In this document: one piece after another, positions 1 to 64,000 of the stretch | Position numbering within the stretch: position 1 is the stretch's first letter | How the letters are laid out: each line of letters starts with the position of its first letter | Assembly: GCA_001820685.1 (NCBI GenBank) | Contig: MHQP01000033.1 | Span: 42 to 64,041 of the forward strand | Length of the DNA: 64,000 nt | Source: Candidatus Sungbacteria bacterium RIFCSPLOWO2_01_FULL_47_32 | GTDB lineage: Bacteria > Patescibacteriota > Minisyncoccia > Sungbacterales > GWA2-42-14 | Direction of reading: 5' to 3' | Notes under the pieces: model-generated | Told to the model about the DNA's origin: nothing | The model's database searches: none | The model's input: the letters and a program-made list of their open reading frames with translations, nothing else | Program-made: the position numbers and the translations under genes

Positions 1-281
1 GAATGTGAGAATGTTCTGATAAATGAAAAGAATTTTTTGCCATATGGAGAAAGCGAGTGCGCTACCTCTCTGCCCTGATATCGTTTATTCACAAGGCCGG
101 CCTGAGTCAGCCGTCGCGCATGCTCGGAAGTAGTTTTGATGTTGCACCGAATCCTTTCCGCGATCTCATCAAGAGTAATGCCGTCTAATTTTTGTATTAG
201 GAATAAAATTTCTATCCGTCGGTGATTGGCAACTCCCTTGAAATGCCTTTCTAGTTGTTTGCTTGTTTTTATTTTTGTCAT
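1..281 (-). CDS. ArsR/SmtB-family winged-helix transcriptional regulator (partial; 3' end runs off the window edge)
   Basis: Absent from the ORF track because there is no stop inside the window. Minus-strand ATG at 281 gives MTKIKTSKQLERHFKGVANHRRIEILFLIQKLDGITLDEIAERIRCNIKTTSEHARRLTQAGLVNKRYQGREVAHSL..., which fits the ArsR HTH pattern (RxxIL.LL...ELCVCDL......S.SAVSHHLK.L..AGLV). Confidence 0.45.
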   Translation of the reverse strand, partial: MTKIKTSKQLERHFKGVANHRRIEILFLIQKLDGITLDEIAERIRCNIKTTSEHARRLTQAGLVNKRYQGREVAHSLSPYGKKFFSFIRTFSH

Positions 282-297
282 ACCACCATGCTAGCAC

Positions 298-331
298 AAT
301 ATTCTCACATTCTCAAGAATATGAGAATATT
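298..331. promoter_or_regulatory. Perfect 10-bp inverted repeat (AATATTCTCA-N14-TGAGAATATT) just upstream of the ArsR-like gene start; putative autoregulatory operator
   Basis: Arms at 298-307 and 322-331 are exact reverse complements. The spacer contains a nested ATTC..GAAT palindrome. The 12-mer GAATGTGAGAAT at 1-12 is the exact reverse complement of 303-314. Confidence 0.35.
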
Positions 332-362
332 TAACCCGCAGATATGTTTACTATCAATTGGT

Positions 363-1484
363 CTATTCTCCTTTTTTAGCATTTTTAAGAAGTTCCTCCA
401 ATACTTCCATATGTCTTTCAATTGAAAATTCACCGGTTCTTATTTTTGCCGCCACGCCATATTGATGACTAAGATTAGCATCAAACATAAGCAGGAACAT
501 CTTTTCGCGCAAATCGGGAACGTTTTTCGGCTCGACAAGTAGTCCGCTCTTTTTATCTTCTATCAGCTCCCGAGCTCCGGAAACGCGGCTTGAGATACAG
601 GGTTTCCCCGCAGCCATCGCCTCAACGAGAACGACTGGAAGCCCCTCCCATAGAGAAGGTAAAACGAATATATCAGCAACTGCCATAATATCAGGAGCAG
701 GCCAGACGCCGGGCAGAAGCACTGTGCCGCGCATCTCAAGCCTTTTAATCTCCGCCTCAAGCATGGAGCGAAGCGAACCGTCCCCAAAAATAACCACTTT
801 GAATTTCGCATCGGGTTTAAGTTTCCGCAATTCCTCGGCGGCCTGTATCAAATATATGTGCCCTTTTTGCTCAATAAGGCGCCCAGCTGTCGCAAATACG
901 ACCTCGCCATTGGAAATGCCAAGTTTATACTTCAGCTCGCTTTTGTTTTGTGGGAGATTTTCAAAATCTTGAAAGGGCGTTGTATTATAGTTAACGATAA
1001 ATTTTTCGCGAGGTATATGCTCTTGTCTCGAGGTAAACTCAAGAACGTCTTTTGAGACAGCAATAATTTTTGTCGTGCCATAAGAAAGAATTTTGTCGAT
1101 CAGCATCTGCCACCGTTTTTTATCACGATACATATTCTGCTCATGCGATATGATAACAGGCACTCCGGCGCATAGCGCAAGAACCCTCATGACTGTATTT
1201 GTAAAAAAAAGTGTTGTAACTACTGCATCAAATTTCTCTTGCTTGAGAAAACGGAACACCTTGAGCATTTCAGAAGCGTCCCAAAGGCCGCGCATAGCAA
1301 ATCTCACATAGTGCCTTCCAAGAAATGAAACATCTTTCGAAAAACTATTTTCCGACTCCGGAAGAAGTATCGCAAGCCACGGTTCAAAGGCATCCCTATT
1401 AATCCGCGAAATTTGATGCACGGCCATGCGTTCCGCTCCCCCGATGGATAAATTATTTACGGCAAAAAGTATTTTTGCTTTCAT
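363..1484 (-). CDS. Glycosyltransferase family 4 (GT-B fold)
   Basis: N-terminus KILFAVNNLSIGGAERM and the C-terminal E-X7-E region EGLPVVLVEAMAAGKPCISS are typical of Glycos_transf_1/GT4. Confidence 0.85.
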   Translation of the reverse strand: MKAKILFAVNNLSIGGAERMAVHQISRINRDAFEPWLAILLPESENSFSKDVSFLGRHYVRFAMRGLWDASEMLKVFRFLKQEKFDAVVTTLFFTNTVMRVLALCAGVPVIISHEQNMYRDKKRWQMLIDKILSYGTTKIIAVSKDVLEFTSRQEHIPREKFIVNYNTTPFQDFENLPQNKSELKYKLGISNGEVVFATAGRLIEQKGHIYLIQAAEELRKLKPDAKFKVVIFGDGSLRSMLEAEIKRLEMRGTVLLPGVWPAPDIMAVADIFVLPSLWEGLPVVLVEAMAAGKPCISSRVSGARELIEDKKSGLLVEPKNVPDLREKMFLLMFDANLSHQYGVAAKIRTGEFSIERHMEVLEELLKNAKKGE

Positions 1485-1513
1485 AAATGAGAATCTACAA
1501 ATAATTTCGAATG

Positions 1514-1759
1514 CTACAAATGATTGAGAGGAACATCCGCATTCAAGATACGTTTAGCCGCGATATATTTTTGCTGAAAATTTACAAGGTTGCCTAACTT
1601 TTTATTAGAGGAAATCAAATATCGTTTCATTTGAAAGTAGTCCTCTCGCCCAACAATCCTTTTTGCCTTGATCTCTAAAATAATCTTACCGTCAGTAAGA
1701 AAATCTACCCTATTCCTCCCTTTTGTTTCGCCGGCAAACGACTGTTCAAGACTTTTCAT
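1514..1759 (-). CDS. GxxExxY-family protein fragment (C-terminal half only)
   Basis: RVDFLTDGKIILEIKAKRIV...GNLVNFQ matches the C-terminal beta-strand region of GxxExxY proteins. The N-terminal motif is missing. An in-frame TAA lies 18 nt upstream, and the ORF overlaps the upstream methyltransferase by 4 nt. Confidence 0.35.
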   Translation of the reverse strand: MKSLEQSFAGETKGRNRVDFLTDGKIILEIKAKRIVGREDYFQMKRYLISSNKKLGNLVNFQQKYIAAKRILNADVPLNHL

Positions 1760-2439
1760 ATTTGCGGCACTCGCATATTATTCGAACCAGATGCATTATG
1801 TTTTGGTTTTTTACAAACAAACGAAAGGTCGAATGCGAAAAGTTCCGGACACATGCGAGCAAGCACCCCAAGTCTCCCGTATCCAATAATTTTAACGGAA
1901 CTGAAATGGCGCCTAAGCATGCCGTTAAGCTCATGCGAGGAAAACTGCGTTATGTGCGTCGGGTCTTCCAGTGGGGTAAAATGCTTATTTGCAAAAAGAT
2001 ATTTTATCCGATTTTTAAGCGAGAACGCATTTGGAACTGAACCCACAAAGACGCCGTCCGGCTTCAGGCGCAAAATAATTTTTTCAACGACGCGCTCCGG
2101 GTAATACAAGTGCTCCAATACCTCCCCCGCAACGGCTCCGTCAAACACCCGCCCGGCAAGTTCCTGCCAATCTCCGTTCAAATCAACAAGCATTGTTTCA
2201 ATTCCGAGTGTTTGCTTTGCCCGCCCAAGCGAAATGCTGTCTATATCAACGCCTAAAACCTTGTTTCCGTTACTAAAATGGCGCGTCAAGGCGCCATCGC
2301 GGCATCCGATATCAAGAACGGTTTTTCCGGTTCCTAAGATACTGCCGTAAAGTTTTCCACGCTCGTCTTCAAGAATGGAAAAACCGGTGGAGCGGTCTTC
2401 TTTATGGTGTGTTTCGTAAATTTTTTGTAGTGATGACAT
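1756..2439 (-). CDS. Class I SAM-dependent methyltransferase
   Basis: Motif I is VLDIGCRDGALTRH, followed by VLGVDID and LKPDGVFV. The track ORF extends to 2493; a start at MSSLQK (2439) avoids a 35-bp overlap with the next gene. Confidence 0.8.
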   Translation of the reverse strand: MSSLQKIYETHHKEDRSTGFSILEDERGKLYGSILGTGKTVLDIGCRDGALTRHFSNGNKVLGVDIDSISLGRAKQTLGIETMLVDLNGDWQELAGRVFDGAVAGEVLEHLYYPERVVEKIILRLKPDGVFVGSVPNAFSLKNRIKYLFANKHFTPLEDPTHITQFSSHELNGMLRRHFSSVKIIGYGRLGVLARMCPELFAFDLSFVCKKPKHNASGSNNMRVPQI

Positions 2440-2458
2440 GCTCGCGAATATTAGCGGT

Positions 2459-4129
2459 TTAGAGCACTTCGTAAATTTCAACAAATGGTCCACTTTTATC
2501 GAGCTTCCATAAAACAGTCCACTGGGTCGGGTTATTCAGATAATCATCGATTCCGCCGCCGCGCAGAGCCTCGTCATGCGTCGGATAGAAACTTTGAACA
2601 AGTTTTATACGATGAAATTTTTCAACCCCCGCACGAATTGTGTCCCCCTTTTCTTTCTTCCAGTATGCGATAAGAATATATTTCGTATTGCTCCCACCAA
2701 GTTCCTCGTATCTGTAATTATAGAAGTCGTAAAAAAGATTCATTCCCGTTCCGTCAAATACATCTTTTTTTGTGACAATGTAATTTATTTTCGCCGACTC
2801 ATTTTGCTTGTTCACTTCTTTGTGATACCGAGCGGCCTCGTAAGAAAGCGGAGCATCGAAACGGTGTTCAAATGAATACACAACTTCTTTCCCGTGAAGA
2901 TTATCGGAAAGCCATTGCTTTGTTTCAAGAAACGTGTTCGCGCGAAGGAGACTAACCCACTTCATGCTTGTGGAAAGACTTGGGATAAGCAGAAGTCCTA
3001 TAAATATTCCGAGGGCAGTCCGCTTACAATTTTTACCCGTAAGCCGATCAACCGCATATGCTATTCCGAATGTCGCCGCAAGTGTTAAAAACGGCAAAAG
3101 CCAGCGGGTCATGCGCGGAGCACTGATGATGCTCACCATGATCAGGTAATTAAACGCAAGCGCGCCGAATACATACCTATGCAGTTTGTCCCTAACGAGC
3201 GATGAAGCAAAAAGGGCAACTGCAAGCCAAAAAACGGCCATTAAAACCGGTTCAATAAAAAAGGTATCGCGAAAAACAAAATAGAAACGTTCAAACTTGC
3301 CTACCGGGTAAAAGCTGACATAATTATTTGCCGCATAGTATCCATAGAGGTTTTCGAGCACCATTCTCCTTACGCCGTTAAAATTCATTAAGTAAAAAAA
3401 CGAAACCGGAAGCGCATAAAGAAGCGTTGCCCGGAGAATCTCTTTTTTGCGAAAGAGTTCTTTATTGAACATGACCCCAAAAACAGGAATGATAAAGGCG
3501 GAAATCCCTACATAATGCACCGATAGCGCGAGGGTAGCGGCAAAAACCGACAGATAGAAAAAGCGAAAGTCTTTTTTGCGTTCAAAAATAAGAATAAAAA
3601 ATAAGGACAGCAAATAGAAAGTGATCATTCCGCTATGCGCTTTGCCCCAATGGGACAAGAAAACAGGAAGCACGCTCACCGCATATGCAGCGGCAGCGGC
3701 GTATGCGCTTGCGGTTTGAGCAAACAGCAAGCGGTATATTTTGTAAATAAGATATACACCGAGCATACCGAATGCGACCGAGAACCAACGCGTAACAATA
3801 ATGAGCTCTCCCATCCCGGATAGAATATAATGCGTTTTTATTGCCTCCGCACTCAAAAGATTTTGGGTGAGTGCTGTATACCCGACCTTGAGCACAACCG
3901 CCGGTATATAAAAGAGTGTCAATAAAATCGGGTGCTGGAGGACATCCGTAGCAAGACTCTTAGCATCGGCAACTTTTAGAATGTAAGAAATGTGGTAATG
4001 CTCATCCCAGATAAAATTTACGCCTGGATAATCAAAGTAAATTCCGTATATGCGCAGCGCGAGTCCGGCAATAAGAATTGCCAGGAGAATCGCGTGTTCT
4101 TTCGCCAGTTGTGATATCCAGTTAGTCAT
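2459..4129 (-). CDS. GT-C fold integral-membrane glycosyltransferase (ArnT/PMT-like), paralog A
   Basis: About 12 predicted TM helices, the loop motif WGKAHSGMITFY, and a ~120-aa soluble C-terminal domain ending SGPFVEIYEVL. It is clearly homologous to 4122..5837 and 16974..18737. Confidence 0.6.
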   Translation of the reverse strand: MTNWISQLAKEHAILLAILIAGLALRIYGIYFDYPGVNFIWDEHYHISYILKVADAKSLATDVLQHPILLTLFYIPAVVLKVGYTALTQNLLSAEAIKTHYILSGMGELIIVTRWFSVAFGMLGVYLIYKIYRLLFAQTASAYAAAAAYAVSVLPVFLSHWGKAHSGMITFYLLSLFFILIFERKKDFRFFYLSVFAATLALSVHYVGISAFIIPVFGVMFNKELFRKKEILRATLLYALPVSFFYLMNFNGVRRMVLENLYGYYAANNYVSFYPVGKFERFYFVFRDTFFIEPVLMAVFWLAVALFASSLVRDKLHRYVFGALAFNYLIMVSIISAPRMTRWLLPFLTLAATFGIAYAVDRLTGKNCKRTALGIFIGLLLIPSLSTSMKWVSLLRANTFLETKQWLSDNLHGKEVVYSFEHRFDAPLSYEAARYHKEVNKQNESAKINYIVTKKDVFDGTGMNLFYDFYNYRYEELGGSNTKYILIAYWKKEKGDTIRAGVEKFHRIKLVQSFYPTHDEALRGGGIDDYLNNPTQWTVLWKLDKSGPFVEIYEVL

Positions 4130-5837
4130 ATGCTAACTGCTGGATTGAACTTTTATCATACGAAATAACTCTGTAAATTTCGACGAACGGACCGGTCCCC
4201 CGCAATTGCATAAGTACCCTCCAATTCAGCGGATTATTCACATATCCTTCTTCAATCTCGCCCAAAGGCAGATCTTTGCGGTCAGTAGGGTAAAATTTTT
4301 GGACCAATTCCAAGGTATGCTCCTTCTTTATTTTTTCAACCTTAGTGACTCCATCATCGCTGTTCCAATACGTCACAACCGCATACTTCGTTGCCGGACC
4401 GGCAAGCTCTTTATGCCGAAGCGCACGATCATAGAAAATATTTATTCCGCTATTTTGAAATTGCTCCTTGTGGCTGATGATGTAGTTAATCTTGCCGGAG
4501 GCCGTAACACCGTTCATATCCCGCTGCCAAAGAGCCGCGTCATAAGAAAGAGGAACATCAATAAGGTTATTGGTAGAATATATAACATCGCCCTTGGCCG
4601 GAACCGTGAGCAGCCACTCTCGCGCCGCAACCATGGTATCGTTATGTATAAGAATCAGCCATTTCGCCGTAAAAATAAGGCTCGGGATAAGAAACAGGGT
4701 TCCGATGGCGCATAAGGCAAATTTTCCGAATCCTTTCTTGAGCAGCCACTCCATAGCTATGGCTGCGGCAAGCGTTGAGGAAAAAAGGATAAAAGGCGTC
4801 TCATATCGCGACATGTATTTTGATGCAACAACCAGTGTCAAAAATAGGTAATTACACGCAAGAAATACGGCAATATACCGCACAAACCTGTCTTTAAAAA
4901 ACTTTTTGATATTAAACACGAGTAATCCCAGAAAAAGACCGACAAACGCCGGCTCTAGGTTGAACGACTCTCTGATCACGTAGTAAAATCTTTCCCACCG
5001 GCCGATAGGATAAATGCTCGTATAGTTATTTGAACCATAATAACTGGTAGGCGAAATAAGAGTTATATAGAGAGAATAGAATACTCCGCGGTAATTTACG
5101 AGGTAAAAAAAAGCAACAATGGCCCCATAGGCCAGTGCCGCTTTGAAGACGGTCCGAAACTTAATGCTCTCCCTGTTCCACACATAACCCCACAAGGGAA
5201 TGAAAAAAGCATTTACTCCGAGATAATGGGCGGAGAACGATAGTGCCGCAGTAATCACTGAACACCAAAACCATAAAAGCTTTTTTTCTTCCTCAAACCG
5301 CAAAATGCAATAGAGAGATAAAACAAGAAAAAATATCAAACCGCTATGCGCCTTTCCCCAATGGGACACAAGAACCGGCATAAGGCTTACCGCGCACACC
5401 AAAGCCGCATACAGCGCCGGCGGCTCCTGTTTAAAAACTATTCGATATATTTTGTAAATAAGAAAAATCGTAGCTGTTCCAAAGAACACGGCATACCATC
5501 GGGCAACCACCACCAAATCTCCCATGCCATTCACGATAAAATACGCTTTTAGCGTATCAATGCCGTATAACCCCCTCACAACGGCAATATATGCAATCTT
5601 TATAAGAACTCCCGGAATATACAAAAAAGAAAGCAGTGCGGGGTATTGCAATACGTTATTGAATACATCGCCCTGCAAAACCCTCAAGAGATACGACATG
5701 TTCCACGTCTCCGCCGTCACAATCTCTACCGCCGGATAGTCAAAATAAATGCCGTAGACGCGAAGAAAGAAACCAAAAACAATAATGGAAACAAGAATGT
5801 AGTGTTCCCGCACCTTCTGTATGAGCGATAAAATCAT
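4122..5837 (-). CDS. GT-C fold integral-membrane glycosyltransferase (ArnT/PMT-like), paralog B
   Basis: Carries WGKAHSGLIFF. Its C-terminal domain KINYIISHKEQF...NNPLNWRVLMQLRGTGPFVEIYRV aligns with paralog A. A start at MILSLIQ (5837) gives the classic 4-nt ATGA overlap with the upstream methyltransferase; the track ORF extends to 5918. Confidence 0.6.
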   Translation of the reverse strand: MILSLIQKVREHYILVSIIVFGFFLRVYGIYFDYPAVEIVTAETWNMSYLLRVLQGDVFNNVLQYPALLSFLYIPGVLIKIAYIAVVRGLYGIDTLKAYFIVNGMGDLVVVARWYAVFFGTATIFLIYKIYRIVFKQEPPALYAALVCAVSLMPVLVSHWGKAHSGLIFFLVLSLYCILRFEEEKKLLWFWCSVITAALSFSAHYLGVNAFFIPLWGYVWNRESIKFRTVFKAALAYGAIVAFFYLVNYRGVFYSLYITLISPTSYYGSNNYTSIYPIGRWERFYYVIRESFNLEPAFVGLFLGLLVFNIKKFFKDRFVRYIAVFLACNYLFLTLVVASKYMSRYETPFILFSSTLAAAIAMEWLLKKGFGKFALCAIGTLFLIPSLIFTAKWLILIHNDTMVAAREWLLTVPAKGDVIYSTNNLIDVPLSYDAALWQRDMNGVTASGKINYIISHKEQFQNSGINIFYDRALRHKELAGPATKYAVVTYWNSDDGVTKVEKIKKEHTLELVQKFYPTDRKDLPLGEIEEGYVNNPLNWRVLMQLRGTGPFVEIYRVISYDKSSIQQLAYD

Positions 5838-6568
5838 TTTTGAGCTGTTATCAATAGTGAGCCGGAAATTTCTTTTAAGAGCGGAACAATCTCTGGCACA
5901 AGAAGCGGAGCAGAACAAAAACGCACGATACTGTCGGGGAGCGCCGGATGCAGGAAGTCGAAATTATCGACACTGACGTTCCTATACCCGACTTCTTCGA
6001 GTGAGCGCGCGAGCCCACAACGGAAAAAAGCTGTTTCGTCGGGAGAGTCTCCCATTGCCTTCTTCAGCCATGGAATATTCTTTTGCAAAAATATCTGCGG
6101 GTTTGCCATATTCGGCTCACTAAAAAGAAGAAGACCGCCATGCGCAAGCTTCCGGTAACACGATTCAAGTGTTTTTTTATGATCAGTGTGATGCAACACA
6201 GAAACTCCGACAATATGCGTAAAGGTTCCGTCAGAAAAATTGTCAAGTTCTTCGGCATCCGCTGTTCTTACTTCAACATTCCGATATTTTTCGACTTTCT
6301 TTTTTGCGACCTTAATTAAGTCCGGCGATATGTCTATCGCCGTTATTGATGCCCCGGTTTGCGCAAGTTTCGCGGTAAACTCCCCCGTTCCGCACCCAAG
6401 CTCAAGCACCCGGCTTCCGGACCAGATGAGACCGTTCTCTATCATAAGATTTATCCGCCTCTCCGTCCGAATCCTCCCAGCCTCGCCGCTTCTTCCCCAC
6501 ACACCTTCCGCGTAATCGGCAATTTTTTTTCCGTGCGTTATTTCATTTATTTTTCGCTGGTCATTCAT
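5834..6568 (-). CDS. Class I SAM-dependent methyltransferase
   Basis: Motif I is VLELGCGTGEFTAKLA, followed by ITAIDISPDLIKVA and LAHGGLLLFSEP. Confidence 0.8.
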   Translation of the reverse strand: MNDQRKINEITHGKKIADYAEGVWGRSGEAGRIRTERRINLMIENGLIWSGSRVLELGCGTGEFTAKLAQTGASITAIDISPDLIKVAKKKVEKYRNVEVRTADAEELDNFSDGTFTHIVGVSVLHHTDHKKTLESCYRKLAHGGLLLFSEPNMANPQIFLQKNIPWLKKAMGDSPDETAFFRCGLARSLEEVGYRNVSVDNFDFLHPALPDSIVRFCSAPLLVPEIVPLLKEISGSLLITAQK

Positions 6569-6573
6569 ACTAT

Positions 6574-7635
6574 TTACACAAGCCTGCTTGCTTCCGCATC
6601 TATCATCTCTTCCATAATATTGTCAAGTTTTTTGGTAATACCCCAGTCCGGATAATCGGTTTTAAGTTTTTTTAAATTTGAAATATAACAGATGTGGTCT
6701 CCTTCGCGATTCTTTTCGTCGTAAACGGAATTTACCGTCTTGCCGGTTATAGATTTTATTTTATCAAAAGTTTCAAGAATAGACATGCTGTTCCCCCTTC
6801 CTCCGCCTAAATTATACACGACTCCTTGTTTCGGATTAGCGATGAATTCTTCGAAGGCCCGAACGACGTCGTATGAATGTATCTGGTCGCGGACTTGTTT
6901 TCCTTTGTAACCGAAGATCGTATACATTCCTCCGCTCACCGCAACCTTAATAAGGTATGACAAAAACCCGTGAAGTTCCACACCGCTATGTTGGGGGCCG
7001 GTAAGACATCCTCCGCGGAAGGAGACGGTATTCATCCCAAAATATTTTCCGTATTCCTGGACCATGACATCCGCGGCAACTTTTGAAGCGCCGAAGATGC
7101 TGTGCTTGGAGCCGTCGATGCTTTGTGTTTCATCGATGCCGTCAAAGTGTTCCGGTTTTGAATATTCCCAGCGCGTTGCCTTCTCTTCTAGAGGCAGATA
7201 ATTTGGGCTATCGCCATACACCTTATTGGTGCTCATGAAAACAAACGGGGCTTCAGGAGAATATGTGCGCGTAGCCTCAAGTAAAATGTGCGTTCCAACC
7301 GCGTTCACTTCAAAATCCAAAAGCGGGTCTTTTTTTGCCCAATCGTGGGATGGCTGGGCCGCGCAATGAATGATGGCTTCGGGCGGGTTCTCTTTGAGGA
7401 GCGAAAATATTTTCATGCGGTCGCGGATGTCGATATCATGATGGACAAAATTCGGAATGCCGTCCTTGAGCCGTTTCAGATTCCACGATGTATCCCCTTT
7501 GTCGCCAAAAAAGAACTTCCGCATATTATTATCAATGCCGTGAATCTCGTACCCTTTATTACCGAAATACAAAGAAGCCTCGGAACCGATAAGGCCCTGG
7601 GATCCCGTAATAAGCATTACTTTTTTCTTTGCCAT
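6574..7635 (-). CDS. NAD-dependent epimerase/dehydratase (extended SDR), CDP-paratose 2-epimerase-like
   Basis: Rossmann motif LITGSQGLIGSE, catalytic region STNKVYGD ... YGASKVAAD (YxxxK), and GYKGKQVRD resembling CDP-paratose 2-epimerase. The start is probably MAKKKV at 7635. Confidence 0.75.
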   Translation of the reverse strand: MAKKKVMLITGSQGLIGSEASLYFGNKGYEIHGIDNNMRKFFFGDKGDTSWNLKRLKDGIPNFVHHDIDIRDRMKIFSLLKENPPEAIIHCAAQPSHDWAKKDPLLDFEVNAVGTHILLEATRTYSPEAPFVFMSTNKVYGDSPNYLPLEEKATRWEYSKPEHFDGIDETQSIDGSKHSIFGASKVAADVMVQEYGKYFGMNTVSFRGGCLTGPQHSGVELHGFLSYLIKVAVSGGMYTIFGYKGKQVRDQIHSYDVVRAFEEFIANPKQGVVYNLGGGRGNSMSILETFDKIKSITGKTVNSVYDEKNREGDHICYISNLKKLKTDYPDWGITKKLDNIMEEMIDAEASRLV

Positions 7636-7749
7636 TGCTTCGCGAATACGCGCAAATGTAGGTACGAATTTCACAAATATTTTTAGCCATTCATGAAATA
7701 AGCGGCTATATTCGAGTAAATTGGTAATACCTATAAAACGAGATAAACG

Positions 7750-9189
7750 CTACATAAGTTTCAGTTTCCGGAAGGCTGCAACGCACATTTTCAGCATGAC
7801 AACGCCGTTATACAAGCGTTTTTTCATTTTTGTCTCGCCGTAAACCCTACTTACATAGTGCACCGGCACATCAATTATCTCAAGATTTATCTTTGAAGCG
7901 CTGAAAAGAAGCTCGTAGTCTCCCCAGCGGTCTTCAGTGCCCCATGTGTGGAAAAACTGCCTCATTCGCTCATAATCGGCCCGCCAGAATACTTTTGTTC
8001 CGCAAAGCGTGTCTTTTATAGGGCGCCCCAACAAATAAGAGAATACAACACTAAAAAACTTATTTCCAATGATGTTAAAGGGGCGCATGGCGTCTTGCTC
8101 CATCGGATAGACCATGCGGGATCCGTTGATAAATTCTCCCCGGCCCTGAATAAGCGCATTGTAAAAATAGGGCAACTCTTCCGGCAAGACCGTAAGATCC
8201 GCATCAAGTATCATCAAAATATCTCCCGAGGCGTGGCTAAACCCCTCCCATACGGCTTTTGCCTTTGAAACTCCGGGGCCGAGAAAAAGTTTTATGTTTT
8301 TATTGGGATACCTCTTTATGCATTTCCGAACCTCGTCCCCCGTCCCATCGTCAGATTTATCGTCAATAAAAATGAGTTCGGTTCCCTTCCCCATTTTCGG
8401 AACACGCATGACCGCCCCTTCGATATTTTCCCGTTCATTCTTACAGGGAATAATGACGCTGACAGAGTATGCGTGAGGATCTTTTGGAGAAGATATTTTT
8501 TTAGCTACCAATACCTGGAGAAAACAGAGGCGATTGATAAGCGGAATTTTTGCAATGAATCGGTTTAAGAACCGGCTTATGACTGGAATGTATTTTGGGA
8601 AAATGACCTCGTGTTCTTGCTTGATTATTTCAAACCCCGCCAGGTGCAGCATGTTTGAAATATCGGAAAGAGAAACCCAGTTCAACGCAGGCTGTTTCAT
8701 TTTTAATCCTAGCTTCTCACCCGCCTTTATCAGCGGATACCACAAAAAATTATGGTTCACGATTATGATACGCGTCCGTTCATTCGAAACCTTATGAAGT
8801 TCGGTAAAATGCTTCTCGACATCCACAATATCGTCAATGAGATTCACAAGGAGCACATAATCGAAGACTTCACTCATCGGTAAAGCTTCAAAATCCGCCC
8901 TCATAAAACGATACTGCGGATATTTTTCTTTGGCGAAATTTGCAAGCTCTTCGCAATAGTCGAGGCCGACTCCGATTTTTGGCTTAACCGCGTCCAAAAA
9001 ATCTCCAAGATCGCTTTTCAAAAGCAGAACTTTTTTCTCCGGCTCAACGAGAAATTTTAAAATATGCCCGATATAGTTGTAATAATACCGGTTCCTTTCT
9101 ATCTGTGCTTTCCGCTTTACCGCGTTTTTCCGGTAGTTCTCGAGAACTTCCCGCTTCTTTTTTGCTAATATGTCTTGTCCTTCATCCAT
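7750..9189 (-). CDS. Two-domain protein: N-terminal class-I-methyltransferase-like domain fused to a C-terminal GT2 (DPM1/GtrB-like) glycosyltransferase
   Basis: The C-terminal half has SVIIPCKNERENI...FIDDKSDDGT...ILDADL (GT2 DxD). The N-terminal half has a methyltransferase-like layout (VLLLKSDLGDFLDA ... FDYVLLVNLIDDIVD ... RIIIVNHN) with a degenerate glycine motif. Confidence 0.7.
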   Translation of the reverse strand: MDEGQDILAKKKREVLENYRKNAVKRKAQIERNRYYYNYIGHILKFLVEPEKKVLLLKSDLGDFLDAVKPKIGVGLDYCEELANFAKEKYPQYRFMRADFEALPMSEVFDYVLLVNLIDDIVDVEKHFTELHKVSNERTRIIIVNHNFLWYPLIKAGEKLGLKMKQPALNWVSLSDISNMLHLAGFEIIKQEHEVIFPKYIPVISRFLNRFIAKIPLINRLCFLQVLVAKKISSPKDPHAYSVSVIIPCKNERENIEGAVMRVPKMGKGTELIFIDDKSDDGTGDEVRKCIKRYPNKNIKLFLGPGVSKAKAVWEGFSHASGDILMILDADLTVLPEELPYFYNALIQGRGEFINGSRMVYPMEQDAMRPFNIIGNKFFSVVFSYLLGRPIKDTLCGTKVFWRADYERMRQFFHTWGTEDRWGDYELLFSASKINLEIIDVPVHYVSRVYGETKMKKRLYNGVVMLKMCVAAFRKLKLM

Positions 9190-9231
9190 ATGTTTATACT
9201 ATAAGGCCGCCGGAAATCCCGGACCCCGCCG

Positions 9232-10251
9232 TTAAATAAGCTTGTCCTTCCACGTACTCGGCGTTTCACCATTCACTATCTCTATCTCAATATGATAATT
9301 AAACGGGCGCGCTCCCCTCTTTTTTATCCACGCTATCGTCAGCTTTACTCCTTCTTCGAATGAAGTCGTCGTCTTATACCCCAAAAGCTTGCGGGCTTTT
9401 CCAGCAGAAGCACCTGCGTTCTTTACCTCATGAGGCCGATCGGGTACATGGATAGGCTCAAGCTTAAAATCCATGAAACGCGCAACGGTGCGCGCGACTT
9501 CATTTATGGTAATAAATTCCTCATCGGGGCCTATATTGATGAATTCTCCGGAGAGTCCCGCCTGAAAGCCCATTTTCTCCAGCGGGTCAATGGCGTCGGT
9601 AATATACGTAAAGCTTCTTTTTTGTTCTCCATCGCCGTAAATGATAGGCTGTTTTCCCTGAAGCATTCTATTGATCATGATGGAAACAACATTCCTATAC
9701 GGGTCATCGTATTTTTGTTTCGGCCCAAAAATGTTGTGAGGAATTGCCTGAACATATTCAATACCGTTTCCCTTGCACATCATCTCGACAAAAAGTTCGG
9801 ATGCAAACTTGGCGATACCGTACGGGTCGACGGGTCGGGCAGGCATGTCCTCCGTAAAAACTCCTCCTTTGCCGCCCTGGTTTCCATACCGGTCCATGCT
9901 TGAAGTAAACACGACGCGTTTCACATTATTTACAACCGCGGCACTGATCGTTGCGACCGTTGAGTTGTATGTGTGCTGGGTAACGATGTTCGGCGAAAAA
10001 ACGCTTAGGCCAACGGGGGCCGCGGCGGCACAGTGATACACAATATCAACACCCTTCAGCAATGTTTTCATTTTTTCAAAATCGCGCGCGTCGTCCTCAT
10101 GGAACTCGACTCCCTCCGGGACATTATCTCGATATCCCCCGAACATGTTATCACAGCCGGAAACACTGTGCCCATTCTTAAGAAGCCGTTTTGCAAGGTG
10201 GCTCCCTAAAAATCCGGCTACTCCCGTTATAAAAACTTTTGATTTTGCCAT
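9232..10251 (-). CDS. NAD-dependent epimerase/dehydratase (extended SDR; UDP-sugar 4-epimerase/decarboxylase-like)
   Basis: KVFITGVAGFLGSHLAKRL Rossmann motif, SSMDRYG, and YGIAKFASE (YxxxK). The start is probably MAKSK at 10251; the track ORF starts at 10305. Confidence 0.75.
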   Translation of the reverse strand: MAKSKVFITGVAGFLGSHLAKRLLKNGHSVSGCDNMFGGYRDNVPEGVEFHEDDARDFEKMKTLLKGVDIVYHCAAAAPVGLSVFSPNIVTQHTYNSTVATISAAVVNNVKRVVFTSSMDRYGNQGGKGGVFTEDMPARPVDPYGIAKFASELFVEMMCKGNGIEYVQAIPHNIFGPKQKYDDPYRNVVSIMINRMLQGKQPIIYGDGEQKRSFTYITDAIDPLEKMGFQAGLSGEFINIGPDEEFITINEVARTVARFMDFKLEPIHVPDRPHEVKNAGASAGKARKLLGYKTTTSFEEGVKLTIAWIKKRGARPFNYHIEIEIVNGETPSTWKDKLI

Positions 10252-10429
10252 TGTATCTATGTATTTAACATTGTGCGCAAAGCAGGCGTAGTTCAGAAGC
10301 CACACAGTGCCGAGCGCGTTCGTGCCCGACCGCTAAGAAGTATTATAGGAGGACATGCCATTTTGTTTGACAGCACAATTACCTTATATACTGTACCAAA
10401 AAACCGAATTTAGTCAAAAAACTCCTGCA

Positions 10430-10458
10430 ATGTAAAAAGCCGCTTTGTTTGCGGCTTT
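10430..10458 (-). terminator. Rho-independent terminator of the amidohydrolase gene
   Basis: On the minus strand AAGCCGCAAACAAAGCGGCTT is followed by TTTTA. The hairpin overlaps the TAA stop. Confidence 0.5.
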
Positions 10459-11212
10459 ACGATTTTATATTGAGCAATCGCTTGGCGTTCAGCCCAAGAA
10501 TGTTTTCCTTGTCCTTATCCGGTATTTTCGCGCATTCGACAAGCGTCTTTTGAAAGAGCAGGTCTCCGGCCGGAAAGTCAGAGCCGAAAAGAATTCTTTC
10601 AGAACCAAGCATATTCACAATACCCGCAAGACGGCGCGGACCGGAGCAGTATGAGGTTTCAAGGTACACATTCTGAAAACGCTTCGCGATGCCGGGGGCA
10701 TTTTGGTCCACCATGTGGCCGATAACAATTTGAACATCGCCGTATACTTCCGCAAGCTCTTCGACGTATCGCGCGTCTCCGAACGAGCCCCACCCAGTAT
10801 GCCAGAGCAGAGGAAGTTCTGTTTCGCGGGCGATCTCGAAAACCGGACCAAGAAGCCGAGACGTCGGGTAATACGCGTCGCAAACGGGATGGACTTTAAT
10901 GCCGCGCACGTTATTTTTGATGATGAGATCTATGAGCAGTACTTCGTCCGTTCCCCGCCTATCGTGCATGCGAAGAAAATACGGATTGAGCCAGACGAAC
11001 GGCAGAAGTGTTTCAGCTCTTAACGCCATCATCATTCCATTGGCAACCTCGAGGTCTTCGCGATATGCCGCCGAAAAAGGAATTGCCGTTGAATAATCTA
11101 TCCCCGATCGTTTTTGAGCCGCAACGATGTCCCCGGCGGTTGTGTCTTCCTCTTTTTGAAAATTAAGAGGTTTCGGATTCTTCCCAAAATGGCAGTGGAA
11201 GTCGATGACCAC
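10457..11212 (-). CDS. Amidohydrolase-2 family (TIM-barrel metal-dependent hydrolase)
   Basis: VIDFHCHFG (HxH metal site), GIKVHP, LLWHTGW and ILFGSDFP are signature segments of the PF04909 family. Confidence 0.7.
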   Translation of the reverse strand: MVIDFHCHFGKNPKPLNFQKEEDTTAGDIVAAQKRSGIDYSTAIPFSAAYREDLEVANGMMMALRAETLLPFVWLNPYFLRMHDRRGTDEVLLIDLIIKNNVRGIKVHPVCDAYYPTSRLLGPVFEIARETELPLLWHTGWGSFGDARYVEELAEVYGDVQIVIGHMVDQNAPGIAKRFQNVYLETSYCSGPRRLAGIVNMLGSERILFGSDFPAGDLLFQKTLVECAKIPDKDKENILGLNAKRLLNIKS

Positions 11213-11383
11213 GATAATCCTCCAAAACTAAAAAGGTCTTCCAAGAGTATACCCCTGCCACCCTGTCGCAATCAAGGCTCATTGATTTTTAATAACTTAA
11301 CGCAGACACATGTGAAATCTCAAAGACCAGAAACTTTCGGGTGAAGGAGTAAAATCGAAAAACCCTAAAAATCAAGCGGCAGA

Positions 11384-12493
11384 TTATATCTTGAACAACT
11401 CCTCAAACATTTTTGCAACCTCTTTGACATTGAATTTTTTCACCCATTCTTTTTCGCGTTTTTGAATGATAAGAATATTTTCATGGCTTGAATTAAGAAT
11501 GTAATTCATGGCACCAACGAATTGTTTTTTTGCGCCGCTCGTCACAACGAGATTTTTGAGTTCCGAAGGCACAACCTCTAAAACACCGCCGACGCCGAAC
11601 GCAACGAACGGTATCCCCATCGCCATCGCTTCTAAAAGCACCCGCGGAAATCCCTCCTCGTCGGAAGGCATGATAAATAAATCGGCAATGGCGTAGTATT
11701 TCGGCATCTCCGCATTAGGAATCCAGCCGAGAAGGCGGACATTTTTCTGTAATTTTAAATTTTCAATTTTAAATTTTAAATTTTTGCACTCCGGTCCGTC
11801 TCCTACAACAAGAAAAACTATATTCCCTCCGGCAAATGAACTAAGAATATCCGGGAGGTGTTGGACGCCTTTCCGCTCGCTTAATCGGTGGGCGAAAAGA
11901 ACAACCTTCGCTCCGTCAGAAATCCCGAGCTTTTTCTTCAGCGCATCTTTTTCTCCGTCCGGAAGGTTTTTAAAGCGTTCAAGCGAGATCCAATTCGGCA
12001 GTACCTTTATTTTTTCCCCGGGGATATCGTAGGTAAGCGCATAGCGTTTCTTTAGAGACTCCGTTCCTGTAACAAGAAAGGTAACCCGCCGATATGCCAT
12101 CCGCTCGAATGCTTCACGAAGTTTTCCGCGCTTATACTTCCATGGCTCTCCCGCGTTCCAATAAAACACTCTTCCTCCGGAAATGCCCGCGACGAGAGAC
12201 GCAAGGAACGCGGAAAAAAAAGAATAGTGGATATAAAAATCACTATATCCTTCCTTGCGAGCCCGAATAATCACCCACAGAGTTCCGAGGATCCGCAGGG
12301 TCAAAGAGGAAGACGAAAGAAGGCGTACATGCGAAAACATTCTTTTGCCTTCCGGCATTTCCCCTTTTTCAATAATTAGAAAGATATCAAGGTTTTTGGA
12401 AACTGTTTTGAGCAAATCATAGACATGCGCAAAATGTGTTGCGGTGTCTTTTCGATATTCGGGAATTACAAAACATACCTTTGGTCGCGCCAT
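11384..12493 (-). CDS. Glycosyltransferase family 4
   Basis: GWIPNAEMPKYYAIADLFIMPSDEEGFPRVLLEAMAMGIPFVAFGVGG is the E-X7-E GT4 core. Confidence 0.8.
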   Translation of the reverse strand: MARPKVCFVIPEYRKDTATHFAHVYDLLKTVSKNLDIFLIIEKGEMPEGKRMFSHVRLLSSSSLTLRILGTLWVIIRARKEGYSDFYIHYSFFSAFLASLVAGISGGRVFYWNAGEPWKYKRGKLREAFERMAYRRVTFLVTGTESLKKRYALTYDIPGEKIKVLPNWISLERFKNLPDGEKDALKKKLGISDGAKVVLFAHRLSERKGVQHLPDILSSFAGGNIVFLVVGDGPECKNLKFKIENLKLQKNVRLLGWIPNAEMPKYYAIADLFIMPSDEEGFPRVLLEAMAMGIPFVAFGVGGVLEVVPSELKNLVVTSGAKKQFVGAMNYILNSSHENILIIQKREKEWVKKFNVKEVAKMFEELFKI

Positions 12494-12602
12494 ACCTGCA
12501 TCATATCTTTTTTATTCGGTTTTTAGAAGTGCGTGTACAAACAAGCTTCTTTGTGGTACTGATGGCATATTCTTACTCTGTTCTTTGATATGAGGTGTAA
12601 CG

Positions 12603-13784
12603 ATGAGAAGCTGGAACTTTGATACGCTTCTTGTTTCGGGCGGATACGACCCGACGGAACACCGCTGGCACAGGTCGGAACCGATTTATCCGGATGCCGC
12701 AGTTGTGCAACCTGACTGCAGAACTGCCACGGCCCGATTTGCCGGAACCGAGGAAGGGCTTGTTTATGCGAGGTTCGGAACGGATAATGATATTCTTGTT
12801 GAGAAACGTGTAGCTCTTCTTGAGGGGGCTGAAGCATCAAAATGCTTCGGCTCGGGACTTGCCGCAATCAACTGCCTGCTTTACGCGCTTGCTGAAGACG
12901 GAGACCACATCGCAGTACAGGAAAAAATGTACGGTGGAACAATTGCCGCGATTACAAAGCTCCTGATGCGCGCCGGGGTACGCGTTACATTCATTAAGGA
13001 CACGAACGACCCCGACGAATGGAAGCGTGCATGCAAGAAAAAGAGAATGAAGCTTCTATTCGCCGAAATTCTTTCGAACCCGACACTCGAAGTGCTTGAT
13101 GTCGAGACTATTTCGGAAATTGCAAAGACTCACAACGCCGCCCTCGTGATTGACGCGACCTTCTCAACGCCGGTTCTTTTCCGCCCGCTTGACTGGGGGG
13201 CTGATTACAGCATCCACTCAACGACAAAATTCATGAATATCGGAGGAACGAACACAGGCGGAGTTTTGTCGGGACCGAAAGACGGCATAAAAAAAGTCGT
13301 GGGAATTTCAAACCTTTGGGGAGCCCCGCTTTCCGCGTTTGACGCATGGCTTACAATCAAAGGAATGCCTTTTTTGAAAGATCGGGTACTCCGCCAGTCG
13401 AAGTCCGCTTTCGAGCTTGCGTCCTTTCTTGCAAAAAACCCGCGGGTAAAGAAAATATTTTATCCGAAGCTCATGAGCTCGCCAGATTATTTCCGCGCCA
13501 AAAAATACCTGCCGGAAGGCTGTGGAGCCGTATTCGCGCTTGAGCTTGAGGGAACTAAGGCGGATGCCGCCCGCTTCATCGAGTCGCTCAAGCTCTGGTC
13601 GCATGCGGTAAATCTTGGCGACATTCACTCGCTTGCGACATGCCCCGCCCTGACAACACACTCAACCATTCCGCAGGAGATGCGGGAGCGGGCCGGTATT
13701 ACAGACACGTTCATCCGTTTTTCAACAGGCCTTGAGCATATTGAAGACCTAAAGGATGACATCGACCAGGCGCTGAAAAAATAG
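12603..13784 (+). CDS. PLP-dependent Cys/Met-metabolism enzyme (O-acetylhomoserine sulfhydrylase / methionine gamma-lyase family)
   Basis: Fold-type I trans-sulfuration pattern with the PLP-lysine in YSIHSTTKFMNIGG and C-terminal FSTGLEHIEDL. It is the only plus-strand gene in the first 27 kb. Confidence 0.75.
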   Translation: MRSWNFDTLLVSGGYDPTEHRWHRSEPIYPDAAVVQPDCRTATARFAGTEEGLVYARFGTDNDILVEKRVALLEGAEASKCFGSGLAAINCLLYALAEDGDHIAVQEKMYGGTIAAITKLLMRAGVRVTFIKDTNDPDEWKRACKKKRMKLLFAEILSNPTLEVLDVETISEIAKTHNAALVIDATFSTPVLFRPLDWGADYSIHSTTKFMNIGGTNTGGVLSGPKDGIKKVVGISNLWGAPLSAFDAWLTIKGMPFLKDRVLRQSKSAFELASFLAKNPRVKKIFYPKLMSSPDYFRAKKYLPEGCGAVFALELEGTKADAARFIESLKLWSHAVNLGDIHSLATCPALTTHSTIPQEMRERAGITDTFIRFSTGLEHIEDLKDDIDQALKK

Positions 13785-13797
13785 ACAATAAAAAAAT

Positions 13798-13825
13798 AAT
13801 CCCGTTTTAAACGGGATTTTTTCTA
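13798..13825 (+). terminator. Rho-independent terminator
   Basis: AATCCCGTTT-TAA-AACGGGATT followed by TTTTTC. Confidence 0.6.
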
Positions 13826-13863
13826 ACCCCAGCCGTCACAGGTGTGGACGAGGAATAAAAAAC

Positions 13864-13892
13864 TTGACAAAAGTGCATTCTAATTATATAAT
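13864..13892 (+). promoter_or_regulatory. Perfect sigma70-consensus promoter (TTGACA-17 bp-TATAAT)
   Basis: TTGACA at 13864-13869, an exact 17-bp spacer, and TATAAT at 13887-13892. Located 44 bp upstream of the small ORF 13936..14181. Confidence 0.55.
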
Positions 13893-13935
13893 CACCATAG
13901 CACACCTTTGATATTCAAGGGCAAAGAACTTACCT

Positions 13936-14181
13936 ATGCCAACCCCTAACGGATGGGTATCAGGAGACGTTATCATTTTTTTTAAAAAGAACATATCCGA
14001 AGAACGCATTAAAACCATTATTTCTGAATTTTGGCTTCAGATAGTTTCGTCTCCGGAGAGCCCCGGCGGAATGTACTGGCTTGAAGTTCCTCCCGGCACC
14101 GAGCAAGAATGGATTTCACGGCTTAACAATTTAGCGGAAGTTGACCAGGCATACCCGAACAAATACCTTGAAGAACAATAA
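13936..14181 (+). CDS. Small hypothetical protein (81 aa)
   Basis: ORF bracketed by a consensus promoter and a bidirectional terminator. No recognisable family. Confidence 0.4.
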   Translation: MPTPNGWVSGDVIIFFKKNISEERIKTIISEFWLQIVSSPESPGGMYWLEVPPGTEQEWISRLNNLAEVDQAYPNKYLEEQ

Positions 14182-14183
14182 AT

Positions 14184-14218
14184 AAAAAAACCGCAGAATG
14201 TCTGTGGTGTTTTTGTTT
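14184..14218. terminator. Bidirectional terminator between convergent genes
   Basis: A-run, hairpin CCGCAGA-ATG-TCTGTGG (one GU pair), then T-run TGTTTTTGTTT. Confidence 0.4.
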
Positions 14219-14219
14219 A

Positions 14220-15584
14220 TTATAGACGGTCCAGGATTCGCTGAAAGTTTCTGGCAACATCAAAAAGCGTGTTGAGAGAAAATAACGAAAAAGAAATAAG
14301 AAGCGCCCGATCGAAAAAGTTCCGCTCTCTCATAAGCAACGTAAACGCATACCCGGCAAATAGCGCCATAAAGGGGTAAGCAGAATACCGATATCGCGTC
14401 TCAACAATAAGGAACATGAACGAGACCGGCATCAAAATGAGCATGACGGTAAAAAACAATACCCTCTGCCGTGTTTGCCCTGTTGTACGCGTGATCGCGC
14501 CTAAAACACCGGCACCCCCAAGCAGAAAAAGAACAAACGCATAGACCGCCGAAGAAACTACCACGGCAAGCTGCTGAAAACGCATCCCCTCCAGATACGG
14601 CCACCAGCCAGTTGGACGAGCAATGCTAAAATATATCGAAACGCGATAGAACGTAATCTTAAGAAAGCGAAGCGGGTCTGCTTTTATGAACCCAAGCGCC
14701 ATGTCTATTTCGGTCTTGTTTGCCGAGAATCGTTCGGCAAACCGAAGAGGCGTCGTATACTCATAGCGCGAGTCGTCAATTTCACCCGTCGCATTCGGAT
14801 TGTTGCCGTTCAAAAAAGCATCCCCAACCGCAAGATTTGTCGGAACAAATTTATGAAACACGCGATAGTTCCTTACAGCCCAGGGCGCCATCAGAATGGC
14901 GCAGCAAAAAAGAAAAACGATAGCATGCACAAAGCGCTTTCGCACCCAAAAGAGCGCTGAGGCCGGCAGAAGCAAAATGCCGAGGGGAGACCGGGTAAGA
15001 TAGACTGCCCCGAATAATACTCCCGCAAGTCCAGCACCTGATGCTGAAGGCATATCATCATATCGGAAAAACCACCAGACAAAAAGAAGCATCAGAAAAA
15101 GAGCAAAATTTTCGACAAGAAGCATGGAGCTTGCAAGTATCAGGTCAGGAGAAAACGCTATAAGCGCCGCCCCCGTCAAGCCCATTGCCGGATGCCACAT
15201 ATCTTTAAATAGCCGGCGCGAAATAAGAAATACAAGCAAAGCCGAAAGCGCATGAAAAAGCGCCTGAAAAATCCAAACCGGTTCATAGCGATGGCCGAAG
15301 ACATAAAAGAAACCGACGAGCAAAAATTCATATCCCGGTCCCGACTTTATCATCGAGCGATCCGCATTCAACGGAATATCATTCGTATCCATTCGGTATC
15401 CGTTCCCCGATATGATATTTTGGGCGATCACGTTATAAGCTTCGGCGTCTACCATAGGCTCGATGCGATAGTAAAAAGAATAGAAAAGCGAAACCAAAAA
15501 GGCTCCCCCAATAACCCCCCAGAGAAGACGGCGGGAGTAACGCTCTAAGAAATCGAGGAAGTATGATGTATGCATCATGTTCAT
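14220..15584 (-). CDS. Polytopic membrane protein, probable GT-C glycosyltransferase (PMT_2/ArnT-like)
   Basis: 10+ TM helices and a central loop FRYDDMPSASGAGLAGVLFGAVYLTRSPLG similar to the PMT_2/GT39-83 family. Confidence 0.5.
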   Translation of the reverse strand: MNMMHTSYFLDFLERYSRRLLWGVIGGAFLVSLFYSFYYRIEPMVDAEAYNVIAQNIISGNGYRMDTNDIPLNADRSMIKSGPGYEFLLVGFFYVFGHRYEPVWIFQALFHALSALLVFLISRRLFKDMWHPAMGLTGAALIAFSPDLILASSMLLVENFALFLMLLFVWWFFRYDDMPSASGAGLAGVLFGAVYLTRSPLGILLLPASALFWVRKRFVHAIVFLFCCAILMAPWAVRNYRVFHKFVPTNLAVGDAFLNGNNPNATGEIDDSRYEYTTPLRFAERFSANKTEIDMALGFIKADPLRFLKITFYRVSIYFSIARPTGWWPYLEGMRFQQLAVVVSSAVYAFVLFLLGGAGVLGAITRTTGQTRQRVLFFTVMLILMPVSFMFLIVETRYRYSAYPFMALFAGYAFTLLMRERNFFDRALLISFSLFSLNTLFDVARNFQRILDRL

Positions 15585-15701
15585 ATATTTTTATTCATTT
15601 ATCCATCTTTCATTTCGTAGGATAGTATATCCCAAAAAGACCCTAAACCGATATGTTTTCCTCGTAAAAAATCCGCGTTATCTGAATGATACGAGATGCT
15701 G

Positions 15702-16271
15702 TTATTTTTTTGCGACGGCAAACAAGTTGAAGCCCGCTTCAAAATACGCTTGTGTTATATGCTCGGTCTTAAAGCCGGCAGAAACCAGCATGCGTGAGAG
15801 GTCACGCTTCCAGAAGTAGCGTTTGTGGTCACGTATCTCCCCTTCTTCAATGACGTGAAGCTTGTAGGCAAGAACTTCCAGCACCGGACGCGCCGCCCAT
15901 GTCGGAACGGTAATGATAAGAGTTCCGCCGGGCCTTAAGACACGGTATATTTCTTTCAAAATATCCTCAGGGTACTGAAGGTGTTCAAGCACGGCAGTCA
16001 GAGTCACGACATCAACGGACGACGTTTCTTGATCAAGTGTTTTTTCAAGAAGGCCTTTCTTAAGCGTAATATTCCCTTCCTCCCCTTCTGGAACATCCAT
16101 ATCAATGCCGATGCCCTTACTGATAAGAGGCAAGAGCGACCGAAGAAGACGAGCCTTAAAACCGCATCCGACGTCAAGCACGACCGCACCCCTCGAAATG
16201 TACGACCGAACCCGCCGCACTCTCAGAAAACGCAATAAAGGGTCAAGAAGCCTATCCATGGTTTTAGCCAA
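15702..16271 (-). CDS. Class I SAM-dependent methyltransferase
   Basis: VVLDVGCGFKARLL (motif I), DVVTLTAVLEHL, and LRPGGTLIITVP. Confidence 0.8.
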   Translation of the reverse strand: MAKTMDRLLDPLLRFLRVRRVRSYISRGAVVLDVGCGFKARLLRSLLPLISKGIGIDMDVPEGEEGNITLKKGLLEKTLDQETSSVDVVTLTAVLEHLQYPEDILKEIYRVLRPGGTLIITVPTWAARPVLEVLAYKLHVIEEGEIRDHKRYFWKRDLSRMLVSAGFKTEHITQAYFEAGFNLFAVAKK

Positions 16272-16959
16272 ACACGTTAAACCGAATGACGTGCCACACA
16301 GCCGCTATTCCGTCTTTCCAGTTGATTTTTTTTCCTTCTTCATATGTCCTGCCCGAATACGATATTCCAACTTCGTACACCCTCCATTTTCCTTTCGCAA
16401 CTCTAGCGGTCAGCTCAACCTCAATGCCGAACCGGTCAGACACGAGTTTCGGAAGAAGGAACTCTACGACTTCCCGGCGAAAAACTTTATAGCCGGTCTC
16501 AATATCCGATAAGTTCAGATTCGTAAAACAATTTGAAAGAAATGTAATGAGAATATTTGCAAGATAGTGGTGAAAGTTGAGAACCCTACGCGGCTGGTTC
16601 GAAATGAGCCGGGAGCCATAAACAACATCCGCCTGATTTCCAAGTATCGGCTTGAGTAAAAAGGGATAGTCCGCCGGGTCGTATTCGAAGTCGGCATCCT
16701 GAATAAGAACAATGTCCCCTGTCGTCACTTTCAGTCCGGTCCTAATGGCTGCTCCTTTGCCGCGGTTTTGCGGATGCTTGACGATGCGAATACCGGAAAT
16801 CCCCTCAAGCATCGAAAGACTTCTGTCCTTAGAGCCATCATCAACCGCAATAATCTCCTTTTCCATGCCTAACGAATCAGCCTTTTTCACGCGGTCAACC
16901 AGTTTAGCGATGGTTTTTTCTTCGTTATAGACAGGTATAACGATGGAAAGTTTTTTCAT
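16264..16959 (-). CDS. GT2 polyprenol-phosphate glycosyltransferase (DPM1-like, soluble form)
   Basis: KLSIVIPVYNEEKTI...IIAVDDGSKDRS...LIQDADFEYDP. There is no C-terminal TM segment. It has an 8-nt overlap with the upstream methyltransferase. Confidence 0.8.
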   Translation of the reverse strand: MKKLSIVIPVYNEEKTIAKLVDRVKKADSLGMEKEIIAVDDGSKDRSLSMLEGISGIRIVKHPQNRGKGAAIRTGLKVTTGDIVLIQDADFEYDPADYPFLLKPILGNQADVVYGSRLISNQPRRVLNFHHYLANILITFLSNCFTNLNLSDIETGYKVFRREVVEFLLPKLVSDRFGIEVELTARVAKGKWRVYEVGISYSGRTYEEGKKINWKDGIAAVWHVIRFNVFG

Positions 16960-16973
16960 GTTCCTCTATCGGC

Positions 16974-18737
16974 TTACCGATTTTTAAATGTGTATATCTC
17001 AACATACGGACCCGAGAATTCTCTGCCGGAAAGAGCATCTGCAGGATACATAGGGTCATTCAGAATATCTGCGGCATCCTTCCCATCTCGCCTTGGCGCA
17101 AAGCCGACAACACGCACCTTATCCAAACCGGCGTAGCGCGCTTCGAGTTCCCTCTTTTGCCGCGCATTCCAATATGAATAAAAAAGATATCCAGCGGGGA
17201 TTTTTTTGAATTCGCCGTCGATATCTTGAAACCGACTTATATCATAAACAAAATAACCGGGCTCGTACAGACGGCTATCCGGCGAAATGCCGAGAACGGC
17301 TCCTGCGCGGGTATCGAAACGAACAGGATTGTTTTCCTTGAGTGCGGCGGCACTTTCCTTGTTCATTGGTACATACACCGTATAATCGTCAAGAATAATG
17401 ACGGAACCAAGTGGAACATTTTTTTGAATCCATTCGACGGCTTGTGTGCGCGTGTCAAAACTTGACATAAGCGCACCGTAGCGATACACCGGATAAACCG
17501 AATACCAGAAAAATCCGAACGTAAAAAAGACAAGAAGAAGATACCTCACGAACGGAGTCCGCTGCTTCGAAAAACCAAGAAAAAACGCGTAGGACGAACC
17601 GAGAAGAAGCGGAGGAACAACCGGCAGAATAAACCGCGGCTCTATTCTTGAAAATCCGAATATGAGTCCGGCGAGATAGAGAAGCGGCATACCAAGCAAA
17701 AGCGAAAATTCAAAAAATTTCCCGTTGTTTGCGCGCCACCACCCAATGAGCCCTGCGGCGCCGAGAAGAAAAAGCGGACTTTCTGACCAAAAATACCTGC
17801 TTACATTCAAAATATTTGTCCACAGGTGTATTCCTCCTCCAACAGGTTTCGTCGTAATGTGCTGAAACGAGAACCCAAAAATACTTCCGACCCCGGCAAC
17901 GAGCCATCCGAATTGACGCTGAAATGCATATGGATTAGCGAGAGAGAAAAAAACTATAATTGCGCAAAGCAAAACAAGACTCACCATGAAGGATTTATCA
18001 AAAAACGCACCCTCTTTTGTGTTCATAACAAGGTTCCGCATGCGCCTTCCCCTCCACCCATGCATGTGAGCCCAAAAAAACCAGGGCAGAAGAACAAGAA
18101 TGATATATCCCATGCCATATCCGAACCCGATAGCAAAAACTGCCAGCACGTACCAAAGAAGACGGCGGGTTTCCTTCATTTTCACGATGGAGTATATCCC
18201 GGCAACAACAAAAAAGGCCGTTGGTCCCCAAAAACGCCCGGTCTGAGTTTCGTGTACATGGAGAAAATCGAATACAAGAAATACCGCCGAGAGCAAAGCG
18301 ACATGCTTTGAAAAAACATTTCTTCCGAGAAGATACAGGATGTAGACCGTTGCAGTTCCAAAAAGAGCAGACAGGATACGCGCGATAACAAGAAACTCTT
18401 CGCGATGAAGCAGAACATATTGCTGAAACTCATGTACTCCCGAAAACCAGCCAAGAAGAATTCCGGCAACCCCCGCAACACCAAAGAAGGGAGCGAGTAT
18501 ATACGAAAAAAGCGGAGGAATGTATAAAAACGAGTTCCCCCACAAAGATCCTGACTGTAATATTTTAAAGCCGCCAACAACCGAAACAAGCTCATCCCCA
18601 TAAAAACTTTGAGGAATTCCAAAAGAAACCGCACCCAGTCTCAGTATGAACGCAATAAACAAAAGAGCTATAAGAATAGTCCGAAAATATATTTGTTCGC
18701 GAGCAAACGCTCTGCGAAAACTGAATTGGTCATCCAT
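16974..18737 (-). CDS. GT-C fold integral-membrane glycosyltransferase, paralog C
   Basis: Many TM helices and the FDFLHVHETQTGRFWGP loop. The C-terminal soluble domain ...ILNDPMYPADALSGREFSGPYVEIYTFKNR is homologous to the C-termini of paralogs A and B. Confidence 0.55.
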   Translation of the reverse strand: MDDQFSFRRAFAREQIYFRTILIALLFIAFILRLGAVSFGIPQSFYGDELVSVVGGFKILQSGSLWGNSFLYIPPLFSYILAPFFGVAGVAGILLGWFSGVHEFQQYVLLHREEFLVIARILSALFGTATVYILYLLGRNVFSKHVALLSAVFLVFDFLHVHETQTGRFWGPTAFFVVAGIYSIVKMKETRRLLWYVLAVFAIGFGYGMGYIILVLLPWFFWAHMHGWRGRRMRNLVMNTKEGAFFDKSFMVSLVLLCAIIVFFSLANPYAFQRQFGWLVAGVGSIFGFSFQHITTKPVGGGIHLWTNILNVSRYFWSESPLFLLGAAGLIGWWRANNGKFFEFSLLLGMPLLYLAGLIFGFSRIEPRFILPVVPPLLLGSSYAFFLGFSKQRTPFVRYLLLVFFTFGFFWYSVYPVYRYGALMSSFDTRTQAVEWIQKNVPLGSVIILDDYTVYVPMNKESAAALKENNPVRFDTRAGAVLGISPDSRLYEPGYFVYDISRFQDIDGEFKKIPAGYLFYSYWNARQKRELEARYAGLDKVRVVGFAPRRDGKDAADILNDPMYPADALSGREFSGPYVEIYTFKNR

Positions 18738-18756
18738 AGTTTAAAATTTCCTCATG

Positions 18757-19014
18757 TCAGCCGACAACATTAAAAAATCGAAGCATCAAAAAACGCATGA
18801 TGAAAAGTCCACCAATGATGGTAATGCTGCTGATGATCGTGGAAATATGAAATATATCAATAAAAAGCCACAGTAAACAAATTTGTACAAGCGCTAACAC
18901 GCCGCCCGTCCAAAGATAGTGGAAAAAGGACCAGCTCAAAAAAGGTTTTAACATACCGGCACATATAGATGACTTGTCGGAAGGATTTTTTTGTTCAGGC
19001 AACATATATTTCAA
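18757..19014 (-). CDS. Small two-TM membrane protein, GtrA-like (candidate polyprenol-P-sugar flippase subunit)
   Basis: FFHYLWTGGVLALVQICLLWLFIDIF resembles the GtrA FxxVGxxxxxxxxxL helix. It is shorter than canonical GtrA proteins. Confidence 0.35.
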   Translation of the reverse strand: MKYMLPEQKNPSDKSSICAGMLKPFLSWSFFHYLWTGGVLALVQICLLWLFIDIFHISTIISSITIIGGLFIMRFLMLRFFNVVG

Positions 19015-19026
19015 CAGAATTATGCG

Positions 19027-20658
19027 TTACCAATATAGTTCCTGCACGGTTGTCGTTGTGTCTCCGGTAACAGAAAAAACGGGTTCACGAAAATTACTGC
19101 GCTCGCCTCCCACCTCCTGGTTTAAAAAATACTTCGAACTGGGAATAAAATTATACGACGATTTTCTGCCATAGTATATGTCTTCCTTATGTAGTGCCGC
19201 ACCAACCACATCGACAATACGCACACCGTTATCTGTAAGAACAAACGAGCGTTTGAAAGAAATGGATGACCGCCGGGCATCTGTAATCATCCCCTTGCGC
19301 AGTACTTTTTTTAAAAATTTTCGCAGTATACCGGATTGCCCGATGGTCAACTGAAACATCTTAAATAAAAGCATTATTGGCGTTTTCATCAAAGGTTCCG
19401 AAACGAACTTTAAAAAGCCGCTTGTAGAAAATTCTTTCGCTACCGCAGAAACACAGTGAATACCATTATTTTTATCAAGAACATTAGATGTATACGCGTG
19501 CCCCCGAGAAATGATATCTGCGCCTGAATCAAGGTATGTCTTTCCTGGTGCGTACACTCGAAACGCTCCGCCCTTATAAAGATTCGCTACAAAATAATAT
19601 ATCCCGCGGTCTACAACACGAATACCGGACATCGGAAAAAAAGTATCAACACGGCGCTCCGCAAGAAATCGACGAATCCGCCCGCCGTCACTGGGAACAT
19701 ATATAAGCCCCGCCTGTAACCAGTTATACAGGATATAGGCAAGGTAGCGGTCATCAAGGTTAGACGGTCCGATGCCGGACTGAAGAGCAAGTGAGTGAGC
19801 GCAAAATTCCGCAATAAGACGCATATTTTGGTCTTTATCGGAAAGCAGCACAAATCCGGAAGGTATGAGATACTCGGTATTGCGCGAGCCATACTCGCCG
19901 CCAACAGTATAATTGGGATGTAAAAAATTGGTTAAAAACGCCGATGATTTGCGAATTGCTTCAACAACTCTCTGATCATCATATTTTTGAGAGTATTTAG
20001 CGAGATAATCAATAGTGAGCGAAAGGTACCCAATATCGGGGCCGCCATATTCGCTCCACCACCCTTCCGACACCTGGGCATCCGTAAAACGCTTAGCTTT
20101 TTCAAAGGCGCTCATTCGATATCGTTCATCCCGGGTAAGCAGCCATACATTCACAAGAGCGAGCATACTTCCTGACTCCTGATTACGAACCAGTTCCTCG
20201 TCTAAGGAAGTCAGCCAGTCAGCAGCACGACACAATACATCAACTGCTTTTTTGTATCCTCGAATCTTTTGTTCTCCTAATACCAAAAGCGTCTCGGAAA
20301 GCGCCGCGGTCACAAAGGCAGTCGCCACAAAAGAACTTTCGTGGAGATACCACTCACTAAACGACCCGTCACGATCCTGCAGGGACAGAGAAAAACCAAT
20401 GGCAGCGTTTATCCATTCCAACACGCGCGAGTCCTGATAATATATATTTTCTTCAAAATCATTCGCATAAAGAAGTGCTAGGGTCAGTACTGCCTCCTGA
20501 TAGCGGGCGCAGCTTATATCAGCCGTACGATAATGCCAAAAGGCGCGATCGAACGATCCGTATGAATGGGAAGCCGGATTGCGGTTGAGAAGACCCAGAA
20601 GGCGCGGAACTTCGGCAAGGGCCGACTGCAAAAAAATATTTGAAGCTATTTTTGACAT
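19027..20658 (-). CDS. Hypothetical 543-aa protein, possibly an alpha/alpha-toroid plus beta-sandwich polysaccharide-modifying enzyme (heparinase II/III-like)
   Basis: The N-terminal ~300 aa are helix-rich with W/Y-rich repeats (SFSEWYLHESSF, EGWWSEYGGPDIGY), and the C-terminal ~200 aa are beta-rich. No confident family assignment. Confidence 0.45.
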   Translation of the reverse strand: MSKIASNIFLQSALAEVPRLLGLLNRNPASHSYGSFDRAFWHYRTADISCARYQEAVLTLALLYANDFEENIYYQDSRVLEWINAAIGFSLSLQDRDGSFSEWYLHESSFVATAFVTAALSETLLVLGEQKIRGYKKAVDVLCRAADWLTSLDEELVRNQESGSMLALVNVWLLTRDERYRMSAFEKAKRFTDAQVSEGWWSEYGGPDIGYLSLTIDYLAKYSQKYDDQRVVEAIRKSSAFLTNFLHPNYTVGGEYGSRNTEYLIPSGFVLLSDKDQNMRLIAEFCAHSLALQSGIGPSNLDDRYLAYILYNWLQAGLIYVPSDGGRIRRFLAERRVDTFFPMSGIRVVDRGIYYFVANLYKGGAFRVYAPGKTYLDSGADIISRGHAYTSNVLDKNNGIHCVSAVAKEFSTSGFLKFVSEPLMKTPIMLLFKMFQLTIGQSGILRKFLKKVLRKGMITDARRSSISFKRSFVLTDNGVRIVDVVGAALHKEDIYYGRKSSYNFIPSSKYFLNQEVGGERSNFREPVFSVTGDTTTTVQELYW

Positions 20659-22013
20659 CGAATGACAACAACAGAGCCAGCGCGGCCTACGCGCATGAAG
20701 CCCTGAAATGAAAAAAGGGCGGAAAGTAGCCGGCTTACGACGGTTAAACGAGTTTCCCGGTGCAGATAACTTGACCCTTCACTTTTACGATATTGAAGAA
20801 ACATTTGATACACTTGTTCATAAAACGGCGGTACCGGAAAATAGCCGGTCCAATCAATGCTGGTAAATCCTGCACGCCGAAGAAGGGTCAACGTATGCGA
20901 GACCCGAATCGGCTGATAAGGCCCAAAAAAGGCATACATACCGGTTTTGCGGACATCATTGCCGAACAGAATTTTCACAATAAAAAAGAATAGATTTAGA
21001 AAAGGATTCGATTTTCTGGAAAAAATGATAAATTCGCCACCCTGCTCAAGCGTCGCATACGCCTTTGAGAACATCTCGCTACGAAGCGGGGCAGGAAGTC
21101 GTTCCAGTTTATAAATCATGGTAATTGTTTGCACCGGCTGAGACGCAAGCGTCGAAGCCTGTTCATCATAAACGCTGAAGATATGCTGCCGTATCTTTTG
21201 CGGCACCTGTTGCTCCGCCGCCGCTTTGGTATACAGCGACGTTTCAGATAATAAATCAACCATCTGTACCGGCACATTTGGAAACTCACTCACATAGCTA
21301 CCGTCGTACGAACAGAGATCAAGAATAGAAGTTTTGACCGCGGCAAGAGTGTTTCGCACAAGCGCCCGTTCGTCGCGGCTCATGATATCCATCTCCTTGC
21401 CCAATGTCGTTTTTCGACAATAGTACCGCTGATGCATCCTTAATGTCTCAAGGGTCCAATCGTCTGGACCATAGGTAAATGGCGGACGCTTCCGCGTACC
21501 AAATACACCCCAATGCACCACCTCTTCAACCGGCCGTCTTGAAACAGGCTGCATTGCTTGAGCCCGCCCGTCTGGATATCCAAGAAGTACAAAACAGCAA
21601 ATCGTTTCACTTGCGGGAACTTGAAGCACCTTTTTTATCTGCGTATCAGCGCCGTAGCTGTTCATTGGCAAAGCGCCAAGACCAAAGTTCTCGGCCGCAA
21701 GCAGAATATGTCCGACAGCAAGCGCCCCTCCCTGAATAGCTTCCTTATAATTCCACCCGTCATACGTTACCACAATAATGGCGGGCGCCCGGCGGAGGTT
21801 TGTATTCGACGCCGCCTCTTTCACTAACCGTTCTTTAGTTTCATTATCAGTCACAACAATAAAATTCCACGCCTGTTGGTTGCAGTTCGTAGGCGCATAT
21901 GTTGCAAGTTCTAAAATTTTTTTAATAACTTCGGAATCAACGGGTCGCGCCTGAAAACTCCGTATACTTTTACGCCCTTTCAGAACATCAAGAAATGCTT
22001 TTGGGTCCGCCAT
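20646..22013 (-). CDS. Nitroreductase domain fused to a class-I methyltransferase-like domain
   Basis: N-terminal KSIRSFQARPVDSEVIKKILELATYAPTNCNQQAWNFIVV is the classic nitroreductase pattern. The C-terminal part has SILDLCSYDGSYV and LEQGGEFIIFS, which are methyltransferase-like motifs. Confidence 0.65.
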   Translation of the reverse strand: MADPKAFLDVLKGRKSIRSFQARPVDSEVIKKILELATYAPTNCNQQAWNFIVVTDNETKERLVKEAASNTNLRRAPAIIVVTYDGWNYKEAIQGGALAVGHILLAAENFGLGALPMNSYGADTQIKKVLQVPASETICCFVLLGYPDGRAQAMQPVSRRPVEEVVHWGVFGTRKRPPFTYGPDDWTLETLRMHQRYYCRKTTLGKEMDIMSRDERALVRNTLAAVKTSILDLCSYDGSYVSEFPNVPVQMVDLLSETSLYTKAAAEQQVPQKIRQHIFSVYDEQASTLASQPVQTITMIYKLERLPAPLRSEMFSKAYATLEQGGEFIIFSRKSNPFLNLFFFIVKILFGNDVRKTGMYAFFGPYQPIRVSHTLTLLRRAGFTSIDWTGYFPVPPFYEQVYQMFLQYRKSEGSSYLHRETRLTVVSRLLSALFSFQGFMRVGRAGSVVVIRCQK

Positions 22014-22015
22014 GA

Positions 22016-22945
22016 TTATAGGTTGGAGACACGCTCCCTAATTATGTAATTCCTCCGCTCATTACCATTTTTACGTACCACAAGATCTCCGATGAGCCCT
22101 AAAGAAAAAAACTGTATCCCGACAAAAACCAAAAGAACCCCGAGCGATAAAAGCGGGCGTGAGCCGATCGCAATGTGATACGCAAGCTTAACCCATGTCA
22201 GATAAAACAAAATAACAAACCCGGCAAAAAACGAGGTAAGTCCAAGGGGCCCGAAAAAGTGAAGAGGCCTGTCAATATATTTTCTAAGGAACATGACGGT
22301 AAGAAAATCGAAAAAACCGCTGAATACTCTGAAAAAACCGTATTTTGAATTCCCATGAAGACGCCTCCTGTGATTCACCGGAGTTTCGGCAACACGGAAA
22401 CCGTCGTATGCGGCGAGTGCGGGAATATAGCGGTGGAGATCCCCGTGAAGCTTGAGATTCTTTGCAAACTCCTTCGTGTACCCTTTGAATCCGCAATTCA
22501 TATCGTGAATTTCAACACCGGTGAAAAAGCGCGTAACGCCGTTTGCTATTTTGGAAAGAAAAATTTTCGACGGATCATCAAGCCGATTCACTTTCCATCC
22601 GCACACAAGGTCGGCCCCGGCATTCATGCTTTCCAAAAAACGCGGAATTTCCTTCGGATCATCCTGCAAATCGCCGTCAAGCGTAATGATGCGTTCTCCC
22701 CCCGCCTCTTCAAATCCTGCCATAAGCGCCTGGGACTTTCCAAAATTTCGTAAGAATGAAATTACCTTAACGCTTTTTAACTTTTTAAGTTCAGTGAACG
22801 TTCCGTCTTTTGAACCGTCATCAACGAAGATGATCTCAAATTCCTGATGCATATTTTTAAGAACACCTAAAAGCTCCCGGTGGAGTTCGGAAACGTTTTT
22901 TTCTTCATTATAGACCGGAATGACAACAGATATCATAGAAGCCAC
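22016..22945 (-). CDS. GT2 polyprenol-phosphate glycosyltransferase (GtrB/ArnC-like, with two C-terminal TM helices)
   Basis: ISVVIPVYNEEKNV...IIFVDDGSKDGT...ITLDGDLQDDP, plus C-terminal TM segments LGLTSFFAGFVILFYL and LLSLGVLLVFVGIQFFSLGLIG. Confidence 0.85.
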   Translation of the reverse strand: MASMISVVIPVYNEEKNVSELHRELLGVLKNMHQEFEIIFVDDGSKDGTFTELKKLKSVKVISFLRNFGKSQALMAGFEEAGGERIITLDGDLQDDPKEIPRFLESMNAGADLVCGWKVNRLDDPSKIFLSKIANGVTRFFTGVEIHDMNCGFKGYTKEFAKNLKLHGDLHRYIPALAAYDGFRVAETPVNHRRRLHGNSKYGFFRVFSGFFDFLTVMFLRKYIDRPLHFFGPLGLTSFFAGFVILFYLTWVKLAYHIAIGSRPLLSLGVLLVFVGIQFFSLGLIGDLVVRKNGNERRNYIIRERVSNL

Positions 22946-22967
22946 TATATCATATTTCCCTTAAAAA

Positions 22968-24167
22968 TCAATTCCGCGGTGCGCTCCCGCACGTCACAAG
23001 ACTCTGCCGAAACGACTCAAGATATTCGCTCTTTGAAGAGGCGAGAAGCGTTTTTGAAAGCTCTTTCGTGCGAAGGCGCATGAGATTGTAATTTTCAAAC
23101 TCGTAAAAAACTTTTATAAGAATATCGGCAAGATTGCGGGAATTTCCGACCGGAAAAATTCTTCCTGTCTCGTTGATGCGAATTGCTTCCCGCGCAATAC
23201 CCACATCCGCCGAAAAAACCGGAAGCCCGGAAGCGAGGGCCTCGAGAATAGTTCTTCCATACCCCTCATAGTTCGACGTAACAAGGAACATATCCGCGGT
23301 TTTGTAGTACGAAAGAAGAGTTTCGTAGGGCACCGCGTCCTCAAAAATAACCATCGGCCCGTCAAAAGGTTTTTCTTCGGTAGCATCGTCAAAGGAAACC
23401 GGCCTTTGAGGAGTTGTGCCGTAAAGATCTTTAAGCCTGTTTTTTTCAGGCCCATCGCCGACGACAAGCAGAAGAGTCCTAGGGAATTTTTTTATAACCT
23501 CGCGCATCGCAAGACACGCCATGTCGATGTTTTTTTCGGTTGTAACGCGGGACGCCATCAGAATGATGAAGTCATACGACGGATATTTGTCGTGCACTTT
23601 TGTACTTGGTACAGCGTTCCGAATTGCCTCGCCATCGACGAATATCGGAAGAACGGAAATGCGCCATTCATGGATGCGGAATTTTCCTTCAAGAGATGCT
23701 TTCAGGCGCTCGCTCACGACACGAACGCAATCGGCATGGCGCGCCGACCAGCGATACAGGCGGTAGCGCATGGAGTTTTTGAACGATTCTTTTTTGAAAT
23801 TCGGACTCAAAAAATCCGTATGTATCTGAACCTGGAGCGAAATTCCGGTAAACGCCCTTAACAAAAAACCGGCAATGTTCGTCATTGCATCCTGCGAGGT
23901 TATAACGGCGTCGTTTTTTTTATAGCCTCCCTCTTTTAGTATGCGTCTTCCGAGAGAAAAAGCTTTAAAAAAATATGAAAATTTTAATCCGGTGTTCGTC
24001 GGATATATCCGAACGTTTTGAGCAAGTTCTTCCTCGGCATACCCCGGGTGCGTGTAGACGATGACGCGAAGGTCGTCAAAAAGCGTTCCGTATTCCTTCA
24101 TGCGCTCCCGCACTTCCGACCCCTCTTCGAATATCAGAGGGTCAATGCTTAACATCAAAACTTTCAT
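22968..24167 (-). CDS. Glycosyltransferase family 4
   Basis: FLVTSNYEGYGRTILEALASGLPVFSADVGIAREAI is the E-X7-E core. Confidence 0.8.
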   Translation of the reverse strand: MKVLMLSIDPLIFEEGSEVRERMKEYGTLFDDLRVIVYTHPGYAEEELAQNVRIYPTNTGLKFSYFFKAFSLGRRILKEGGYKKNDAVITSQDAMTNIAGFLLRAFTGISLQVQIHTDFLSPNFKKESFKNSMRYRLYRWSARHADCVRVVSERLKASLEGKFRIHEWRISVLPIFVDGEAIRNAVPSTKVHDKYPSYDFIILMASRVTTEKNIDMACLAMREVIKKFPRTLLLVVGDGPEKNRLKDLYGTTPQRPVSFDDATEEKPFDGPMVIFEDAVPYETLLSYYKTADMFLVTSNYEGYGRTILEALASGLPVFSADVGIAREAIRINETGRIFPVGNSRNLADILIKVFYEFENYNLMRLRTKELSKTLLASSKSEYLESFRQSLVTCGSAPRN

Positions 24168-24180
24168 ATGAGTGTGTTCA

Positions 24181-24290
24181 CCCCGTTAGAAACTCGCTTC
24201 AAAAACTTGCCAGAGAGCGCCGAGCTATATATCAGCTTCGCAAACCTATGTTCGTTTTAGAGAACTTCGCCGGTAAGCTCCTAACGGGGA
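24181..24290. repeat. Palindromic intergenic element: CCCCGTTAG...(~90 nt)...CTAACGGGG, a member of the dispersed CCCNTTAGAAG box family
   Basis: Perfect 9-bp inverted arms at 24181-24189 and 24281-24289 in the 132-bp gap between two same-strand glycosylation genes. The CCCCGTTAGAA core is the same as the elements at 42.5, 47.2 and 49.6 kb. Confidence 0.5.
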
Positions 24291-24299
24291 TTAAAAAAA

Positions 24300-25043
24300 T
24301 TACTGCTGATGTTGTTCTCCCTCGGAAAAATGCTTGATTGCCTTGTTCCACCGCTCGAAGGTTCCGCAATCAAAAAAGAATCCCTCTCCCTTGAAACCGG
24401 TAAGAAGCCCGCGAGACGCAAGGTGCGGAAAAAGGTCGCGCTCTATCATAAGGAATTTTTCCTGCGTCGGAACATGCAGGAGTGCTTCCGGTGAAACAAC
24501 ATACAATCCGGACGATACAAATGACGTAGGAGGATCTTTTGGCTTCTCGAGAAACATTGCGATCTTTGGCCCCTTCATTACGGCAACCCCGTAGTCAGAC
24601 GGATTTTCTACGGATACAAGGGCCACAGTCGCAAGCCCTCCGTTCGTTTTATGGAATTCAAAAAGTTTTTTCAAGTCAACCCGTTTCACTTCATCGGCAT
24701 TCGTAACAAATACCGGCTCTTTGCCAATCCATTCTTTCAGGTTATGGAAAACGTAGCCGAGAGTTCCCATCGGTTCCGGCTCGATGTCAAAAGAAATTGA
24801 AATATTCCCAAGCCCCGCCTCAAAACGCTTCCGCCACCACGAAAAGTCCTCGTAGTCGGCTTCCCTGATGACTACTTTAATATCGGTAACGCCGTGCTCC
24901 CGGAAAAGCTCAATGAGATAATTCAAAATCGGCTTTTTCTTCACGCTCAAAAGAGGCTTTGGCGTTTCAAGCGTTACCGGATACAGCCGGGTTCCTTTCC
25001 CGCCTGCAATTATGATAGCTTTTTTAGGGGTTTTTGCTCCCAT
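24300..25043 (-). CDS. Sugar-phosphate nucleotidyltransferase (NDP-sugar pyrophosphorylase)
   Basis: KAIIIAGGKGTRLYPVTLETPKPLL is the NTP_transferase G-x-G-T-R motif. Confidence 0.75.
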   Translation of the reverse strand: MGAKTPKKAIIIAGGKGTRLYPVTLETPKPLLSVKKKPILNYLIELFREHGVTDIKVVIREADYEDFSWWRKRFEAGLGNISISFDIEPEPMGTLGYVFHNLKEWIGKEPVFVTNADEVKRVDLKKLFEFHKTNGGLATVALVSVENPSDYGVAVMKGPKIAMFLEKPKDPPTSFVSSGLYVVSPEALLHVPTQEKFLMIERDLFPHLASRGLLTGFKGEGFFFDCGTFERWNKAIKHFSEGEQHQQ

Positions 25044-27435
25044 GTTTCTTTGCCGAATAATTCTCAAAAAGGCCGATAAGTCCTTTCATCATGCGCTCTT
25101 TTGAGAACTCACGGGCGCGCTCTTTTCCATGCTCCCTTAGCTTTTTATATACTCCTGCGTCCGAAAAAATCAACCGCACCGCGTCCCGTATCGCCCGCGA
25201 ATCGTTGAAGGGCACAAGGATGCCGTTCTCCATGTCCGTAATGATCTCCGGGTTCCCGCCGACATCCGTCGTGATAACGGGAATTCCCGCGCTTTGCGCC
25301 TCGATTATCTGGTGCGAAAATCCTTCATAGCTCGTATTCAAAATAAAAACATCGGAAGCTTTCAGATATTTCATAATATCGGCCTTCGAACGCTTCCCGA
25401 TTATTGTTACGGCATTCTCCGCTTCCCGCTCTATGATGGCGCGCTGGAGGCGGAAGTAGTCGGGGCCGTCGCCGACGATAATAACATGCGCCCAGTTGTA
25501 TGTTTTTGTAAGGTCGGAAGCAAGATAAATGAGCGTTTCAAACCCCTTCCACAAAACGAGTCTTCCAATGGAAAGAATTATCTTTTCTTCCTCCGGGATG
25601 CCGAGCTCACGCCGTATCTCTTCTTTTGACTCGGGTATGTCAACCGGTTCAACCGCGTTAAAAATGACGGAAATATTTTCATCCGGAATACGCCACCCGG
25701 AAACGATGCGCTTCAAATACTGCGACGGAACAAGAACGCGGTCCGCGTTTCCGCACACGTGTGCCTCAACAAAGCGGAGTAGCTCGACCAAAAACCGGTA
25801 GTGGCGTATCTGGAACACGTCAATCGCGTCTTCAACGCCGAAACGCGTAACCCCCTGTTCCCACGCATAGTCTCCCGTTACTTTGACGATATATTTTTTC
25901 CTTAGGATACGCGCGGCGCACAGCGCGGGGAATCCCGCCGAAACAGGGTCCTGGGCAAAAAAGATATCGCAGTGCAGTCCCGCCGTGACACACTTCAGAA
26001 AATAAAGAAAATGACGGATGCCTTTCGGAATTTTCCGTGAAATGAAATATGTCCGGTATCGGATTTTGCGGATACCGCCGTCTTTTGCGTCGCCCCAAAG
26101 TACCTCCGCATCGCGATAGGAAATAAGGCGCACAAAGAAACGCCGCCGCTCAAGTTCTCCTGCCACAAGCCGTGAGTACGTCGCGGGGCCTCCGATATCA
26201 GGCGGAAATATGCCGGTTACGACAAGGACGCGCGGCTTTGCGCTTTTCTCAAGTTCCGCTGAAAATATTTTCAAAAGACTCTTTGAAATGGCTTCCCAGT
26301 CATAGCGCGCCGTTGCCAGTTTCTTTGCTTCGTTCACGAGGAGAGTTTTCAGAGATTCATCCGTAAAGACTTTCAGTATCTTTTGAGCGAGGTCTTCGGG
26401 ATCGTCAACGCTCGTAAAAAGACCTGTTACTCCGTCCTTTAGAAAATCGGGAATGCCGCCGACAGGAGTCCCGATAATGGGAACACCAGCCGCCATTGCC
26501 TCAATAAAAGAATTTCCGAGGCCCTCCGAGCGCGAAGGCCGCACAAAGACATTCGCTATTTTAAGATAGTCCGGCAAATGTTCGTGCGAAACGGAGCCGG
26601 CAAATATGACATCATCAAGCACTCCGAGAGCCTTGGCAAGGCTTTTTATTGCCTGTGCTTCCTGGCCGGAACCAAGCACCAAAAATTTCAGGTTAAGCTC
26701 CGGGTTTGCTTTTTTTATCAGAGCAAGAGCCGCAACGATGGTGTCAATTCCGTTCTTTAACACAAGGCGCGAAGCGGTAATAATAATCTTCTCAAAACCC
26801 CTAAGTCCGAGCCTCCGCAAAATCTCTTCGGAGCGTTCTGCCGACGTCGAACGCGCAAAGTTTTTAAGGTCTACTCCGTTCGGAACAACCTCCCCCGGCC
26901 CTTTATAGTTTAAACGATACGCAAGGTCCAAAAGATACGCCGAAATGGCAGTCACATAGTCGCATTGTTTTAAGGCATATCTGAAACCGAGGATATGAAC
27001 AAGTCCGAGACGAGATTTTCGAAGATGCTCTTCGGTATCCCCCTCCTGAAGGGTCAGAATGTATGGGACGCGCGGAAAGAAAAACTTCAACGTGCTTGCC
27101 GCGATGGAACCGTAGGACGCCATGACCACCCAGAATATCTTCTTTCGGCCTTTGAAGCGGCGCCATAAAAAAAGAACGGCAAAAAAAGCCGTGAACGGAA
27201 GGAGGAACTTATCCCATGCTTTCCCGAGCCCGAGGCGCATGATGGTAATATTTTCCTTCGTTTCTTTTTTTGGAAGTTCGGGCGCGAAACGGCTTGTCAG
27301 GACAACAAAATCAAACTCTCCGCCAAGGCGTTTTGCGTTTTCGTGAATTGCAATTTCGGCTCCCCCAATGAACGGATCGTAAGCCGTTGTGAACACGAAA
27401 ATAACCGATTTTCCTGTAGTATTTTCCAAAGCCAA
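25024..27435 (-). CDS. Tandem double glycosyltransferase (GT4-GT4 fusion, 803 aa)
   Basis: Two complete GT4 units. The first ends RPSRSEGLGNSFIEAMAAGVPIIGTPVGGIPD and the second ends NTSYEGFSHQIIEAQSAGIPVITTDVGGNPE. Each is preceded by its own GT4 N-domain (IGGAEIAIHE and DIGGPATYSRL). Confidence 0.8.
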   Translation of the reverse strand: MALENTTGKSVIFVFTTAYDPFIGGAEIAIHENAKRLGGEFDFVVLTSRFAPELPKKETKENITIMRLGLGKAWDKFLLPFTAFFAVLFLWRRFKGRKKIFWVVMASYGSIAASTLKFFFPRVPYILTLQEGDTEEHLRKSRLGLVHILGFRYALKQCDYVTAISAYLLDLAYRLNYKGPGEVVPNGVDLKNFARSTSAERSEEILRRLGLRGFEKIIITASRLVLKNGIDTIVAALALIKKANPELNLKFLVLGSGQEAQAIKSLAKALGVLDDVIFAGSVSHEHLPDYLKIANVFVRPSRSEGLGNSFIEAMAAGVPIIGTPVGGIPDFLKDGVTGLFTSVDDPEDLAQKILKVFTDESLKTLLVNEAKKLATARYDWEAISKSLLKIFSAELEKSAKPRVLVVTGIFPPDIGGPATYSRLVAGELERRRFFVRLISYRDAEVLWGDAKDGGIRKIRYRTYFISRKIPKGIRHFLYFLKCVTAGLHCDIFFAQDPVSAGFPALCAARILRKKYIVKVTGDYAWEQGVTRFGVEDAIDVFQIRHYRFLVELLRFVEAHVCGNADRVLVPSQYLKRIVSGWRIPDENISVIFNAVEPVDIPESKEEIRRELGIPEEEKIILSIGRLVLWKGFETLIYLASDLTKTYNWAHVIIVGDGPDYFRLQRAIIEREAENAVTIIGKRSKADIMKYLKASDVFILNTSYEGFSHQIIEAQSAGIPVITTDVGGNPEIITDMENGILVPFNDSRAIRDAVRLIFSDAGVYKKLREHGKERAREFSKERMMKGLIGLFENYSAKKHGSKNP

Positions 27436-27551
27436 CAGGTGAATAGTATCACAAACATAGCGCTTTTTAAAGAAGACGGAAAATATTTTGCCAGATACAT
27501 ATTAAAAAACGCCGCAGTATGCGCGGCGTCAAATCAGCTATCCTATAGCAT

Positions 27552-27588
27552 AAAAAAAAACCGCAAGGAAAGATTTGGTTTCCTGCGG
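27552..27588 (-). terminator. Rho-independent terminator directly after the stop of the P-loop-CYTH gene
   Basis: On the minus strand CCGCAGGAAACCAAATCTTTCCTTGCGG is followed by T9. Confidence 0.6.
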
Positions 27589-27590
27589 CG

Positions 27591-28749
27591 CTAGTTTCTT
27601 TTCTTCGCAAGACTTTTCATCGAATATCGCGAATCTCCGGTAACTTCCTTTATCACTTCAATAAAGGGCGGAATGAAAACACGGTCGTTTTCCTCCGTAA
27701 GCTCTATTTCGAGAACGGCAACCGGACCTCGCGACTCTGCGTACTCTCCATCCTCCTCAAGCAATCGGATAAGACGGGAATATGTCGGCTCCTCGAGCAC
27801 ATCGAGCTCGAAGTATTGGCCTTTCCACAAAAAACAGCTGCGGATTTTTTTTCACGACGTCCGAATCGGGATCTTTTTCGCTCTTAAGCAATTGTGCGTA
27901 GTCCTGAGGCCGAATCATGTGTTCATCCTCATGCTTGACACCTTTTCGAATATTCTTTTTTCGAGTTTCATAGTACGCGTAGTATCCGTCGCTTCCCCTC
28001 TTTCTGATACGATGCGAGCCTTCTTTGTCCGAACGAAGCTCTACCTGCTCAATATCAGCAGGTACAACAACAAACCCGTGAGCAAACAGAGGCATCTTCA
28101 CGATGAACTTGCGTTCTATCTCAAGAGGAATGGGGGTTCCGAGCACACTGCAAATGCCCTTAAGGAGGCGGGAAATTTTCTCGTCAAATCCGGTGCTGTT
28201 ATCGACAACCTGAACATGGTTTGCGCCAACCCAGGAATCCAGCGTCCGCCGGTCAAGGACAATTGCCTCCTCAACAGTTTCTTTCCGTGCGGAATTATTT
28301 TTTTTCGTATAGAACTCCGGAGCGCCAAGGGCCGCCGTCACAAGATGATGCACGCTTTTATACCGCAAGAGCAGTTCCATCTTTTTAAGCCCCATCTCCC
28401 TAATAAGCTTTTCAAATTTCCCCGGAGGCAGATACGCGGCATTGTCACAACATTCGCGGTCAGTAAGAACAATGCACTTCGGGTTTTTAAAGCGCCTTGC
28501 CATTTCAAGATAGCGATTTTCACGCTCAAGCTGCATTAAGAGCGCCTGCCTTTGAAAATCCTTGAGTGAGAGACCTGTCCCGCCGATGGAAACTCCATTC
28601 GTGAAAAGTTCCGTTGCAACTTCTGGAGGTGTCAGAACCGAGTATCCGAAGTCGCTCAAACGCTCAACAATTTTTGCCCTGCCGGTTGATTTGCCCCCGC
28701 ACGGGCCGCCAGTCAATGCATGGAGCGTAACTTCTTTCGCGTCCGCCAT
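27591..28749 (-). pseudogene. P-loop NTPase (AAA_28/NadR-like) fused to a CYTH domain, broken by a 1-nt frameshift between 27832 and 27853
   Basis: ORF 27757..28749 has the Walker A motif GGPCGGKST and the CYTH signature EIERKF. The CYTH fold continues in another frame as ORF 27591..27830 (WKGQYFELDVLEEP...LEIELTEEN). Removing one base from either the A8 or the T6 homopolymer on the minus strand joins the two frames. Confidence 0.5.
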
Positions 28750-28884
28750 TGCTTACCGTAGTATTTATAATTCAAGTTGCTGGGAAAATAGTACCATACT
28801 TACACGTGCTTTTGTCAATTGTTTGCTCCTATATTCGCCCCTGCCACCGCGTCAGCTACTGCGGAGTATTCCAGACAAACAGTG

Positions 28885-28913
28885 AAAAAACCGTCCAGCT
28901 TTTAGCGGGACGG
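28885..28913 (-). terminator. Rho-independent terminator immediately after the stop at 28914
   Basis: On the minus strand CCGTCCCGCTAAAAGCTGGACGG is followed by TTTTTT. Confidence 0.55.
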
Positions 28914-29522
28914 CTATATTTTGCGCGAGCCCCGAACATGGCCCATTCGGCTGTTTTTTGCGTGTTTTCTGAATGTTATTTTTATGCCTGTTTTTTTGTG
29001 CACCCACCTCCGGAATCGGGAAACAACTCTTCGGGAATACGGGAATTTTCTGAAAAGTTTGACGAGAAGGAATCGGAGAAAGTTAAACTCGCGGAGAAGT
29101 ATGATGAACCCGGGAATACATGCCATCCACGCGCCAAAAACCGGAATGAAAATAGCTGTCGGCGAAAGAACGATGAGAAGAACAGCCGAACAAATGCGCA
29201 CGGCGCGAAAACCCCAAAGCCACTTCATAAATGCCCTGAAAGCCAGAGCCGCGCGCGAGTTCCAAAGCCACTTCACGAACGCCGCGAAAGCCTGGGCCGC
29301 TCGGGAGTTCTGAAGCTCTTTAAAGAATACTGCGAAAATAAGAACCGTTCGAGAATTCAAAAGCCGTTTTAGCACGACATATCCCGGTCCGAATGTTGTC
29401 GCGTCCGCATATCCGCAAAACCCTCTGCACGAAGAACTAGAGAAGTCTATAGCATTAGACAGCACTAAAATCAAACAAAAAACGGAGCATGATTGCTCCG
29501 CAGGAAAATTATGGGTTCGCAT
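28914..29522 (-). CDS. Membrane protein with 16-aa Trp-rich amphipathic repeats (NSRAAxAFxAFxKWLW)
   Basis: Hydrophobic segments at both ends and a central repeat array encoded by degenerate 48-bp tandem DNA repeats. The terminator sits directly after its stop. Overlapping plus-strand ORFs look spurious. Confidence 0.4.
   Translation of the reverse strand: MRTHNFPAEQSCSVFCLILVLSNAIDFSSSSCRGFCGYADATTFGPGYVVLKRLLNSRTVLIFAVFFKELQNSRAAQAFAAFVKWLWNSRAALAFRAFMKWLWGFRAVRICSAVLLIVLSPTAIFIPVFGAWMACIPGFIILLREFNFLRFLLVKLFRKFPYSRRVVSRFRRWVHKKTGIKITFRKHAKNSRMGHVRGSRKI
29215..29358. repeat. Three degenerate tandem 48-bp repeats (~77% identity between units 1 and 2), inside coding sequence
   Basis: Unit 1 (29215-29262) is CAAAGCCACTTCATAAATGCCCTGAAAGCCAGAGCCGCGCGCGAGTTC. 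Unit 2 is CAAAGCCACTTCACGAACGCCGCGAAAGCCTGGGCCGCTCGGGAGTTC. Unit 3 is more diverged. Confidence 0.6.
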
Positions 29523-30303
29523 CCGCTTCTTGAAGAAGCTCGAGCACTACAAGACGCACGAGGGCCCCGGCAATGCCACCCAAAACCGCAAAGAATAGAA
29601 TGAAGGCAAGGCTGTTCGGAACCGCCAAGAACGTGAGCGTTCCGAAAACCATTGAATACGCACTGCATGCCGTGAACATTTCGGAGTGAACAAACTTAAG
29701 AAAAAGCCGTGTGAACTTCAAGGTAGTGCGGGCAAAAAATGAGAAATTTTTCACAAACAGCACAATCCCCTTAAGCGGATAGTAACCTGCAAGAATGTGA
29801 ATTGAAATAAAATTGAAATAAGTGAATCCCTTTTTTGCCAATTGCACATCTTCTTTCGACGGAGGAGGAGACAAACATGTAGCAACCAAAAAACCCACGG
29901 TAGTAGCCACGGCATGAACAAGAAATACGGTAACAGCCACCCTATAAAGAAGGTCGGATGGCATTTTATATCCCAGCAATACTTGAATAAGAAGTATAAC
30001 AGTAAGGACGAGTCCAAACATTCCTGCTAGGGATACTGCGACACAAAAACCGTACATCACCCTCTGCTTGAATTGGTATTTCGGAAGACCTTCAGCAACC
30101 GCTCTCCACGCCATTTCCGCGGCAGACGCAACGCGCTTCGGTTCGGTCAAAAGACGAGCCAAATACCCAACGGCCCCGCCAACAACGATGCCAAGCGGCC
30201 AATAAATACCCAGTGCATGCGCAAACATAACACCCAAAAAAATACCTGTCGCAATAGCGAATGCATCTTTTTTAAGGTCGTTCATGGTCTTCCCGGTATT
30301 CAA
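29509..30303 (-). CDS. Hypothetical polytopic membrane protein (264 aa)
   Basis: 6-7 predicted TM helices. No recognisable family. Confidence 0.5.
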   Translation of the reverse strand: MNTGKTMNDLKKDAFAIATGIFLGVMFAHALGIYWPLGIVVGGAVGYLARLLTEPKRVASAAEMAWRAVAEGLPKYQFKQRVMYGFCVAVSLAGMFGLVLTVILLIQVLLGYKMPSDLLYRVAVTVFLVHAVATTVGFLVATCLSPPPSKEDVQLAKKGFTYFNFISIHILAGYYPLKGIVLFVKNFSFFARTTLKFTRLFLKFVHSEMFTACSAYSMVFGTLTFLAVPNSLAFILFFAVLGGIAGALVRLVVLELLQEADANP

Positions 30304-30376
30304 CTGTCAATGGACAACATTGTTATCGTAGTATATTGTATAAGTATTATCAAGGGCCTTAACATAAAAGCGCTCC

Positions 30377-31054
30377 TTATGAGCGCTTCATTTTTTCTAA
30401 AAATTCTTCTCCGTGTCCATAGTCGGTGTTGATAGGGCGAAGACTTTTGCACAACGGGCAATCTTCCTTTTTCCAGCTTTCGAATTGTTTTTCGATAAGC
30501 GAAAAGAGGGGTACCGCCCCAATGTCATATGACTGAATACTGCTTCTGGTCCAAAGACACGCCGCCCCTAAAACATTCCCGCCGAGATTTCGCACCAGGC
30601 CCGAAAGATTCCTGAAGGCAATGCCAGTCGTTACAACATCATCAACCAAAAAAACATTTTTTTGCGCGATGTATTTTTTGAACGCCTCGGGAATAGTAAA
30701 AGGATTCTTTTGACTCGCCGAACTTTTTTCTGCCCAGGTGAAATAGATCTTCCGCGAAACGGCTTTTGACATATGTTCGGCAAACCTCATGGCAGGAGGA
30801 ATTCCGCCGACTGCCGGAGCGAGAATGACTTCCGCCTGTTTCCTGAAGCCTGAATCAAGCACCATTTCGGAGAGATAAAACATGAGCGTTGAAAGCTCTT
30901 CTCCGTCAGCACAGAGCGCATCCCCCAGCACATATTCACTGCCATGCCGACCCGAATTATAGACGTAGTGCCCGTTTTCGAGAATCGCCCCGCTCTTTCT
31001 GAACACAGAGAGCGCAAACTCTTCAACATTCTTCCGGCGGACGTCAGTTACCAT
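30377..31054 (-). CDS. Phosphoribosyltransferase (type I PRTase fold)
   Basis: The PRPP-binding motif VFLVDDVVTTGIAF, with a C-terminal CPLC. The probable start is MVTDVRR at 31054; the track ORF begins at 31138. Confidence 0.65.
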   Translation of the reverse strand: MVTDVRRKNVEEFALSVFRKSGAILENGHYVYNSGRHGSEYVLGDALCADGEELSTLMFYLSEMVLDSGFRKQAEVILAPAVGGIPPAMRFAEHMSKAVSRKIYFTWAEKSSASQKNPFTIPEAFKKYIAQKNVFLVDDVVTTGIAFRNLSGLVRNLGGNVLGAACLWTRSSIQSYDIGAVPLFSLIEKQFESWKKEDCPLCKSLRPINTDYGHGEEFLEKMKRS

Positions 31055-31236
31055 ATCCCCTCCGCGTATCGAATAGGTGTTGGAAAAGACCGAACGGCTC
31101 CAGTATAACCGTTTTGCGGAAAAAATCCAGTGAAACAAAAACTAAGCTATACTACTCAAGCCAGCGCCTCCTTGCCCCAGTGGCGAGGCATGGTATAGTG
31201 ATAAAAAGATTTTTGAGAATTGAGAACCGGCCGCCA

Positions 31237-32133
31237 ATGCGCCAATCGGGAAAAAGACCCGGCATTTTGAAGCGTATCGCCCGAAGAGAGTTCCTAATAA
31301 GCGTCCAGCTGGACCCGCCGTCCCCGGGCATGTTCCCGAAATTTAATGATTCGCTGAAAAAACTCCGGAGGGCAGGCGTGAAAGTATTCGACGTAAACTC
31401 ATCGCGAAGAATATGCCATGACTCCATACAGCTTGCTTCGGAACTTTGCGGAACCTCCGCCGACGTTATCGCGCACATTACGACGCGCGACAGCTCCGTA
31501 AACGGCCTTTTAAACCAGATACTTGCCGCGTACGAATGGAGCGACCTTAAGAATTTTCTTGTTATCACGGGAGACCCGTACGAATCCAAACAGGCGGTAT
31601 TCCCGTCGCGCGGCGTTTTCCAAACAGATTCCATCGGAGCGCTAAAAGCTATCGACTGGCAATTCCGAAAGAACCTTGCCCGCCCCTTAAACATTGTCCT
31701 TGCGGCAGCCGTCAACCAGAACGAACATGACAGGGCAAAAGAAGGAAAGCGCATTGAAGAAAAGATCGCGGCAGGAACGGATATTTTCATGAGCCAGCCT
31801 GTGTTTGATAGCGTCCAGGCCGATGAACTTTTTAAATTTTATGGAGAGCATTCGGCGCGCCCTCTTTTCGTCGGAGTATGGCCAACGCTGAATCTCAAAA
31901 CCATTGAGAACATCAGAGCCGGCTCCGTTGAAGGAGTCCGGCTTCCGAGAAAAGAGTATTCGGAACTTATTTCAAGTTTTACCGACGAAAACGAGTTGCG
32001 TCGCAAGAGCGCTGAACGAACGATCGGACTTGTCAGGCACATCCGAAGTTCAGGAAAAGCAACCGGCATCTATATTGTGGCACCCTCGCGAAATCCCCTC
32101 TTGCTCCTTCCGATCCTAAAAGAACTTCTCTAG
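31237..32133 (+). CDS. Methylenetetrahydrofolate reductase family protein (MetF-like)
   Basis: ISVQLDPPSPG, HITTRDSS, LVITGDPYE and AAAVNQNEH parallel the MTHFR motifs (VSxEFFPPK, ITCRD, LALRGDPP). The probable start is MRQSGK at 31237. Confidence 0.65.
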   Translation: MRQSGKRPGILKRIARREFLISVQLDPPSPGMFPKFNDSLKKLRRAGVKVFDVNSSRRICHDSIQLASELCGTSADVIAHITTRDSSVNGLLNQILAAYEWSDLKNFLVITGDPYESKQAVFPSRGVFQTDSIGALKAIDWQFRKNLARPLNIVLAAAVNQNEHDRAKEGKRIEEKIAAGTDIFMSQPVFDSVQADELFKFYGEHSARPLFVGVWPTLNLKTIENIRAGSVEGVRLPRKEYSELISSFTDENELRRKSAERTIGLVRHIRSSGKATGIYIVAPSRNPLLLLPILKELL

Positions 32134-32145
32134 TTCGTAATCACG

Positions 32146-32176
32146 AACCGCCCGGTCTCAACCAGGCGGTTTTTAT
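32146..32176 (+). terminator. Rho-independent terminator
   Basis: ACCGCC-loop-GGCGGT followed by TTTTTATG. Confidence 0.45.
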
Positions 32177-32197
32177 GTGCAGAAAAATCTTCTTGGT

Positions 32198-32226
32198 TTG
32201 CAACCGCACCCAAAAACAGCTATAGT
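32198..32226 (+). promoter_or_regulatory. Sigma70-like promoter (TTGCAA-17-TATAGT) upstream of the DUF4382 gene
   Basis: Good hexamers with exact 17-bp spacing, ~85 bp upstream of the ATG at 32311. Confidence 0.4.
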
Positions 32227-32310
32227 AGGATATGTAATAACTACTTAATATTGCTTGGAAATTAGCCGAAAATGTAACCCCATTTAGGCAAATTCCACAT
32301 CACCTTTAGC

Positions 32311-33294
32311 ATGAAAAAAATCATTATCATATCCGCAGTCGTCGTCCTTGTAGTTCTTGTGGGCTTTTTCTTCTATTCGAAGCCGGCCATGAGCCCGACA
32401 ACGACAGAAAACACGGGACAACCGGGGATAACGCCGGCAATTCCCGGGGCAACGCCTCCTCCCGCCTCGGCCCCTGTTATGGGCAAAGGAAGGGTGGTAT
32501 TTGCGGTGACTGATGCCGCCATCGGACTTGAGAACTATGACTCAATAATTTTGAGCATTTCGGAAGTCCGTGTAAGCAGTCAATCGAAAGGATGGGTGAC
32601 GCTTTCCGAAGAGAAAAAGCAGTTCGACCTTTTAGCTCTTAAGCGTTCCGGCTCTATCGCCCTTCTTGCCGACGTAACGGTAGCGGCAGGAAATTATAAT
32701 CAACTGCGGCTTGCCATCGATAAAGTTACTGTTGTCGCAAAAGACGGAACGACCGCCGAAGCAAAACTTCCTTCCAAAGACTTAAAAATGGTGGGAACGC
32801 TTGTTGTGAACGACGGACAAACGTCAAGCGCTTCGTTCGACTTCCTTGCGGATAAATCTCTCCACCAAACGGGTTCCGGCCAGCTTATTTTCGCCCCCGT
32901 TATAAAAGTTGAGACTCGAAACAACGTCGGAGTAACCCTTACTTCAAACCTTGTTACATTCACCGAAGGAGCCGTCAACACGAACCTGACATTTGGAATG
33001 GACGAATCGGGGCAAACAACAGTCGGCGGAGGTGTTGACGCAAAAGCATCACTTGATGTCGTTGGAGACACCATCCATATCGTCTCGAAAGGAGAGGCGG
33101 ATGCGGGCGTCAAAATTACCGCAAAGGGCGCGGTGGACAAAGCGGTCGGCGAAGGATACCTGACGAACGCTCTCTCCGTAAAAACCGTAACGCGTGAAGG
33201 GAAAAAAGTATGGCTTGTGATAGGACTGAAAGGACTTGATATAAAAAATATCTACATCGACGTAACGACGGGAAATGTAGTCGCTGTTGAATAA
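32311..33294 (+). CDS. DUF4382-family secreted/membrane-anchored protein
   Basis: N-terminal TM/signal anchor, a Pro/Thr linker, then VVFAVTDAAI...ILSISEVRV...GWVTL...QFDLLAL...AGNYNQLRLAI, which matches the DUF4382 pattern. Confidence 0.65.
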   Translation: MKKIIIISAVVVLVVLVGFFFYSKPAMSPTTTENTGQPGITPAIPGATPPPASAPVMGKGRVVFAVTDAAIGLENYDSIILSISEVRVSSQSKGWVTLSEEKKQFDLLALKRSGSIALLADVTVAAGNYNQLRLAIDKVTVVAKDGTTAEAKLPSKDLKMVGTLVVNDGQTSSASFDFLADKSLHQTGSGQLIFAPVIKVETRNNVGVTLTSNLVTFTEGAVNTNLTFGMDESGQTTVGGGVDAKASLDVVGDTIHIVSKGEADAGVKITAKGAVDKAVGEGYLTNALSVKTVTREGKKVWLVIGLKGLDIKNIYIDVTTGNVVAVE

Positions 33295-33310
33295 TCGGAA
33301 CAGAATATAA

Positions 33311-33346
33311 AAACAGCCCCGCTTTTAGCGGGGCTGTTTTTTCTTG
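33311..33346 (+). terminator. Rho-independent terminator
   Basis: AAACAGCCCCGC-TTTTA-GCGGGGCTGTTT followed by a T-run. Confidence 0.6.
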
Positions 33347-33372
33347 CTTTTCACAGAAACAAATGGTATATT
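33344..33372 (+). promoter_or_regulatory. Sigma70-like promoter (TTGCTT-17-TATATT) for the exonuclease gene
   Basis: Hexamers at 33344-33349 and 33367-33372. Confidence 0.45.
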
Positions 33373-33404
33373 CATAAAAAGTTTTTTAAAAACAGAAAGA
33401 AGCC

Positions 33405-34037
33405 ATGCCGCAGAAAGTCCGGTCTTTTCTTTTTCTTGACATTGAAACAACGGGAAACGAACCGCTCCGGCTTGTCAACGGCAGTCTTTCGGCGTGGCAC
33501 GAGATAATCGAGATCGGCGGAGTTGTTGCGAGACAAGGTGATCTTTCACCACTGCAGATGTTTAATATCAAAGTTCACCCGGAACATCTGGAGCACGGAG
33601 ACGAAGACGCCTGGAAAATAAATGGCTACCCGAGGCGTGCTGCCGCCGGAGAATGGGATAGAGCTCTTTCGCTCAAAGAAGCTATCGGAACGCTTCTTCG
33701 CTTTATACAGGAAGATGGCGGACCGGTATTGCTTGTCGGGCATAACTTCTTTTTTGACTGGACGTTCATCGTCATTGCTTTGGCGCTTGCCGGCATACAG
33801 GAAGCGGAGTTGGCTAGCTACGTTCACTATACAAAACTCGATACCCGCTCAATGGCGGTCGGCACACTTTTAAAGCCGGGTGAGTTGTATGATCCCGGAG
33901 ACTACAGCATCAGAAATAACAAAATAGCCAAACTTCTCGGCATCCCTCCGGAACCATATCCTCACCAAGCGCTCGGAGGAGCAAAACAGTCATATTTCAT
34001 CTTCAAAAAACTGCTTGAACTGAAAGGCGGACAGTAA
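33405..34037 (+). CDS. DnaQ-like 3'-5' exonuclease (DEDDh family)
   Basis: Exo I FLFLDIETTG, Exo II LVGHNFFFDWTFI, and Exo III H-x4-D region YPHQALGGAKQSYFIF. Confidence 0.8.
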   Translation: MPQKVRSFLFLDIETTGNEPLRLVNGSLSAWHEIIEIGGVVARQGDLSPLQMFNIKVHPEHLEHGDEDAWKINGYPRRAAAGEWDRALSLKEAIGTLLRFIQEDGGPVLLVGHNFFFDWTFIVIALALAGIQEAELASYVHYTKLDTRSMAVGTLLKPGELYDPGDYSIRNNKIAKLLGIPPEPYPHQALGGAKQSYFIFKKLLELKGGQ

Positions 34038-34051
34038 ATCCGCAAATAAGA

Positions 34052-34076
34052 AAAGCCCCATTGGGGCTTTTTTAAT
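34052..34076. terminator. Terminator hairpin AGCCCCA-TTG-GGGCT followed by TTTTTAATTT
   Basis: Lies between convergent genes. Confidence 0.5.
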
Positions 34077-34079
34077 TTA

Positions 34080-34361
34080 CTAGCGGCCGTATTTTAGCGT
34101 ATACCATATCTTTATCGTAATCGCCAAAGAAAAAAGAACGGACGGCAGAAGCCACAAGAAATTATGTTTTAGATAGAGAACGGTAATACCATGCTGGCTT
34201 GTGAGATAATTATACCACCTCCAGTCTCCCATAGCTGGAAAAAGCCATGATGAGTTAAAATATAGATCAGTCTGAATCGCAAGAAATGTGAGCCCTGAAA
34301 AAAAGAGAAGACATCCGAGAAACAGTATGGCGTGTTTCACTCGTAACCAGCTCATTTTCAA
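34080..34361 (-). CDS. Small hypothetical membrane protein (93 aa, 3 TM)
   Basis: Hydrophobic helices. Sits downstream of 34441..35319 in the same orientation. Confidence 0.4.
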   Translation of the reverse strand: MKMSWLRVKHAILFLGCLLFFSGLTFLAIQTDLYFNSSWLFPAMGDWRWYNYLTSQHGITVLYLKHNFLWLLPSVLFSLAITIKIWYTLKYGR

Positions 34362-34440
34362 ATTACATTTTAAAAAAGTACCACCGAACTCATGGCCTTG
34401 TCAAGCCAAAATTAAAGAACCCGAAACGGGTTCCTGCTCT

Positions 34441-35319
34441 TTACACGTCTTCCAGCGTCTTGAAAAGCTCCGTTGGAAGTATGGTGATTTCACAAGCAGT
34501 GCACTTTATTTTTCCAACATCGTCCCCGCCCTGAATAACAATGAGCGAGTTTTCCGGATGACCGTTTTTACACGAATCCGAGGAAAGTCCCGCCAGACGA
34601 AGCGACGCAAGCGCTCGCAGGTTGACCTCATCAGAATACTCCGCGTCGGCCCGAATAGAGTCTTGCTCATACTCCACGCCGAATGAAAGAAGGTAATTTT
34701 CATGCGCACCGAAATATGCGATTTCGCCCGGGGGCATGGAGGCTCCGGCTTTACCTGACGAAAGCGGTTCTCCCCACCGTTCGTACGAAAGCGGATATAA
34801 AACCTGGTGTGGAACCTCTTCTCCATCCTTCGTGAATACTTTGAAAGTGCCGTCGGAACCGTTGTCGAGTTCAAGAAGGACAAGCTCCGTTCCGGGAGGG
34901 CTGTCAAGAACCTTAATAAAAGGAGAATTATCAAACAGAGCTGGCCGCTCGCCTCGGTCAGCGCACAAAAGAGCTTCTTCATAATCGCTATCGTTATACT
35001 CAAAAGGCCTAAGATACTGCGAACGGACAACAATTTTAACCGTCTCTGAATCGACGGCCGCAATATCTTCACGCTCAACAATTGAGACAACATCTCCCGC
35101 CCCATCAATGATTGTAACAATGCCGTCAGGTTCAATACGGACTCGATTGCCTTTTCTTCCGTGGTTCAAAAATTCCCGACTCCAGACACCAATCCCGCCG
35201 AAGCACGCCCCCCCTCCGCGGCAGGAGTTAGGATGAAAGCGCAGAGTACCGTAGAGAGATATTGCGCCGCCTTTTTCTGCATGGGAATTCTTTAGAAATT
35301 CGAGGCCGATTGACTGCAT
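34441..35319 (-). CDS. Hypothetical protein (292 aa)
   Basis: Clean ORF with a strong upstream promoter. No recognisable family. Confidence 0.5.
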   Translation of the reverse strand: MQSIGLEFLKNSHAEKGGAISLYGTLRFHPNSCRGGGACFGGIGVWSREFLNHGRKGNRVRIEPDGIVTIIDGAGDVVSIVEREDIAAVDSETVKIVVRSQYLRPFEYNDSDYEEALLCADRGERPALFDNSPFIKVLDSPPGTELVLLELDNGSDGTFKVFTKDGEEVPHQVLYPLSYERWGEPLSSGKAGASMPPGEIAYFGAHENYLLSFGVEYEQDSIRADAEYSDEVNLRALASLRLAGLSSDSCKNGHPENSLIVIQGGDDVGKIKCTACEITILPTELFKTLEDV

Positions 35320-35357
35320 GGCGCCCTCTCAATATTTTCAGAGAACATAATAAACTT

Positions 35358-35386
35358 AATATATCATGTTTAATGTATATTGTCAA
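35358..35386 (-). promoter_or_regulatory. Sigma70 promoter on the minus strand (TTGACA-17-TATATT)
   Basis: Minus-strand TTGACA (plus 35381-35386) and TATATT (plus 35358-35363), ~35 nt upstream of the start at 35319. Confidence 0.5.
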
Positions 35387-35540
35387 ATTTATCTGAATAT
35401 CGGGTAATTTTTGATATTTTTAGCGCATAAAAATTTAAGTTTTTTAAGTTCCGGTAAAAGAACCCGGCACTCTAAAATTGATTTTTAGGCCTTGCAGGCA
35501 TATACTTGTAATTGTTTTCACATGTATCCCAAGAATACGC

Positions 35541-37016
35541 ATGTCGAAGGAAAAAATACTTTCGGAAAAAAGCAATGCGGTGTCCATAGCGCGGAATACA
35601 TATGCCATTGGCTGGTGGCTTTGCGTTGCCGTTCTTGCGGTAAGCTCATTTTTGTTTTTATTCCGCCTGGGCAACGGGGCTTTTTGGGATACCGATGAGT
35701 CGGTATATGCGGAGGTAATGCGGGAGGCAGAAGTTTCAGGAGACTATCTGACGCCAAAGTTCCGGGGAGAGAATTTCTTTGATAAGCCGCCGCTTTACTA
35801 TTGGGAGGGGCTTCTCGCAAGCAAAATATTTCCCGGCCCGGAGTTTGCGTATCGGTTTCCGTCAGCACTTGCCGGAATTCTGTCTGTTCTCGCCACGATG
35901 CTTATTGCGTTTGAAGCAACCGGAAGTATTTGGACTGCCGCCTCGGCTGGAATAATACTTACCCTCTTTCCTGCGTTCCTCGAGGCCGGAAGGCAGGTAA
36001 AGCTTGATGTGCCGGTTACATTACCGATACTTCTTGCGTTTTACTTTTTTCTCCGCGGCTTGCGAAACCCCCGCTGGTATTTGGGGGTCGGCGCGTTCAT
36101 AGGGCTCGGGGTCATGACGAAAAGCGTTGTAGGCTTATTTGCTCTTCCCGCAATCGTTTTTTATGCCCTGTTTTTTAGAAACTTCAGCTGGCTTAAAAGC
36201 GCGTATGTATGGTGCGGAGCGATTCTCGGAGTCCTTATAGTTCTGCCTTGGCATGTGTATGAAACGTATCTCTTTGGTTCCCAATTTTGGAATGAATACT
36301 TTTTTCACCTGGTGGTGAACAGATTTGCAGCCGACATTGTAAACGGTTCGTCAGCCTCTGTGGGAGGATTTTTAACATATATACTTCAATACGGAGCCCC
36401 GTGGAGCATTTTACTCATCCCGCTAACAGCAGTTTTAATATTTTCGAAAAATGAAGATAGAGATGACCCATTTAAAAAGTCTTCGTATGTATTCGCGTGC
36501 GCTGCGCTTTCAATAATTATAGTATTTTCTGTATCGACAACAAAAGTTATTTACTATTCGGTCCCGAGCTTTTCGTTCATCGCCTTAAGCCTTGCACTAA
36601 CAGGTAGCATACTATACAGAAAACAAAACATGGCAATGTTCTTCGCCCTTCTGGCGCCTCTTATACTGTGCGCCGCCCTTATTTATACTATTATGGCTGG
36701 ATTCCACACGTACGGCGCATTTGCCGCCCTCAACACGCTTGCTCGCGATGAAAAGAAAGCCGGATTGGTACTGGCGGCGAATCCATATCCCGAAAAAGTG
36801 TATGAATATAATTTCGGCTTGTGGGACACGATCTTTTACTACAGCGGCGGCAGAAAAGTATATCTTATGCAGGAAGACCAGGTGCTTAATGAACCGTTCT
36901 TTTTAATTTTACCGACTGAATTTTATCGGCAAAAGCCGTTCCCGGAAGAACTCGCAAGCCGCTTTACCACGCGATACAGCGGACCCTCGCTAACACTTGT
37001 ATCTTTTGTTCCCTAG
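35541..37016 (+). CDS. ArnT-like GT-C glycosyltransferase (GT83/GT39; 4-amino-arabinose/mannosyl transferase family)
   Basis: The first periplasmic loop has DTDESVYAEVMREA ... FFDKPPLYYW, followed by 11+ TM helices. The probable start is MSKEKIL at 35541. Confidence 0.8.
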   Translation: MSKEKILSEKSNAVSIARNTYAIGWWLCVAVLAVSSFLFLFRLGNGAFWDTDESVYAEVMREAEVSGDYLTPKFRGENFFDKPPLYYWEGLLASKIFPGPEFAYRFPSALAGILSVLATMLIAFEATGSIWTAASAGIILTLFPAFLEAGRQVKLDVPVTLPILLAFYFFLRGLRNPRWYLGVGAFIGLGVMTKSVVGLFALPAIVFYALFFRNFSWLKSAYVWCGAILGVLIVLPWHVYETYLFGSQFWNEYFFHLVVNRFAADIVNGSSASVGGFLTYILQYGAPWSILLIPLTAVLIFSKNEDRDDPFKKSSYVFACAALSIIIVFSVSTTKVIYYSVPSFSFIALSLALTGSILYRKQNMAMFFALLAPLILCAALIYTIMAGFHTYGAFAALNTLARDEKKAGLVLAANPYPEKVYEYNFGLWDTIFYYSGGRKVYLMQEDQVLNEPFFLILPTEFYRQKPFPEELASRFTTRYSGPSLTLVSFVP

Positions 37017-37047
37017 AGCTTCGGCTGTTAAATCGGTACTTATAAAA

Positions 37048-37071
37048 CCCCGGCGCGTGCCGGGGCTTTTT
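37048..37071. terminator. Bidirectional terminator CCCCGGC-GCGT-GCCGGGG
   Basis: Flanked by an A-run upstream and a T-run downstream, between convergent genes. Confidence 0.55.
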
Positions 37072-37098
37072 GCTGGCCTCAACCAAGAGTTAAATGTT

Positions 37099-47571: not shown

Positions 47572-48444
47572 TTAGTGCAAATTATAAAGATGCTCCCGCA
47601 ACCCCTTCCCAACATCGGGATGCCGCAGACCAAAATCAACAACCGCTTTCAGAAGTCCGAGTTTGTCTCCGCAGTCATAGCGCGTTCCCTCAAATTCATA
47701 GCCGTATATCTTTTTGCCGTGTTTGAGCATTTTTTTAAACGCTTCAGTAAGTTCAAGTTCTTTTCCCGATTTATATTCCAGTCGCGATAATTCATAAAAG
47801 ACATCCGGAGTTAATATGTATTTGCCCACAATAGAAAGATCCGATGGCGCATCTTTCACGGCAGGTTTTTCAACGACGGCGTTTATGCGATATGTCCTGG
47901 TAGCAACTTTTTTTGCGTTGACAATCCCATATTTATAAACTTGTTCCATGGGAACCCTTTCAAGAGCAAATATGGGTGCCTTATATTTTTTAAAAGCGAC
48001 AATAAGCTGTTTAAGACACGGTGTCTTTGAATAAACGACGTCGTCTCCAAAAAGCACAGCGACAGGTTCATCTTTTATGAGATGAAATGCCTGAAGAAGA
48101 GCATCGCCGTTCCCGCGCGGTTCTTTTTGCCGCACGAACGCAAAATTCGCGAGAGAAGAAATTTTCCGTATCTCACGCGCAAGTTCATGCTTGCCTCGTT
48201 TCTCGAGAAAGTATTCGAGTTCAGCGGCGTTATCAAAATGGTCCTCAATAGCACGCTTGCCCCTTCCCGTTACAAAAATAATCTCATTTATTCCCGAAGC
48301 AACCGCTTCTTCAACGAGATATTGAATAACCGGCTTATCAACAATCGGAAGCATCTCCTTTGGCTGTGCTTTTGTCGCAGGAAGAAAGCGGGTTCCAAAA
48401 CCCGCAACCGGAATTATAACCTTTTTTATGTTGAGATTAGCCAA
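47572..48444 (-). CDS. galU: UTP--glucose-1-phosphate uridylyltransferase
   Basis: KVIIPVAGFGTRFLPATKAQPKEMLPIVDKPVIQYLVEEA is the canonical GalU N-terminus. The length (290 aa) is typical. Confidence 0.9.
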   Translation of the reverse strand: MANLNIKKVIIPVAGFGTRFLPATKAQPKEMLPIVDKPVIQYLVEEAVASGINEIIFVTGRGKRAIEDHFDNAAELEYFLEKRGKHELAREIRKISSLANFAFVRQKEPRGNGDALLQAFHLIKDEPVAVLFGDDVVYSKTPCLKQLIVAFKKYKAPIFALERVPMEQVYKYGIVNAKKVATRTYRINAVVEKPAVKDAPSDLSIVGKYILTPDVFYELSRLEYKSGKELELTEAFKKMLKHGKKIYGYEFEGTRYDCGDKLGLLKAVVDFGLRHPDVGKGLREHLYNLH

Positions 48445-48550
48445 GGTGTTTTACGAGGCACCACCGCTGAACAAGTCTATTTTGTTTGGACAGCAGGCAT
48501 ACCAACCTATTATCTCTACTAGATAGCTGATACCAGGTATATGCGAAAAA

Positions 48551-48595
48551 TGTCGCTTTGTCGTTTATAAGATGTCGTTTAATGGCTGTCGCTTA
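48551..48595. repeat. Four direct repeats TGTCG(C/T)TT(T/A), the last three phased at 14 bp, upstream of galU
   Basis: Repeats at 48551, 48559, 48573 and 48587. Confidence 0.3.
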
Positions 48596-48686
48596 TCCTA
48601 TTAGATGCTTAAAACAGAGTAATTTATAGCGCAATGTCTTTTGAACGATACCAACCTAACTCCAGATAAAATCATCAGAAGAAATG

Positions 48687-49541
48687 CCTCTAATGGGGTT
48701 TATATCTTTATCCTGTAAACAGCCCATCTTTTGTCACCCTCCTTTTCAATGGCATTTTGGCTAATAAGAGAGGCCAAATCCCGCTGGAGAGTCTTAATGC
48801 TGAATCTATTGGCAAATATACCGGTAAGGTCAGTAGACCGAACCTGTTGATTTGAGCGAATATGGTCGAGAATTGTCTTCTGCCGGTCATTAAAAAATTC
48901 GCTTGCTGATATGCGCTTTTCTATTCCATTTCTGTCGCTCTCCTGCATTTCTTCCTCTCTTATTGGTTCATGGCCAATTTCTACAATATTAGTGCTCCTT
49001 TTGGCGTCCTTCTTGATCTGTATAGCACTTTTCCGTTCTGTTCTTACCTGCCTTACAACATGCGGCGTATTAAGTAGCGGCTTTATGGCGATGGGCGCTT
49101 TTTGCTCAATTTTTGCTTCATTTATAAGTCCATTTGCTTCTTCCACGGCATAGTTAAATTCGCGCTCAAAAAAATTAGAAAAAAAACTATATTCCCTATC
49201 AAGAACCATAATATTAACCGGCTTTACCATACTGCTGAAACGAGCGATGCTTAGAAGGGAGCGGACTGCCTGAATTTTTGCGAGAACAGAGGAAATTGCC
49301 TCCGCCTTCTTATAGGCAGTACCGTGTTCCAGAACGGAAGACATTATTTCGTTTGCCTTTTCCCTGACCTGTCGTTTTAAAACCTCACTTTCCGGGAATA
49401 GGTCGGTTACCCTGTAGACGGCGAGGGTAAGTTCGAATATTTTTCGGTTCATTTCACTTGTCATGGTTTTTTGATAGTTAAGAGACAACACACCTCCTGA
49501 GTTTATAAAAATAAGCCAAGACCTGTCAACCCCATTAGAGG
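48687..49541. mobile_element. Cassette bounded by perfect 14-bp inverted repeats (CCTCTAATGGGGTT ... AACCCCATTAGAGG) enclosing the four-helix-bundle/wHTH gene
   Basis: The left arm at 48687-48700 overlaps the gene stop. The right arm at 49528-49541 lies 37 bp upstream of the start. A third arm-like copy CCTCTAGTGGGGT sits at 49745-49757. Confidence 0.35.
48700..49491 (-). CDS. Four-helix-bundle protein (23S-rRNA-IVS-protein family) with C-terminal winged-helix DNA-binding domain
   Basis: N-terminal KIFELTLAVYRVTDLFPESEVLKRQVREKANEIMSSVLEHG ... AISSVLAKIQAVRSLLSIAR resembles the TIGR02436 four-helix-bundle proteins. C-terminal QKTILDHIRSNQQVRSTDLTGIF...SIKTLQRDLASLISQNAIEK is HTH-like. Confidence 0.6.
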   Translation of the reverse strand: MLSLNYQKTMTSEMNRKIFELTLAVYRVTDLFPESEVLKRQVREKANEIMSSVLEHGTAYKKAEAISSVLAKIQAVRSLLSIARFSSMVKPVNIMVLDREYSFFSNFFEREFNYAVEEANGLINEAKIEQKAPIAIKPLLNTPHVVRQVRTERKSAIQIKKDAKRSTNIVEIGHEPIREEEMQESDRNGIEKRISASEFFNDRQKTILDHIRSNQQVRSTDLTGIFANRFSIKTLQRDLASLISQNAIEKEGDKRWAVYRIKI

Positions 49542-49589
49542 TTTAAAATTCTTCATACTTGTTCAAACCATTGTAAGACGAAGGCAGCT

Positions 49590-49706
49590 TCGTCCCGTTA
49601 GAAGTTCAGCCGAGACCGACCTAAAGCAAACATTATAACGCGAAATCGCCTTCGGCTGGAGTTAACACAATCACAGCAAGTCAGTCCATAACTTCTAACG
49701 GGACTT
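49590..49706. repeat. Long palindromic element: GTCCCGTTAGAAGTT (49592-49606) pairs perfectly with AACTTCTAACGGGAC (49690-49704)
   Basis: The 15-bp perfect inverted arms also hold a nested CAGCCGA/TCGGCTG stem and a GCGAAATCGC mini-hairpin that is conserved (GCGAAGTCGC) in the 42.6-kb copy. Confidence 0.5.
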
Positions 49707-49770
49707 CGCCTATTGTTTTCTCTCACAAGAAATGCGTGGGCGACCTCTAGTGGGGTCAACTCTATACCCC

Positions 49771-49807
49771 AAAAACAAACCTCCCTCAGCGTCAAGCGCT
49801 GAGGGAG
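49771..49807 (-). terminator. Rho-independent terminator of clpB
   Basis: On the minus strand an 11-bp perfect stem CTCCCTCAGCG-CTTGA-CGCTGAGGGAG is followed by GTTTGTTTTT. Confidence 0.65.
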
Positions 49808-49824
49808 ATGCCAAAACCAACACG

Positions 49825-52533
49825 TCAAATCCGCGCGAGTTCCTTTTTCTTTCCTTTTCCACCCTCCCCTTTTATGGCTTTTATCTCTGAAGAACTCTTC
49901 AGGAATGCAACTTCCCCGCCCCGAGCATCGCATACCACCTCGTCACCCTCCTTCATACGGCCCGAAACAATTTCTTCGGCAAGGCGGTTTAAGACATACG
50001 TTTGTATCGCGCGCTTTACCGGACGCGCTCCGTAGCGTTCGTCGTATCCCTTTTCCTGAATATACTTTTTAAGGGCATCGCTGAATGAAAGAGCAATGCC
50101 TTTTTCTCCCATGCGTACCCGGACCTTATCCAAGTGCTGTTCAACAATCCTCGCTATGACCTTCGGGTTGAGGCTGTTGAAAATAATAACTTCGTCAAGG
50201 CGGTTCAGAAACTCCGGTCGGAACCTTCTTTCAAGAGATTTTCGTATCTTTTCTTTGAGTTCTTCTTCCTTATTCTCCCGAGACTCTTCTACGCCATCGG
50301 CAAATCCGAGGCGGGCTATCTCCTGCATAAATTCGCTCCCCACATTCGATGTCATGATGATAATTGTATTCTTGAAGTTTACCGTTCTTCCTTTTGCATC
50401 GGTCAGACGCCCGTTATCGAGTATCTGAAGCATGACATTGAATATCTCCGGATGAGCTTTTTCTATCTCATCAAAGAGAATAACGGAATAGGGCCGATGC
50501 TTTATCTTTTCGGTAAGCTGGCCTCCTTCTTCATATCCGACATATCCTGCCGGAGCTCCGATGAATTTCGCAACGGTATGCCGCTCCATATATTCGGACA
50601 TGTCGAAACGGATGAGCGACTTTTCGTCGTTGAACATGAATTCGGCAAGCACTTTTGCAAGCTCGGTTTTTCCAACCCCCGTAGGCCCTAAAAACATGAG
50701 GGACGCAATGGGACGGTCCTCATCCTGAATTCCGGCCCGAGAACGCCGCACCGCGTGCGCTACTTTTGAAATTGCTTCAGCCTGACCGATAACGCGGTTT
50801 GAGAGGACTTCTTCAAGACGCATGAGTTTTTTTGACTCTGCTTCAAGCATTCGCGTTACGGGAATATGCGTCCACCGCGCAACAACCTGCGCAATCTCTT
50901 CCTCCCCAACCTCTTCCCTTAGGAGCTTCCTGCTGGATTGCATTTTCTTCAATTGGTTCTCAAGTTGGATAAGTTTTTTTTCAGAGGTGGGAACAATACC
51001 ATACCGAATCTCCGCAACGCGTTCGAAATTCCCCTCACGTTCCGCCCGTTCGACTTCCTGGGAAAGAATATTCATCTGCTTTTTCATTTCGCCTATCTGA
51101 TTTATAAAATCGCGTTCTTCCTTCCACCTTGAGCTTACTTTATCAAATTTTGCCCTTTCTACGGTTATTTGCTTATCAAGCGTTTTTAAGCGGCTTTTTC
51201 CGTCCTTCTGCGGCTTTTTTGGAGCTGTTTCCTGTTTAAGCGCTTCCCGCTCTATCTCGAGATGTGAAAGATTTTTCTTTACTTCCTCAACCTCTTTCGG
51301 CAAAGAATCCATATCAAGCCTCAAGGAAGACGCGGCCTCGTCAATGAGGTCAACTGCCTTATCGGGCAAAAATCGATCAGTAATATAACGGCTTGAAAGA
51401 TGTGAGGCCGCAATAATTGCCGGATCTGTAATGCGAATGCCGTGGTGAACCTCATATTTATGCTTCAGGCCGCGCAAAATCGCTATTGTATCCTCTACTG
51501 TCGGCTCATCCACATATACCGGCTGAAAGCGCCGAGCGAGGGCAGTATCTCTTTCTATATACTTGTGGTATTCCTTTAGGGTCGTTGCCCCAATAGCGCG
51601 AAGTTCCCCGCGCGCAAGAGCCGGTTTTAGCATATTTGACGCATCAATGGCTCCTTCTGCGGCACCCGCACCAACAATTGTATGCAATTCGTCAATAAAA
51701 ATGATGTATTTGCCATTAGAACGCTCAAGCTCTCTTAAAATTGCTTTCAGGCGGTCTTCAAACTCTCCGCGATACTTTGTTCCGGCAACCAAAGAGCCGA
51801 TATCCAGTGAAATAAGGTCCTTTTCTTTCAACGGTTCGGGAACATTCCCTGAAATAATGCGCTGGGCAAGACCCTCGACAATTGCAGTTTTTCCAACTCC
51901 GGCTTCCCCAATAAGAACGGGGTTGTTCTTTGTTCTCCGCGATAAAACCTGCATAACTCTGCGGATCTCGTCATCCCGCCCGATAACTGGGTCAAGCCTT
52001 TCCTCTCTCGCAAGCTTGGTCAGATTCCTCGCATACTTTTCCAAAACATTGTATTTTGCCTCCGGCTCCGGATCGGTCACCCGCTGAGAACCCCGAAGAG
52101 ACGCAAGCGTTTTCAGGATATTTTCATGCGTAAGGCTCATTTCCACCAACATATCTTTTGTTTTTGTTGGAACTTCCGCAAGCGCCAAAAAAAGATGTTC
52201 TGTTGAAATAAATTCATCTTTGAGCTGTTGGGCTTCTTTATTCGCCTGCTCCATAACTTTCGCAAGGTCTTGAGAAAGATAAAGCGAAATAACCGGAGAA
52301 AGGGCATTTACCCGGGGAAAGTTATCGAGTTTTTGCAAAAGTTTGTCTATAAGAGTTGAAACGTTTACTTCCAGCTTTTCAAGAATTCCCTGGACTGTGC
52401 CCTCCTCCTGCAAAACAAGAGCGGTTACAAGATGAATCGGCTCTATCTGCTGATGAGACCGCTCAATCGCAAGGTCATGCGATTTTTTCAGCGCCTCTTG
52501 AGCTTTAATTGTAAAGTTGTTGAATGGTGTCAT
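49825..52533 (-). CDS. clpB: ATP-dependent chaperone ClpB (two AAA+ modules with middle coiled-coil domain)
   Basis: Clp_N repeats, NBD1 Walker [16 protein letters not shown], a long M-domain coiled coil, NBD2 Walker [16 protein letters not shown], and the sensor-2 region. Confidence 0.92.
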
Positions 52534-52662
52534 GATAGTTTGTCTAATCTTAAATTTTAAATTATGAATGCTCCGCGCACAGAATGTCGTTTATGCCTAA
52601 ACGACAATTTTGCAAATCACAGAGCCTCGTAAATACGAAACTTAATCGAATTATCTATCTTT

Positions 52663-52686
52663 ATTATATCAAATTTTGCCTGTCAA
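52663..52686 (-). promoter_or_regulatory. Extended -10 promoter (TGATATAAT) upstream of clpB
   Basis: Minus-strand TGnTATAAT (plus 52663-52671) with TTGACA only 12 bp upstream. The ~120-nt leader contains hairpin GTCGTTTA-GGCA-TAAACGAC (52596-52615). Confidence 0.35.
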
Positions 52687-52865
52687 TAATAGAACGCCGT
52701 GCGGAAAGGATTTGTTTTTATACTACGTATCTATTTTGTTAATAGTGGGTACGGAATAGGATTCTTTGCGATATTCTTATATTACAGCACTCTATGCTTC
52801 CGACGCGGAAAGAATACATTGAGCGCAATATATTCAATATATTGTGCGCTAAGAAAAGTCCCGCA

Positions 52866-53447
52866 TTAGCGCGGGATACGAACTGGAGCCGGCTGAAGCG
52901 ACCCGCTAACGGACAACTCTTTAATCCGTTCGATACTAGTATTTTTGAATTTTTCAAACATTGATTTTGCCGGAGGCATGGGGTCACAGCACCTAAAAAT
53001 CATCATGAACAAGACCAGCATAAAATTGCATGAGAGTATCAGGAAATAAGGAGACCAAACACGTGGGGCAGTAAATCTATAAAAAAGGAATGATGTGCTA
53101 CAGACAAGGAGAGAACACCCGATGAGCATTGTGCAGAATTCTGCCCTAAGTTTTAAGATATTTGCCAGGCCGGGCTTCCGCCAAACTTCATCCTCCCTAT
53201 TCTTGATATCTTTCAGATATCCGGGAACCCCGAGGGCTATGGGTAGATTCAAAACAACTAACCCTAAAGCGGCGGCGAAATGCTCATACAAAAGCAGCAT
53301 TACTGTCCCAAAAGCACAGCCGAGCACATAGGAAGCAAGACATGCCCTGGCAAGCCAAAAGCAATCACGCCCAAACATCTTTTGGAACTTATGGCTGAAT
53401 TTTTCAAAGCGCTCTATTACCCAAAGCCCAAATGCGTGCATATGCAC
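52866..53447 (-). CDS. Hypothetical membrane protein (193 aa)
   Basis: 4 predicted TM helices. The hairpin TCCCGCG/CGCGGGA with T-tract (52850-52877) overlaps its stop. Confidence 0.4.
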   Translation of the reverse strand: MHMHAFGLWVIERFEKFSHKFQKMFGRDCFWLARACLASYVLGCAFGTVMLLLYEHFAAALGLVVLNLPIALGVPGYLKDIKNREDEVWRKPGLANILKLRAEFCTMLIGCSLLVCSTSFLFYRFTAPRVWSPYFLILSCNFMLVLFMMIFRCCDPMPPAKSMFEKFKNTSIERIKELSVSGSLQPAPVRIPR

Positions 53448-53732
53448 CTCCTTTTTGGCTCTGATAATGCTATATTAGCATATTTTTAAATTTGTGTCAA
53501 TTTTGTGCTTTTATAAAAGAAAAACCCGAACGAAGGATATTTTCATGCGGGACTTTTGTTCGCGCCCTTAGATGGTTTTTTAAGGGAACTGATAAGATAA
53601 AACGCTGCAAGTGCCATAATGACACCCCAGGCAAGATCGACCTCCCTGGGTCACGAAAACTCTCCGATTTTTAAAAGAACTTTAACTATTCACAAATTTG
53701 TACCACAGACGATAAATACAAACAAGAGCACT

Positions 53733-53752
53733 AAAAAAGGGGCTCCCGCCCT
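53733..53752 (-). terminator. Terminator (AGGGC-GGGA-GCCCT then T6) downstream of the DUF192 gene
   Basis: GC stem with a tetraloop followed by TTTTTT on the minus strand. Confidence 0.45.
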
Positions 53753-53778
53753 CTTTTACGTCAACTGCGAATATTTTT

Positions 53779-54246
53779 TTATTTGTTATATATAACCGCG
53801 TCCCCGATTGTGATGTTGTTTGCATCCGAAAAACCCGCAGAAACCTCGAGAACATATTGGACAGGGAATGAAGGTTGAAAATGCCCCGGATACGATTCGG
53901 GCAAGGCGCGTTTTGTAATATCAACGACCCGCCAATCCTCTCCTATCCATATCATGTCAAGCGGAAACCGCATGTCCTTCATCCAAAATGAATAGCGCGC
54001 CGGGCTCGTAAATATAAAGAGCATCCCCTCGCCCTTCCCGAGCGGGTTATGCCCGGAAAGCCCTTGGCGGGATTTTTCGGGAGTATCCGCAAGTTCAACA
54101 CGGACGGTCTTCCCGCGGATCTCAAGCGTAGCGCTCGTATAACTGCTCTGTTGCGGTTTTTCTATCATAGAAATTACTGAAACATAGAATACCGCAATGA
54201 CGCAAGCGGCCGTTACGATATAACCGATTATTTTTTTCTTACTCAT
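53779..54246 (-). CDS. DUF192-family protein (secreted, N-terminal TM anchor)
   Basis: ADTPEKSRQGLSGH...GMLFIF...FWMKDMRFPLDMIWI...YVLEVSAGF matches the DUF192 conserved blocks. Confidence 0.7.
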   Translation of the reverse strand: MSKKKIIGYIVTAACVIAVFYVSVISMIEKPQQSSYTSATLEIRGKTVRVELADTPEKSRQGLSGHNPLGKGEGMLFIFTSPARYSFWMKDMRFPLDMIWIGEDWRVVDITKRALPESYPGHFQPSFPVQYVLEVSAGFSDANNITIGDAVIYNK

Positions 54247-54259
54247 ATGCGTGAACAGA

Positions 54260-54829
54260 TTATTCCGAAACCTCAGCGATAAGTTTTTCTGTAAGTTCTT
54301 GCGGGAGACCCATTATAGTCCCCCTCTCTCCTTTGACGGAAGCGACATAAGGCGCGATCAGGGGATCTTCAATGGCAAATCCTCCGGCAAATCCAAAAAC
54401 ATCTGCCCGCCGAATGAGATTTTCGATATTTTCCTCCGGGATCTTCAGAAAAAAGACGCGCGCTTCATCTACGCCTCCGGCTCTTTTTTTTGTTTCCGTG
54501 TTTGTTACAACAACGGCGCTATAGACGAACGAAGGGTGTTCGGAGGCGGTTTCCAAAAAAAATCGTGCCTCTTTTGCATCAACCGGTTTTTCACGAAGTG
54601 TCCCATCCCATGTAACAACCGTATCGGCGGTAATAAGAATGCACGACCCCTGAAGCCGTTTGCAAAGCGAGTCGCTTTTTGCCATCGCAAGAGCTAGCGC
54701 AAGCTCCTTTGGACCGCTTCTCCTGATGGACCGTTCGTCAATATCAGAAGAAATAACTTCGAACGCATACCCCATAGCCATAAAAATGTCCTTTCGCTGT
54801 TTTGAAGATGAACCAAGCACTATTTTCAT
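54260..54829 (-). CDS. maf: Maf-family nucleoside-triphosphate pyrophosphatase
   Basis: IVLGSSSKQRKDIF (the LASxSPRR-type start) and C-terminal ERGTIMGLPQEL. Confidence 0.75.
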   Translation of the reverse strand: MKIVLGSSSKQRKDIFMAMGYAFEVISSDIDERSIRRSGPKELALALAMAKSDSLCKRLQGSCILITADTVVTWDGTLREKPVDAKEARFFLETASEHPSFVYSAVVVTNTETKKRAGGVDEARVFFLKIPEENIENLIRRADVFGFAGGFAIEDPLIAPYVASVKGERGTIMGLPQELTEKLIAEVSE

Positions 54830-55110
54830 ACGTGAAGAAACTTTCCTTCATTCATAATAGTAGGCCAAAACCGGAAAAACGGCAAAGAGAAAACCGCCCT
54901 AACGGCCGCCGGAGCGATTCCTATTTTGCAAGAAAATTAGAGTTGTGCGCCAACACTTTCCGTTCCCAAATCGCCGGAGTTTCTTTCAGCGCGACACGCT
55001 TTGCATTCTGTGACACTTATACAACTAAGACGAATGAACAGTTTTTTCTTACGCTTGTTATAACTTAAAAATATGGTCTCTGACTAAAAGCCTGCCGGAC
55101 ATGCTCCACC

Positions 55111-56373
55111 CTACGTCATCCCCAGTATGCGGGCATAAGGCCTATAAAAAGTAATGAACACCATGCCGGAGAGTATGATGACCAGAGAGGCAACGACAAT
55201 GGGGGTTTCGGGGGTCAGACGAGCCGCAATAAAGCCGGAGAGGATCGGCGGAATTGAATACGCCAACGCCTGTACGCTTGCATTAATACCCAAAACCTCT
55301 CCCTGAATGGACGAGTCAGAAGATTTACTGATAAGTCCTGTGATATTTGAGAACGAAAGACCGTTTGCCATCGCATAGAGCGGCGCAACAAAAAGAAGCC
55401 CCCACCAGTGGTCCGGCAGAAAAAATAACATCATCAAGATGCCAGCAGCAAACAGACTTACGCGAAGTATTTGATATTCGCGAAACCGCCGCGCGGCAAG
55501 ACGCACGACTACGATATGAGAAAATGCTATCCAGACACCGACATACGCAAACCAGTCTCCGATGTTGCCCTGCGTAAAGCCGAATTTATTTATGAGAAAG
55601 ACCGAAAAAAAAGTCGCATAAAAAGCAAACCCTCCTTGAAACAGAAAGGAAGTAAGAAAAAGCGGCCGAAGACTTCTGAAGTTGAGTGCCTTGATGATGT
55701 TACCTGTTGCCTTGGCCCAAACGATATCCCGCGAATAAGTCGGAGTAGCGTGCGTTTCTTTTAAAAAGAAAAAAAGCGACACGACATTAAGGAAACTTAG
55801 GACAGAGGCAAACCAAAAAGGGGTCGTCGCGGAAAACCATGAAACGACGGAAGGGTCGGAAAGTTTTCCCCCAAGATAGGGTCCGATAATAAACCCGCAA
55901 CCAAAAGCAGCCCCGATGAGACCGAAATTTTTTGTGCGATCCTGCGGAAGCGTTACGTCGGCAATTGAAGCTTGCGCTACGGAAATATTTCCTCCAGTAA
56001 TGCCATCAAATGCGCGCGCAATAAAAAGAAGCGGAATGCTCTGGAGCAGTATTCCGTACCCGAAAAGAATATAGGAAAGACATGTTCCAAAAAGAGCTAT
56101 GGCAAGTATCTTTTTTCTGCCATAAGCGTCCGAAAGCTGCCCGAGGATTGGGGCTGCGATGAACTGAGCAAGCGGAAATACCCCGAGAAGAAATCCGAGC
56201 AGAATATATCCGGTTGAGACCGGTATTCCCCCAGAAAGCAGATAATATGGAGAAGCGGGATTCGCAAGAAGCTGGGGAACGACCGGGATAAGGATGCCGA
56301 AACCAAGAAGGTCGACAAAAATCGTAAAAATCAGGATAGGAAGGGGGTTAGTTACGCGTTCACGCAGTTTCAT
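55111..56373 (-). CDS. MFS transporter (drug:H+ antiporter-like)
   Basis: 12 TM helices and the motif-A-like GQLSDAYGRKKILAIAL. Confidence 0.8.
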   Translation of the reverse strand: MKLRERVTNPLPILIFTIFVDLLGFGILIPVVPQLLANPASPYYLLSGGIPVSTGYILLGFLLGVFPLAQFIAAPILGQLSDAYGRKKILAIALFGTCLSYILFGYGILLQSIPLLFIARAFDGITGGNISVAQASIADVTLPQDRTKNFGLIGAAFGCGFIIGPYLGGKLSDPSVVSWFSATTPFWFASVLSFLNVVSLFFFLKETHATPTYSRDIVWAKATGNIIKALNFRSLRPLFLTSFLFQGGFAFYATFFSVFLINKFGFTQGNIGDWFAYVGVWIAFSHIVVVRLAARRFREYQILRVSLFAAGILMMLFFLPDHWWGLLFVAPLYAMANGLSFSNITGLISKSSDSSIQGEVLGINASVQALAYSIPPILSGFIAARLTPETPIVVASLVIILSGMVFITFYRPYARILGMT

Positions 56374-56590
56374 CGGCTAGATTTGAATTTTTACAAGTCG
56401 CCAGCATTTTTATTGTTGTGGTTTTTCCAGCGCCATTAGGCCCGAGAAACGCAAATATCTCTCCTGCCCGAACGGAGAACAAGATCGAATCAACGGCGCT
56501 AAATTCGTCGAAGGTTTTTGTTAAATTTTGAACGGATATAATATCATTTTTTTCTTCCATACGCATCCTTACCAAATGGCTGTTCTTCAT
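56360..56590 (-). pseudogene. ABC-transporter ATPase N-terminal remnant (76 aa, ends right after Walker A)
   Basis: ISVQNLTKTFDEF...GEIFAFLGPNGAGKTTTIKML then terminates. The rest of the ATPase is absent and the MFS gene begins 14 nt before its stop. Confidence 0.45.
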
Positions 56591-56675
56591 TATATCATAT
56601 TTTTATCGCTGAATGAACCGCCAAAAAAATGTTTACCGGCCTTTCATTCTTTCGCAAATCAGCTACACTAAAGCA

Positions 56676-64000: not shown

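Follow-up and report, generated by a model that had tools for sequence, protein, structure and literature searches.

The 27 kb stretch analysed here is a genuine conserved gene island for the construction and decoration of cell-surface sugars. The source genome, from aquifer/groundwater metagenomes, belongs to the uncultured Candidatus Sungbacteria (Parcubacteria; Candidate Phyla Radiation, CPR). The best explanation, held at slightly better than even odds (about 0.55), is that this island, conserved in Parcubacteria/Sungbacteria, makes and decorates a cell-envelope glycoconjugate by means of multi-component transmembrane glycosylation modules which sit beside cytoplasmic glycan-assembly genes. 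The data show the domain assignments, the fold, the order of the genes and their conservation; the steps of the pathway we infer.

Extent and gene content of the island

The window, i.e., the whole stretch of DNA that was analysed, comprises 64,000 nt. At 363-27435 it carries 21 consecutive glycan-related genes on the minus strand. Each minus-strand ORF with a Pfam match in this region belongs to a glycan-related family; the sole ORF lacking a usable match is 19027-20658 (543 aa). In the remaining 36 kb about two of some 30 ORFs scanned are glycan-related, a fifth GT-C and GalU. A row of 21 same-strand glycan genes is far beyond chance. The glycan supercluster proposed in the initial annotation is thus real, and Pfam recovered its four methyltransferases (counted as domains), two SDRs, sugar-1-phosphate nucleotidyltransferase, Amidohydro_2 protein and nitroreductase fusion. 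These are accompanied by three DPM1/GtrB/ArnC-type GT2s, four GT-Cs and five GT4 domains. The latter were initially counted as five enzymes, yet they reside in only four proteins, one being a double GT4. The claim of a one-strand run holds for the 21 glycan genes, but two plus-strand ORFs break it up, a Cys/Met-metabolism PLP enzyme (12603-13784; Pfam E 1e-103) and an 81 aa ORF (13936-14181). The PLP enzyme probably does not belong to the glycan machinery; its position and orientation are kept in the Sungbacteria locus L010 (54% identity; L numbers denote related loci).

The first island gene, on the minus strand like all those below unless stated otherwise, encodes the double GT4 (25024-27435; 803 aa). 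Its two GT-B modules score 279 bits with Glycos_transf_1 over two stretches and match Glyco_transf_4 twice; counterparts are present in L007 (full length, 39% identity) and in L027 (48%). Pfam further identified GT4c (22968-24167; 50% identity in L010), GT4b (11384-12493; 46-52% in L007, L010, L011 and L012, among the most conserved core genes), and GT4a, the last island gene (363-1484; Glycos_transf_1, E 8e-36). Towards the window start GT4a is followed by an ArsR-like HTH ORF.

Sugar-nucleotide enzymes are the nucleotidyltransferase (24300-25067; NTP_transferase, E 1e-34) and two NDP-sugar dehydratases/epimerases, SDR1 (6574-7674; Epimerase, E 5e-40) and SDR2 (9232-10305; Epimerase, E 9e-46). 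NCBIfam matches are to RmlB and GalE for SDR1 and to LegB, RmlB and TviC for SDR2, all under cut-offs. The Amidohydro_2 protein (10457-11212; E 1e-19) has neither an NCBIfam match nor a homologue in related loci. No NCBIfam model attained its cut-off; therefore, neither sugar nor acceptor can be named.

Three class I SAM methyltransferases stand alone, MT1 (1756-2493; Methyltransf_23, E 5e-16), MT2 (5834-6568; Methyltransf_11, E 1e-22), which overlaps GTC2 by 4 nt, and MT4 (15702-16271; Methyltransf_23/11), which overlaps the upstream GT2 by 8 nt. The island methyltransferases, of which one is fused to a GT2, are all soluble cytoplasmic enzymes that depend on SAM. The periplasmic methylation suggested initially is not feasible because SAM is required; methylation must precede flipping.

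Lipid-sugar synthases and GT-C transferases

The solved structures best matched by the three GT2s are the polyprenyl-phosphate sugar synthases ArnC, GtrB and P. furiosus DPMS, in agreement with their initial classification; in NCBIfam they score best with AglJ, PpgS, ArnC and Dol-P-hexose transferase. GT2_309 (22016-22945), the predicted synthase of module A, is of the ArnC/GtrB type: it matches ArnC (9hwj, E 3e-44, residues 4-293) as well as GtrB (5ekp) and DPMS (5mlz), and scores 168 bits with NCBIfam ArnC, short of the cut-off of 529. Hydrophobic segments at 231-290 in a hydropathy scan constitute a C-terminal TM hairpin. GT2_231 (16264-16959; 231 aa), the predicted synthase of module B, is a soluble DPM1/PpgS-type enzyme with no TM segments in the same scan; it matches DPMS 5mlz (E 7e-18, residues 3-210), AglJ (109 bits) and PpgS (80 bits), the latter two under their cut-offs. 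The third is a methyltransferase::GT2 fusion (7750-9189; 479 aa) with Pfam methyltransferase matches at about residues 59-190 and GT2 at 244-380. Its DPM1/ArnC-like GT2 half (240-479) matches DPMS and ArnC in the PDB at E about 1e-15 (best 6e-16). DXD and R..G.(S/T/G)K motifs are common to all three in the alignment; GT2_309 possesses R..G.SK and DXD, and RVYGETK of the fusion aligns with the other two. These sequence data support an assignment as polyprenyl-phosphate sugar synthases.

Of the five GT-C enzymes announced initially four are in the island and one is outside. All five exceed the gathering threshold of PMT_2 (26.1 bits): GTC1 (2459-4129; 34.1), GTC2 (4122-5837; 32.0), GTC3 (14220-15584, 454 aa; 39.6), GTC4 (16974-18737, 587 aa; 31.8, and 35.4 with PMT) and the ArnT-like GTC5 (35478-37016, plus strand; 85.2, and 76 with PMT). 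A crude hydropathy scan gave 7-11 TM segments. GTC5 matches ArnT in the PDB (5ezm, E 2e-21) and in NCBIfam (94 bits vs a cut-off of 567). GTC1 and GTC2 are tandem paralogues (41% identity, BLAST E 7e-154). GTC2 belongs to the GTC4 family (23% identity to GTC4, E 5e-15), and its start at ATG 5837 agrees better with the family alignment than TTG 5918. This family's profile has 1094 representatives at E<=1e-30. GTC3 is of a distinct family, with orthologues in L007, L010 and L011 (43-49% identity). Neither the GTC4 nor the GTC3 family profile matched PDB sequences.

In GTC4 a TM domain is joined by a soluble domain at the C-terminus, about 160 aa long. The proposed structure prediction, carried out on GTC4, returned a GT-C fold: Foldseek matched the AlphaFold (AF2) model (pLDDT 77.5, pTM 0.80) significantly only to GT-C enzymes, i.e., STT3/AglB/PglB, ALG9/12, ArnT, Pmt4, AftA and Emb. 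An acidic residue is kept in the first outer loop following TM1, an invariant E49 (GDELVS) in the GTC4 family including GTC1 and GTC2, and an invariant D46 (VDA) in GTC3. An identity as GT-C transferases is supported. Placement of the polytopic proteins in a non-GT family, named as refuting at the outset, was not seen in Pfam, and ligases or transporters were rejected on the PMT_2 scores and the GTC4 model. With GT2s of the synthase type, GT-Cs as the polytopic proteins, and the genes for both in shared tight sub-operons, transfer from lipid-linked sugars at the outer face is the best reading.

Modules, gene order and the nitroreductase trio

Gene spacing suggests three modules, each with a lipid-sugar synthase, a methyltransferase and either one GT-C or two. 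Alongside lie the genes for the cytoplasmic GT4s and sugar-nucleotide enzymes. GT2 and GT-C genes are grouped in tight sub-operons, with intergenic distances of -35 to +75 nt inside A and C. Sub-operon A opens with GT4c, 22 nt ahead of the next gene, and C opens with SDR2. Likely pairings, for which sub-operon adjacency is the sole basis, are GT2_309 with GTC4, GT2_231 with GTC3, and the methyltransferase::GT2 fusion with GTC2/GTC1.

In the cytoplasm, the nucleotidyltransferase and both SDRs would supply (deoxy or epimerised) NDP-sugars, the five GT4 domains would build a core glycan or glycolipid, and the methyltransferases would O-methylate sugars ahead of export. Each GT2 would attach a single sugar, which may be modified, to polyprenyl phosphate. 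After flipping the four GT-Cs would transfer these sugars at the outer face. A candidate for the flipping step, or a GT2 partner, is an 85 aa membrane protein with two to three TM segments (18757-19014), a weak assignment; relatives instead have an LPG_synthase_TM (MprF-flippase-like) protein. The 85 aa protein has a 43% identical equivalent in L010. Its designation as a GtrA-like mini-protein is weak: the GtrA_DPMS_TM match (E 0.0077, 16.9 bits vs a cut-off of 26.1) covers half of GtrA, and there is no similarity to the bona fide GtrA of L014. A priming phosphoglycosyltransferase, a Wzx/ABC exporter, a polymerase and an LCP ligase were not found in the window; hence no complete polymer pathway is visible.

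The island is a big instance of an already known kind of system; within it lies an enzyme pair that is widespread but uncharacterised. The most novel part of the island is a trio of the ArnC-like GT2, a cytoplasmic nitroreductase (FMN)::methyltransferase-like fusion (20646-22013; NTR) and the 543 aa cytoplasmic protein (19027-20658) of α/α-barrel plus β-sandwich architecture, an epimerase/lyase fold ("toroid"). The nitroreductase match is confined to residues 4-178 of the fusion. Its C-terminal domain of about 270 aa matches Methyltransf_23 weakly (E 0.01), and two homologues (P0373, P0386) match Methyltransf_25/11. The full-length fusion also occurs in CPR and Woesearchaeota/Thorarchaeota. 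Many CPR loci contain the trio again, as does at least one locus from Woesearchaeota; usual neighbours are a flippase-like protein and a GT-C, and in many loci LPG_synthase_TM or a GT-C lies downstream. Within module A the fusion and the toroid probably edit the sugar that the GT2 loads, or a precursor of it; this may happen while the sugar is on its lipid carrier.

The proposed search for co-occurrence in related genomes was positive. The comparison covers the core; module C did not show up in the related loci, whose flanks stop short of its region. The order of the core genes is found again in other Sungbacteria, Harrisonbacteria and other Patescibacteria: Sungbacteria L010 and L027 keep GT4dbl-GT4c-GT2-(NTR-toroid)-GTC4-GT2_231-GTC3-GT4b, and L007, L011, L012 and L014 have it rearranged.

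The acceptor and alternative explanations

The acceptor is somewhat more likely to be a lipoglycan or a polymer other than protein (wall polysaccharide, teichoic-acid-like polymer, glycolipid-anchored glycan) than to be protein, because of the GT4-rich context and known uses of PMT_2-type GT-Cs. Characterised Gram-positive enzymes of this type decorate LTA, WTA or wall polysaccharides/SCWP (PMC8035078).

One tentative alternative is a lipoglycan pathway resembling actinobacterial PIM/LM/LAM, in which inner-face GT4s act on a membrane lipid and, after flipping, GT-Cs extend and branch the product with polyprenyl-P-sugars from Ppm1-like GT2s, an assembly logic outlined for LM/LAM in PMC3485146 and PMC3123699. 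Several GT4s and GT-Cs with Ppm1-like GT2s, and neither phosphoglycosyltransferase nor Wzx/Wzy, fit this logic. The GT4s match glycolipid synthases (alpha-monoglucosyl-DAG synthase, IagA/BgsA, GlcN-PG synthase), although far under curated NCBIfam cut-offs, and the nucleotidyltransferase matches mannose-1-P guanylyltransferase best (124 bits, cut-off 440 not reached). However, the GT-Cs match only PMT_2/PMT, never GT87/PimE-MptA type families, and inositol and lipid-anchor genes are absent.

It is also conceivable, if doubtful, that no single system exists, and that independent donor/GT-C pairs act on different acceptors beside an unrelated GT4/methyltransferase set, e.g., for a cytoplasmic polymethylated polysaccharide like mycobacterial MMP. 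Owing to gaps of 117-271 nt and the 1.7 kb opposite-strand insert, the run falls into six or more units; relatives exchange accessory genes (radical SAM enzymes, acetyltransferase, LPG_synthase_TM, DegT) while retaining the core; and the trio is present in many otherwise unrelated contexts. In this respect the gene spacing and the related loci speak for a modular mosaic instead of the single multi-step system envisaged initially. Yet the long order is conserved in Sungbacteria, insert included, one strand and one functional theme are common to all modules, and GT4b co-occurs with GTC3/GTC4 across distant Parcubacteria.

True protein O-mannosyltransferases are marked by a PMT_4TMC domain, which Pfam finds in none of the five GT-Cs. 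PMT/Ppm1-type protein O-glycosylation by the GT2/GT-C pairs is unlikely: the PMT matches of the four in-cluster enzymes are partial and weak, characterised bacterial PMT_2-type GT-Cs target wall polymers, and PMT-type O-mannosylation needs neither five GT4 domains nor NDP-sugar enzymes. In its favour are partial PMT (PF02366) matches of GTC4 and GTC5, a D-E pair in loop 1 of GTC4, and the protein-modifying STT3/AglB enzymes which top the GTC4 Foldseek list. The substrates would be two giant surface proteins, both on the minus strand, as the initial annotation guessed. The first (37099-40893; 1264 aa) has an N-terminal TM, an S/T/P linker and LTD and Beta_helix domains, and is directly adjoined by the convergent GTC5; the second (42788-46447; 1219 aa) has PG_binding_1 and T/S-rich β-domains. 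Cluster and giant proteins lie about 10 kb apart, with unrelated genes in between, and the flanks of related clusters contain no giant-protein homologues except one LTD domain in L007. Also in favour of this reading, an LTD/PKD surface protein precedes the double GT4 in L007, and a 1781 aa Big_5 protein flanks the cluster in Woesearchaeota L097. Both giant proteins are S/T-rich as claimed, with 19.0% and 22.8% S+T, respectively, vs 10.6 +/- 1.8% in 25 other proteins. The classic S/T/P linker (STSTSTTTPP at about residue 479) is present only in the first, whereas in the second S+T is spread along the whole length.

A glycan island in three proposed modules

From 27435 down to 363 the minus strand carries a near-unbroken run of genes for glycan enzymes. 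The ORF map and the Pfam scans thus uphold the initial annotation, which had claimed a one-strand glycan supercluster of about 27 kb. The run starts with a double GT4 (25024-27435), a nucleotidyltransferase and a further GT4 (GT4c, 22968-24167). Next come a GT2 of 309 aa (GT2_309, 22016-22945), a nitroreductase fusion of 455 aa (20646-22013), a 543 aa protein without family (19027-20658) and an 85 aa membrane protein (18757-19014). The third block comprises a GT-C of 587 aa (GTC4, 16974-18737), a GT2 of 231 aa (GT2_231, 16264-16959), a methyltransferase (MT4, 15702-16271) and a GT-C of 454 aa (GTC3, 14220-15584). Here the run is interrupted on the plus strand by a Cys/Met PLP enzyme (12603-13784) and an 81 aa ORF (13936-14181). 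It resumes with a GT4 (GT4b, 11384-12493), an Amidohydro_2 protein, an SDR (SDR2, 9232-10305), a methyltransferase::GT2 fusion (7750-9189), another SDR (SDR1, 6574-7674) and a methyltransferase (MT2, 5834-6568), and ends with two GT-Cs (GTC2, 4122-5837, and GTC1, 2459-4129), a methyltransferase (MT1, 1756-2493) and a GT4 (GT4a, 363-1484). Outside the run, about 30 ORFs were scanned in 36 kb, and just two of them are glycan-related: a fifth GT-C (GTC5, 35478-37016, plus strand) and GalU (47572-48444), which passes its NCBIfam cut-off. The GC content of the window is even (0.40-0.52) and gives no sign of a foreign island. Scans of the window for tRNAs and Rfam families returned no RNA genes.

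Gene spacing resolves the run further. Sub-operon A joins GT4c, GT2_309, the nitroreductase fusion, the 543 aa and 85 aa proteins, GTC4, GT2_231 and MT4 with gaps of -13 to 22 nt; GTC3 sits 117 nt past it. Sub-operon C joins SDR2, the methyltransferase::GT2 fusion, SDR1, MT2, GTC2, GTC1 and MT1 with gaps of -35 to 75 nt. Along the gene runs leading from a GT2 to a GT-C the gaps are -8 to 117 nt. Predicted promoters and terminators in the window (27 vs 21.9 and 32 vs 25.9 in shuffled sequence) are not above expectation, so the operon boundaries are set by spacing alone. Because each GT2 is grouped with one or more methyltransferases and one or more GT-Cs, we read the island, from gene adjacency, as three donor/transferase modules.

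Some neighbors deserve mention. Directly beyond the last GT4 lies an ArsR/SmtB-like winged-helix ORF (1-290, minus strand), cut by the window start. The 81 aa ORF matches a fervidolysin N-terminal prodomain (23.3 bits vs a cut-off of 21) and is a gene call in six of six assemblies; no protease gene adjoins it. At 28914-30303 (minus strand) two membrane-protein ORFs of 264 and 202 aa overlap, the shorter one weakly matching the back half of an AI-2E transporter profile (E 0.0035); possibly the two form a single transporter gene, frameshifted or split.

Predicted donor synthases and membrane transferases

The three GT2s had been annotated as polyprenyl-phosphate-type enzymes, and PDB matches and motifs bear this out for all of them. 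GT2_309 aligns end to end with solved ArnC structures (E 3e-44) and also with GtrB and the DPMS from P. furiosus, the C-terminal hydrophobic hairpin included. Residues 3-210 of GT2_231 align with the DPMS catalytic domain; among families it is best matched by AglJ and by PpgS, a polyprenyl-phospho-GalNAc synthase. In PDB comparison the GT2 part of the methyltransferase fusion gives the same picture. Common to the three are the motifs VDDGS.D, D-x-D and a C-terminal R..(Y/H)G..(S/T/G)K, the last of which is a possible counterpart of the RVYGESK signature of DPM1 enzymes. Judged by these features the three are DPM1/GtrB/ArnC-type enzymes, predicted to make polyprenyl-P-monosaccharides. The best NCBIfam matches across the GT2s are AglJ, PpgS, ArnC and Dol-P-hexose transferase. 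For the cluster proteins no NCBIfam model reached its cut-off and, as no GT2 attains an equivalog score, the sugars cannot be named, and likewise the acceptor.

The polytopic proteins are GT-Cs as initially annotated: all five score above the PMT_2 gathering threshold. GT87 or PimE-Mpt families are absent among them; Pfam gives PMT_2/PMT only. An AlphaFold model of GTC4, built on an alignment of 8 sequences (pLDDT 77.5, pTM 0.80), had significant Foldseek matches exclusively to GT-C enzymes (TM-scores about 0.42-0.52), with AftA and Emb as weak matches. Pfam and, for the GTC4 family, fold comparison rule out O-antigen ligases or transporters; for GTC3 such an identity is unlikely from its profile match alone. 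PDB sequence and profile searches with GTC4, a GTC4/1/2 alignment and a GTC3 alignment returned nothing relevant, and only the fold comparison was informative.

GTC1 and GTC2, tandem paralogues which share 41% identity, are remotely related to GTC4 (E 5e-15 and 5e-7). Members of this family possess an invariant Glu (E49) in a G-D-E-L loop after TM1 and, towards the C-terminus, a soluble domain (about 160 aa) which ends with GPYVEIY. GTC3, with an invariant Asp (D46) in a V-D-A loop, and GTC5 belong to separate families. The PMT N-terminal domain (PF02366) is matched by GTC5 with 75.6 bits over profile positions 26-234 of 245 and by GTC4 with 35.4 bits over positions 83-225; GTC1, GTC2 and GTC3 have no match at E<=0.01. 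The GTC4 family is common: of 1.84 billion cluster representatives, 1094 match its profile at E<=1e-30. The identical 587 aa product occurs in assemblies GCA_001820565.1 (MHQC01000032.1) and GCA_001822325.1 and in several aquifer metagenomes; its database name is Glycosyl transferase family 39 [Parcubacteria group bacterium GW2011_GWA2_47_10].

As its retention in relatives shows, the core of the island is shared across the lineage, while the accessory genes vary. A genome scan with a 5-sequence alignment yielded only four loci. In the Sungbacteria loci L010 and L027 the order is the double GT4, GT4c (50% identity), GT2_309 (66%), the nitroreductase fusion (66%) and the 543 aa protein (61%), then the 85 aa protein (43%), GTC4 (44%), GT2_231 (43%) and GTC3 (49%), and finally the opposite-strand PLP gene (54%) and GT4b (49%). 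A more distant Parcubacteria contig (L007) starts with an LTD/PKD protein, the double GT4, GT4c, GT2_231, a B12 radical SAM enzyme and GT2_309, and goes on with GTC4, GTC3, a methyltransferase, a GT4, LPG_synthase_TM, GT4b, a methyltransferase, GT4a, an acetyltransferase and an SDR. A Harrisonbacteria locus (L011) has kept GT2_309, GT4b, GTC4 and GTC3.

Mechanism, acceptor and known systems

In multi-component transmembrane glycosylation a C55-P-sugar formed by a GT-A enzyme is translocated by a flippase and then serves a GT-C for transfer on the outside (PMC8035078). Correspondingly, the island GT2s would make lipid-P-sugars which are flipped and transferred by the GT-Cs on the outer face. 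The five GT4 domains and the NDP-sugar enzymes suggest that a glycan or glycolipid is built inside and then decorated outside, as in LM/LAM. The 85 aa protein (2-3 TM) had been presented as a GtrA-like mini-protein. It matches half of the GtrA profile below threshold (E 0.0077) and no genuine GtrA, hence a confident assignment as GtrA is rejected; the loci of relatives encode LPG_synthase_TM or a full GtrA.

The methylation proposed earlier for the periplasm has to be relocated. Methylation requires SAM, and the enzymes for it are soluble, belong to the class I SAM type and in one case are joined to a GT2; it must therefore be cytoplasmic. There it could act on NDP-sugars, on the sugar once lipid-linked or on the growing glycan. 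The Cys/Met PLP enzyme, which a second Sungbacterium has in the same place and orientation (54% identity), and an MTHFR-like gene 4 kb past the island (31114-32133, plus strand) could feed a methionine/SAM cycle serving the methyltransferases, a putative link.

The acceptor is somewhat more likely a non-protein one. Two giant proteins (37099-40893 and 42788-46447, minus strand) had been named as likely substrates, and they are indeed S/T-enriched (19.0% and 22.8% vs 10.6%), one with an STSTSTTTPP linker. Yet they are 10-19 kb distant behind unrelated genes, and homologues beside related clusters were not found, except for an LTD domain in L007, i.e., the proximity is not conserved. Further, true protein O-mannosyltransferases carry a PMT_4TMC domain, which none of the five GT-Cs matched at E<=0.01. 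The characterised PMT_2-type GT-Cs from Firmicutes (GtlB, GttB, CsdD/F, GtsC, GacL) target LTA, WTA or wall polysaccharides (PMC8035078). Taken with the GT4 and NDP-sugar set this makes it improbable that the GT2/GT-C pairs glycosylate protein. No acceptor-specific gene was found in the window. A priming phosphoglycosyltransferase, an exporter or a ligase was not seen there either, which counts against any model of a complete pathway. In the first giant protein an H-x-x-H-L-V-E-D...D-H motif lies near the N-terminus (about residues 150-190), in a part with no Pfam match; it resembles zinc phospholipase C/S1-P1 nuclease-type sites.

The island resembles the multi-component (three-component) systems. 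Gtr (GtrA/B and type-specific Gtr), CsbB/GtcA/YfhO, GacI/J/K/L and Csd likewise have a GT2 synthase gene beside a polytopic PMT_2-type GT-C with an acidic outer-loop motif (PMC8035078). A small membrane protein between GT2 and GT-C is another shared trait, and the soluble GT2_231 is similar to GacI/PpgS-type enzymes, which depend on a membrane partner. In contrast to these systems the island holds three donor synthases and four GT-Cs, has a methyltransferase fused to or adjoining each donor synthase, lacks a clear GtrA, Wzx or MATE flippase, inserts a nitroreductase::methyltransferase fusion and an epimerase/lyase-fold protein between GT2 and GT-C, and resides in a CPR bacterium, an uncultured Sungbacterium (Parcubacteria).

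There are also parallels to mycobacterial and corynebacterial pathways. With PIM-LM-LAM and arabinogalactan synthesis (PimA/B', Ppm1, PimE, MptA-C, Emb/Aft) the island would share cytoplasmic GT4 steps and several GT-Cs fed by lipid-linked monosaccharides, and with DprE1/DprE2 and the pentofuranose three-component systems (PMC11127046) auxiliary redox/epimerase enzymes, which in the island are proposed to act on a lipid-linked donor. However, its GT-Cs are PMT_2, not GT87/GT53/GT136, a PRPP-dependent synthase is missing from the island, and the accessory pair has a nitroreductase fold and an alpha/alpha barrel whereas DprE1 has an FAD/VAO fold and DprE2 is an SDR. Actinobacterial protein O-mannosylation by PMT/Ppm1 (GT39) likewise employs a GT2-made polyprenyl-P-sugar donor and a GT-C with a D-E pair in loop 1, with S/T-rich secreted proteins nearby; unlike it, the island has GT-Cs without PMT_4TMC and with partial PMT matches, in multiple copies and together with GT4, SDR and methyltransferase genes.

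The Arn pathway is reminiscent in GT2_309, full-length with ArnC, in GTC5 with ArnT, and in the editing of a lipid-linked sugar (the ArnD step), which parallels the role proposed below for the accessory pair; a relative of the module in Woesearchaeota even has a formyltransferase and a deacetylase. Membership in the L-Ara4N lipid A pathway is rejected: the ArnC model scores 167.6 bits vs a cut-off of 529, the ArnT model 94.2 vs 567, and ArnA, ArnB, ArnD and ArnE/F are missing from the window, where Pfam finds no formyltransferase, aminotransferase or deformylase. Lipid A synthesis is not reported for these organisms, according to a study of a related Parcubacterium (PMC5220378). Finally, the E. 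coli O8/O9a polymannan system (WbdA-D) differs in that neither an ABC transporter nor a WbdD-type kinase/methyltransferase terminator was detected here. We know of no outer-face steps in the O8/O9a and mycobacterial methylmannose polysaccharide pathways; the GT-C/GT2 modules, in contrast, point to such steps.

The island represents a system of known kind, here in a large and conserved version; the accessory trio is the part which departs from those described.

The accessory trio

The trio consists of GT2_309, the nitroreductase fusion and the 543 aa protein. The last has >629 homologues, mostly in Patescibacteria. Its model (pLDDT 92.8) shows an alpha/alpha barrel (residues 1-335) and a beta-sandwich; PL33 and PL8 lyases and DS-epi1 ranked in Foldseek. 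Candidate families are polysaccharide lyases, uronyl C5-epimerases and AGE-type epimerases; the conserved residues of the protein include D37, R38, E55, E102, E107, N159, E203, D208, R259, N260 and D302. A secreted lyase is excluded: a signal peptide is absent and the lone hydrophobic segment is an inner barrel helix. In the fusion the nitroreductase domain covers residues 4-178 only. The C-terminal 270 aa or so are weakly methyltransferase-like, with Methyltransf_25/11 matches in two homologues.

When metagenomes were scanned with the family of the 543 aa protein, 534 relatives came up; 80 loci were kept, 40 of them non-redundant with enough flank. A full-length ArnC-like GT2 lies within 3 kb of the 543 aa homologue in 30 of the 40. 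A nitroreductase adjoins it in 28, 15 of these with the C-terminal extension. Both partners are present in 21/40 loci and neither in three. The genes downstream of the trio encode mostly membrane proteins: LPG_synthase_TM was identified in 8 of 10 sampled proteins of about 310 aa, and the large ones comprise PMT_2/PMT proteins, one STT3-like, one Wzy_C-like and one Wzx-like protein and four without family. Usually, an MprF-flippase-like protein and a GT-C follow the trio.

The full nitroreductase fusion is also found in archaea. A Woesearchaeota contig (L097) has the trio followed by a formyltransferase, a deacetylase, LPG_synthase_TM, two PMT_2 proteins and an SDR, i.e., an Arn-like set. On a second, presumably archaeal contig with a Cdc6/Orc-type gene the fusion adjoins a heparinase II/III-fold protein, a UDP-sugar dehydrogenase, LPG_synthase_TM, a GT2 and a PMT_2 protein.

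By analogy with ArnD, DprE1/E2 and the auxiliary epimerases of pentofuranose systems (PMC11127046) we infer that the nitroreductase fusion and the 543 aa protein may edit the sugar handled by the ArnC-like GT2. Epimerisation, or 4,5-dehydration and ene-reduction of a uronate, followed by methylation, would be compatible with the folds. Editing could occur on the polyprenyl phosphate-bound sugar or just before loading, and the GT-C would then place the sugar on the cell surface. We assign a probability of roughly one in three to the view that the trio constitutes an undescribed donor-editing branch of lipid-linked glycosylation, common to CPR bacteria and DPANN archaea, which yields a sugar new for these lineages. 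In the literature on CPR/Parcubacteria glycosylation we found no paper describing this locus type or the trio.

The structure and the formation mechanism of the CPR envelope are unclear according to a genome study of a related Parcubacterium (PMC5220378). CPR cells live attached to hosts, hence surface glycans likely matter for attachment and phage recognition. The island supplies a conserved parts list for one CPR surface glycan, in three donor/transferase modules, and a widespread accessory enzyme pair amenable to in vitro work without culture. Should this pair act as an editor of lipid-linked sugars, three-component glycosylation would gain a new type of step, and CPR bacteria and DPANN archaea would be linked through a common envelope chemistry.

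Two further observations concern neighboring genes in the related loci. Directly after the trio, four loci encode polytopic proteins of about 580-690 aa with 8-9 predicted TM (L030 11551-13296, L033 10408-12174, L035 8084-10153, L044 11559-13310), which have no Pfam match at E<=0.01 and may represent an undescribed GT-C-like family. In L016 (11592-14468), from a bacterial assembly without a Patescibacteria label, one chain of 958 aa combines LPG_synthase_TM with PMT_2 and a polysaccharide deacetylase, and its gene immediately follows those for the GT2 and the homologue of the 543 aa protein; fusions of this kind, about 950 aa long, are also present in L045, L046, L052 and L054 and, to judge from their domains, would unite flipping, transfer and de-N-acylation in a single protein.

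What the first reader, a model, noticed from the sequence alone, without database searches (positions are those of the whole stretch)
2459..18737. Three GT-C paralogs share a conserved ~110-aa C-terminal soluble domain ending in SGPFVEIY
The C-termini align clearly. Paralog A is KINYIVTKKDVF...NNPTQWTVLWKLDKSGPFVEIYEVL. Paralog B is KINYIISHKEQF...NNPLNWRVLMQLRGTGPFVEIYRV. Paralog C is ...NDPMYPADALSGREFSGPYVEIYTFKNR. A and B are tandem duplicates with a 4-8 nt overlap. I do not recognise this C-terminal module as a named domain. It may be a substrate-recognition or lectin-like periplasmic domain specific to this transferase family.
Basis: seen in the sequence. Interest (0 to 1): 0.6.

Follow-up and report, generated by a model that had tools for sequence, protein, structure and literature searches.

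The report
Unnamed outer cap domain on glycosyltransferases
Three membrane sugar-transferase genes in this Candidatus Sungbacteria (CPR) fragment share a real, about 160-residue, so far unnamed C-terminal domain that always travels with this enzyme family; it is a lineage-specific version of the outside-facing end domain many such enzymes carry, and of modest interest.

Summary
Paralogs A (2459..4129), B (4122..5837) and C (16974..18737), all on the minus strand, are GT-C/PMT_2 membrane glycosyltransferases with a homologous C-terminal soluble domain ending in GP[FY]VEIY. The domain is about 160 aa, not 110. The similarity is not confined to the end motif: A–C z=7.2 with the motif removed.

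No Pfam, NCBIfam or PDB sequence match covers it. An exhaustive profile search of 1.84 billion representatives found 66 true clusters. In every one the domain sits at the extreme C-terminus of a 545–590 aa GT-C protein or a fragment of one. Nearly all named members are Patescibacteria/CPR.

AlphaFold models are confident (pLDDT about 93, pTM 0.92). They show an α/β domain with no significant Foldseek match; the best hits are Rossmann-like methyltransferases at E about 0.1. Charge distribution puts it outside the cell.

The parts
2459..4129 (-). Paralog A, 556-aa GT-C (PMT_2) glycosyltransferase; 100% identical to a Candidatus Sungbacteria RIFCSPLOWO2_02_FULL_47 protein
   Evidence: PF13231, 34.1 bits against a 26.1 cutoff, residues 109-240; P0002; GT-C fold
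2462..2944 (-). A C-terminal extracytoplasmic alpha/beta domain, residues 396-556
   Evidence: pLDDT 92.8; topology
2471..2494 (-). Terminal motif SGPFVEIY of A (residues 546-553). G547 and Y553 are invariant and P548 is present in 92% of a 39-sequence family-wide alignment. The motif forms the last beta strand (E549-555).
4001..4006 (-). A Asp42-Glu43, the GT-C first-external-loop DE motif. hhalign aligns it to the PDETRY motif of E. coli ArnT.
4122..5837 (-). Paralog B, 571-aa GT-C (PMT_2). It overlaps A's start by 8 nt and the upstream methyltransferase by 4 nt.
4164..4646 (-). B C-terminal domain, residues 398-558. It is followed by a 13-aa tail (4125..4163) found only in B and P0039.
5712..5714 (-). 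Ala codon (GCG) in B at the position of the conserved catalytic Asp (TAETW in B, WDEHY in A)
16974..18737 (-). Paralog C, 587-aa GT-C (PMT/PMT_2), representing a second, divergent clade of the same family
16977..17465 (-). C C-terminal domain, residues 425-587, ending SGPYVEIYTFKNR
16264..16959 (-). 231-aa GT2 immediately downstream of C. Its best NCBIfam matches are polyprenyl/dolichyl-phosphate sugar synthases (AglJ, PpgS, ArnC, PgfS), all below the curated cutoffs. It is the likely maker of the lipid-linked donor.
5834..6568 (-). SAM-dependent methyltransferase immediately upstream of B. The same methyltransferase-then-GT-C order is seen on other CPR contigs.
1756..2493 (-). SAM-dependent methyltransferase immediately downstream of A

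Best explanation
The conserved C-terminal stretch is the integral extracytoplasmic 'cap' domain of a small, apparently CPR/Patescibacteria-restricted family of PMT_2-type GT-C glycosyltransferases.

Each enzyme has a polytopic membrane core carrying the GT-C catalytic apparatus: the DE motif in the first external loop, an HWGKxH loop and conserved arginines on the outer face. The last TM helix leads directly into a ~160-aa alpha/beta domain. That domain packs rigidly on the outer face of the core and ends in the beta strand GPxVEIY.

The enzymes most likely take a sugar from a polyprenyl-phosphate-sugar made by a neighbouring GT2. They would then transfer it outside the membrane onto a surface glycan or protein built by the surrounding glycan island, which is rich in GT4, GT2, methyltransferase and epimerase genes.

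The domain occupies the position that the periplasmic domain holds in ArnT. It is inferred to stabilise the external loops and to form part of the acceptor-binding cavity. Its invariant residues (T, W, Y, G, P, Y) would be the structural skeleton, and its clade-specific polar residues would tune acceptor choice.

Shown:
- homology of the three domains;
- a fixed architecture across the family;
- the lack of any named family;
- a confident alpha/beta model;
- an outside location by charge bias;
- the glycan-cluster context.

Inferred:
- the donor type;
- the acceptor-side role;
- the relationship to the ArnT-type domain.
For: Homology over the whole domain.

Family and architecture:
- The three proteins are homologous over their full length (B vs C 22-23% over about 580 aa, E=1.7e-14 / 3e-15).
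- An exhaustive hmmsearch of 1.84e9 representatives gave 69 hits, of which 66 are true. In complete proteins the domain starts at about residue 390-425 and ends 0-7 residues from the C-terminus. B and its near-identical relative P0039 are the exception, with a 13-aa tail.
- Short hits are fragments that still carry the preceding TM helix or start at non-Met residues.
- The domain is at least as conserved as the membrane core: 44% vs 41% mean identity to A.

Structure:
- Full-length AF2 model: pLDDT 92.6, pTM 0.92. This implies a fixed domain orientation.
- Domain-only model: pLDDT 92.8 with the same secondary-structure elements.
- The full-length model matches GT-C structures (ALG12, ArnT 5f15, Pmt4, PglB) at E=3e-7 to 2e-5.

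Topology: K/R-rich short loops alternate with K/R-poor ones. This places the C-terminal domain on the same side as the HWGK loop and the long 249-293 loop.

Catalytic motif: DE is conserved in A, C and 35 of 35 A/B-clade homologues.

Context:
- The adjacent GT2 resembles polyprenyl-P-sugar synthases.
- The same cluster type (methyltransferase or methyltransferase-GT2 fusion upstream, ~230-aa GT2, GtrA-like gene in L002) occurs on five other contigs; L002 is an NCBI Patescibacteria MAG, the other four are unnamed metagenome contigs.
- This fits the multi-component transmembrane glycosylation scheme reviewed in PMC8035078.
Against: - No direct evidence for substrate contact. Model coordinates could not be inspected, so the position of conserved residues relative to the active site is unknown.
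- The relationship to the ArnT periplasmic domain has no measurable support. hhalign against the E. coli ArnT C-terminus gave probability below 1%. hhalign against the window's own ArnT-like paralog tail gave 0.1%.
- The isolated domain's Foldseek PDB search does not list ArnT among its 50 best matches. The best matches are Rossmann-like methyltransferases (E=0.095, TM 0.38-0.41).
- The residues invariant across the whole family are hydrophobic or turn residues. That fits a purely structural role as well as a binding role.
- No GtrA-type flippase was found among the window ORFs tested.
Confidence: 0.6

Rival explanations
1. One reading: an autonomous lectin-like or carbohydrate-binding module appended to the transferase to hold the acceptor glycan, comparable to the PMT MIR domain or the EmbC C-terminal CBM.
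For: - The domain is extracytoplasmic.
- It sits in a glycan-biosynthesis island.
- The A/B clade keeps several polar residues (N440, D468, R473, H506, D529, N532) that could bind sugar.
- Larger GT-C enzymes are known to carry carbohydrate-binding domains (PMC8035078).
Against: - The fold is alpha/beta, not a beta-trefoil or beta-sandwich.
- There is no Pfam hit to MIR or any CBM family.
- There is no significant structural match to any lectin or CBM.
- The domain is never seen outside this one architecture.
- pTM 0.92 argues for rigid packing on the core, not a tethered module.
- The polar residues are not conserved in the C-like clade.
Confidence: 0.15
2. The domain is mainly an oligomerisation interface. 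A and B, whose genes overlap by 8 nt (consistent with translational coupling), would form a heterodimer like Pmt1-Pmt2. B would be a catalytically impaired partner and the C-terminal domains would mediate pairing.
For: - A and B overlap by 8 nt.
- B alone has Ala in place of the catalytic Asp, and this is reproduced in the independent near-identical sequence P0039.
- A second contig (L006) also carries two family members, separated by one methyltransferase gene.
- PMT-family GT-Cs can be obligate dimers; Pmt1-Pmt2 and Pmt4 dimers appear among the structural matches.
Against: - Four of the five other contigs examined hold a single family member within the stretch fetched (6-10 kb flanks).
- Both L006 copies keep the DE motif.
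- Nothing ties dimerisation to the C-terminal domain specifically.
- No multimer prediction was possible.
Confidence: 0.1
3. The domain is a degenerate Rossmann-like (class I methyltransferase-derived) enzyme or pseudo-enzyme domain.
For: - The top Foldseek matches in both the PDB and BFVD searches are SAM-dependent methyltransferases.
- The entry motif 'N-x-p-x-G-S-x-I-i-x-D' loosely recalls methyltransferase motif I.
- The gene clusters are full of methyltransferases.
Against: - The matches are not significant (E>=0.095, probability <=0.44, TM <=0.41).
- No Pfam methyltransferase model hits any of 25 members at E<=1.
- No glycine-rich SAM loop follows the first strand.
- The domain lies outside the cell, where SAM is not expected (own knowledge).
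Confidence: 0.04

Closest known systems
[quoted passage not shown]
   Same: - GT-C fold membrane core. 5f15 is the second-best structural match of the full-length model (E=6.8e-6).
- The DE motif after TM1 aligns to ArnT PDETRY.
- The overall size is similar (541-578 aa vs 556-587 aa).
- In both, a soluble domain directly follows the last TM helix on the outer side of the membrane and ends the protein. ArnT consists of 13 TM helices plus a periplasmic domain (PMC7801869).
- E. coli ArnT also ends in a hydrophobic strand a few residues from the C-terminus (...RLVLIQYRPK).
   Different: - There is no detectable sequence or profile similarity between the C-terminal domains.
- The domain here is about 160 aa, against roughly 110-120 aa for the soluble C-terminal region of E. 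coli ArnT.
- The isolated domain does not retrieve ArnT among its 50 best Foldseek matches.
- The membrane cores are also very distant: the family profile finds only Pmt1 in the PDB at E=0.0017 and does not find ArnT.
- A true ArnT homologue lies elsewhere in the window (35478..37016; 5ezm E=3.6e-21) and lacks this domain.
[quoted passage not shown]
   Same: - PF13231 membrane core above the gathering score.
- Pairing with a small GT2 resembling C55-P-sugar synthases.
- A GtrA-like gene next to a family member in L002.
- Location in cell-surface glycan clusters.
   Different: - None of those characterised enzymes is known to me to carry this C-terminal domain (own knowledge, not tested).
- The family here is confined to CPR genomes among named members.
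- It is consistently preceded by methyltransferase or methyltransferase-GT2 genes.
Eukaryotic/actinobacterial protein O-mannosyltransferases (PMT, GT39) with a MIR domain
   Same: - The best PDB sequence match of the family profile is yeast Pmt1, over the membrane core only (E=0.0017).
- The DE motif in loop 1 is shared.
- NCBI names several members 'glycosyltransferase family 39 protein'.
   Different: - The MIR domain is a beta-trefoil inserted in loop 5, not a C-terminal alpha/beta domain.
- There is no MIR Pfam hit.
- There is no PMT_4TMC hit.

Membership tests
GT-C glycosyltransferase superfamily, PMT_2 (PF13231) type | Pfam PMT_2/PMT model matched above the gathering score in the membrane core | tested here: met
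   A 34.1, B 32.1 and C 31.8 bits against a 26.1 cutoff. C also matches PF02366 at 35.4 bits against 22.7.
GT-C glycosyltransferase superfamily, PMT_2 (PF13231) type | GT-C fold of the polytopic membrane domain | tested here: met
   The model of A (pLDDT 92.6, pTM 0.92) matches ALG12, ArnT, Pmt4, PglB, STT3, AftD and DPY19 at E=3e-7 to 5e-4, probability 1.00.
GT-C glycosyltransferase superfamily, PMT_2 (PF13231) type | Acidic catalytic motif (Asp, here Asp-Glu) in the first extracytoplasmic loop | tested here: met
   Met in A (D42-E43), C (D48-E49) and 35 of 35 A/B-clade homologues. NOT met in B, which has Ala-Glu.
ArnT-type C-terminal periplasmic domain | Soluble domain directly after the last TM helix, on the extracytoplasmic side, ending the protein | tested here: met
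   Domain boundaries. The positive-inside pattern places it opposite the K/R-rich loops.
ArnT-type C-terminal periplasmic domain | Sequence or profile similarity to the ArnT periplasmic domain | tested here: not met
   hhalign of the family alignments against the E. coli ArnT C-terminus gave probability 0.2-0.3%. Against the C-terminus of the window's ArnT-like paralog it gave 0.1%. Both comparisons used single-sequence templates only.
ArnT-type C-terminal periplasmic domain | Superimposable three-dimensional fold | tested here: inconclusive
PMT MIR domain (beta-trefoil) | MIR repeats / beta-trefoil inserted in the large luminal loop | tested here: not met
   No MIR Pfam hit. The domain is C-terminal and alpha/beta.
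Carbohydrate-binding modules of GT-C enzymes (EmbC/AftD-type CBMs) | Beta-sandwich/jelly-roll CBM fold or a match to a CBM family | tested here: not met
   No CBM Pfam hit. Five strands are interleaved with at least seven helices. No CBM appears among the Foldseek matches.
STT3/PglB/AglB C-terminal domain | WWDYG-type motif in the C-terminal soluble domain | tested here: not met
   No WWD motif in the alignments of the domain. No STT3 Pfam hit.
Class I SAM-dependent methyltransferase fold | Significant fold match plus a glycine-rich SAM-binding motif I | tested here: not met
   The best matches are methyltransferases but not significant (E>=0.095, TM<=0.41). No methyltransferase Pfam hit. No GxGxG after strand 1.

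The most novel reading that the evidence does not exclude
The domain is a new fold family that arose within CPR bacteria and sets the acceptor specificity of a CPR-specific surface-glycan decoration system using methylated sugars. In this genome the Asp-less paralog B would act as a non-catalytic partner of A through these domains. This would be a bacterial analogue of heteromeric PMT complexes built with a different accessory domain.
Probability: 0.12. Interest if true: 0.55.

Novelty: new variant of a known kind. Interest (0 to 1): 0.3.

Why it matters
CPR/Patescibacteria are ultra-small, largely uncultured bacteria, many thought to live as episymbionts, so their cell surface is likely to mediate contact with other cells. 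Almost nothing is known about how that surface is glycosylated.

This window carries five GT-C genes in 64 kb. Three belong to a family with an unannotated, strongly conserved outer domain. Defining that family gives annotators a handle on a recurrent CPR glycan-cluster component currently labelled only 'GT39 family' or 'hypothetical'. The available handles are the 160-aa domain, the T..W...Y...GPxVEIY signature and the synteny with methyltransferase and GT2 genes.

It does not change what is understood about GT-C enzymes in general. A soluble outer domain after the last TM helix is a known design.

Tried and rejected
- Word-indexed homologue searches with the domain alone (one fragment) and with a 39-sequence domain alignment (three hits) were nearly empty. 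Only the full-length profile and the exhaustive representative search were productive.
- Genome-collection scans were poor. The alignment was too diverse. The single protein gave no confirmed locus. The 6-sequence alignment gave one Patescibacteria locus. The taxonomic range therefore rests on few named sequences.
- Profile comparisons to the E. coli ArnT C-terminus, to the window's ArnT-like paralog and to the C-terminus of a neighbouring Pfam-less TM family found nothing, or only the first helix-strand unit.
- P0037, a distant PMT_2 protein, shares only that entry unit (hhalign probability 77% over 29 columns).
- The BFVD search was uninformative.
- The ArnT structure paper (PMC4963604) is not held, so its description of the periplasmic domain could not be cited.
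- Three long repetitive proteins in the representative search (P0084, P0092, P0105) were rejected as low-complexity false positives, since they show many ~20-residue stretches.
- The weak Polysacc_lyase Pfam hit (E=0.025-0.12, 12.6-14.9 bits, well below the 29.9-bit cutoff, one member only) was rejected as chance.
Full report
**Source and setting.** Paralog A is 100% identical to a protein of Candidatus Sungbacteria bacterium RIFCSPLOWO2_02_FULL_47, so the window comes from a CPR/Patescibacteria genome. From about 363 to 27435 nearly every minus-strand gene tested encodes glycan-biosynthesis functions. These include GT4 and GT2 transferases, four or more SAM methyltransferases, a methyltransferase-GT2 fusion, two NAD-dependent epimerase/dehydratases and a nucleotidyltransferase. 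The finding's three genes lie inside this island.

**Checking the observation.**
- The three ORFs and the quoted peptides are exactly as described.
- All three hit the PMT_2/PMT Pfam models above the gathering score, but only in the membrane core at residues about 108-260.
- B should be read from the ATG at 5837 (571 aa). This matches the N-termini of homologues and of the 98.8%-identical database sequence P0039.
- A's ATG overlaps B's stop by 8 nt, and B's ATG overlaps the upstream methyltransferase by 4 nt.
- The conserved soluble region begins right after the last hydrophobic helix and runs to the C-terminus. That is A 396-556, B 398-558 plus a 13-aa tail, and C 425-587.
- A vs B is 41% identical (E=7e-44). 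A vs C is 23% over 162 aa (E=7e-7).
- With the terminal motif deleted, A-C and B-C local scores still beat all 2000 shuffles (z=7.2 and 6.8).
- A profile of the domain finds only these three copies in all six frames of the window.

**Is it a named domain?** No.
- Pfam gives nothing for the C-terminal part of A, B or C, nor for any of 25 family members scanned individually at E<=1. The exception is scattered single-member hits at E of 0.02 or weaker, none above a family's cutoff.
- NCBIfam has no model for the three proteins.
- A profile of the domain finds nothing among all PDB chain sequences at E<=10.
- For calibration, the periplasmic domain of E. coli ArnT is not covered by any Pfam model in this library either.

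**Extent of the family.**
- The exhaustive HMMER search of 1.84 billion 50%-identity representatives, using the three-sequence domain profile, returned 69 proteins at E<=1e-3.
- Three of these are long repetitive proteins matched by many 20-residue stretches. They were discarded.
- In the other 66 the domain is either at residues about 390-425 to the end of a 532-597 aa protein, or in a shorter fragment.
- The match ends 0-7 residues from the C-terminus, nearly always with GP-x-[VI]-[ED]-[IV]-Y. B/P0039, with its 13-aa tail, is the exception.
- The short sequences still carry the preceding TM helix or begin with non-Met residues, so they are truncated gene calls and not stand-alone domains.
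- BLAST shows two clades: an A/B-like clade and a C-like clade whose best relative is P0057 at 44%.
- B and C are homologous over their whole length (22-23% over about 580 aa, E=1.7e-14 / 3e-15). The domain has therefore been inherited together with the membrane core and not shuffled.
- Named members are Candidatus Sungbacteria, 'Patescibacteria group' or 'Parcubacteria group'. One partial sequence is labelled Planctomycetes (P0034).
- The domain is slightly better conserved than the core: 44% vs 41% mean identity to A.
- Across a 39-sequence alignment spanning both clades, the invariant or near-invariant positions are T399, W406, Y484, G547, P548 and Y553 (A numbering), with A403, F514, L510, L540 and I552 above 80%. 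This is the profile of a structural skeleton.
- Polar residues such as N440, D468, R473, H506, D529 and N532 are conserved only within the A/B clade.

**Structure.**
- With a 39-sequence alignment, AlphaFold2 gives a full-length model of A with mean pLDDT 92.6 and pTM 0.92.
- The domain alone gives pLDDT 92.8 with the same elements. Helix 399-410 is followed by strand 416-419, two to three helices, strand 465-467, strand 482-489, helix 492-503, strand 508-514, short helices and the terminal strand 549-555 formed by the motif.
- A pTM of 0.92 for a two-part protein implies that the relative position of domain and core is predicted with confidence. I read this as rigid packing (inference).
- The full-length model matches solved GT-C enzymes: ALG12 at 3e-7, ArnT 5f15 at 7e-6, Pmt4, PglB, STT3, AglB, AftD and DPY19.
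- The isolated domain has no PDB match at E<1e-3. The 12 best are all Rossmann-like methyltransferases (E=0.095-0.3, TM 0.31-0.41, probability <=0.44), and the BFVD search gives the same picture.
- I take this to mean a generic three-layer alpha/beta architecture, not methyltransferase ancestry. There is no glycine-rich loop, no Pfam methyltransferase hit, and the domain is on the wrong side of the membrane.

**Topology.**
- Across 37 family members, K/R-rich short loops (0.26-0.37 K+R per residue) occur at the N-terminus, 135-140, 183-190, 221-229, 312-316 and 362-371.
- They alternate with K/R-poor segments (0-0.14): 28-68 with the DE motif, 159-166 with HWGKxH, 203-208, 249-293 and 333-342.
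- The last K/R-rich loop immediately precedes the last TM helix. The C-terminal domain therefore lies on the outer face together with the conserved catalytic-side loops.
- CPR cells are not known to have an outer membrane (own knowledge), so 'extracytoplasmic' is a better term than 'periplasmic'.

**Function and mechanism (inferred).**
- The proteins have the GT-C hallmarks, including the DE motif that hhalign aligns with PDETRY of E. coli ArnT.
- C is immediately followed by a 231-aa GT2. Its best NCBIfam matches are polyprenyl/dolichyl-phosphate sugar synthases (AglJ 2.9e-31, PpgS, ArnC, PgfS, Dol-P-hexose transferase), all below the equivalog cutoffs.
- On five other contigs (one an NCBI Patescibacteria MAG, the rest unnamed), family members sit in the same kind of cluster. 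A methyltransferase or a ~470-aa methyltransferase-GT2 fusion lies directly upstream, a ~230-aa GT2 is nearby, a GtrA-like gene occurs in L002, and radical-SAM and carbamoyltransferase genes are present. The window has the same fusion gene at 7750..9189.
- This is the layout of the multi-component transmembrane glycosylation systems described for Gram-positive cell-wall polymers: a GT-A makes C55-P-sugar, a flippase moves it, and a PMT_2 GT-C transfers it outside (PMC8035078).
- The most likely reading is that A and C, and perhaps B, transfer a sugar from a lipid-phosphate carrier to a surface glycan or protein. The C-terminal domain would cap the outer face of the core in the position of the ArnT periplasmic domain.
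- Whether the domain contacts the acceptor, only braces the external loops, or does both cannot be decided without the coordinates.

**Relation to known domains.**
- Positionally and architecturally the nearest analogue is the ArnT periplasmic domain. ArnT consists of 13 TM helices plus a periplasmic domain (PMC7801869), and its sequence also ends in a hydrophobic strand.
- No sequence-profile link was found.
- The first helix-strand unit (consensus ..T.x.A..WI..N.p.GS.I) recurs in a distant PMT_2 protein (P0037: hhalign probability 77%, E=2e-5 over 29 columns). It recurs weakly in a neighbouring Pfam-less TM family. This hints at a wider, fast-evolving class of GT-C C-terminal domains, but the evidence is thin.
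- MIR, CBM and STT3-type domains are excluded by fold, position and motifs.

**Verdict.** The 'lectin-like module' reading is not supported. This is a lineage-specific form of a known design (a GT-C core plus a C-terminal outer domain) in a poorly studied phylum. I rate it as a new variant of a known kind, of modest interest.

Noticed in passing
window 5712..5714 (minus strand), within paralog B 4122..5837: B has Ala (GCG) where the GT-C catalytic Asp of the DE motif sits (TAETW in B, WDEHY in A). The 98.8%-identical database sequence P0039 has the same change. All 35 other A/B-clade homologues keep DE. B keeps HWGKAH and the full C-terminal domain, so it may be a catalytically impaired partner of A.
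   Followed up: partly
window 35478..37016 (+): A fifth GT-C gene, a genuine ArnT homologue (5ezm E=3.6e-21; PMT 75.6 bits). It lacks the family domain but has a ~95-aa soluble tail that also ends in an SGP-plus-strand motif (…RYSGPSLTLVSFVP). hhalign finds no link to the family domain.
   Followed up: partly
window 14220..15584 (-): A fourth GT-C (PMT_2, 454 aa) with no soluble C-terminal domain at all, lying between the A/B pair and paralog C.
   Followed up: partly
L002 12052..13818; L005 10176..11963; L006 11594..13339; L007 7689..9455: A ~580-595-aa family with no Pfam hit lies next to family members on four other contigs. It has 9-10 hydrophobic helices, and three of the four carry a DDE motif after TM1 (e.g. 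'DDEVHYL'; L006y has 'ADKMFYM'). Its ~200-aa soluble C-terminus ends in …IYR/IYK. The members are 31-40% identical to each other, and the family is absent from this window. It is possibly another unannotated GT-C family.
   Followed up: partly
window 5834..6568 and 7750..9189; L002, L005, L006, L007: A SAM methyltransferase, or a ~470-aa methyltransferase-GT2 fusion, lies immediately upstream of the GT-C gene, often with a 4-nt overlap. This holds in this window and on the other contigs, suggesting the transferred or accepted sugar is methylated.
   Followed up: partly
L006 6001..7653 and 8399..10126: Another contig carries two family members separated by a single methyltransferase gene. Both have an intact DE motif, so paired paralogs recur but the Asp loss is specific to B.
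   Followed up: partly
window 19027..20658 (-): A 543-aa ORF directly upstream of paralog C with no Pfam or NCBIfam hit and one hydrophobic segment. It is followed upstream by a 455-aa double nitroreductase-like protein (20646..22013).
   Followed up: no
window 37099..40893 (-) and 42788..46447 (-): Two very large proteins: 1264 aa with beta-helix/NosD/LTD hits, and 1219 aa with a PG_binding_1 domain. They lie near the ArnT-like gene and are plausible surface proteins and candidate glycosylation targets.
   Followed up: no
P0001 (236-aa database fragment): It is 96-97% identical to A's domain over the part that aligns (about 72% of the domain, ending near its residue 181). It then continues with an unrelated 55-residue tail, probably a frameshifted or chimeric assembly variant.
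   Followed up: no

What the first reader, a model, noticed from the sequence alone, without database searches (positions are those of the whole stretch)
24181..49758. Dispersed family of palindromic elements built on a CCC(C)(A/G)TTAGA(A/G)G box
I find the same core at least nine times, always in intergenic DNA and usually as inverted pairs 80-110 nt apart. The pairs are 24181/24281, 42483/42520, 42592/42687, 47188/47288 and 49592/49690. The last pair has perfect 15-bp arms. Some copies share internal features: the mini-hairpin GCGAA(A/G)TCGC and the segment TTC(A/G)GCCGAG / TTCGGCTTAG. Single boxes also flank a gene at 48687, 49528 and 49745. The elements look like a REP/BIME- or MITE-like repeat family, or a family of structured small RNAs. 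I do not recognise them as a described element.
Basis: seen in the sequence. Interest (0 to 1): 0.65.

Follow-up and report, generated by a model that had tools for sequence, protein, structure and literature searches.

The report
Tiny jumping-DNA family across Patescibacteria
The repeated boxes are the inverted ends of about 105-base, non-coding mobile DNA elements (MITEs); the same ends occur in MAGs of many ultra-small "CPR" (Patescibacteria) lineages, where copies often sit exactly at start codons, stop codons or promoter -35 boxes and rebuild those signals.

Summary
The box CCCCRTTAGARG is strongly enriched: 11 hits against 0.8 expected. All boxes resolve into seven units with inverted termini. 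Five are 103-111 nt long, one is a 44-nt mini form, and one (E) is nested inside another (F).

The family is not specific to this genome. The same pattern found nothing in viral contigs.

The copies behave as miniature inverted-repeat transposable elements:
- They have 13-15-bp terminal inverted repeats, YCCCGTTAGAAGTT...AACTTCTAACGGGR.
- They have 4-nt (rarely 5-nt) target-site duplications at TSAA-type sites. 65 of 157 are perfect, against about 7 expected.
- They show a nested insertion and filled versus empty orthologous sites.
- One copy is an in-frame insertion inside a gene.

About a third of copies abut a start codon, which the duplication plus the element's last base rebuilds as ATG or GTG. 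Another 24 abut the TTGAC of promoter-like sites.

Internal structure is minimal, and the long class has no orientation bias relative to neighbouring genes. The structured small-RNA and REP/BIME readings therefore fail.

I found no autonomous copy or transposase. An IS1380/piggyBac-like enzyme is an untested lead. I found no Rfam family and no paper covering these elements.

The parts
24181..24289 (.). Element A, 109 nt. Ends are C-CCCGTTAGAAAC ... GCTCCTAACGGG-G. It lies between an NTP-transferase gene and a GT4 glycosyltransferase gene, 13 nt upstream of the latter's ATG (24167). The target duplication has decayed (TTCA / ATTA).
   Evidence: It is a weak match to the family HMM (E = 1.7).
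42483..42526 (.). Element B, a 44-nt mini form: CCCCGTTAGAG ... inner hairpin GGTTAC/GTAACC ... TCAACGGGG. Comparable mini forms occur elsewhere (L042 1390-1416, L092 6377-6404, L095 738-776).
42592..42700 (+). Element C, 109 nt, long class. It carries the core GCGAAGTCGCCTAACGGCTT and lies between two terminator-like hairpins of the minus strand.
   Evidence: (E = 1e-16)
47189..47299 (+). Element D, 111 nt, long class. Its left end abuts TCAA. On the minus strand this reads GGGG|TTGACT-17 nt-TACCCT, a promoter-like site.
   Evidence: (E = 3.5e-12)
48596..48698 (.). Element G, 103 nt, with a degenerate left box (T-CCTATTAGATG). Its right end abuts TTTA, which on the minus strand is TAAA and contains the TAA stop codon of the 254-aa gene. 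The flanks CTTA / TTTA match at 3 of 4 positions.
49530..49755 (-). Element F, 226 nt as found. Without E and one copy of CTTCG it is 110 nt. Its core orientation is opposite to that of C, D and E.
   Evidence: (the left half matches model positions 48-108 on the minus strand)
49593..49703 (+). Element E, 111 nt, with perfect 15-bp arms. It is inserted into the core motif of F and is the youngest-looking copy.
   Evidence: (E = 1.5e-15)
49588..49592 (.). Left copy of E's 5-nt target-site duplication, CTTCG.
49704..49708 (.). Right copy of E's 5-nt target-site duplication, CTTCG.
49526..49529 (.). Left copy of F's 4-nt target-site duplication, TCAA. On the minus strand it is TTGA, part of the -35 hexamer TTGACA.
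49756..49759 (.). Right copy of F's 4-nt target-site duplication, TCAA.
49500..49529 (-). Promoter-like site TTGACA-18 nt-TAAACT (or TTGACA-16 nt-TATAAA) directly abutting F. It lies upstream of the 254-aa gene (ATG at 49464).
   Evidence: best-scoring promoter-like site of the region, 10 of 12 matches

Best explanation
[quoted passage not shown] These are non-coding DNA transposons, mostly 98-112 nt long, with the form Y-CCCGTTAGAAGTT ... AACTTCTAACGGG-R.

Proposed mechanism:
1. A transposase encoded elsewhere recognises the 13-15-bp ends. It may also recognise the internal CTAACGG-like core. This step is inferred, and the enzyme was not found.
2. The element integrates at TSAA-type tetranucleotides (TGAA, TTGA/TCAA, TAAA) with a 4-nt, rarely 5-nt, staggered cut. 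The resulting target-site duplication is shown.
3. These tetranucleotides coincide with start codons (A|TGAA), stop codons (TGA-A, TAA-A) and -35 boxes (TTGAC). The element ends in a purine. An insertion therefore leaves the stop codon or -35 box intact and rebuilds an ATG or GTG next to the gene. This is shown.
4. In genomes with almost no intergenic DNA, such insertions are the ones that survive. This is inferred.

When transcribed, an element would add a hairpin closed by a 13-15-bp stem. A regulatory effect is possible but not shown.

The family is spread through Patescibacteria (CPR). The window, from a groundwater Sungbacteria-like MAG, carries seven copies.
For: Enrichment and pairing of the boxes in the window.

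Almost all are in Patescibacteria MAGs. The same pattern gave 0 matches in IMG/VR viral contigs.

Target-site duplication:
- Direct-repeat identity peaks at positions -5..-2 against +2..+5 (0.61-0.68).
- A perfect 4-nt duplication occurs in 65 of 157 copies, against 7.2 expected when flanks are re-paired.
- A register scan shows a single sharp peak at 4 nt with a 1-nt inset, plus 10 copies with 5 nt.

Nested insertion: E lies inside F with a CTTCG duplication, and F is restored to the family length of 110 nt once E is removed.

Filled versus empty sites:
- The rpsF-ssb junction is filled in L037, L100, L067 and L095, and empty in L096 and L109.
- The window's F/E and G sites are empty in the syntenic loci L128 and L129.
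- A 99-nt element in L130/L131 lies in frame inside the orthologous gene. It adds 35 residues (PVRS...TSNG) that P0002, P0004, P0006 and the window protein lack.

Start codons:
- About 50 copies abut an ORF of at least 60 codons at offset 0.
- ATGAAC|element|GTGAAC cases show that the last base of the element supplies the first base of the start codon.

Promoters: 22 of 24 RTTGAC flanks are followed by TANNNT at 16-18 nt, against 11% for all TTGAC in the same DNA.

Recent intragenomic spread: near-identical copies occur within one MAG (L041, L050).
Against: - No autonomous element or transposase with these ends was found. In 0.94 Mb of loci all boxes pair at about 100 nt, and the Pfam-annotated window genes (roughly 1,400-62,500) include no transposase. 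Mobility is therefore inferred from its footprints only.
- About 40% of copies have no recognisable duplication.
- The very high conservation of the ends across deep lineages, and recurrent occupation of the same junction (the ssb start), could also reflect selection for a host function rather than pure selfish spread.
- The short class (98-103 nt) shows an orientation bias towards the adjacent gene (20 to 4). A purely neutral insertion model does not predict this.
- The collection scan required the canonical ends, so conservation of the ends is partly a result of how copies were found.
Confidence: 0.85

Rival explanations
1. The elements are a family of structured small RNAs or cis-regulatory RNA motifs. 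On this reading they act at the RNA level through a conserved fold.
For: - The terminal repeats would form a 13-15-bp stem in any transcript.
- One 3-bp hairpin (GCC-TNAC-GGC) shows compensatory variants GAC/GTC, GGC/GCC and ACC/GGT.
- A subset can pair CAGCCGA with TCGGCTG, with AGCCA/TGGCT variants.
- Many copies directly precede a start codon.
Against: - The RNAalifold consensus is only the terminal stem plus one 3-bp hairpin, at -4.2 kcal/mol.
- The interior has z of about -0.7 against shuffles.
- The more stable strand splits 31 to 40.
- Long-class copies lie in either orientation relative to the neighbouring gene (14 to 10 and 11 to 8).
- There is no Rfam match.
- Window copies F/E and C lie between a terminator and the next promoter.
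- Target duplications, the nested insertion and the translated in-frame copy are not expected for an RNA gene.
Confidence: 0.04
2. The elements are REP/BIME- or REPIN-type repeats, spread by a single-copy RAYT (Y1/HUH) transposase.
For: - The copies are dispersed, intergenic and palindrome-ended.
- They come as inverted pairs about 100 nt apart.
- No autonomous copy was found, as for REPINs.
Against: - The 12-13-nt box is not itself a palindrome and has no GTAG head.
- The copies carry 4-nt target duplications, which HUH/Y1 transposition does not make.
- No Y1-transposase family appears among the Pfam-annotated genes of the window.
Confidence: 0.04
3. The elements are domesticated modules. They arose as MITEs, but many copies are now kept for a host function at gene boundaries. 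Candidate functions are a hairpin that insulates or stabilises transcripts, or, in the short class, a portable promoter and start codon. This is compatible with the main explanation rather than exclusive of it.
For: - The ends are conserved across hosts of 27-59% G+C.
- The ssb start codon is occupied in four MAGs by copies of different subfamilies.
- The short class is oriented towards the gene 20 to 4.
- Some short-class copies carry an in-frame ATG 18 nt before the end (ATGAAAACTTCTAACGGG|GTG) or a TATAAC/TAGTAT box near the end.
Against: - No expression data are available.
- Syntenic relatives lack the window's copies.
- Long-class orientation is random.
- The upstream-ORF coupling idea failed, with only 5 of 31 cases reaching the downstream start.
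- Target preference plus purifying selection explains the positions without any host function.
Confidence: 0.25

Closest known systems
Bacterial MITEs such as Neisseria Correia elements and enterobacterial ERIC/IRU (from my own knowledge of the literature)
   Same: - Size of about 100-150 bp, with terminal inverted repeats and short target-site duplications.
- No coding capacity and many dispersed copies.
- Location next to genes.
- Hairpin formation when co-transcribed.
- Ends that interact with promoter signals at the insertion site.
   Different: - The terminal sequence is different.
- The duplication is 4 nt at TSAA-type sites rather than TA.
- The family is shared across many Patescibacteria lineages rather than one genus or family.
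- Insertions sit exactly at start or stop codons and rebuild an RTG start.
- No parent IS is known.
piggyBac / IS1380 superfamily of DDE transposons
   Same: - Ends begin CCC and finish GGG.
- Both make a 4-nt duplication at an A/T-rich tetranucleotide. For piggyBac this is TTAA, and its TIRs start CCC/GGG (PMC10140906).
- IS1380 is the prokaryotic relative of piggyBac (PMC10140906).
- From memory, IS1380 elements have CC ends and 4-5-bp duplications, and the piggyBac end CCCTAGAAAG resembles CCCGTTAGAAG.
   Different: - No transposase of this or any other family was found next to these ends.
- The target is TSAA rather than TTAA.
- The resemblance of the ends is short.
- This is a lead, not a membership claim.
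REP/BIME and REPIN-RAYT systems
   Same: Both are abundant, short, intergenic, palindrome-forming repeats without their own transposase inside.
   Different: The elements here have target duplications, non-palindromic 13-nt ends and no associated RAYT gene.
TIGR-Tas stem-loop arrays of CPR bacteria and phages (PMC12045711)
   Same: Both are hairpin-flanked units of similar size found in CPR genomes.
   Different: The elements here are dispersed and not tandem. They have no box C or box D motifs, no dual spacers, and no Nop-domain Tas gene nearby.

Membership tests
MITE (miniature inverted-repeat transposable element) | Small size (tens to a few hundred bp) and no coding capacity | tested here: met
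   Copies are 98-118 nt, with mini forms of 27-44 nt. They are too short for a transposase.
MITE (miniature inverted-repeat transposable element) | Terminal inverted repeats | tested here: met
   The ends are 13-15 bp, YCCCGTTAGAAGTT / AACTTCTAACGGGR. E has perfect 15-bp arms.
MITE (miniature inverted-repeat transposable element) | Target-site duplication of fixed length | tested here: met
   A perfect 4-nt duplication occurs in 65 of 157 copies, against 7.2 expected. There is a single sharp register peak, and 10 copies have 5 nt.
MITE (miniature inverted-repeat transposable element) | Multiple dispersed copies per genome | tested here: met
   The window has 7 copies in 64 kb. Several MAGs have 3-5 separate hit blocks. 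The loci hold 38 further copies beyond the 119 stretches that brought them in, across 0.94 Mb.
MITE (miniature inverted-repeat transposable element) | Insertion polymorphism (filled versus empty orthologous sites, nested insertions) | tested here: met
   - rpsF-ssb junction.
- Syntenic ClpB / 254-aa / NTP-transferase loci.
- In-frame intragenic copy.
- E nested within F.
MITE (miniature inverted-repeat transposable element) | A related autonomous IS with the same ends that supplies the transposase | tested here: inconclusive
   None was found in 0.94 Mb of loci or in the window. Whole genomes could not be searched.
IS1380 / piggyBac-derived element | CC(C)...(G)GG termini and a 4-5-bp duplication | tested here: met
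   for the elements. The family features come from PMC10140906 and from memory.
IS1380 / piggyBac-derived element | A DDE/DDD transposase of that family bounded by the same ends | not testable with these tools
REP/BIME (REPIN-RAYT) | The unit is a 20-40-nt imperfect palindrome with a conserved GTAG head, makes no target duplication, and is associated with a RAYT gene | tested here: not met
   The box is not palindromic. Target duplications are present. No Y1 transposase appears among the Pfam-annotated window genes.
Structured non-coding RNA family | A conserved fold supported by covariation, strand-specific conservation, and a consistent orientation to transcription | tested here: not met
   There is no Rfam family.
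Integron attC sites | R''(RYYYAAC)...R'(GTTRRRY) with AAC/GTT at the inner end of the R boxes, arranged in arrays next to intI | tested here: not met
   Here GTT and AAC lie at the outer side (CCC-GTTAGAAG...CTTCTAAC-GGG). The copies are dispersed. No integrase appears among the Pfam-annotated window genes.
TIGR stem-loop array | [quoted passage not shown] | tested here: not met
   No such motifs are conserved in the alignment. The copies are dispersed. No Nop-domain gene is present. The definition is taken from PMC12045711.

The most novel reading that the evidence does not exclude
These elements may be more than ordinary selfish MITEs. They could be one half of a Patescibacteria-wide system in which a conserved, still unidentified enzyme places them specifically at gene boundaries: start codons of leaderless or tightly coupled genes, stop codons, and -35 boxes. 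The enzyme might be a single-copy, piggyBac/IS1380-like transposase capable of seamless excision. The element ends would have evolved to rebuild the start codon. Reversible insertion would then act as a genome-wide way of rewiring or switching gene expression in organisms that have very few conventional regulators.
Probability: 0.12. Interest if true: 0.85.

Novelty: new member of a known kind. Interest (0 to 1): 0.55.

Why it matters
Patescibacteria (CPR) genomes are small and tightly packed, and are generally regarded as poor in mobile DNA. A MITE family with near-identical ends in MAGs labelled as many different candidate lineages, at roughly 40-110 copies per Mb in the sampled DNA, points to one of two things. 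Either a conserved mobilising enzyme exists in the group, or DNA is exchanged frequently within it.

The insertion sites are informative in their own right. They mark start codons that have no Shine-Dalgarno sequence and sit 6-8 nt after a -10 box, or that overlap the previous stop codon. They also mark real -35 boxes.

The elements are therefore natural probes of how these uncultivated organisms start transcription and translation. They show that a gene can tolerate 100 nt of hairpin DNA placed directly before its start codon. They are also convenient markers for strain-level population genomics, and a source of protein insertions (the in-frame copy).

Tried and rejected
- **Rfam.** I searched the whole window at gathering thresholds, ten canonical loci at gathering thresholds, and the region 42.3-49.9 kb at E up to 10. 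No family covers the elements.
- **tRNA or tmRNA.** None found.
- **Autonomous copies.** I looked for box pairs more than 150 nt apart and for unpaired boxes in 0.94 Mb. The only candidate was L047 304-1819. It encloses an ORF I judged by eye, without a profile search, to be a TrmB-like regulator and not a transposase.
- **A gene repeatedly linked to the elements.** All-against-all clustering of 1,779 ORFs gave only syntenic housekeeping genes, including rpsF-ssb, a type IV pilus ATPase and an aminoacyl-tRNA synthetase (named by eye from the translations, no profile search).
- **Translational coupling through an upstream ORF that spans the element.** Only 5 of 31 cases reach the downstream start.
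- **In-frame read-through as the general rule.** Element lengths show no excess of multiples of three.
- **Strand-specific folding.** Not found.
- **Viral carriers.** 0 matches in IMG/VR.
- **Close relatives of the window genome for strain-level empty sites.** The eight contigs that encode the identical ClpB have the same spacing, so all carry the same copies. The nearest other homologues of the 254-aa protein are at most 53% identical.
- **Literature.** Searches for the terminal sequence, and for CPR or Patescibacteria with MITE, leaderless, IS1380 or palindromic repeats, gave nothing relevant.
- **Integron attC and TIGR-Tas stem-loop arrays.** Considered and rejected (see the membership test).
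- **Weak box pair at 62207-62410.** The box overlaps the stop codon of an ORF. I regard it as chance.


Full report
**1. The observation**

The box is real and far above chance.
- CCCRTTAGARG occurs 5 times exactly, against 0.09 expected.
- CCCCRTTAGARG with at most one mismatch occurs 11 times, against 0.8 expected. No shuffle out of 100 reaches 11.

Shuffled sequence gives 0-2 pairs.

Reading the sequence resolves all boxes into seven units:

| Unit | Coordinates | Length (nt) |
|---|---|---|
| A | 24181-24289 | 109 |
| B | 42483-42526 | 44 |
| C | 42592-42700 | 109 |
| D | 47189-47299 | 111 |
| G | 48596-48698 | 103 |
| F | 49530-49755 | 226 |
| E | 49593-49703 | 111 |

The 'single boxes' are not single. 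48687 is the right end of G, whose left box has decayed. 49528 and 49745 are the ends of F. F contains E, which has perfect 15-bp arms. Removing E and one copy of its flanking CTTCG leaves F at 110 nt, the family length.

All copies are intergenic, in a run of minus-strand genes: glycosyltransferases, a TPR protein, a 1219-aa peptidoglycan-binding protein, two NTP-transferases, a 254-aa protein and ClpB.

**2. Where the window comes from**

The ClpB protein is encoded identically on Rifle groundwater metagenome contigs and in the MAGs GCA_001003045.1 and GCA_001822325.1. Homologues of the 254-aa protein are named Candidatus Sungbacteria. The host is therefore a Patescibacteria (CPR) bacterium.

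**3. The family is not genome-specific**

I scanned GTDB species genomes with TTAGAAGTT-N72-92-AACTTCTAAYRGG. From its information content I expected about 6 chance matches in 1.2e12 positions.

By record title, almost all hits are Patescibacteria MAGs. The names include Paceibacterota, Nomura-, Falkow-, Portnoy-, Azam-, Moran-, Doudna-, Kaiser-, Uhr-, Yonath-, Yanofsky-, Taga- and Staskawiczbacteria. Many are labelled Saccharibacteria.

Four contigs carry other labels. Three of them share 48-79% identical proteins with Patescibacteria loci, so they look mis-binned. Host G+C ranges from 27 to 59%. The same pattern has no match in 2.9 million viral contigs, which also serves as a control on the chance rate.

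**4. Anatomy**

I extracted 116 strict copies and then 157 copies with relaxed ends. Lengths cluster at 98-103 nt and 104-112 nt.

Each element is Y-CCCGTTAGAAGTT ... AACTTCTAACGGG-R. The outermost pair is C..G in 85 copies and T..A in 55.

The long class has this consensus:

CCCGTTAGAAGTTCAGCCGAG - about 30 nt - AAGCGAAnnCGCC-TNAC-GGCTT - about 35 nt - AAAACTTCTAACGGG

The short class has a degenerate second right end about 10 nt after the left end, followed by an A/T-rich body. Mini forms of 27-44 nt exist, including window B.

**5. Evidence that the elements are mobile DNA**

(a) *Target-site duplication.* Flank identity peaks at positions -5..-2 against +2..+5 (0.61-0.68) and falls off in shifted registers.
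- 65 of 157 copies have a perfect 4-nt duplication, against 7.2 expected when left and right flanks are re-paired at random.
- A scan of all lengths and insets gives one sharp peak, at 4 nt with a 1-nt inset. Ten copies have 5 nt, including window E.
- The targets are TCAA/TTGA (21), TGAA/TTCA (20), TAAA/TTTA (6) and TCCA/TGGA (5).

(b) *Nested insertion.* E lies in the core of F.

(c) *Filled and empty sites.*
- The rpsF-ssb junction carries an element at the ssb start codon in L037, L100, L067 and L095. The copies belong to different subfamilies. The junction is empty in L096 and L109.
- The syntenic ClpB / 250-aa / NTP-transferase loci L128 and L129 have no element where the window has F/E and G.

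(d) *An intragenic copy.* In L130 and L131 a 99-nt copy lies in frame inside the orthologue of the window's 254-aa gene. It is translated as PVRS...TSNG. It accounts for a 35-residue insertion shared by P0005 and P0003 and absent from P0002, P0004, P0006 and the window protein.

(e) *Recent spread.* Near-identical copies occur within one MAG (L041, L050).

**6. Where they land**

About 50 copies end exactly at the start codon of an ORF of at least 60 codons (...CTAACGGG|ATG). Usually the same ATGNNN lies on the other side of the element.

Cases such as ATGAAC|element|GTGAAC show that the first base of the rebuilt start codon is the last base of the element.

At the duplicated upstream copy:
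- 18 of 50 have a TANNNT box 4-10 nt upstream (36%, against 10% at random positions).
- 18 of 50 have an upstream ORF ending at the junction. In L037, for example, the rpsF stop TGA overlaps the ssb ATG.
- Only 3 have a Shine-Dalgarno-like motif.

The targets are therefore starts of leaderless or tightly coupled genes.

Another 24 copies abut RTTGAC. In 22 of them a TANNNT follows at 16-18 nt, against 11% for all TTGAC in the same DNA. These copies sit on real-looking -35 boxes.

In the window:
- F duplicates TCAA, which is the TTGA of the best promoter-like site of the region.
- D abuts TTGACT-17 nt-TACCCT.
- G abuts the TAA-A stop of the 254-aa gene.

On the minus strand, F/E lies between the ClpB terminator and that promoter. 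C lies between two terminators.

**7. What they are not**

- *Structured RNA.* RNAalifold on 72 long-class copies gives only the terminal stem, which is invariant partly because of how copies were found, and one 3-bp hairpin with a few compensatory variants. The total is -4.2 kcal/mol. The interior has z of about -0.7 against shuffles. The more stable strand splits 31 to 40. Orientation relative to the adjacent gene is unbiased: 14 to 10 at start codons and 11 to 8 at -35 boxes. There is no Rfam family.
- *REP/BIME.* The box is not a palindrome, the copies carry target duplications, and there is no RAYT gene.
- *attC sites and TIGR stem-loop arrays.* Both were considered and rejected (see the membership table).

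**8. How it most likely works**

Shown:
- The elements are non-coding and have inverted ends.
- They integrate with a 4-nt (rarely 5-nt) staggered duplication at TSAA-type sites.
- Insertions at A|TGAA, TGA-A, TAA-A and TTGA-C preserve the stop codon or -35 box and rebuild an RTG start.

Inferred:
- A DDE-type transposase encoded elsewhere binds the ends.
- The internal core, which often repeats CTAACGG in the orientation of the right end, may be a further binding site.
- In genomes with almost no spacer DNA, selection leaves mainly the insertions that keep these signals.

How a gene is translated with a 13-15-bp stem directly before its start codon is not established. Coupling through an upstream ORF was tested and rejected.

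The short class is oriented towards the gene (20 to 4). Some of its members carry a -10-like box or an in-frame ATG near the end. They may bring their own expression signals, but this is only a hint.

**9. The mobilising enzyme**

None was found, either in 0.94 Mb of loci or among the Pfam-annotated window genes.

CCC...GGG ends and a 4-nt duplication at an A/T-rich tetranucleotide recall piggyBac. PMC10140906 describes its TTAA target and CCC/GGG ends and names IS1380 as its prokaryotic relative. That IS1380 elements have CC ends and 4-5-bp duplications is from my memory only. I give this link about 0.25. It is a lead, not a test.

**10. Novelty and verdict**

I found no Rfam family, no paper containing the terminal sequence, and nothing relevant in the further literature searches.

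In kind this is a MITE family, so I class it as a new member of a known kind. Several features are unusual:
- Its spread across Patescibacteria lineages.
- The absence of a visible parent element.
- Systematic insertion at start codons, stop codons and -35 boxes, with the signals regenerated.

Confidence that the window features are copies of a mobile MITE family is 0.85. Interest is 0.55.

Noticed in passing
L037 3101-3216; L100 1784-1905; L067 (minus strand) around 1138-1236; L095 732-932; L096 3257; L109 3221: The rpsF-ssb junction is a recurrent landing site. Four MAGs carry an element exactly at the ssb start codon, from different subfamilies. L095 has a mini element plus a full one. Two MAGs have the empty junction. 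In L037 the rpsF stop TGA originally overlapped the ssb ATG.
   Followed up: yes
L130 6427-6525 (also L131 1141-1239): A 99-nt element lies in frame inside a protein-coding gene and is translated (PVRS...TSNG). It gives a 35-residue insertion in a low-complexity linker. P0003 shares it, with a diverged interior but conserved ends.
   Followed up: partly
window 48700-49464 (minus strand): The 254-aa protein has no Pfam hit and belongs to a conserved Sungbacteria-type family. The family has an invariant N-terminal block (KIFELTLAVYRVTD) and a C-terminal block (SIKTLQRDL...GDKRW). A few distant homologues carry PF08220 (from memory, a DeoR-type HTH). The gene always lies between ClpB and an NTP-transferase.
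   Followed up: partly
window 46448-47571; L128 6790-8280; L129 2441-3988; L131 2637-4004: An ORF-poor stretch of 1.1-1.5 kb lies between the NTP-transferase gene and the large peptidoglycan-binding protein gene. It is conserved in position in three species. There is no Rfam match. Element D lies inside it in the window.
   Followed up: partly
window 1-32000: A long run of cell-envelope glycosylation genes (GT4, GT2, PMT_2, epimerases, methyltransferases, NTP-transferases), nearly all on the minus strand. A small PDDEXK_3-domain ORF of 81 aa lies near 1,500-1,760.
   Followed up: no
L024 3386-3509: An Rfam LOOT RNA (RF03000, 76 bits) occurs in an Azambacteria contig, about 3 kb from an element. 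It looks unrelated to the elements.
   Followed up: no
L042 1390-1416; L092 6377-6404; L095 738-776; window 42483-42526: Mini forms of 27-44 nt consist of little more than the two ends. The L042 copy has its own TTCA duplication. They could be internal deletions or excision and repair products.
   Followed up: partly
L100 2482-2520: A tandem heptamer repeat (CCAGTTA, several copies) lies in a Yanofskybacteria contig. It was picked up as weak box matches.
   Followed up: no
L056, L062, L080, L103: These contigs carry canonical elements but are labelled Gammaproteobacteria or Azotimanducaceae. L080, L062 and L103 share 48-79% identical proteins with Patescibacteria loci, so they are probably mis-binned. 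L056 could not be checked.
   Followed up: partly
L011, L049, L091, L107 (right flanks): One long-class subfamily (CCCATTAGAAGTTCATTGAGA...) always continues with GCAGG(C/T) or GCAAGT after the right end. Its true end may therefore lie 5-6 nt further out, or it may have a different target.
   Followed up: no

What the first reader, a model, noticed from the sequence alone, without database searches (positions are those of the whole stretch)
27591..28749. P-loop NTPase-CYTH fusion gene interrupted at adjacent homopolymers
The N-terminal domain has Walker A GGPCGGKST (AAA_28/NadR-like) and is followed by a CYTH domain (EIERKF...). The CYTH fold continues in another frame (WKGQYFELDVLEEP...LEIELTEEN). 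Deleting one base in either the A8 tract (plus-strand T8 at 27846-27853) or the T6 tract (plus 27832-27837) restores one ~385-aa ORF. CYTH domains hydrolyse triphosphates or cyclise nucleotides, so the combination with a P-loop NTPase is unusual. The break may be a sequencing homopolymer error, a phase-variable tract, or a real pseudogene.
Basis: seen in the sequence. Interest (0 to 1): 0.55.

Follow-up and report, generated by a model that had tools for sequence, protein, structure and literature searches.

The report
Frameshifted kinase-CYTH gene, likely pseudogene
A gene for a common but uncharacterised two-domain enzyme (P-loop kinase-like domain plus triphosphate-tunnel CYTH domain) in a groundwater Sungbacteria genome carries one extra A in a run of A's. 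The break is real and shared by the whole population, so this is most likely an ordinary young pseudogene and not a sequencing error or a designed switch.

Summary
On the minus strand, 28749->27591 encodes an AAA_28 P-loop domain followed by a CYTH/TTM domain, split between frame 0 (330 aa) and frame +1 (86 codons).

- **Site of the break.** It lies in the A8 run (plus 27845-27852), not the T6 run. Only A8->A7 restores the family-invariant K-x-R-x-C-F motif.
- **Not an assembly error.** All 9 further loci examined, from NCBI, JGI, Logan and ENA assemblies, carry A8. So do at least three DNA haplotypes. No intact 385-aa allele exists in a 15-billion-protein collection. Fourteen other A/T8 runs in the window's coding regions are in frame.
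- **Orthologues are intact.** This includes a syntenic Sungbacteria orthologue and 80 of 80 loci from other species. The shift is therefore lineage-specific, not a conserved recoding site.
- **Slippage rescue is unfavourable.** It would need a 1-nt deletion or a 2-nt insertion on a run of only 8, with no stimulatory RNA structure nearby.
- **The architecture is not unusual.** There are at least 2,835 clusters at 50% identity, and it matches Drosophila TTD14.
- **A second broken gene.** A response-regulator gene in the window is also broken at an A8 run, and has a further lesion elsewhere.

Verdict: a young, population-fixed pseudogene. Low interest.

The parts
27591..28749 (-). Whole ancestral coding region: 385 codons, plus stop, plus one extra A. 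ATG at 28747-28749, TAG at 27591-27593.
   Evidence: The repaired protein aligns end to end with 360-390-aa homologues.
27757..28749 (-). Frame-0 ORF of 330 aa. It holds the AAA_28 domain, the first five and a bit CYTH strands, and 29 nonsense residues before the stop.
   Evidence: It is identical to the deposited proteins KKU51959.1, OGZ94639.1, OGZ99512.1 and OHA04831.1.
27591..27851 (-). Frame +1 continuation (86 codons plus stop). It encodes the rest of the CYTH tunnel: R303, C305, F306, Y312-F313-E314-x-D316, E347-x-E349, T370 and the C-terminal helix.
   Evidence: 62% identity to P0002 residues 300-384, E 2e-35, ungapped. Conserved columns.
27845..27852 (-). A8 run on the gene strand (GTG AAA AAA AAT). 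This is the site of the lesion. The ancestral form was A7 (GTG AAA AAA ATC CGC = V K K I R).
   Evidence: A8 is present in all 9 other loci examined, from independent assemblies.
27829..27834 (-). T6 run on the gene strand (TGT TTT TTG = C F L in the +1 frame). It is not the lesion.
   Evidence: A repair here gives VVKKNPQ.FLW, which loses the invariant R303 and the near-invariant C305.
28180..28719 (-). AAA_28 (NadR/Ttd14-type) P-loop domain, residues 11-190.
   Evidence: Pfam PF13521, E 8.8e-15. Foldseek matches to thymidylate and deoxynucleoside kinases, TM-score on target 0.6-0.72.
28687..28710 (-). Walker A motif GGPCGGKS (residues 14-21). P16 is invariant in the family.
   Evidence: The same GxPxxGK[ST] motif is described for TTD14.
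28453..28461 (-). D97-R98-E99, which is DRG in the rest of the family (Walker B / DRx motif). The G99E change is caused by the SNP at 28454.
   Evidence: G in 40 of 41 family members. L001 and L002 keep GGA.
28108..28122 (-). EIERK, the ExExK signature at the start of the CYTH domain (E210, E212, K214).
   Evidence: It aligns with EIERKF of NeuTTM.
28298..28305 (-). A second A8 run in the same gene, in frame (ACG AAA AAA AAT AAT = T K K N N).
27552..27589 (-). Terminator-like hairpin followed by U9, starting 2 nt after the +1-frame stop codon.
   Evidence: RNA fold of 27500-27600, z -3.06.
27508..27530 (-). Second terminator-like hairpin followed by a U run.

Best explanation
This is a genuine 1-nt insertion (A7 -> A8, a replication-slippage type of mutation). 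It is fixed in this Candidatus Sungbacteria (Patescibacteria) groundwater population.

**The gene.** It encodes a TTD14-like two-domain protein. The N-terminal part is an AAA_28 P-loop domain with a nucleoside/nucleotide-kinase fold. The C-terminal part is a CYTH triphosphate-tunnel metalloenzyme domain of the NeuTTM type.

**Effect of the insertion.**
- It shifts the frame inside tunnel strand 6, after K301.
- Normal decoding gives a 330-aa product with an intact P-loop domain but only about five of the tunnel strands.
- That product lacks R303, E314, D316, E347, E349 and the C-terminal helix, so the tunnel cannot close or bind metal and triphosphate.
- The locus is therefore a young pseudogene. 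At most it is leaky, through rare polymerase or ribosome slips on the A run.

**Shown:** the break, its exact site, its reproducibility, intact orthologues, the folds and the motifs.

**Inferred:** loss of function, and the biochemical role of the intact family. My guess for that role is NTP binding or phosphotransfer by the P-loop domain, coupled to or regulated by metal-dependent triphosphate binding or hydrolysis in the tunnel, as in the plant TTM1 kinase-TTM module. I hold that guess with low confidence.
For: **Site of the lesion**
- Only A8->A7 restores the invariant K301-x-R303 plus the near-invariant C305-F306.
- The +1 frame matches P0002 from the A run onward, E 2e-35. The frame-0 tail matches nothing.

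**Real, not an artefact**
- A8 and T6 are present in all 9 further loci examined. These come from three NCBI MAGs, JGI 3300002502, Logan SRR3989344 and ENA megahit assemblies.
- The truncated ORF is indexed on 24 or more contigs.
- A further haplotype, P0125, has 7 amino-acid differences and the same shifted tail.
- No 385-aa member is in the cluster.
- Fourteen other A/T8 runs in coding regions of the window are in frame.

**Lineage-specific**
- The syntenic orthologue P0003 (L083) is intact and has only A4 at the site.
- All 80 GTDB loci returned have near-full-length matches in a single stretch (query residues about 1-12 to 375-385). The 150 best cluster representatives also match the whole profile in one stretch.

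**Pseudogenes exist in this genome**
- The receiver gene at about 57900-58313 is broken at another A8 run and at a second site that is not in a long homopolymer. Three other assemblies have the identical sequence.

**Hint of relaxed constraint**
- The window allele has G99E at a glycine conserved in 40 of 41 members.

**Domain identity**
- Pfam AAA_28.
- Family profile against NeuTTM 2FBL/3TYP, E 7e-15.
- AF2 model with pLDDT 92.5 and pTM 0.86.
- Foldseek hits to 7Z67, TTM proteins and thymidylate kinases.

**Transcription unit**
- Terminators sit just after the +1-frame stop, not after the frame-0 stop.
Against: - The downstream frame is still fully open. It keeps 9 of 9 invariant and 7 of 8 near-invariant residues.
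- Across the whole protein, deviation at conserved columns is 6 of 78, against a family median of 3. This is not an outlier.
- So there is no sign of decay beyond the frameshift. That fits a very recent event, but it equally fits continued selection on a product made by slippage.
- All assemblies come from one aquifer and one sequencing chemistry.
- No reads, RNA or protein data could be examined.
- dN/dS could not be computed. There are only 1-2 SNPs among the available DNAs, and the DNA for P0125 is not on record.
Confidence: 0.72

Rival explanations
1. Phenotypic rescue or recoding. The A8 allele is real, but useful amounts of full-length protein are made. This could happen by RNA-polymerase slippage on the A8/T8 run (A7 or A10 transcripts). 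It could also happen by +1 slippage of the lysine tRNA on A-AAA-AAA-AUC. Either route gives exactly the ancestral sequence VVKKIRSCF, so the cell would make both a short and a long isoform.
For: - The downstream frame is intact and all its catalytic residues are kept.
- The +1 frame opens exactly at the run, with TGA just before it.
- Precedents exist for rescue at A runs, for example tssM1 of Citrobacter rodentium with A11, and for slippage increasing with run length.
- A/T8 runs are about 9 times more frequent in this window than the composition predicts.
Against: - The shift is not conserved in any orthologue.
- The run is only 8 long.
- The frame needs a 1-nt deletion or a 2-nt insertion. 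Transcription errors in A/T runs are overwhelmingly 1-nt insertions.
- There is no significant RNA structure around the site, z -0.84.
- The frame-0 A-site codon is an ordinary AAT, neither a stop nor an obviously rare codon.
- A second A8-broken gene in the window carries an additional lesion outside any long homopolymer, which argues for plain decay.
Confidence: 0.15
2. Sequencing or assembly artefact. The true genome has A7 and the gene is intact.
For: The break lies in a homopolymer, and all data come from short-read metagenomes of one site.
Against: - A8 is found in every one of 10 sequences. These were made with different assemblers and samples and cover several haplotypes.
- No intact allele is in the protein collection.
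- Fourteen other A/T8 runs in coding regions are in frame, including one in this same gene.
Confidence: 0.04
3. Phase-variable contingency locus. The A tract switches the gene on and off within the population by slipped-strand mispairing.
For: - The run sits in a coding region.
- The homologous site tends to be A-rich in the family. Run lengths reach 6-8 in 8 of 58 loci, including an in-frame A8 in L003.
Against: - No tract-length polymorphism is seen among 10 sequences, several haplotypes and different sampling campaigns.
- A8 is short for an efficient switch.
- There is no sign of a surface or host-interaction role.
- The tract is not a conserved feature of the family.
Confidence: 0.05
4. 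A functional split gene. The 330-aa product and a separately translated 69-79-aa product (as annotated, KKU51958.1) assemble into a working tunnel.
For: Gene callers annotate both ORFs.
Against: - No Shine-Dalgarno-like sequence or good start precedes the small ORF. The candidates are TTG at 27830 and GTG about 27800.
- The split falls inside a beta strand.
- R303, C305 and F306 would be missing from both products.
- No family member is split in this way.
Confidence: 0.03

Closest known systems
Drosophila TTD14 (CG30118) and its invertebrate orthologues. This is the 'Ttd14' in the NadR/Ttd14 AAA domain name that UniRef gives to the window's ORF (PMC4624897).
   Same: - N-terminal P-loop domain followed by a CYTH-like domain.
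- Walker A with proline at the third position. TTD14 has GxP75xxGKT, and its P75L mutation abolishes GTP binding. Here the motif is GGP16CGGKS, with the proline invariant.
- An hhhhDxG motif exactly 79 residues after the start of Walker A in both proteins (73 to 152 in TTD14, 14 to 93 here).
- UniRef names the window's ORF a 'NadR/Ttd14 AAA domain-containing protein'.
   Different: [quoted passage not shown]
- The window copy is frameshifted, and its allele reads DRE instead of DRG.
Arabidopsis TTM1/TTM2 tandem kinase-TTM module (PDB 7Z67; PMC9582702)
   Same: - Same domain order: a P-loop kinase followed by a triphosphate-tunnel domain.
- Best Foldseek match of the repaired model, E 2.1e-7 over 390 columns.
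- It offers a model in which the tunnel domain packs against and regulates the kinase.
   Different: - The kinase domain is of the uridine/cytidine-kinase type, not AAA_28.
- Global TM-score is only 0.26, so the domain orientation differs.
- The AtTTM1 tunnel is catalytically dead, with Glu replaced by Gln. The bacterial family keeps every acidic and basic tunnel residue.
- The plant proteins have a C-terminal membrane anchor.
NeuTTM (NE1496, PDB 2FBL/3TYP) and other stand-alone CYTH/TTM proteins (PH1012 2DC4, Pfu 1YEM, SaTTM 7NSD)
   Same: - The C-terminal domain aligns over the whole of NeuTTM, E 7e-15 for the family profile. The alignment includes EIERKF, R-x-R, K-x-R, FELDVF, E-x-E and the ...T.D.RY.N..LA tail.
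- The fold matches TTM proteins with TM-score on target 0.5-0.55.
   Different: - Those proteins have a single domain, whereas here the tunnel is fused to a P-loop domain.
- The Sungbacteria subgroup has an extra helix inserted (residues about 320-340).
- In the window the last third of the domain is out of frame.
Indel-interrupted genes at poly(A) runs that are rescued by transcriptional slippage, such as C. rodentium tssM1 (PMC4256274) and endosymbiont genes
   Same: A coding region interrupted at an A run, with the downstream frame intact.
   Different: - Those cases use runs of about 9-11 or more and rely on insertions.
- Here the run is A8, the required change is -1 or +2 nt, and expression was not tested.

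Membership tests
AAA_28 (PF13521, NadR/Ttd14-type P-loop domain) | Match to the Pfam model above its gathering score | tested here: met
   E 8.8e-15, 55.7 bits against a cut-off of 27, residues 11-190. 41 of 41 homologues also match.
AAA_28 (PF13521, NadR/Ttd14-type P-loop domain) | Walker A GxxxxGK[ST] and Walker B hhhhD | tested here: met
   GGPCGGKS at 14-21 and IVLTD97. G14, P16, G19, K20 and D97 are invariant.
AAA_28 (PF13521, NadR/Ttd14-type P-loop domain) | Family-specific DRG motif after Walker B | tested here: not met
   The window allele reads DRE. G is found in 40 of 41 members, and the sister haplotypes L001 and L002 keep G.
CYTH / triphosphate tunnel metalloenzyme (PF01928) | N-terminal ExExK motif plus basic (RxR, K, KxR) and acidic (ExD, ExE) tunnel residues | tested here: met
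   E210-x-E212-x-K214, R247-x-R249, K264, E274, K301-x-R303, E314-x-D316 and E347-x-E349. All are present, but the last three groups only in the +1 frame.
CYTH / triphosphate tunnel metalloenzyme (PF01928) | Match to the Pfam CYTH model | tested here: not met
   No hit at E <= 1 for the repaired window protein. 20 of 41 homologues hit, best E 2.3e-8. The family profile hits NeuTTM at E 7e-15.
CYTH / triphosphate tunnel metalloenzyme (PF01928) | Closed beta-tunnel fold | tested here: met
   AF2 model of the repaired protein has pLDDT 92.5, with strands from 209 to 368 and a C-terminal helix. Foldseek matches 2DC4, 1YEM, 7NSD and 5A5Y at probability 1.0.
CYTH / triphosphate tunnel metalloenzyme (PF01928) | Domain encoded in one reading frame, that is, a functional gene | tested here: not met
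   Frame break after K301, inside strand 299-308.
TTD14-like P-loop + CYTH architecture | P-loop domain N-terminal to the CYTH domain in one polypeptide, with GxPxxGK[ST] and hhhhDxG 79 residues apart | tested here: met
   Compared with the published description of TTD14 and the family alignment.
TTD14-like P-loop + CYTH architecture | Significant full-length sequence similarity to TTD14 itself | not tested
The only link is the NadR/Ttd14 domain name given by UniRef.
Plant TTM1/2 kinase-TTM family | Uridine/cytidine-kinase-type P-loop domain and a C-terminal membrane anchor | tested here: not met
   Pfam assigns AAA_28, not the PRK/UCK family. The protein ends at the tunnel's C-terminal helix, so no anchor segment follows. 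The only resemblance is at the level of the tandem fold.
Programmed frameshift or transcriptional-slippage site | Shift site and two-frame arrangement conserved among orthologues | tested here: not met
   80 of 80 GTDB loci and the 150 best representatives match as a single stretch. The syntenic orthologue is intact with A4 at the site.
Programmed frameshift or transcriptional-slippage site | Stimulatory element (RNA structure, SD-like element, or stop/hungry codon) or a long run of at least 9 | tested here: not met
   The local fold gives z -0.84. The run is A8. The next frame-0 codon is AAT.
Programmed frameshift or transcriptional-slippage site | Detectable frame-corrected RNA or protein | not testable with these tools
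   No reads, transcriptomes or proteomes are accessible.
Phase-variable (contingency) locus | Tract-length polymorphism among closely related genomes | tested here: not met
   A8 is found in all 10 sequences, covering three DNA haplotypes. A fourth haplotype is known only from its protein, which has the same shifted tail. Minority alleles within reads are not testable here.

The most novel reading that the evidence does not exclude
The A8 run is kept as a low-efficiency recoding site, by RNA-polymerase or lysine-tRNA slippage. A Sungbacteria (CPR) cell would then make mostly a P-loop-only truncated protein and a small, tunable fraction of the full kinase-TTM enzyme. This would be an example of slippage-dependent expression in an ultra-small bacterium whose genome is unusually rich in A/T8 runs.
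Probability: 0.08. Interest if true: 0.5.

Novelty: new member of a known kind. Interest (0 to 1): 0.17.

Why it matters
The main value is for annotation. The two deposited 'hypothetical proteins' (for example KKU51959.1 and KKU51958.1) are two pieces of one frameshifted gene and should be flagged as a pseudogene.

It also shows that this Sungbacteria population carries young pseudogenes created by single-A insertions at A7 runs. There are two in 64 kb. That bears on how streamlined CPR genomes lose genes.

A side result is that the bacterial TTD14-like AAA_28-CYTH family is very large and still lacks a biochemical function. It has thousands of clusters across Patescibacteria, Bacillota and Bacteroidota. 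Its tunnel residues are all conserved. An intact member such as P0003 would be a reasonable target for biochemistry.

Tried and rejected
1. **T6 run as the lesion.** Rejected, because a repair there loses the invariant R303 and the near-invariant C305.
2. **Gene neighbourhood to infer function.** I scanned the immediate upstream (53) and downstream (61) ORFs of family loci against Pfam. No family occurs in more than 3 of them, so there is no conserved operon partner.
3. **Defence-system membership.** No PADLOC hit. No NCBIfam hit.
4. **Selection test.** Only 1-2 SNPs separate the available DNAs in this gene, and SNPs between strains come in patches elsewhere. DNA for the more divergent haplotype P0125 is not on record. 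No dN/dS was possible.
5. **Decay test.** I counted deviations at conserved columns: 6 of 78 against a median of 3. This is within the family range and so inconclusive.
6. **Search for A7 or A9 alleles in metagenome contigs.** Two scans returned nothing, even for the invariant flank. That collection does not hold this organism, so the test was uninformative.
7. **Other candidate breaks at A/T8 runs.**
   - The apparent overlap at 57441-57556 is not a frameshift. The 222-aa ORF there is the antisense shadow of a pseudouridine-synthase gene.
   - The run at 58288-58295 is a real break in a receiver gene.
8. **Paralogue in the window.** None found.
9. **Promoter scan.** Nothing passed the consensus filter.
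10. **Literature search for 'CYTH' plus 'AAA_28'.** No paper found. The 2002 paper that defined CYTH is not in the library.
Full report
**What is there**

On the minus strand, 28749->27591 is 1159 nt long, one base more than a multiple of three.
- Frame 0 opens at ATG 28749 and runs 330 codons to a stop at 27757.
- Frame +1 is closed by a TGA that overlaps the start of an A8 run (gene strand GTCG-TGA-AAAAAAA). It is then open for 86 codons to TAG at 27591-27593.
- The true homopolymer coordinates are plus 27845-27852 (A8 on the gene strand) and 27829-27834 (T6 on the gene strand).
- Two terminator-like hairpins with U runs follow the +1-frame stop directly (27589-27552 and 27530-27508; fold z -3.06). 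The transcription unit therefore ends where the long, repaired gene would end.

**It is one gene, and the lesion is in the A run**

The sequence repaired by removing one A is 385 aa long. It finds thousands of full-length homologues of 360-390 aa, with the best intact ones at 50-53% identity over 98-99% of the query.

In a 41-sequence alignment the A8->A7 repair reads VVKKIRSCFLWKGQYFELDV.
- This reproduces the invariant K301, R303, Y312, F313, E314 and D316, and the near-invariant C305 and F306.
- Further on it reproduces E347, E349, P360 and T370.
- A repair in the T6 run would give VVKKNPQ.FLW and lose R303 and C305.

The +1-frame peptide alone matches residues 300-384 of P0002 without gaps (62% identity, E 2e-35). 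That match starts exactly at the run. The 29 frame-0 residues after the run match nothing.

The ancestral sequence was therefore GTG AAA AAA ATC CGC, and the gene has gained one A.

**Domains**

| Evidence | Result |
|---|---|
| Pfam AAA_28, residues 11-190 | E 8.8e-15 |
| Pfam CYTH on this protein | no hit |
| Pfam CYTH on aligned homologues | 20 of 41 hit |
| Family profile against NeuTTM (2FBL/3TYP) | E 7e-15, across the break |
| AlphaFold model of repaired protein | pLDDT 92.5, pTM 0.86 |

Foldseek against the PDB returns three kinds of match:
- the Arabidopsis TTM1 tandem kinase-TTM module (7Z67), which is the top hit;
- stand-alone TTM proteins (2DC4, 1YEM, 7NSD, 5A5Y) for the C-terminal half;
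- thymidylate and deoxynucleoside kinases for the N-terminal half.

The break falls inside tunnel strand 299-308. The 330-aa product keeps the P-loop domain and about five strands. It loses R303, E314, D316, E347, E349 and the C-terminal helix.

**Is the frameshift real?**

- The exact 330-aa ORF is deposited four times in NCBI (KKU51959.1, OGZ94639.1, OGZ99512.1, OHA04831.1). These come from Candidatus Sungbacteria or Parcubacteria MAGs. The ORF is indexed on 24 or more contigs.
- I fetched nine loci from NCBI, JGI, Logan and ENA assemblies. All have A8 and T6.
- Three DNA haplotypes share the shift: the window, L001 and L002. A fourth protein haplotype, P0125, has 7 substitutions and the same shifted tail.
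- The 90%-identity cluster contains no 385-aa member.
- The window has 19 A/T runs of 8 or more (about 2.6 expected from composition). Fourteen of them lie in frame in coding regions, including a second A8 in this same gene. The assemblies therefore do not systematically miscall such runs.

I conclude that the extra A is a real allele, fixed or at least in the majority in this population.

**Is it conserved or programmed?**

No.
- A syntenic orthologue in another Sungbacteria (P0003, 50% identity, with DUF4382 upstream and a GT4 glycosyltransferase downstream) is intact. It has only A4 at the site.
- All 80 loci returned from species-representative genomes match over nearly the full length in one stretch. 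So do the 150 best representatives.
- The site is often A-rich, and one Azambacteria gene has an in-frame A8 there. That makes it a mutational hot spot, not a designed signal.
- The RNA around the run has no unusual structure, z -0.84.
- Rescue would need a 1-nt deletion or a 2-nt insertion. Measured transcription errors in A/T runs are almost all 1-nt insertions, and they rise steeply only with longer runs (PMC5574713). The tssM1 precedent uses A11 (PMC4256274).
- A +1 slip of the lysine tRNA on A-AAA-AAA-AUC would also give the ancestral protein, but nothing in the sequence would stimulate it. This last point is my inference.

**Pseudogene or still used?**

The evidence is indirect.
- For decay:
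  - The window allele has G99E in the DRG motif, at a glycine conserved in 40 of 41 members. The sister haplotypes keep G.
  - The same 64 kb holds a second gene broken at an A8 run, a response-regulator receiver at about 57900-58313. That gene needs a further frame correction near 58005 to complete the domain, and it is identical in three other assemblies.
- Against advanced decay: the downstream frame is open and keeps 16 of 17 conserved residues. The overall deviation from conserved columns (6 of 78, median 3) is unremarkable.

The simplest reading is a very recent inactivation. I give it 0.72. Slippage-dependent expression gets 0.15, phase variation 0.05, artefact 0.04 and a working split gene 0.03.

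**What the intact family is**

The architecture is common.
- 2,835 clusters at 50% identity at E <= 1e-30, and 8,432 at E <= 1e-10.
- At least 531 confirmed stretches in GTDB species representatives. These span Patescibacteria, Clostridia, Bacilli, Bacteroidales and Saccharibacteria, plus one Nanoarchaeia bin.
- Some members add an N-terminal HTH_3 domain.
- Neighbouring genes are not conserved.
- It is not in PADLOC or NCBIfam.

The closest described protein is Drosophila TTD14.
- It has a P-loop followed by a CYTH-like domain.
- Its Walker A is GxP75xxGKT, and an hhhhDxG motif lies 79 residues later. This is the same spacing as G14...D97-R-G here.

The plant TTM1/2 module has the analogous layout with a different kinase family and a dead tunnel (PMC9582702).

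The bacterial family keeps every tunnel acid and base. I therefore expect an active metal-dependent triphosphate-binding or hydrolysing tunnel, coupled to an NTP-binding, kinase-fold domain. The substrate is unknown, and this step is inference.

**Verdict**

It is a real interrupted fusion gene, but neither the architecture nor the kind of lesion is unusual. Interest is low.

Noticed in passing
window 57900-58313 (minus strand); A8 run at plus 58288-58295: A second broken gene, a response-regulator receiver. ATG at 58313 reads MFNKFFKK, then the A8 run pushes KKILIVEDN... into the +1 frame. Removing one A gives a Pfam Response_reg match from profile position 1. A further +1 shift near 58005 is needed to reach position 110 of 111. 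An intact paralogue lies next to it (57441-57824). Both breaks use the same AAAAAAAATC context as the target gene.
   Followed up: yes
whole window: There are 18 A/T runs of exactly 8 and one of 9 in 64 kb, against about 2 and 0.6 expected from base composition. Fourteen lie in frame in coding regions, two sit at frame breaks and the rest are intergenic.
   Followed up: partly
window 28454: This SNP separates the window haplotype (GAA, E99) from L001 and L002 (GGA, G99). It falls in the family's DRG motif, where G is found in 40 of 41 members.
   Followed up: partly
window 23956-24465, 25837-25951 and 31153-31395, compared with L001 and L002: SNPs between near-identical strains are clustered in short patches (about 40 in 500 bp), with long identical stretches between them. 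This suggests recombination tracts or strain mosaics in the assemblies.
   Followed up: no
window 25024-27435 (minus strand); L088 and L089: The double GT4 glycosyltransferase downstream of the target is called at 790-803 aa in most assemblies. It is called at only 485 aa in L088 and 521 aa in L089. This may be another strain-specific break or a contig effect.
   Followed up: no
L003:446-1522 (Candidatus Azambacteria): An intact family member carries an in-frame A8 run at the homologous site (ATA AAA AAA ATC = I K K I). The position is therefore a recurrent slippage-prone spot.
   Followed up: partly
P0099, P0102, P0110, P0131 and P0212 (about 430-445 aa): These family members have an N-terminal extension of about 70 residues. 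P0099, P0102 and P0110 have an N-terminal HTH_3/XRE domain by Pfam, reminiscent of the HTH of NadR. P0131 and P0212 are inferred only from their length and the offset of their match. This hints at ligand-responsive transcription regulators within the family.
   Followed up: no
P0208 (866 aa) and P0262 (791 aa): These much longer proteins contain the full AAA_28-CYTH unit plus a second matched stretch, so larger fusions or tandem copies exist.
   Followed up: no
L008 (DATDXK010000098.1, labelled Candidatus Nanoarchaeia): A full-length family member at 39% identity sits in a bin labelled as archaeal (DPANN). This is either cross-domain transfer between ultra-small organisms or a binning error.
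   Followed up: no
window 27673-28539 (plus strand): A 288-aa ORF runs antisense to the target gene. It is a shadow ORF. All homology evidence lies on the minus strand.
   Followed up: partly

Follow-up and report, generated by a model that had tools for sequence, protein, structure and literature searches.

Bacteria are known to harbour several families of miniature transposable elements (MITEs), elements below ~500 bp that code for no protein of their own, which include the Correia elements (CREE/NEMIS) of Neisseria, the enterobacterial ERIC/IRU sequences and the pneumococcal RUP. Heterogeneous interiors are usual for MITE families that have one set of terminal repeats. The piggyBac transposons have CCCTAGAAAG ends and duplicate TTAA upon insertion. 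Integron attC sites carry R''/R' boxes of the form RYYYAAC...GTTRRRY on an imperfect stem with extrahelical bases, and they have an integrase nearby and no target duplication. The intervening sequences (IVS) of 23S rRNA sit within the 23S rRNA gene and have a stem that is cut by RNase III. Avd-type bundles are pentameric. Regarding regulators, CtsR has a winged helix (wHTH) followed by a four-helix bundle (4HB), and DeoR-family proteins have HTH_DeoR at the N-terminus and a sugar-phosphate sensor domain, DeoRC, at the C-terminus.

These systems are compared below with a locus in a 64-kb stretch of CPR/Parcubacteria DNA, hereafter the window, in which an ORF (48700..49491, minus strand) has clpB (49825..52533) and a galU-like NTP_transferase gene (47572..48444) as same-strand neighbours and is flanked by a perfect inverted repeat. 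A previous sequence-only reading had taken the ORF for a mobile or IVS-like cassette that is inserted between clpB and galU. As detailed below, the repeats are very probably the ends of two separate MITE copies that flank a resident regulator gene.

Flanking boxes and MITE copies in the window

The box CCTCTAATGGGGTT is located at 48687-48700 on the plus strand and its exact reverse complement AACCCCATTAGAGG at 49528-49541, 827 nt away, and the two boxes flank ORF 48700..49491. The first box shares one base with the ORF stop codon TAA (48702..48700). Both the coordinates and the letters of this 14-bp inverted repeat, as well as the overlap with the stop codon, agree with what the sequence-only reading had described. 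Its additional arm-like copy at 49745-49757 is real as well, matching the box at 12/14 positions (two mismatches), but this copy (CCTCTAGTGGGGTC) starts at 49744 and thus spans 49744-49757. Between these lies a hairpin with arms GTCCCGTTAGAAGTT and AACTTCTAACGGGAC (49592-49606 and 49690-49704) that pair over 15 bp at 100%. One perfect 14-bp inverted repeat within 1 kb has an estimated expectation of ~0.2 per 64 kb and is not very improbable alone, and 14-mers with up to three mismatches occur six times in the window versus 4.2 expected. The 11-nt core CCCRTYAGARG, which is intergenic at every match in the window, is observed six times versus 0.20 expected, with none of 100 shuffles yielding as many, indicating that the repeat is non-random.

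Overall there are seven MITE copies in the 64 kb, located at 24.2, 42.5, 42.6, 47.2, 48.6, 49.6 and 49.5-49.8 kb. Their consensus, [T/C]CCCGTTAGAAG...CTTCTAACGGG[A/G], describes a non-coding hairpin element of ~95-125 nt, and the terminal inverted repeats YCCCGTTAGAAG / CTTCTAACGGGR are common to the window copies and to at least 120 metagenome stretches. The window copies are 103-111 nt long, with copy G reaching 226 nt as it contains a nested copy, and they have no conserved ORF. Copies A, B and C, all on the minus strand, align over their full length with a mean column identity of 72% and have in common a 15-bp closing stem with three compensatory pairs. Copy A (42592..42700) is enclosed by two terminators, that of a 1219-aa gene (42746..42721) and another one at 42572..42541, copy B (47189..47299) separates galU from the promoter of this 1219-aa gene, and copy C (49593..49703, 111 nt) has the canonical ends TCCCGTTAGAAG...CTTCTAACGGGA. 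Note that the covariance model was built from A, B and C, so that their scores of 116.8, 113 and 119 bits, respectively (113-119 bits), are high by construction. This model also picks up copy E (24181..24289, minus strand; 25.6 bits, E 5e-5), which is 24 kb off and takes up most of the 132 nt that separate an NTP_transferase gene from a gene for a GT4 glycosyltransferase, and it weakly detects copy F. A short copy D with the ends CCCCGTTGATAG...GCTCTAACGGGG is present at approximately 42483..42533 on the minus strand (fold -28.2, z -3.4). No target-site duplication is recognisable at copies A, B and E.

The right box belongs to copy G (49530..49755, minus strand), an outer element with ends that form the closing stem of a 251-nt fold. 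Specifically, the third box (49744..49757, minus strand) is the 5' terminal inverted repeat of G (GACCCCACTAGAGG), while the right box (49528..49541, minus strand) is composed of its 3' terminal inverted repeat (CCTCTAATGGG followed by G) and the first TT of a duplicated TTGA. This TTGA direct repeat, present at 49759..49756 and 49529..49526, is also recurrent among the metagenome duplications. Copy G is made up of ~110 nt of its own sequence, copy C nested in its central hairpin, and the 5-nt duplication of C (CGAAG, at 49708..49704 and 49592..49588). Copy C itself folds at -50.2 kcal/mol (z -4.2). The palindrome at 49590-49706 that had been described as MITE-like is indeed a MITE copy, C, residing inside another one, G, whose ends pair. 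The intrinsic terminator of clpB (49779..49809, minus strand) lies just upstream of copy G.

The left box (48687..48700, minus strand) matches exactly the 5' terminal inverted repeat, reading AACCCCATTAGAGG on the minus strand, of a decayed 103-nt copy F (48596..48698, minus strand) that has CCCCATTAGAGG as its 5' arm and CATCTAATAGG as its 3' arm. The sequence CATTTCTTCTGA follows directly after the left box just as it does after the 5' end of copy G, and both ends of F align with those of G. Copy F is flanked by the direct repeat TAAA (48702..48699, which includes the stop codon) / TAAG (48595..48592). It is degenerate, with three mismatches in the 3' arm, a covariance-model score of only 12.8 bits and a fold no better than that of shuffled sequences, and for this reason we infer this copy rather than regard it as proven. 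The interiors of G and F exhibit no significant homology to the other copies (z about 0-1.5), with their ends alone matching. A weak terminator-like hairpin (48695..48673) includes part of the left box. Finally, all window copies have one orientation, and the non-Watson-Crick pairs in their stems are G-U on the transcribed strand only, which hints at some RNA-level constraint beyond that of purely selfish DNA.

The resident gene and its protein

The ORF (minus strand) codes for a protein of 263 aa with a four-helix bundle (aa 2-119), a disordered linker (~125-195) and a winged helix (196-261). Its sigma-70-like promoter (49500..49529, minus strand) has TTGACA separated by 18 nt from TAAACT (or by 16 nt from TATAAA) and is followed by AGGAGG and a GTG start. 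This promoter begins with TTGA, four bases that at the same time form the downstream half of the target-site duplication around copy G, and the orthologues L001-L003 have a TTGACA -35 box and a -10-like hexamer ahead of the gene with no element present. Members of the protein family occur in no fewer than 140 species of Parcubacteria. The gene order of orf, (galU) and a giant peptidoglycan-binding protein is observed in 67 of 79 loci, with close relatives having the order clpB-orf-galU. The cassette proposed by the sequence-only reading is contradicted by this synteny, by the promoter that the gene has of its own, and by the polarity of the boxes. In regard to the latter, a 3'-type end lies upstream of the ORF and a 5'-type end downstream, which is the wrong way around for cassette termini, and the ORF is therefore located between two elements and not inside one. 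It is a conserved lineage-specific resident regulator rather than mobile cargo. Relatives lack the box in their orthologous flanks and promoters, so a conserved operator or a conserved RNA stem at this locus is rejected. What is conserved beside the gene in relatives are TAARCGACA / xGACA repeats and palindromes, which are a better candidate operator than the box. In the window, the TAARCGACA repeats occupy 48559-48595 and a palindrome is located at 52585-52606.

The AlphaFold2 model of the protein has helices at residues 2-29, 37-56, 62-85 and 91-119 with pLDDT >90. Foldseek comparisons of the N-terminal domain gave TM scores of 0.81-0.84 with 2gsc (rmsd 1.4-1.6 Å), 0.75-0.83 with 2rld and 0.83-0.86 with Avd (4dwl/8ub7), with rmsd values to 2gsc, 2rld and 4dwl of 1.4-1.9 Å. 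This domain also has in common with IVS and Avd proteins the motif ...YR.T..FP..E...L..Q.R. Fold and motif place the domain in the 23S-IVS-protein/Avd superfamily, which bears out the resemblance noted in the sequence-only reading, and the modelled protein is an Avd/23S-IVS-type four-helix bundle with a C-terminal winged helix. The specific family TIGR02436 that had been suggested did not hold for the window protein, which has no match to it at E <= 1; at E <= 0.1 it matches 4 of 25 family members (best 2.8e-4). PF05635 matches 6 of the 25 (6e-4) and NF008911 matches 13 (2.4e-6), with the window protein itself giving E 0.013 with NF008911 (16 bits, cut-off 137) and E 0.032 with Avd. Some homologues are named DeoR-family regulators by NCBI, an assignment that we rejected: HTH_DeoR matches the C-terminus of 21 of the 25 members, though not of the window protein at E <= 0.1, the DeoRC domain is missing, and the winged helix fold is generic (MarR/ArsR/BlaI type). 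Domain searches revealed no transposase or nuclease domain in the ORF protein.

A search of the whole 64-kb window at gathering thresholds found no rRNA, tRNA or any Rfam family, and Rfam searches by E-value over 46.4-49.9 kb together with a tRNA/tmRNA scan gave no meaningful match. The absence of rRNA that had been stated for this locus is thereby confirmed, and a 23S rRNA intervening sequence was rejected as there is no 23S rRNA gene in the window.

A MITE family with duplications and filled and empty sites

Outside the window, the pattern CCCGTTAGAAG-N70-100-CTTCTAACGGG is present in at least 120 metagenome stretches and in none of the viral contigs searched. Among the matches listed, the copies are 92-122 nt long with the 11-nt cores counted in, and the spacing statistics of this set are biased because it was selected by pattern; the interiors of the copies are heterogeneous. 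Direct repeats of 4-5 nt flank 82 of the 117 metagenome copies among the matches listed (70%) versus 9% in a permuted control, and the ends of these 117 are T...A in 74 and C...G in 36. The duplications have the form TNNA, with TGAA/TTCA, TGGA/TCCA, TTGA/TCAA and TAAA/TTTA being observed. Across 1.4 Mb of loci, nearly every arm has a convergent partner ~60-130 nt away, and a long-range terminal-repeat pair around a gene (pattern span <1-2 kb) was found in none of these loci except where it was formed by neighbouring copies.

Filled and empty sites are observed in the regulator gene family itself. Three members (P0005, L003 and P0003) have an in-frame MITE copy of 102-105 nt that lengthens the disordered linker by 34-35 residues (PVRS...SNGVN), while this site is empty in P0002 and in the window gene, and removal of the insert restores an ...IIYSQ... 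junction. Thus the further copies and empty sites that the sequence-only reading had named as things to look for exist, as do target-site duplications, at the metagenome copies as well as at window copies G, C and F. A comparison of five contigs (99.5-100% identity) from the population of the organism itself revealed no indels and hence no presence/absence polymorphism; samples that contain this strain include ERZ27254845 and SRR3989338. Clustering of 454 ORFs from the 120 MITE loci yielded housekeeping families and glycosyltransferases only, with no recurrent transposase. Searching the literature for MITEs of CPR bacteria and for the arm itself gave nothing relevant, with a full-text search for the latter retrieving unrelated papers only.

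The position of the metagenome copies relative to genes is uneven. Among the matches listed, 68 of 117 (58%) end exactly at a start codon (...CGGG|ATGAA) versus an expected ~1%, and in 50 of these 68 the original ATG is duplicated 6 nt before the element. In most of the copies with a duplicated ATG, a -10-like box (TGnTAnnAT) is located just 6-10 nt upstream and a Shine-Dalgarno sequence is lacking, so the element seemingly lies at the 5' end of leaderless mRNAs. We tentatively raise the idea, although we think it unlikely, that this family is targeted to gene-boundary signals or survives only there, with the signals being restored by the terminal base plus the TNNA duplication. Excision of the hairpin from the mRNA, by RNase III for instance, would restore a leaderless 5'-AUG, and the element would amount to an 'intervening sequence' in mRNA; if it were to gate initiation instead, transposon and host would be accommodated in CPR bacteria in a way not described before. 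The window has the same pattern, with TTGA|CA at a -35 box and TAA|A at a stop codon.

Origin of the boxes and likeness to known systems

Given the observed repeat family and its termini, the duplications, the nesting of C in G, the filled and empty sites and the gene synteny, we consider it very probable that two independent MITE copies landed on either side of the regulator gene. Copy G would have inserted into the TTGA of the gene's -35 box, with the duplication regenerating TTGACA, and copy C would later have inserted into G, while copy F would have inserted at the stop codon of the ORF, into TAAA. The 3' end of G is the exact reverse complement of the 5' end of F because the two copies point the same way and are of one sub-lineage (arm variant CCCCATTAGAGG). 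Mobilisation would have occurred in trans by a DDE transposase. The hairpins may also have a secondary role as RNA stem-loops or terminators, and a secondary exaptation of individual copies, while somewhat unlikely, would be compatible with the MITE explanation.

Other explanations must account for the same features. It is hardly credible that the ORF and its two 14-bp repeats constitute one mobile (IS-like or IVS-like) cassette with the palindrome as its non-autonomous derivative. The ORF is indeed flanked by a perfect inverted repeat, the adjoining true MITE has ends of the same box, and the N-terminal domain has a fold whose family was originally recognised in the intervening sequences of 23S rRNA. 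However, the gene is syntenic in 67/79 Parcubacteria loci and has clpB and galU as neighbours in relatives too, its product has no transposase or nuclease domain, rRNA is absent from the window, the arm polarity is inside-out relative to a MITE, and each box has its partner arm and its duplication on the side away from the ORF. It is also very unlikely that the box YCCCGTTAGARG is an operator of the encoded winged-helix protein, autoregulating at its own -35 box and acting at sites near the giant surface-protein gene, with the hairpins as mere carriers. For such a role speak the location of the box next to the -35 of the ORF promoter, the predicted DNA-binding type of the protein, the presence of 6/7 window copies within 7 kb of the gene, and five loci (L003, L004, L029, L069 and L191) that have an element inside the homologue or within ~300 nt of it. 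Against it, the same ends are found in the at least 120 metagenome stretches beside unrelated housekeeping genes, the orthologous promoters have no conserved box, and what is conserved beside the gene is the TAARCGACA / xGACA motif instead. A special association of MITE and regulator was likewise rejected, as the regulator is near in only 1 of 120 MITE-selected loci, which is about the chance rate.

In copies A, B, C and E, the fold of the sense (minus) strand is favoured over that of the antisense strand by 7-17 kcal/mol, the wobble pairs in the stems are all G-U on the sense strand, and copies lie downstream of genes beside terminators. This would fit repeats that act as RNA, with box-box or hairpin double-stranded RNA being processed (e.g., by RNase III), stabilising or terminating, as conserved cis-RNA modules that are not transposons. 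We nevertheless regard this as highly improbable, since DNA transposition is evident from the duplications and from the filled and empty sites, and Rfam has no matching family. Furthermore, the upstream box lies 5' of the ORF's own promoter and so is outside of the ORF transcript, barring read-through past the clpB terminator. General RNA-level selection was also rejected, as 68 oriented metagenome copies have no sense/antisense bias in folding stability (31 vs 37, p = 0.88). An integron attC site or cassette array was rejected because the arms (TTCTAAC / GTTAGAA) match the R''/R' boxes at only 6/7 positions, the stems pair perfectly over 15 bp, the copies have target duplications, and what lies between them are housekeeping genes in conserved synteny. 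Hairpin ends of the REP/RAYT or IS200 type were rejected on the basis of the variable matched 4-bp duplications, which suggest cut-and-paste DDE chemistry.

Recognition of the boxes as MITE ends removes a false lead, as the ORF can no longer be taken for a mobile cassette or for an intervening sequence of the rRNA type. It also defines, with precise ends and a duplication, a MITE family that is widespread in the ultra-small CPR/Parcubacteria bacteria and of which our literature searches found no description, in genomes usually regarded as streamlined and as containing little mobile DNA. This family is a possible strain-typing marker and a possible probe of how leaderless genes tolerate 5' insertions, and its copies may be a source of annotation errors through in-frame peptides and altered gene ends. 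In addition, the regulator with its Avd-like bundle and winged helix is tied by synteny to galU and to a giant surface protein that binds peptidoglycan, with a candidate operator motif adjoining it.

Among known proteins, the regulator is similar to PF05635 / TIGR02436 proteins and to the Avd of diversity-generating retroelements (DGRs) in having the same N-terminal fold, with scores below the curated cut-offs. It differs from IVS proteins and Avd in that its bundle is fused via a disordered linker to a C-terminal winged helix, and in that its gene is located outside of an rRNA intervening sequence or a DGR. Its order of 4HB and wHTH is the reverse of that in CtsR. In regard to the MITE, ends of the type CC(C)...(G)GG with 4-5-bp target duplications are like those of IS1380 / piggyBac-type DDE transposons; this link is only a lead because no transposase gene with MITE ends was found. 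Like the Rickettsia palindromic elements, the copies are palindromic repeats of ~100-150 bp that can be in-frame in coding genes. Unlike these elements, to which their sequence is unrelated, the copies are mostly intergenic or at gene starts and have clear target-site duplications. The closest likeness is to Correia, ERIC/IRU and RUP, with which the family has in common a length of ~100-150 bp, a non-coding and imperfectly palindromic sequence bounded by terminal inverted repeats, short duplications, many intergenic copies, nesting, and sites beside promoters and terminators. It differs from all three in its YCCCGTTAGAAG ends and its 4-bp TNNA duplication (Correia elements duplicate TA), in having CPR/Parcubacteria as its host, and in that 58% of its metagenomic copies among the matches listed abut a start codon.

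Arrangement of element copies around the regulator gene

The regulator gene (48700..49491 on the minus strand, 263 aa) is bordered by both 14-bp boxes of a perfect inverted repeat, as the sequence-only reading had described, with CCTCTAATGGGGTT occupying 48687-48700 and the exact reverse complement of this sequence occupying 49528-49541. The left box shares one base with the TAA stop codon (48702..48700). A third arm-like copy of the box, which that reading had placed at 49745-49757, is indeed present, at a position corrected here to 49744-49757 and with a 12/14 match, and a perfect 15-bp hairpin is formed by 49592-49606 and 49690-49704. The minus strand carries every gene of this region, including clpB (49825..52533), a galU-like NTP_transferase gene (47572..48444) and a gene whose 1219-aa product contains a PG_binding_1 domain (42788..46447). 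The 11-nt core of the arms, CCCRTYAGARG, occurs six times in the window versus 0.2 expected (0 of 100 shuffles), and all six occurrences are intergenic.

Reading the remaining core matches on the minus strand revealed MITE copies A-D. Copies A (42700..42592), B (47299..47189) and C (49703..49593), all on the minus strand, are hairpin elements of ~110 nt with arms in common, 72% column identity in an end-to-end alignment and a common closing stem of 15 bp that shows three compensatory changes; copy D is a short version near 42533..42483 on the same strand. A covariance model trained on A, B and C, which by construction recovers these at 113-119 bits, also picked up copy E (24289..24181; 25.6 bits, E 5e-5) and gave a weak match of 12.8 bits over 48589-48704, termed copy F. 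In F, the left box serves as the 5' arm and continues into CATTTCTTCTGA, the 3' arm reads CATCTAATAGG (48607..48597), and both ends are similar to those of an outer copy, G. The 5' arm of G starts at 49755, in the third box copy, and its 3' arm is the right box, ending at 49530. Copy C, which is flanked by a CGAAG duplication, sits inside the central GGCGAAG...CTTCG hairpin of G; the palindrome previously described as MITE-like is a MITE. The order on the minus strand is thus the 5' arm of G, copy C, the 3' arm of G, the promoter, the ORF, and copy F from 5' arm to 3' arm. The ORF is therefore flanked by two copies of the same orientation and is not enclosed in one, so that a 3'-type arm lies upstream and a 5'-type arm downstream of it, the reverse of the polarity of an inverted-repeat-bounded unit built on MITE ends.

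At the RNA level, the sense strands of copies A, B, C and E fold 7-17 kcal/mol more stably than their antisense strands, all non-Watson-Crick pairs in their stems are G-U on the transcribed strand, and the window copies adjoin terminators. This asymmetry may reflect local exaptation or an intrinsic polarity of the subfamily; no such bias is found in 68 metagenomic copies oriented by the abutting gene (31 vs 37, p = 0.88). The left box and following bases form a weak terminator-like hairpin 3' of the ORF. Long-range pairing between the boxes on either side of the ORF is probably of little consequence: the upstream one is situated between the clpB terminator and the ORF promoter.

Two further features of the window were observed. 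Downstream of the 1219-aa gene, 42440-42750 holds two successive modules, each with a hairpin element, a ~30-nt conserved GGGGTG(T)GGCnCyAGCCTAGrATyArTAA and a terminator-like hairpin (such hairpins lie at 42746..42721, 42572..42541 and 42456..42439), which looks like a local duplication or small independent transcription units. An apparently solitary arm-like CCCATTAGAAC with one mismatch to the core occurs at 62399-62409, in the spacer of 41 nt that separates ORF 61674..62360 from ORF 62402..63346.

Transposition of the family

The pattern CCCGTTAGAAG-N70-100-CTTCTAACGGG occurs at least 120 times in metagenome contigs and was absent from the viral contigs searched. Among the matches listed, the interiors fall into several unrelated subfamilies and the adjacent genes are ordinary housekeeping genes. 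Transposition is supported by target-site duplications. When the ends are placed one base beyond the cores (T...A for 74 copies and C...G for 36), a 4-5-nt direct repeat flanks 82 of the 117 listed copies versus 9% in a permuted control. These duplications are TGAA/TTCA, TGGA/TCCA, TTGA/TCAA and TAAA/TTTA, that is, TNNA. In the window, TTGA stands on both sides of copy G (49759..49756 and 49529..49526), with the second occurrence beginning the -35 TTGACA, and copy F lies between TAAA, which includes the stop codon, and TAAG; the flanks of copies A, B and E show no duplication.

Filled and empty sites were also recovered. In locus L003 the covariance model located a copy within the homologous gene, and an alignment of the genes for the homologues P0002 (254 aa), P0005, P0003 and L003 (match region only) revealed that the variable linker of P0005, L003 and P0003 carries a clean in-frame insertion of 102-105 nt that is missing from P0002 and the window gene. 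It starts with CCCCGTTAGAAGT, ends with ACTTCTAACGGAGTGA and codes for PVRS...SNGVN; the ...IIYSQ... junction reappears once the insert is taken out together with one duplication. Comparison of five same-strain contigs (99.5-100% identity) revealed no indel polymorphism, no transposase with MITE ends was found in the loci examined, and our literature search found the arm sequence in no relevant context and nothing on MITEs in CPR bacteria.

Many metagenomic copies abut genes. Specifically, 68 of the 117 listed (58%) end exactly at a start codon (62 ATG, 6 GTG) versus 0.9% for random positions, counting ORFs of at least 60 codons in L084-L203 (for example L088 13728-13845, L090 1034-1152 and L141 4065-4186). 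In 50 of the 68 the start codon (ATGRA) is duplicated 6 nt before the element, usually with an extended -10-like box 6-10 nt upstream, and a Shine-Dalgarno motif is rare ahead of the duplicate (7/50 versus a 12% background). This pattern points to leaderless genes that received the element at their 5' end. Such genes could be expressed via hairpin-bridged initiation, via removal of the hairpin or via re-initiation once a short upstream ORF has been translated. In only 12/50 does the upstream ORF stop 4 nt ahead of the ATG, at a TAA within the 3' arm, and element lengths are skewed to 1 mod 3 (50 vs 34 and 33).

Several copies lie near regulator homologues: a 124-nt copy 141 nt upstream (L069), a 60-nt copy 67 nt upstream (L029) and one ~300 nt upstream (L191). 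A ~235-nt copy (L004 4703-4939) has entered the 3' end of the gene in a homologue of only 35% identity and provides its last seven codons and stop (…TYTLNLVRGQR*). It occupies about the same place as window copy F, so the site is either an insertion hotspot or holds an old, retained insertion. We claim no functional link between MITE and regulator because only one of the 120 listed pattern-selected loci carries the regulator gene, approximately the chance rate. Unusual arrangements include a canonical arm pair in which the usual non-coding interior is replaced by a complete tRNA-Val(GAC) gene (L160 1443-1552; ARAGORN 1459-1534), two short copies that have one TTGA in common (CTTCTAACGGGG-TTGA-CCCCGTTAGAAG; L172 3678-3783), a near-identical pair 15 nt apart (L117 3134-3366) and a minimal arms-only hairpin nested in another copy (L118 344-436).

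A resident regulator gene and its neighborhood

The protein database holds 54 full-length relatives of the ORF protein, from Ca. Sungbacteria and other Patescibacteria, some named DeoR-family regulator. A one-genome-per-species scan confirmed relatives in 140 stretches, the best 80 of which, representing 79 distinct loci, were retained; these span Sungbacteria, Niyogibacteria, Taylorbacteria, Kaiserbacteria and other Parcubacteria. Among these 79 loci, a homologue of the 1219-aa protein lies downstream in 67 and galU in 27, and the complete order clpB-orf-galU-giant protein is found in close relatives L001, L002, L003, L009, L017 and L023. The 14-nt box was not found in related loci, apart from unrelated matches with 2 mismatches. 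The ORF has its own sigma-70-type promoter, with the right box joined straight onto the -35 (CCTCTAATGGGG-TTGACA, spacer, TATAAA/TAAACT, AGGAGG, GTG), and in L001-L003 a TTGACA -35 and a -10-like hexamer precede the gene without the box.

The ORF is thus a resident gene and not cargo. The sequence-only reading of ORF and boxes as a mobile or IVS-like cassette between clpB and galU has the perfect repeat in its favor; it is not supported in view of the placement of the ORF between two MITE copies, the opposite arm polarity, the synteny of the gene and the missing box in related loci. Its remark that no rRNA is present was right, as rRNA, tRNA and other Rfam families are all without match in the window. 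Very probably, a MITE family colonised this genome, with two sub-lineage copies flanking a resident regulator and a third nested in one of them. A cut-and-paste family with YCCCGTTAGAAG ends and TNNA duplications would have spread into the genome, two copies of one sub-lineage on either side of the gene would have produced the inverted repeat, and a third would have nested into one of these. Both insertions would have spared the gene signals, as the -35 TTGA is rebuilt by the duplication and the upstream duplicate retains the stop codon.

The giant protein (~1200 aa) combines an N-terminal PG_binding_1 domain with a long T/S/A/G-rich region, and its gene is preceded by 1.1 kb of non-coding sequence, in which a promoter-like site occurs at 47003..46975, ~520 nt from the start. 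These features and the regulator synteny (67/79 related loci; window 42788-48444), which in Sungbacteria extends to galU, suggest a cell-envelope regulon. Directly 3' of the regulator and upstream of galU, TAARCGACA is repeated 3-4 times in the window and its closest relatives, with repeats of this type at window 48559-48595, L001 4809-4831, L002 3895-3940, L003 4859-4907, L009 2720-2781 and L071 699-782. Upstream of clpB (window 52585-52606) the motif forms a palindrome, TGTCGTTTA-N4-TAAACGACA. The window holds five exact matches versus 0.9 expected. Across the 78 loci, of 79, in which tblastn located the gene, AARCGACA is overrepresented at 0-150 nt 3' of it, and the more distant L004 and L069 have GGACA/TGTCC repeats at the same site. 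As a candidate operator of the winged-helix protein, TAARCGACA is preferable to the 14-bp box.

Fold of the regulator

A Pfam search of the window protein gave no match above noise, and NCBIfam gave weak matches of residues 16-85 to NF008911 (E 0.013) and DGR Avd (E 0.032). Among 25 family members, HTH_DeoR was matched by 21, NF008911 by 13 (best 2.4e-6), PF05635 by six (best 6e-4) and TIGR02436 by four (best 2.8e-4); TIGR02436 membership of the window protein is not borne out by score. The family profile matched 2gsc best in the PDB (E 0.03), with the common motif YR.T..FP..E..L..Q.R. The AlphaFold2 model (mean pLDDT 79) shows four long helices over residues 2-119, all with pLDDT above 90, and a winged helix (196-261) joined to them by a disordered linker (~125-195), and together with Foldseek it confirms the earlier description as a four-helix bundle plus winged helix. 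In Foldseek the C-domain resembles MarR/ArsR/BlaI-type winged helices, and the N-domain superposes on 2gsc (TM 0.81-0.84, rmsd 1.4-1.6 A) as well as on 2rld ('S23 ribosomal protein family') and Avd (4dwl, 8ub7).
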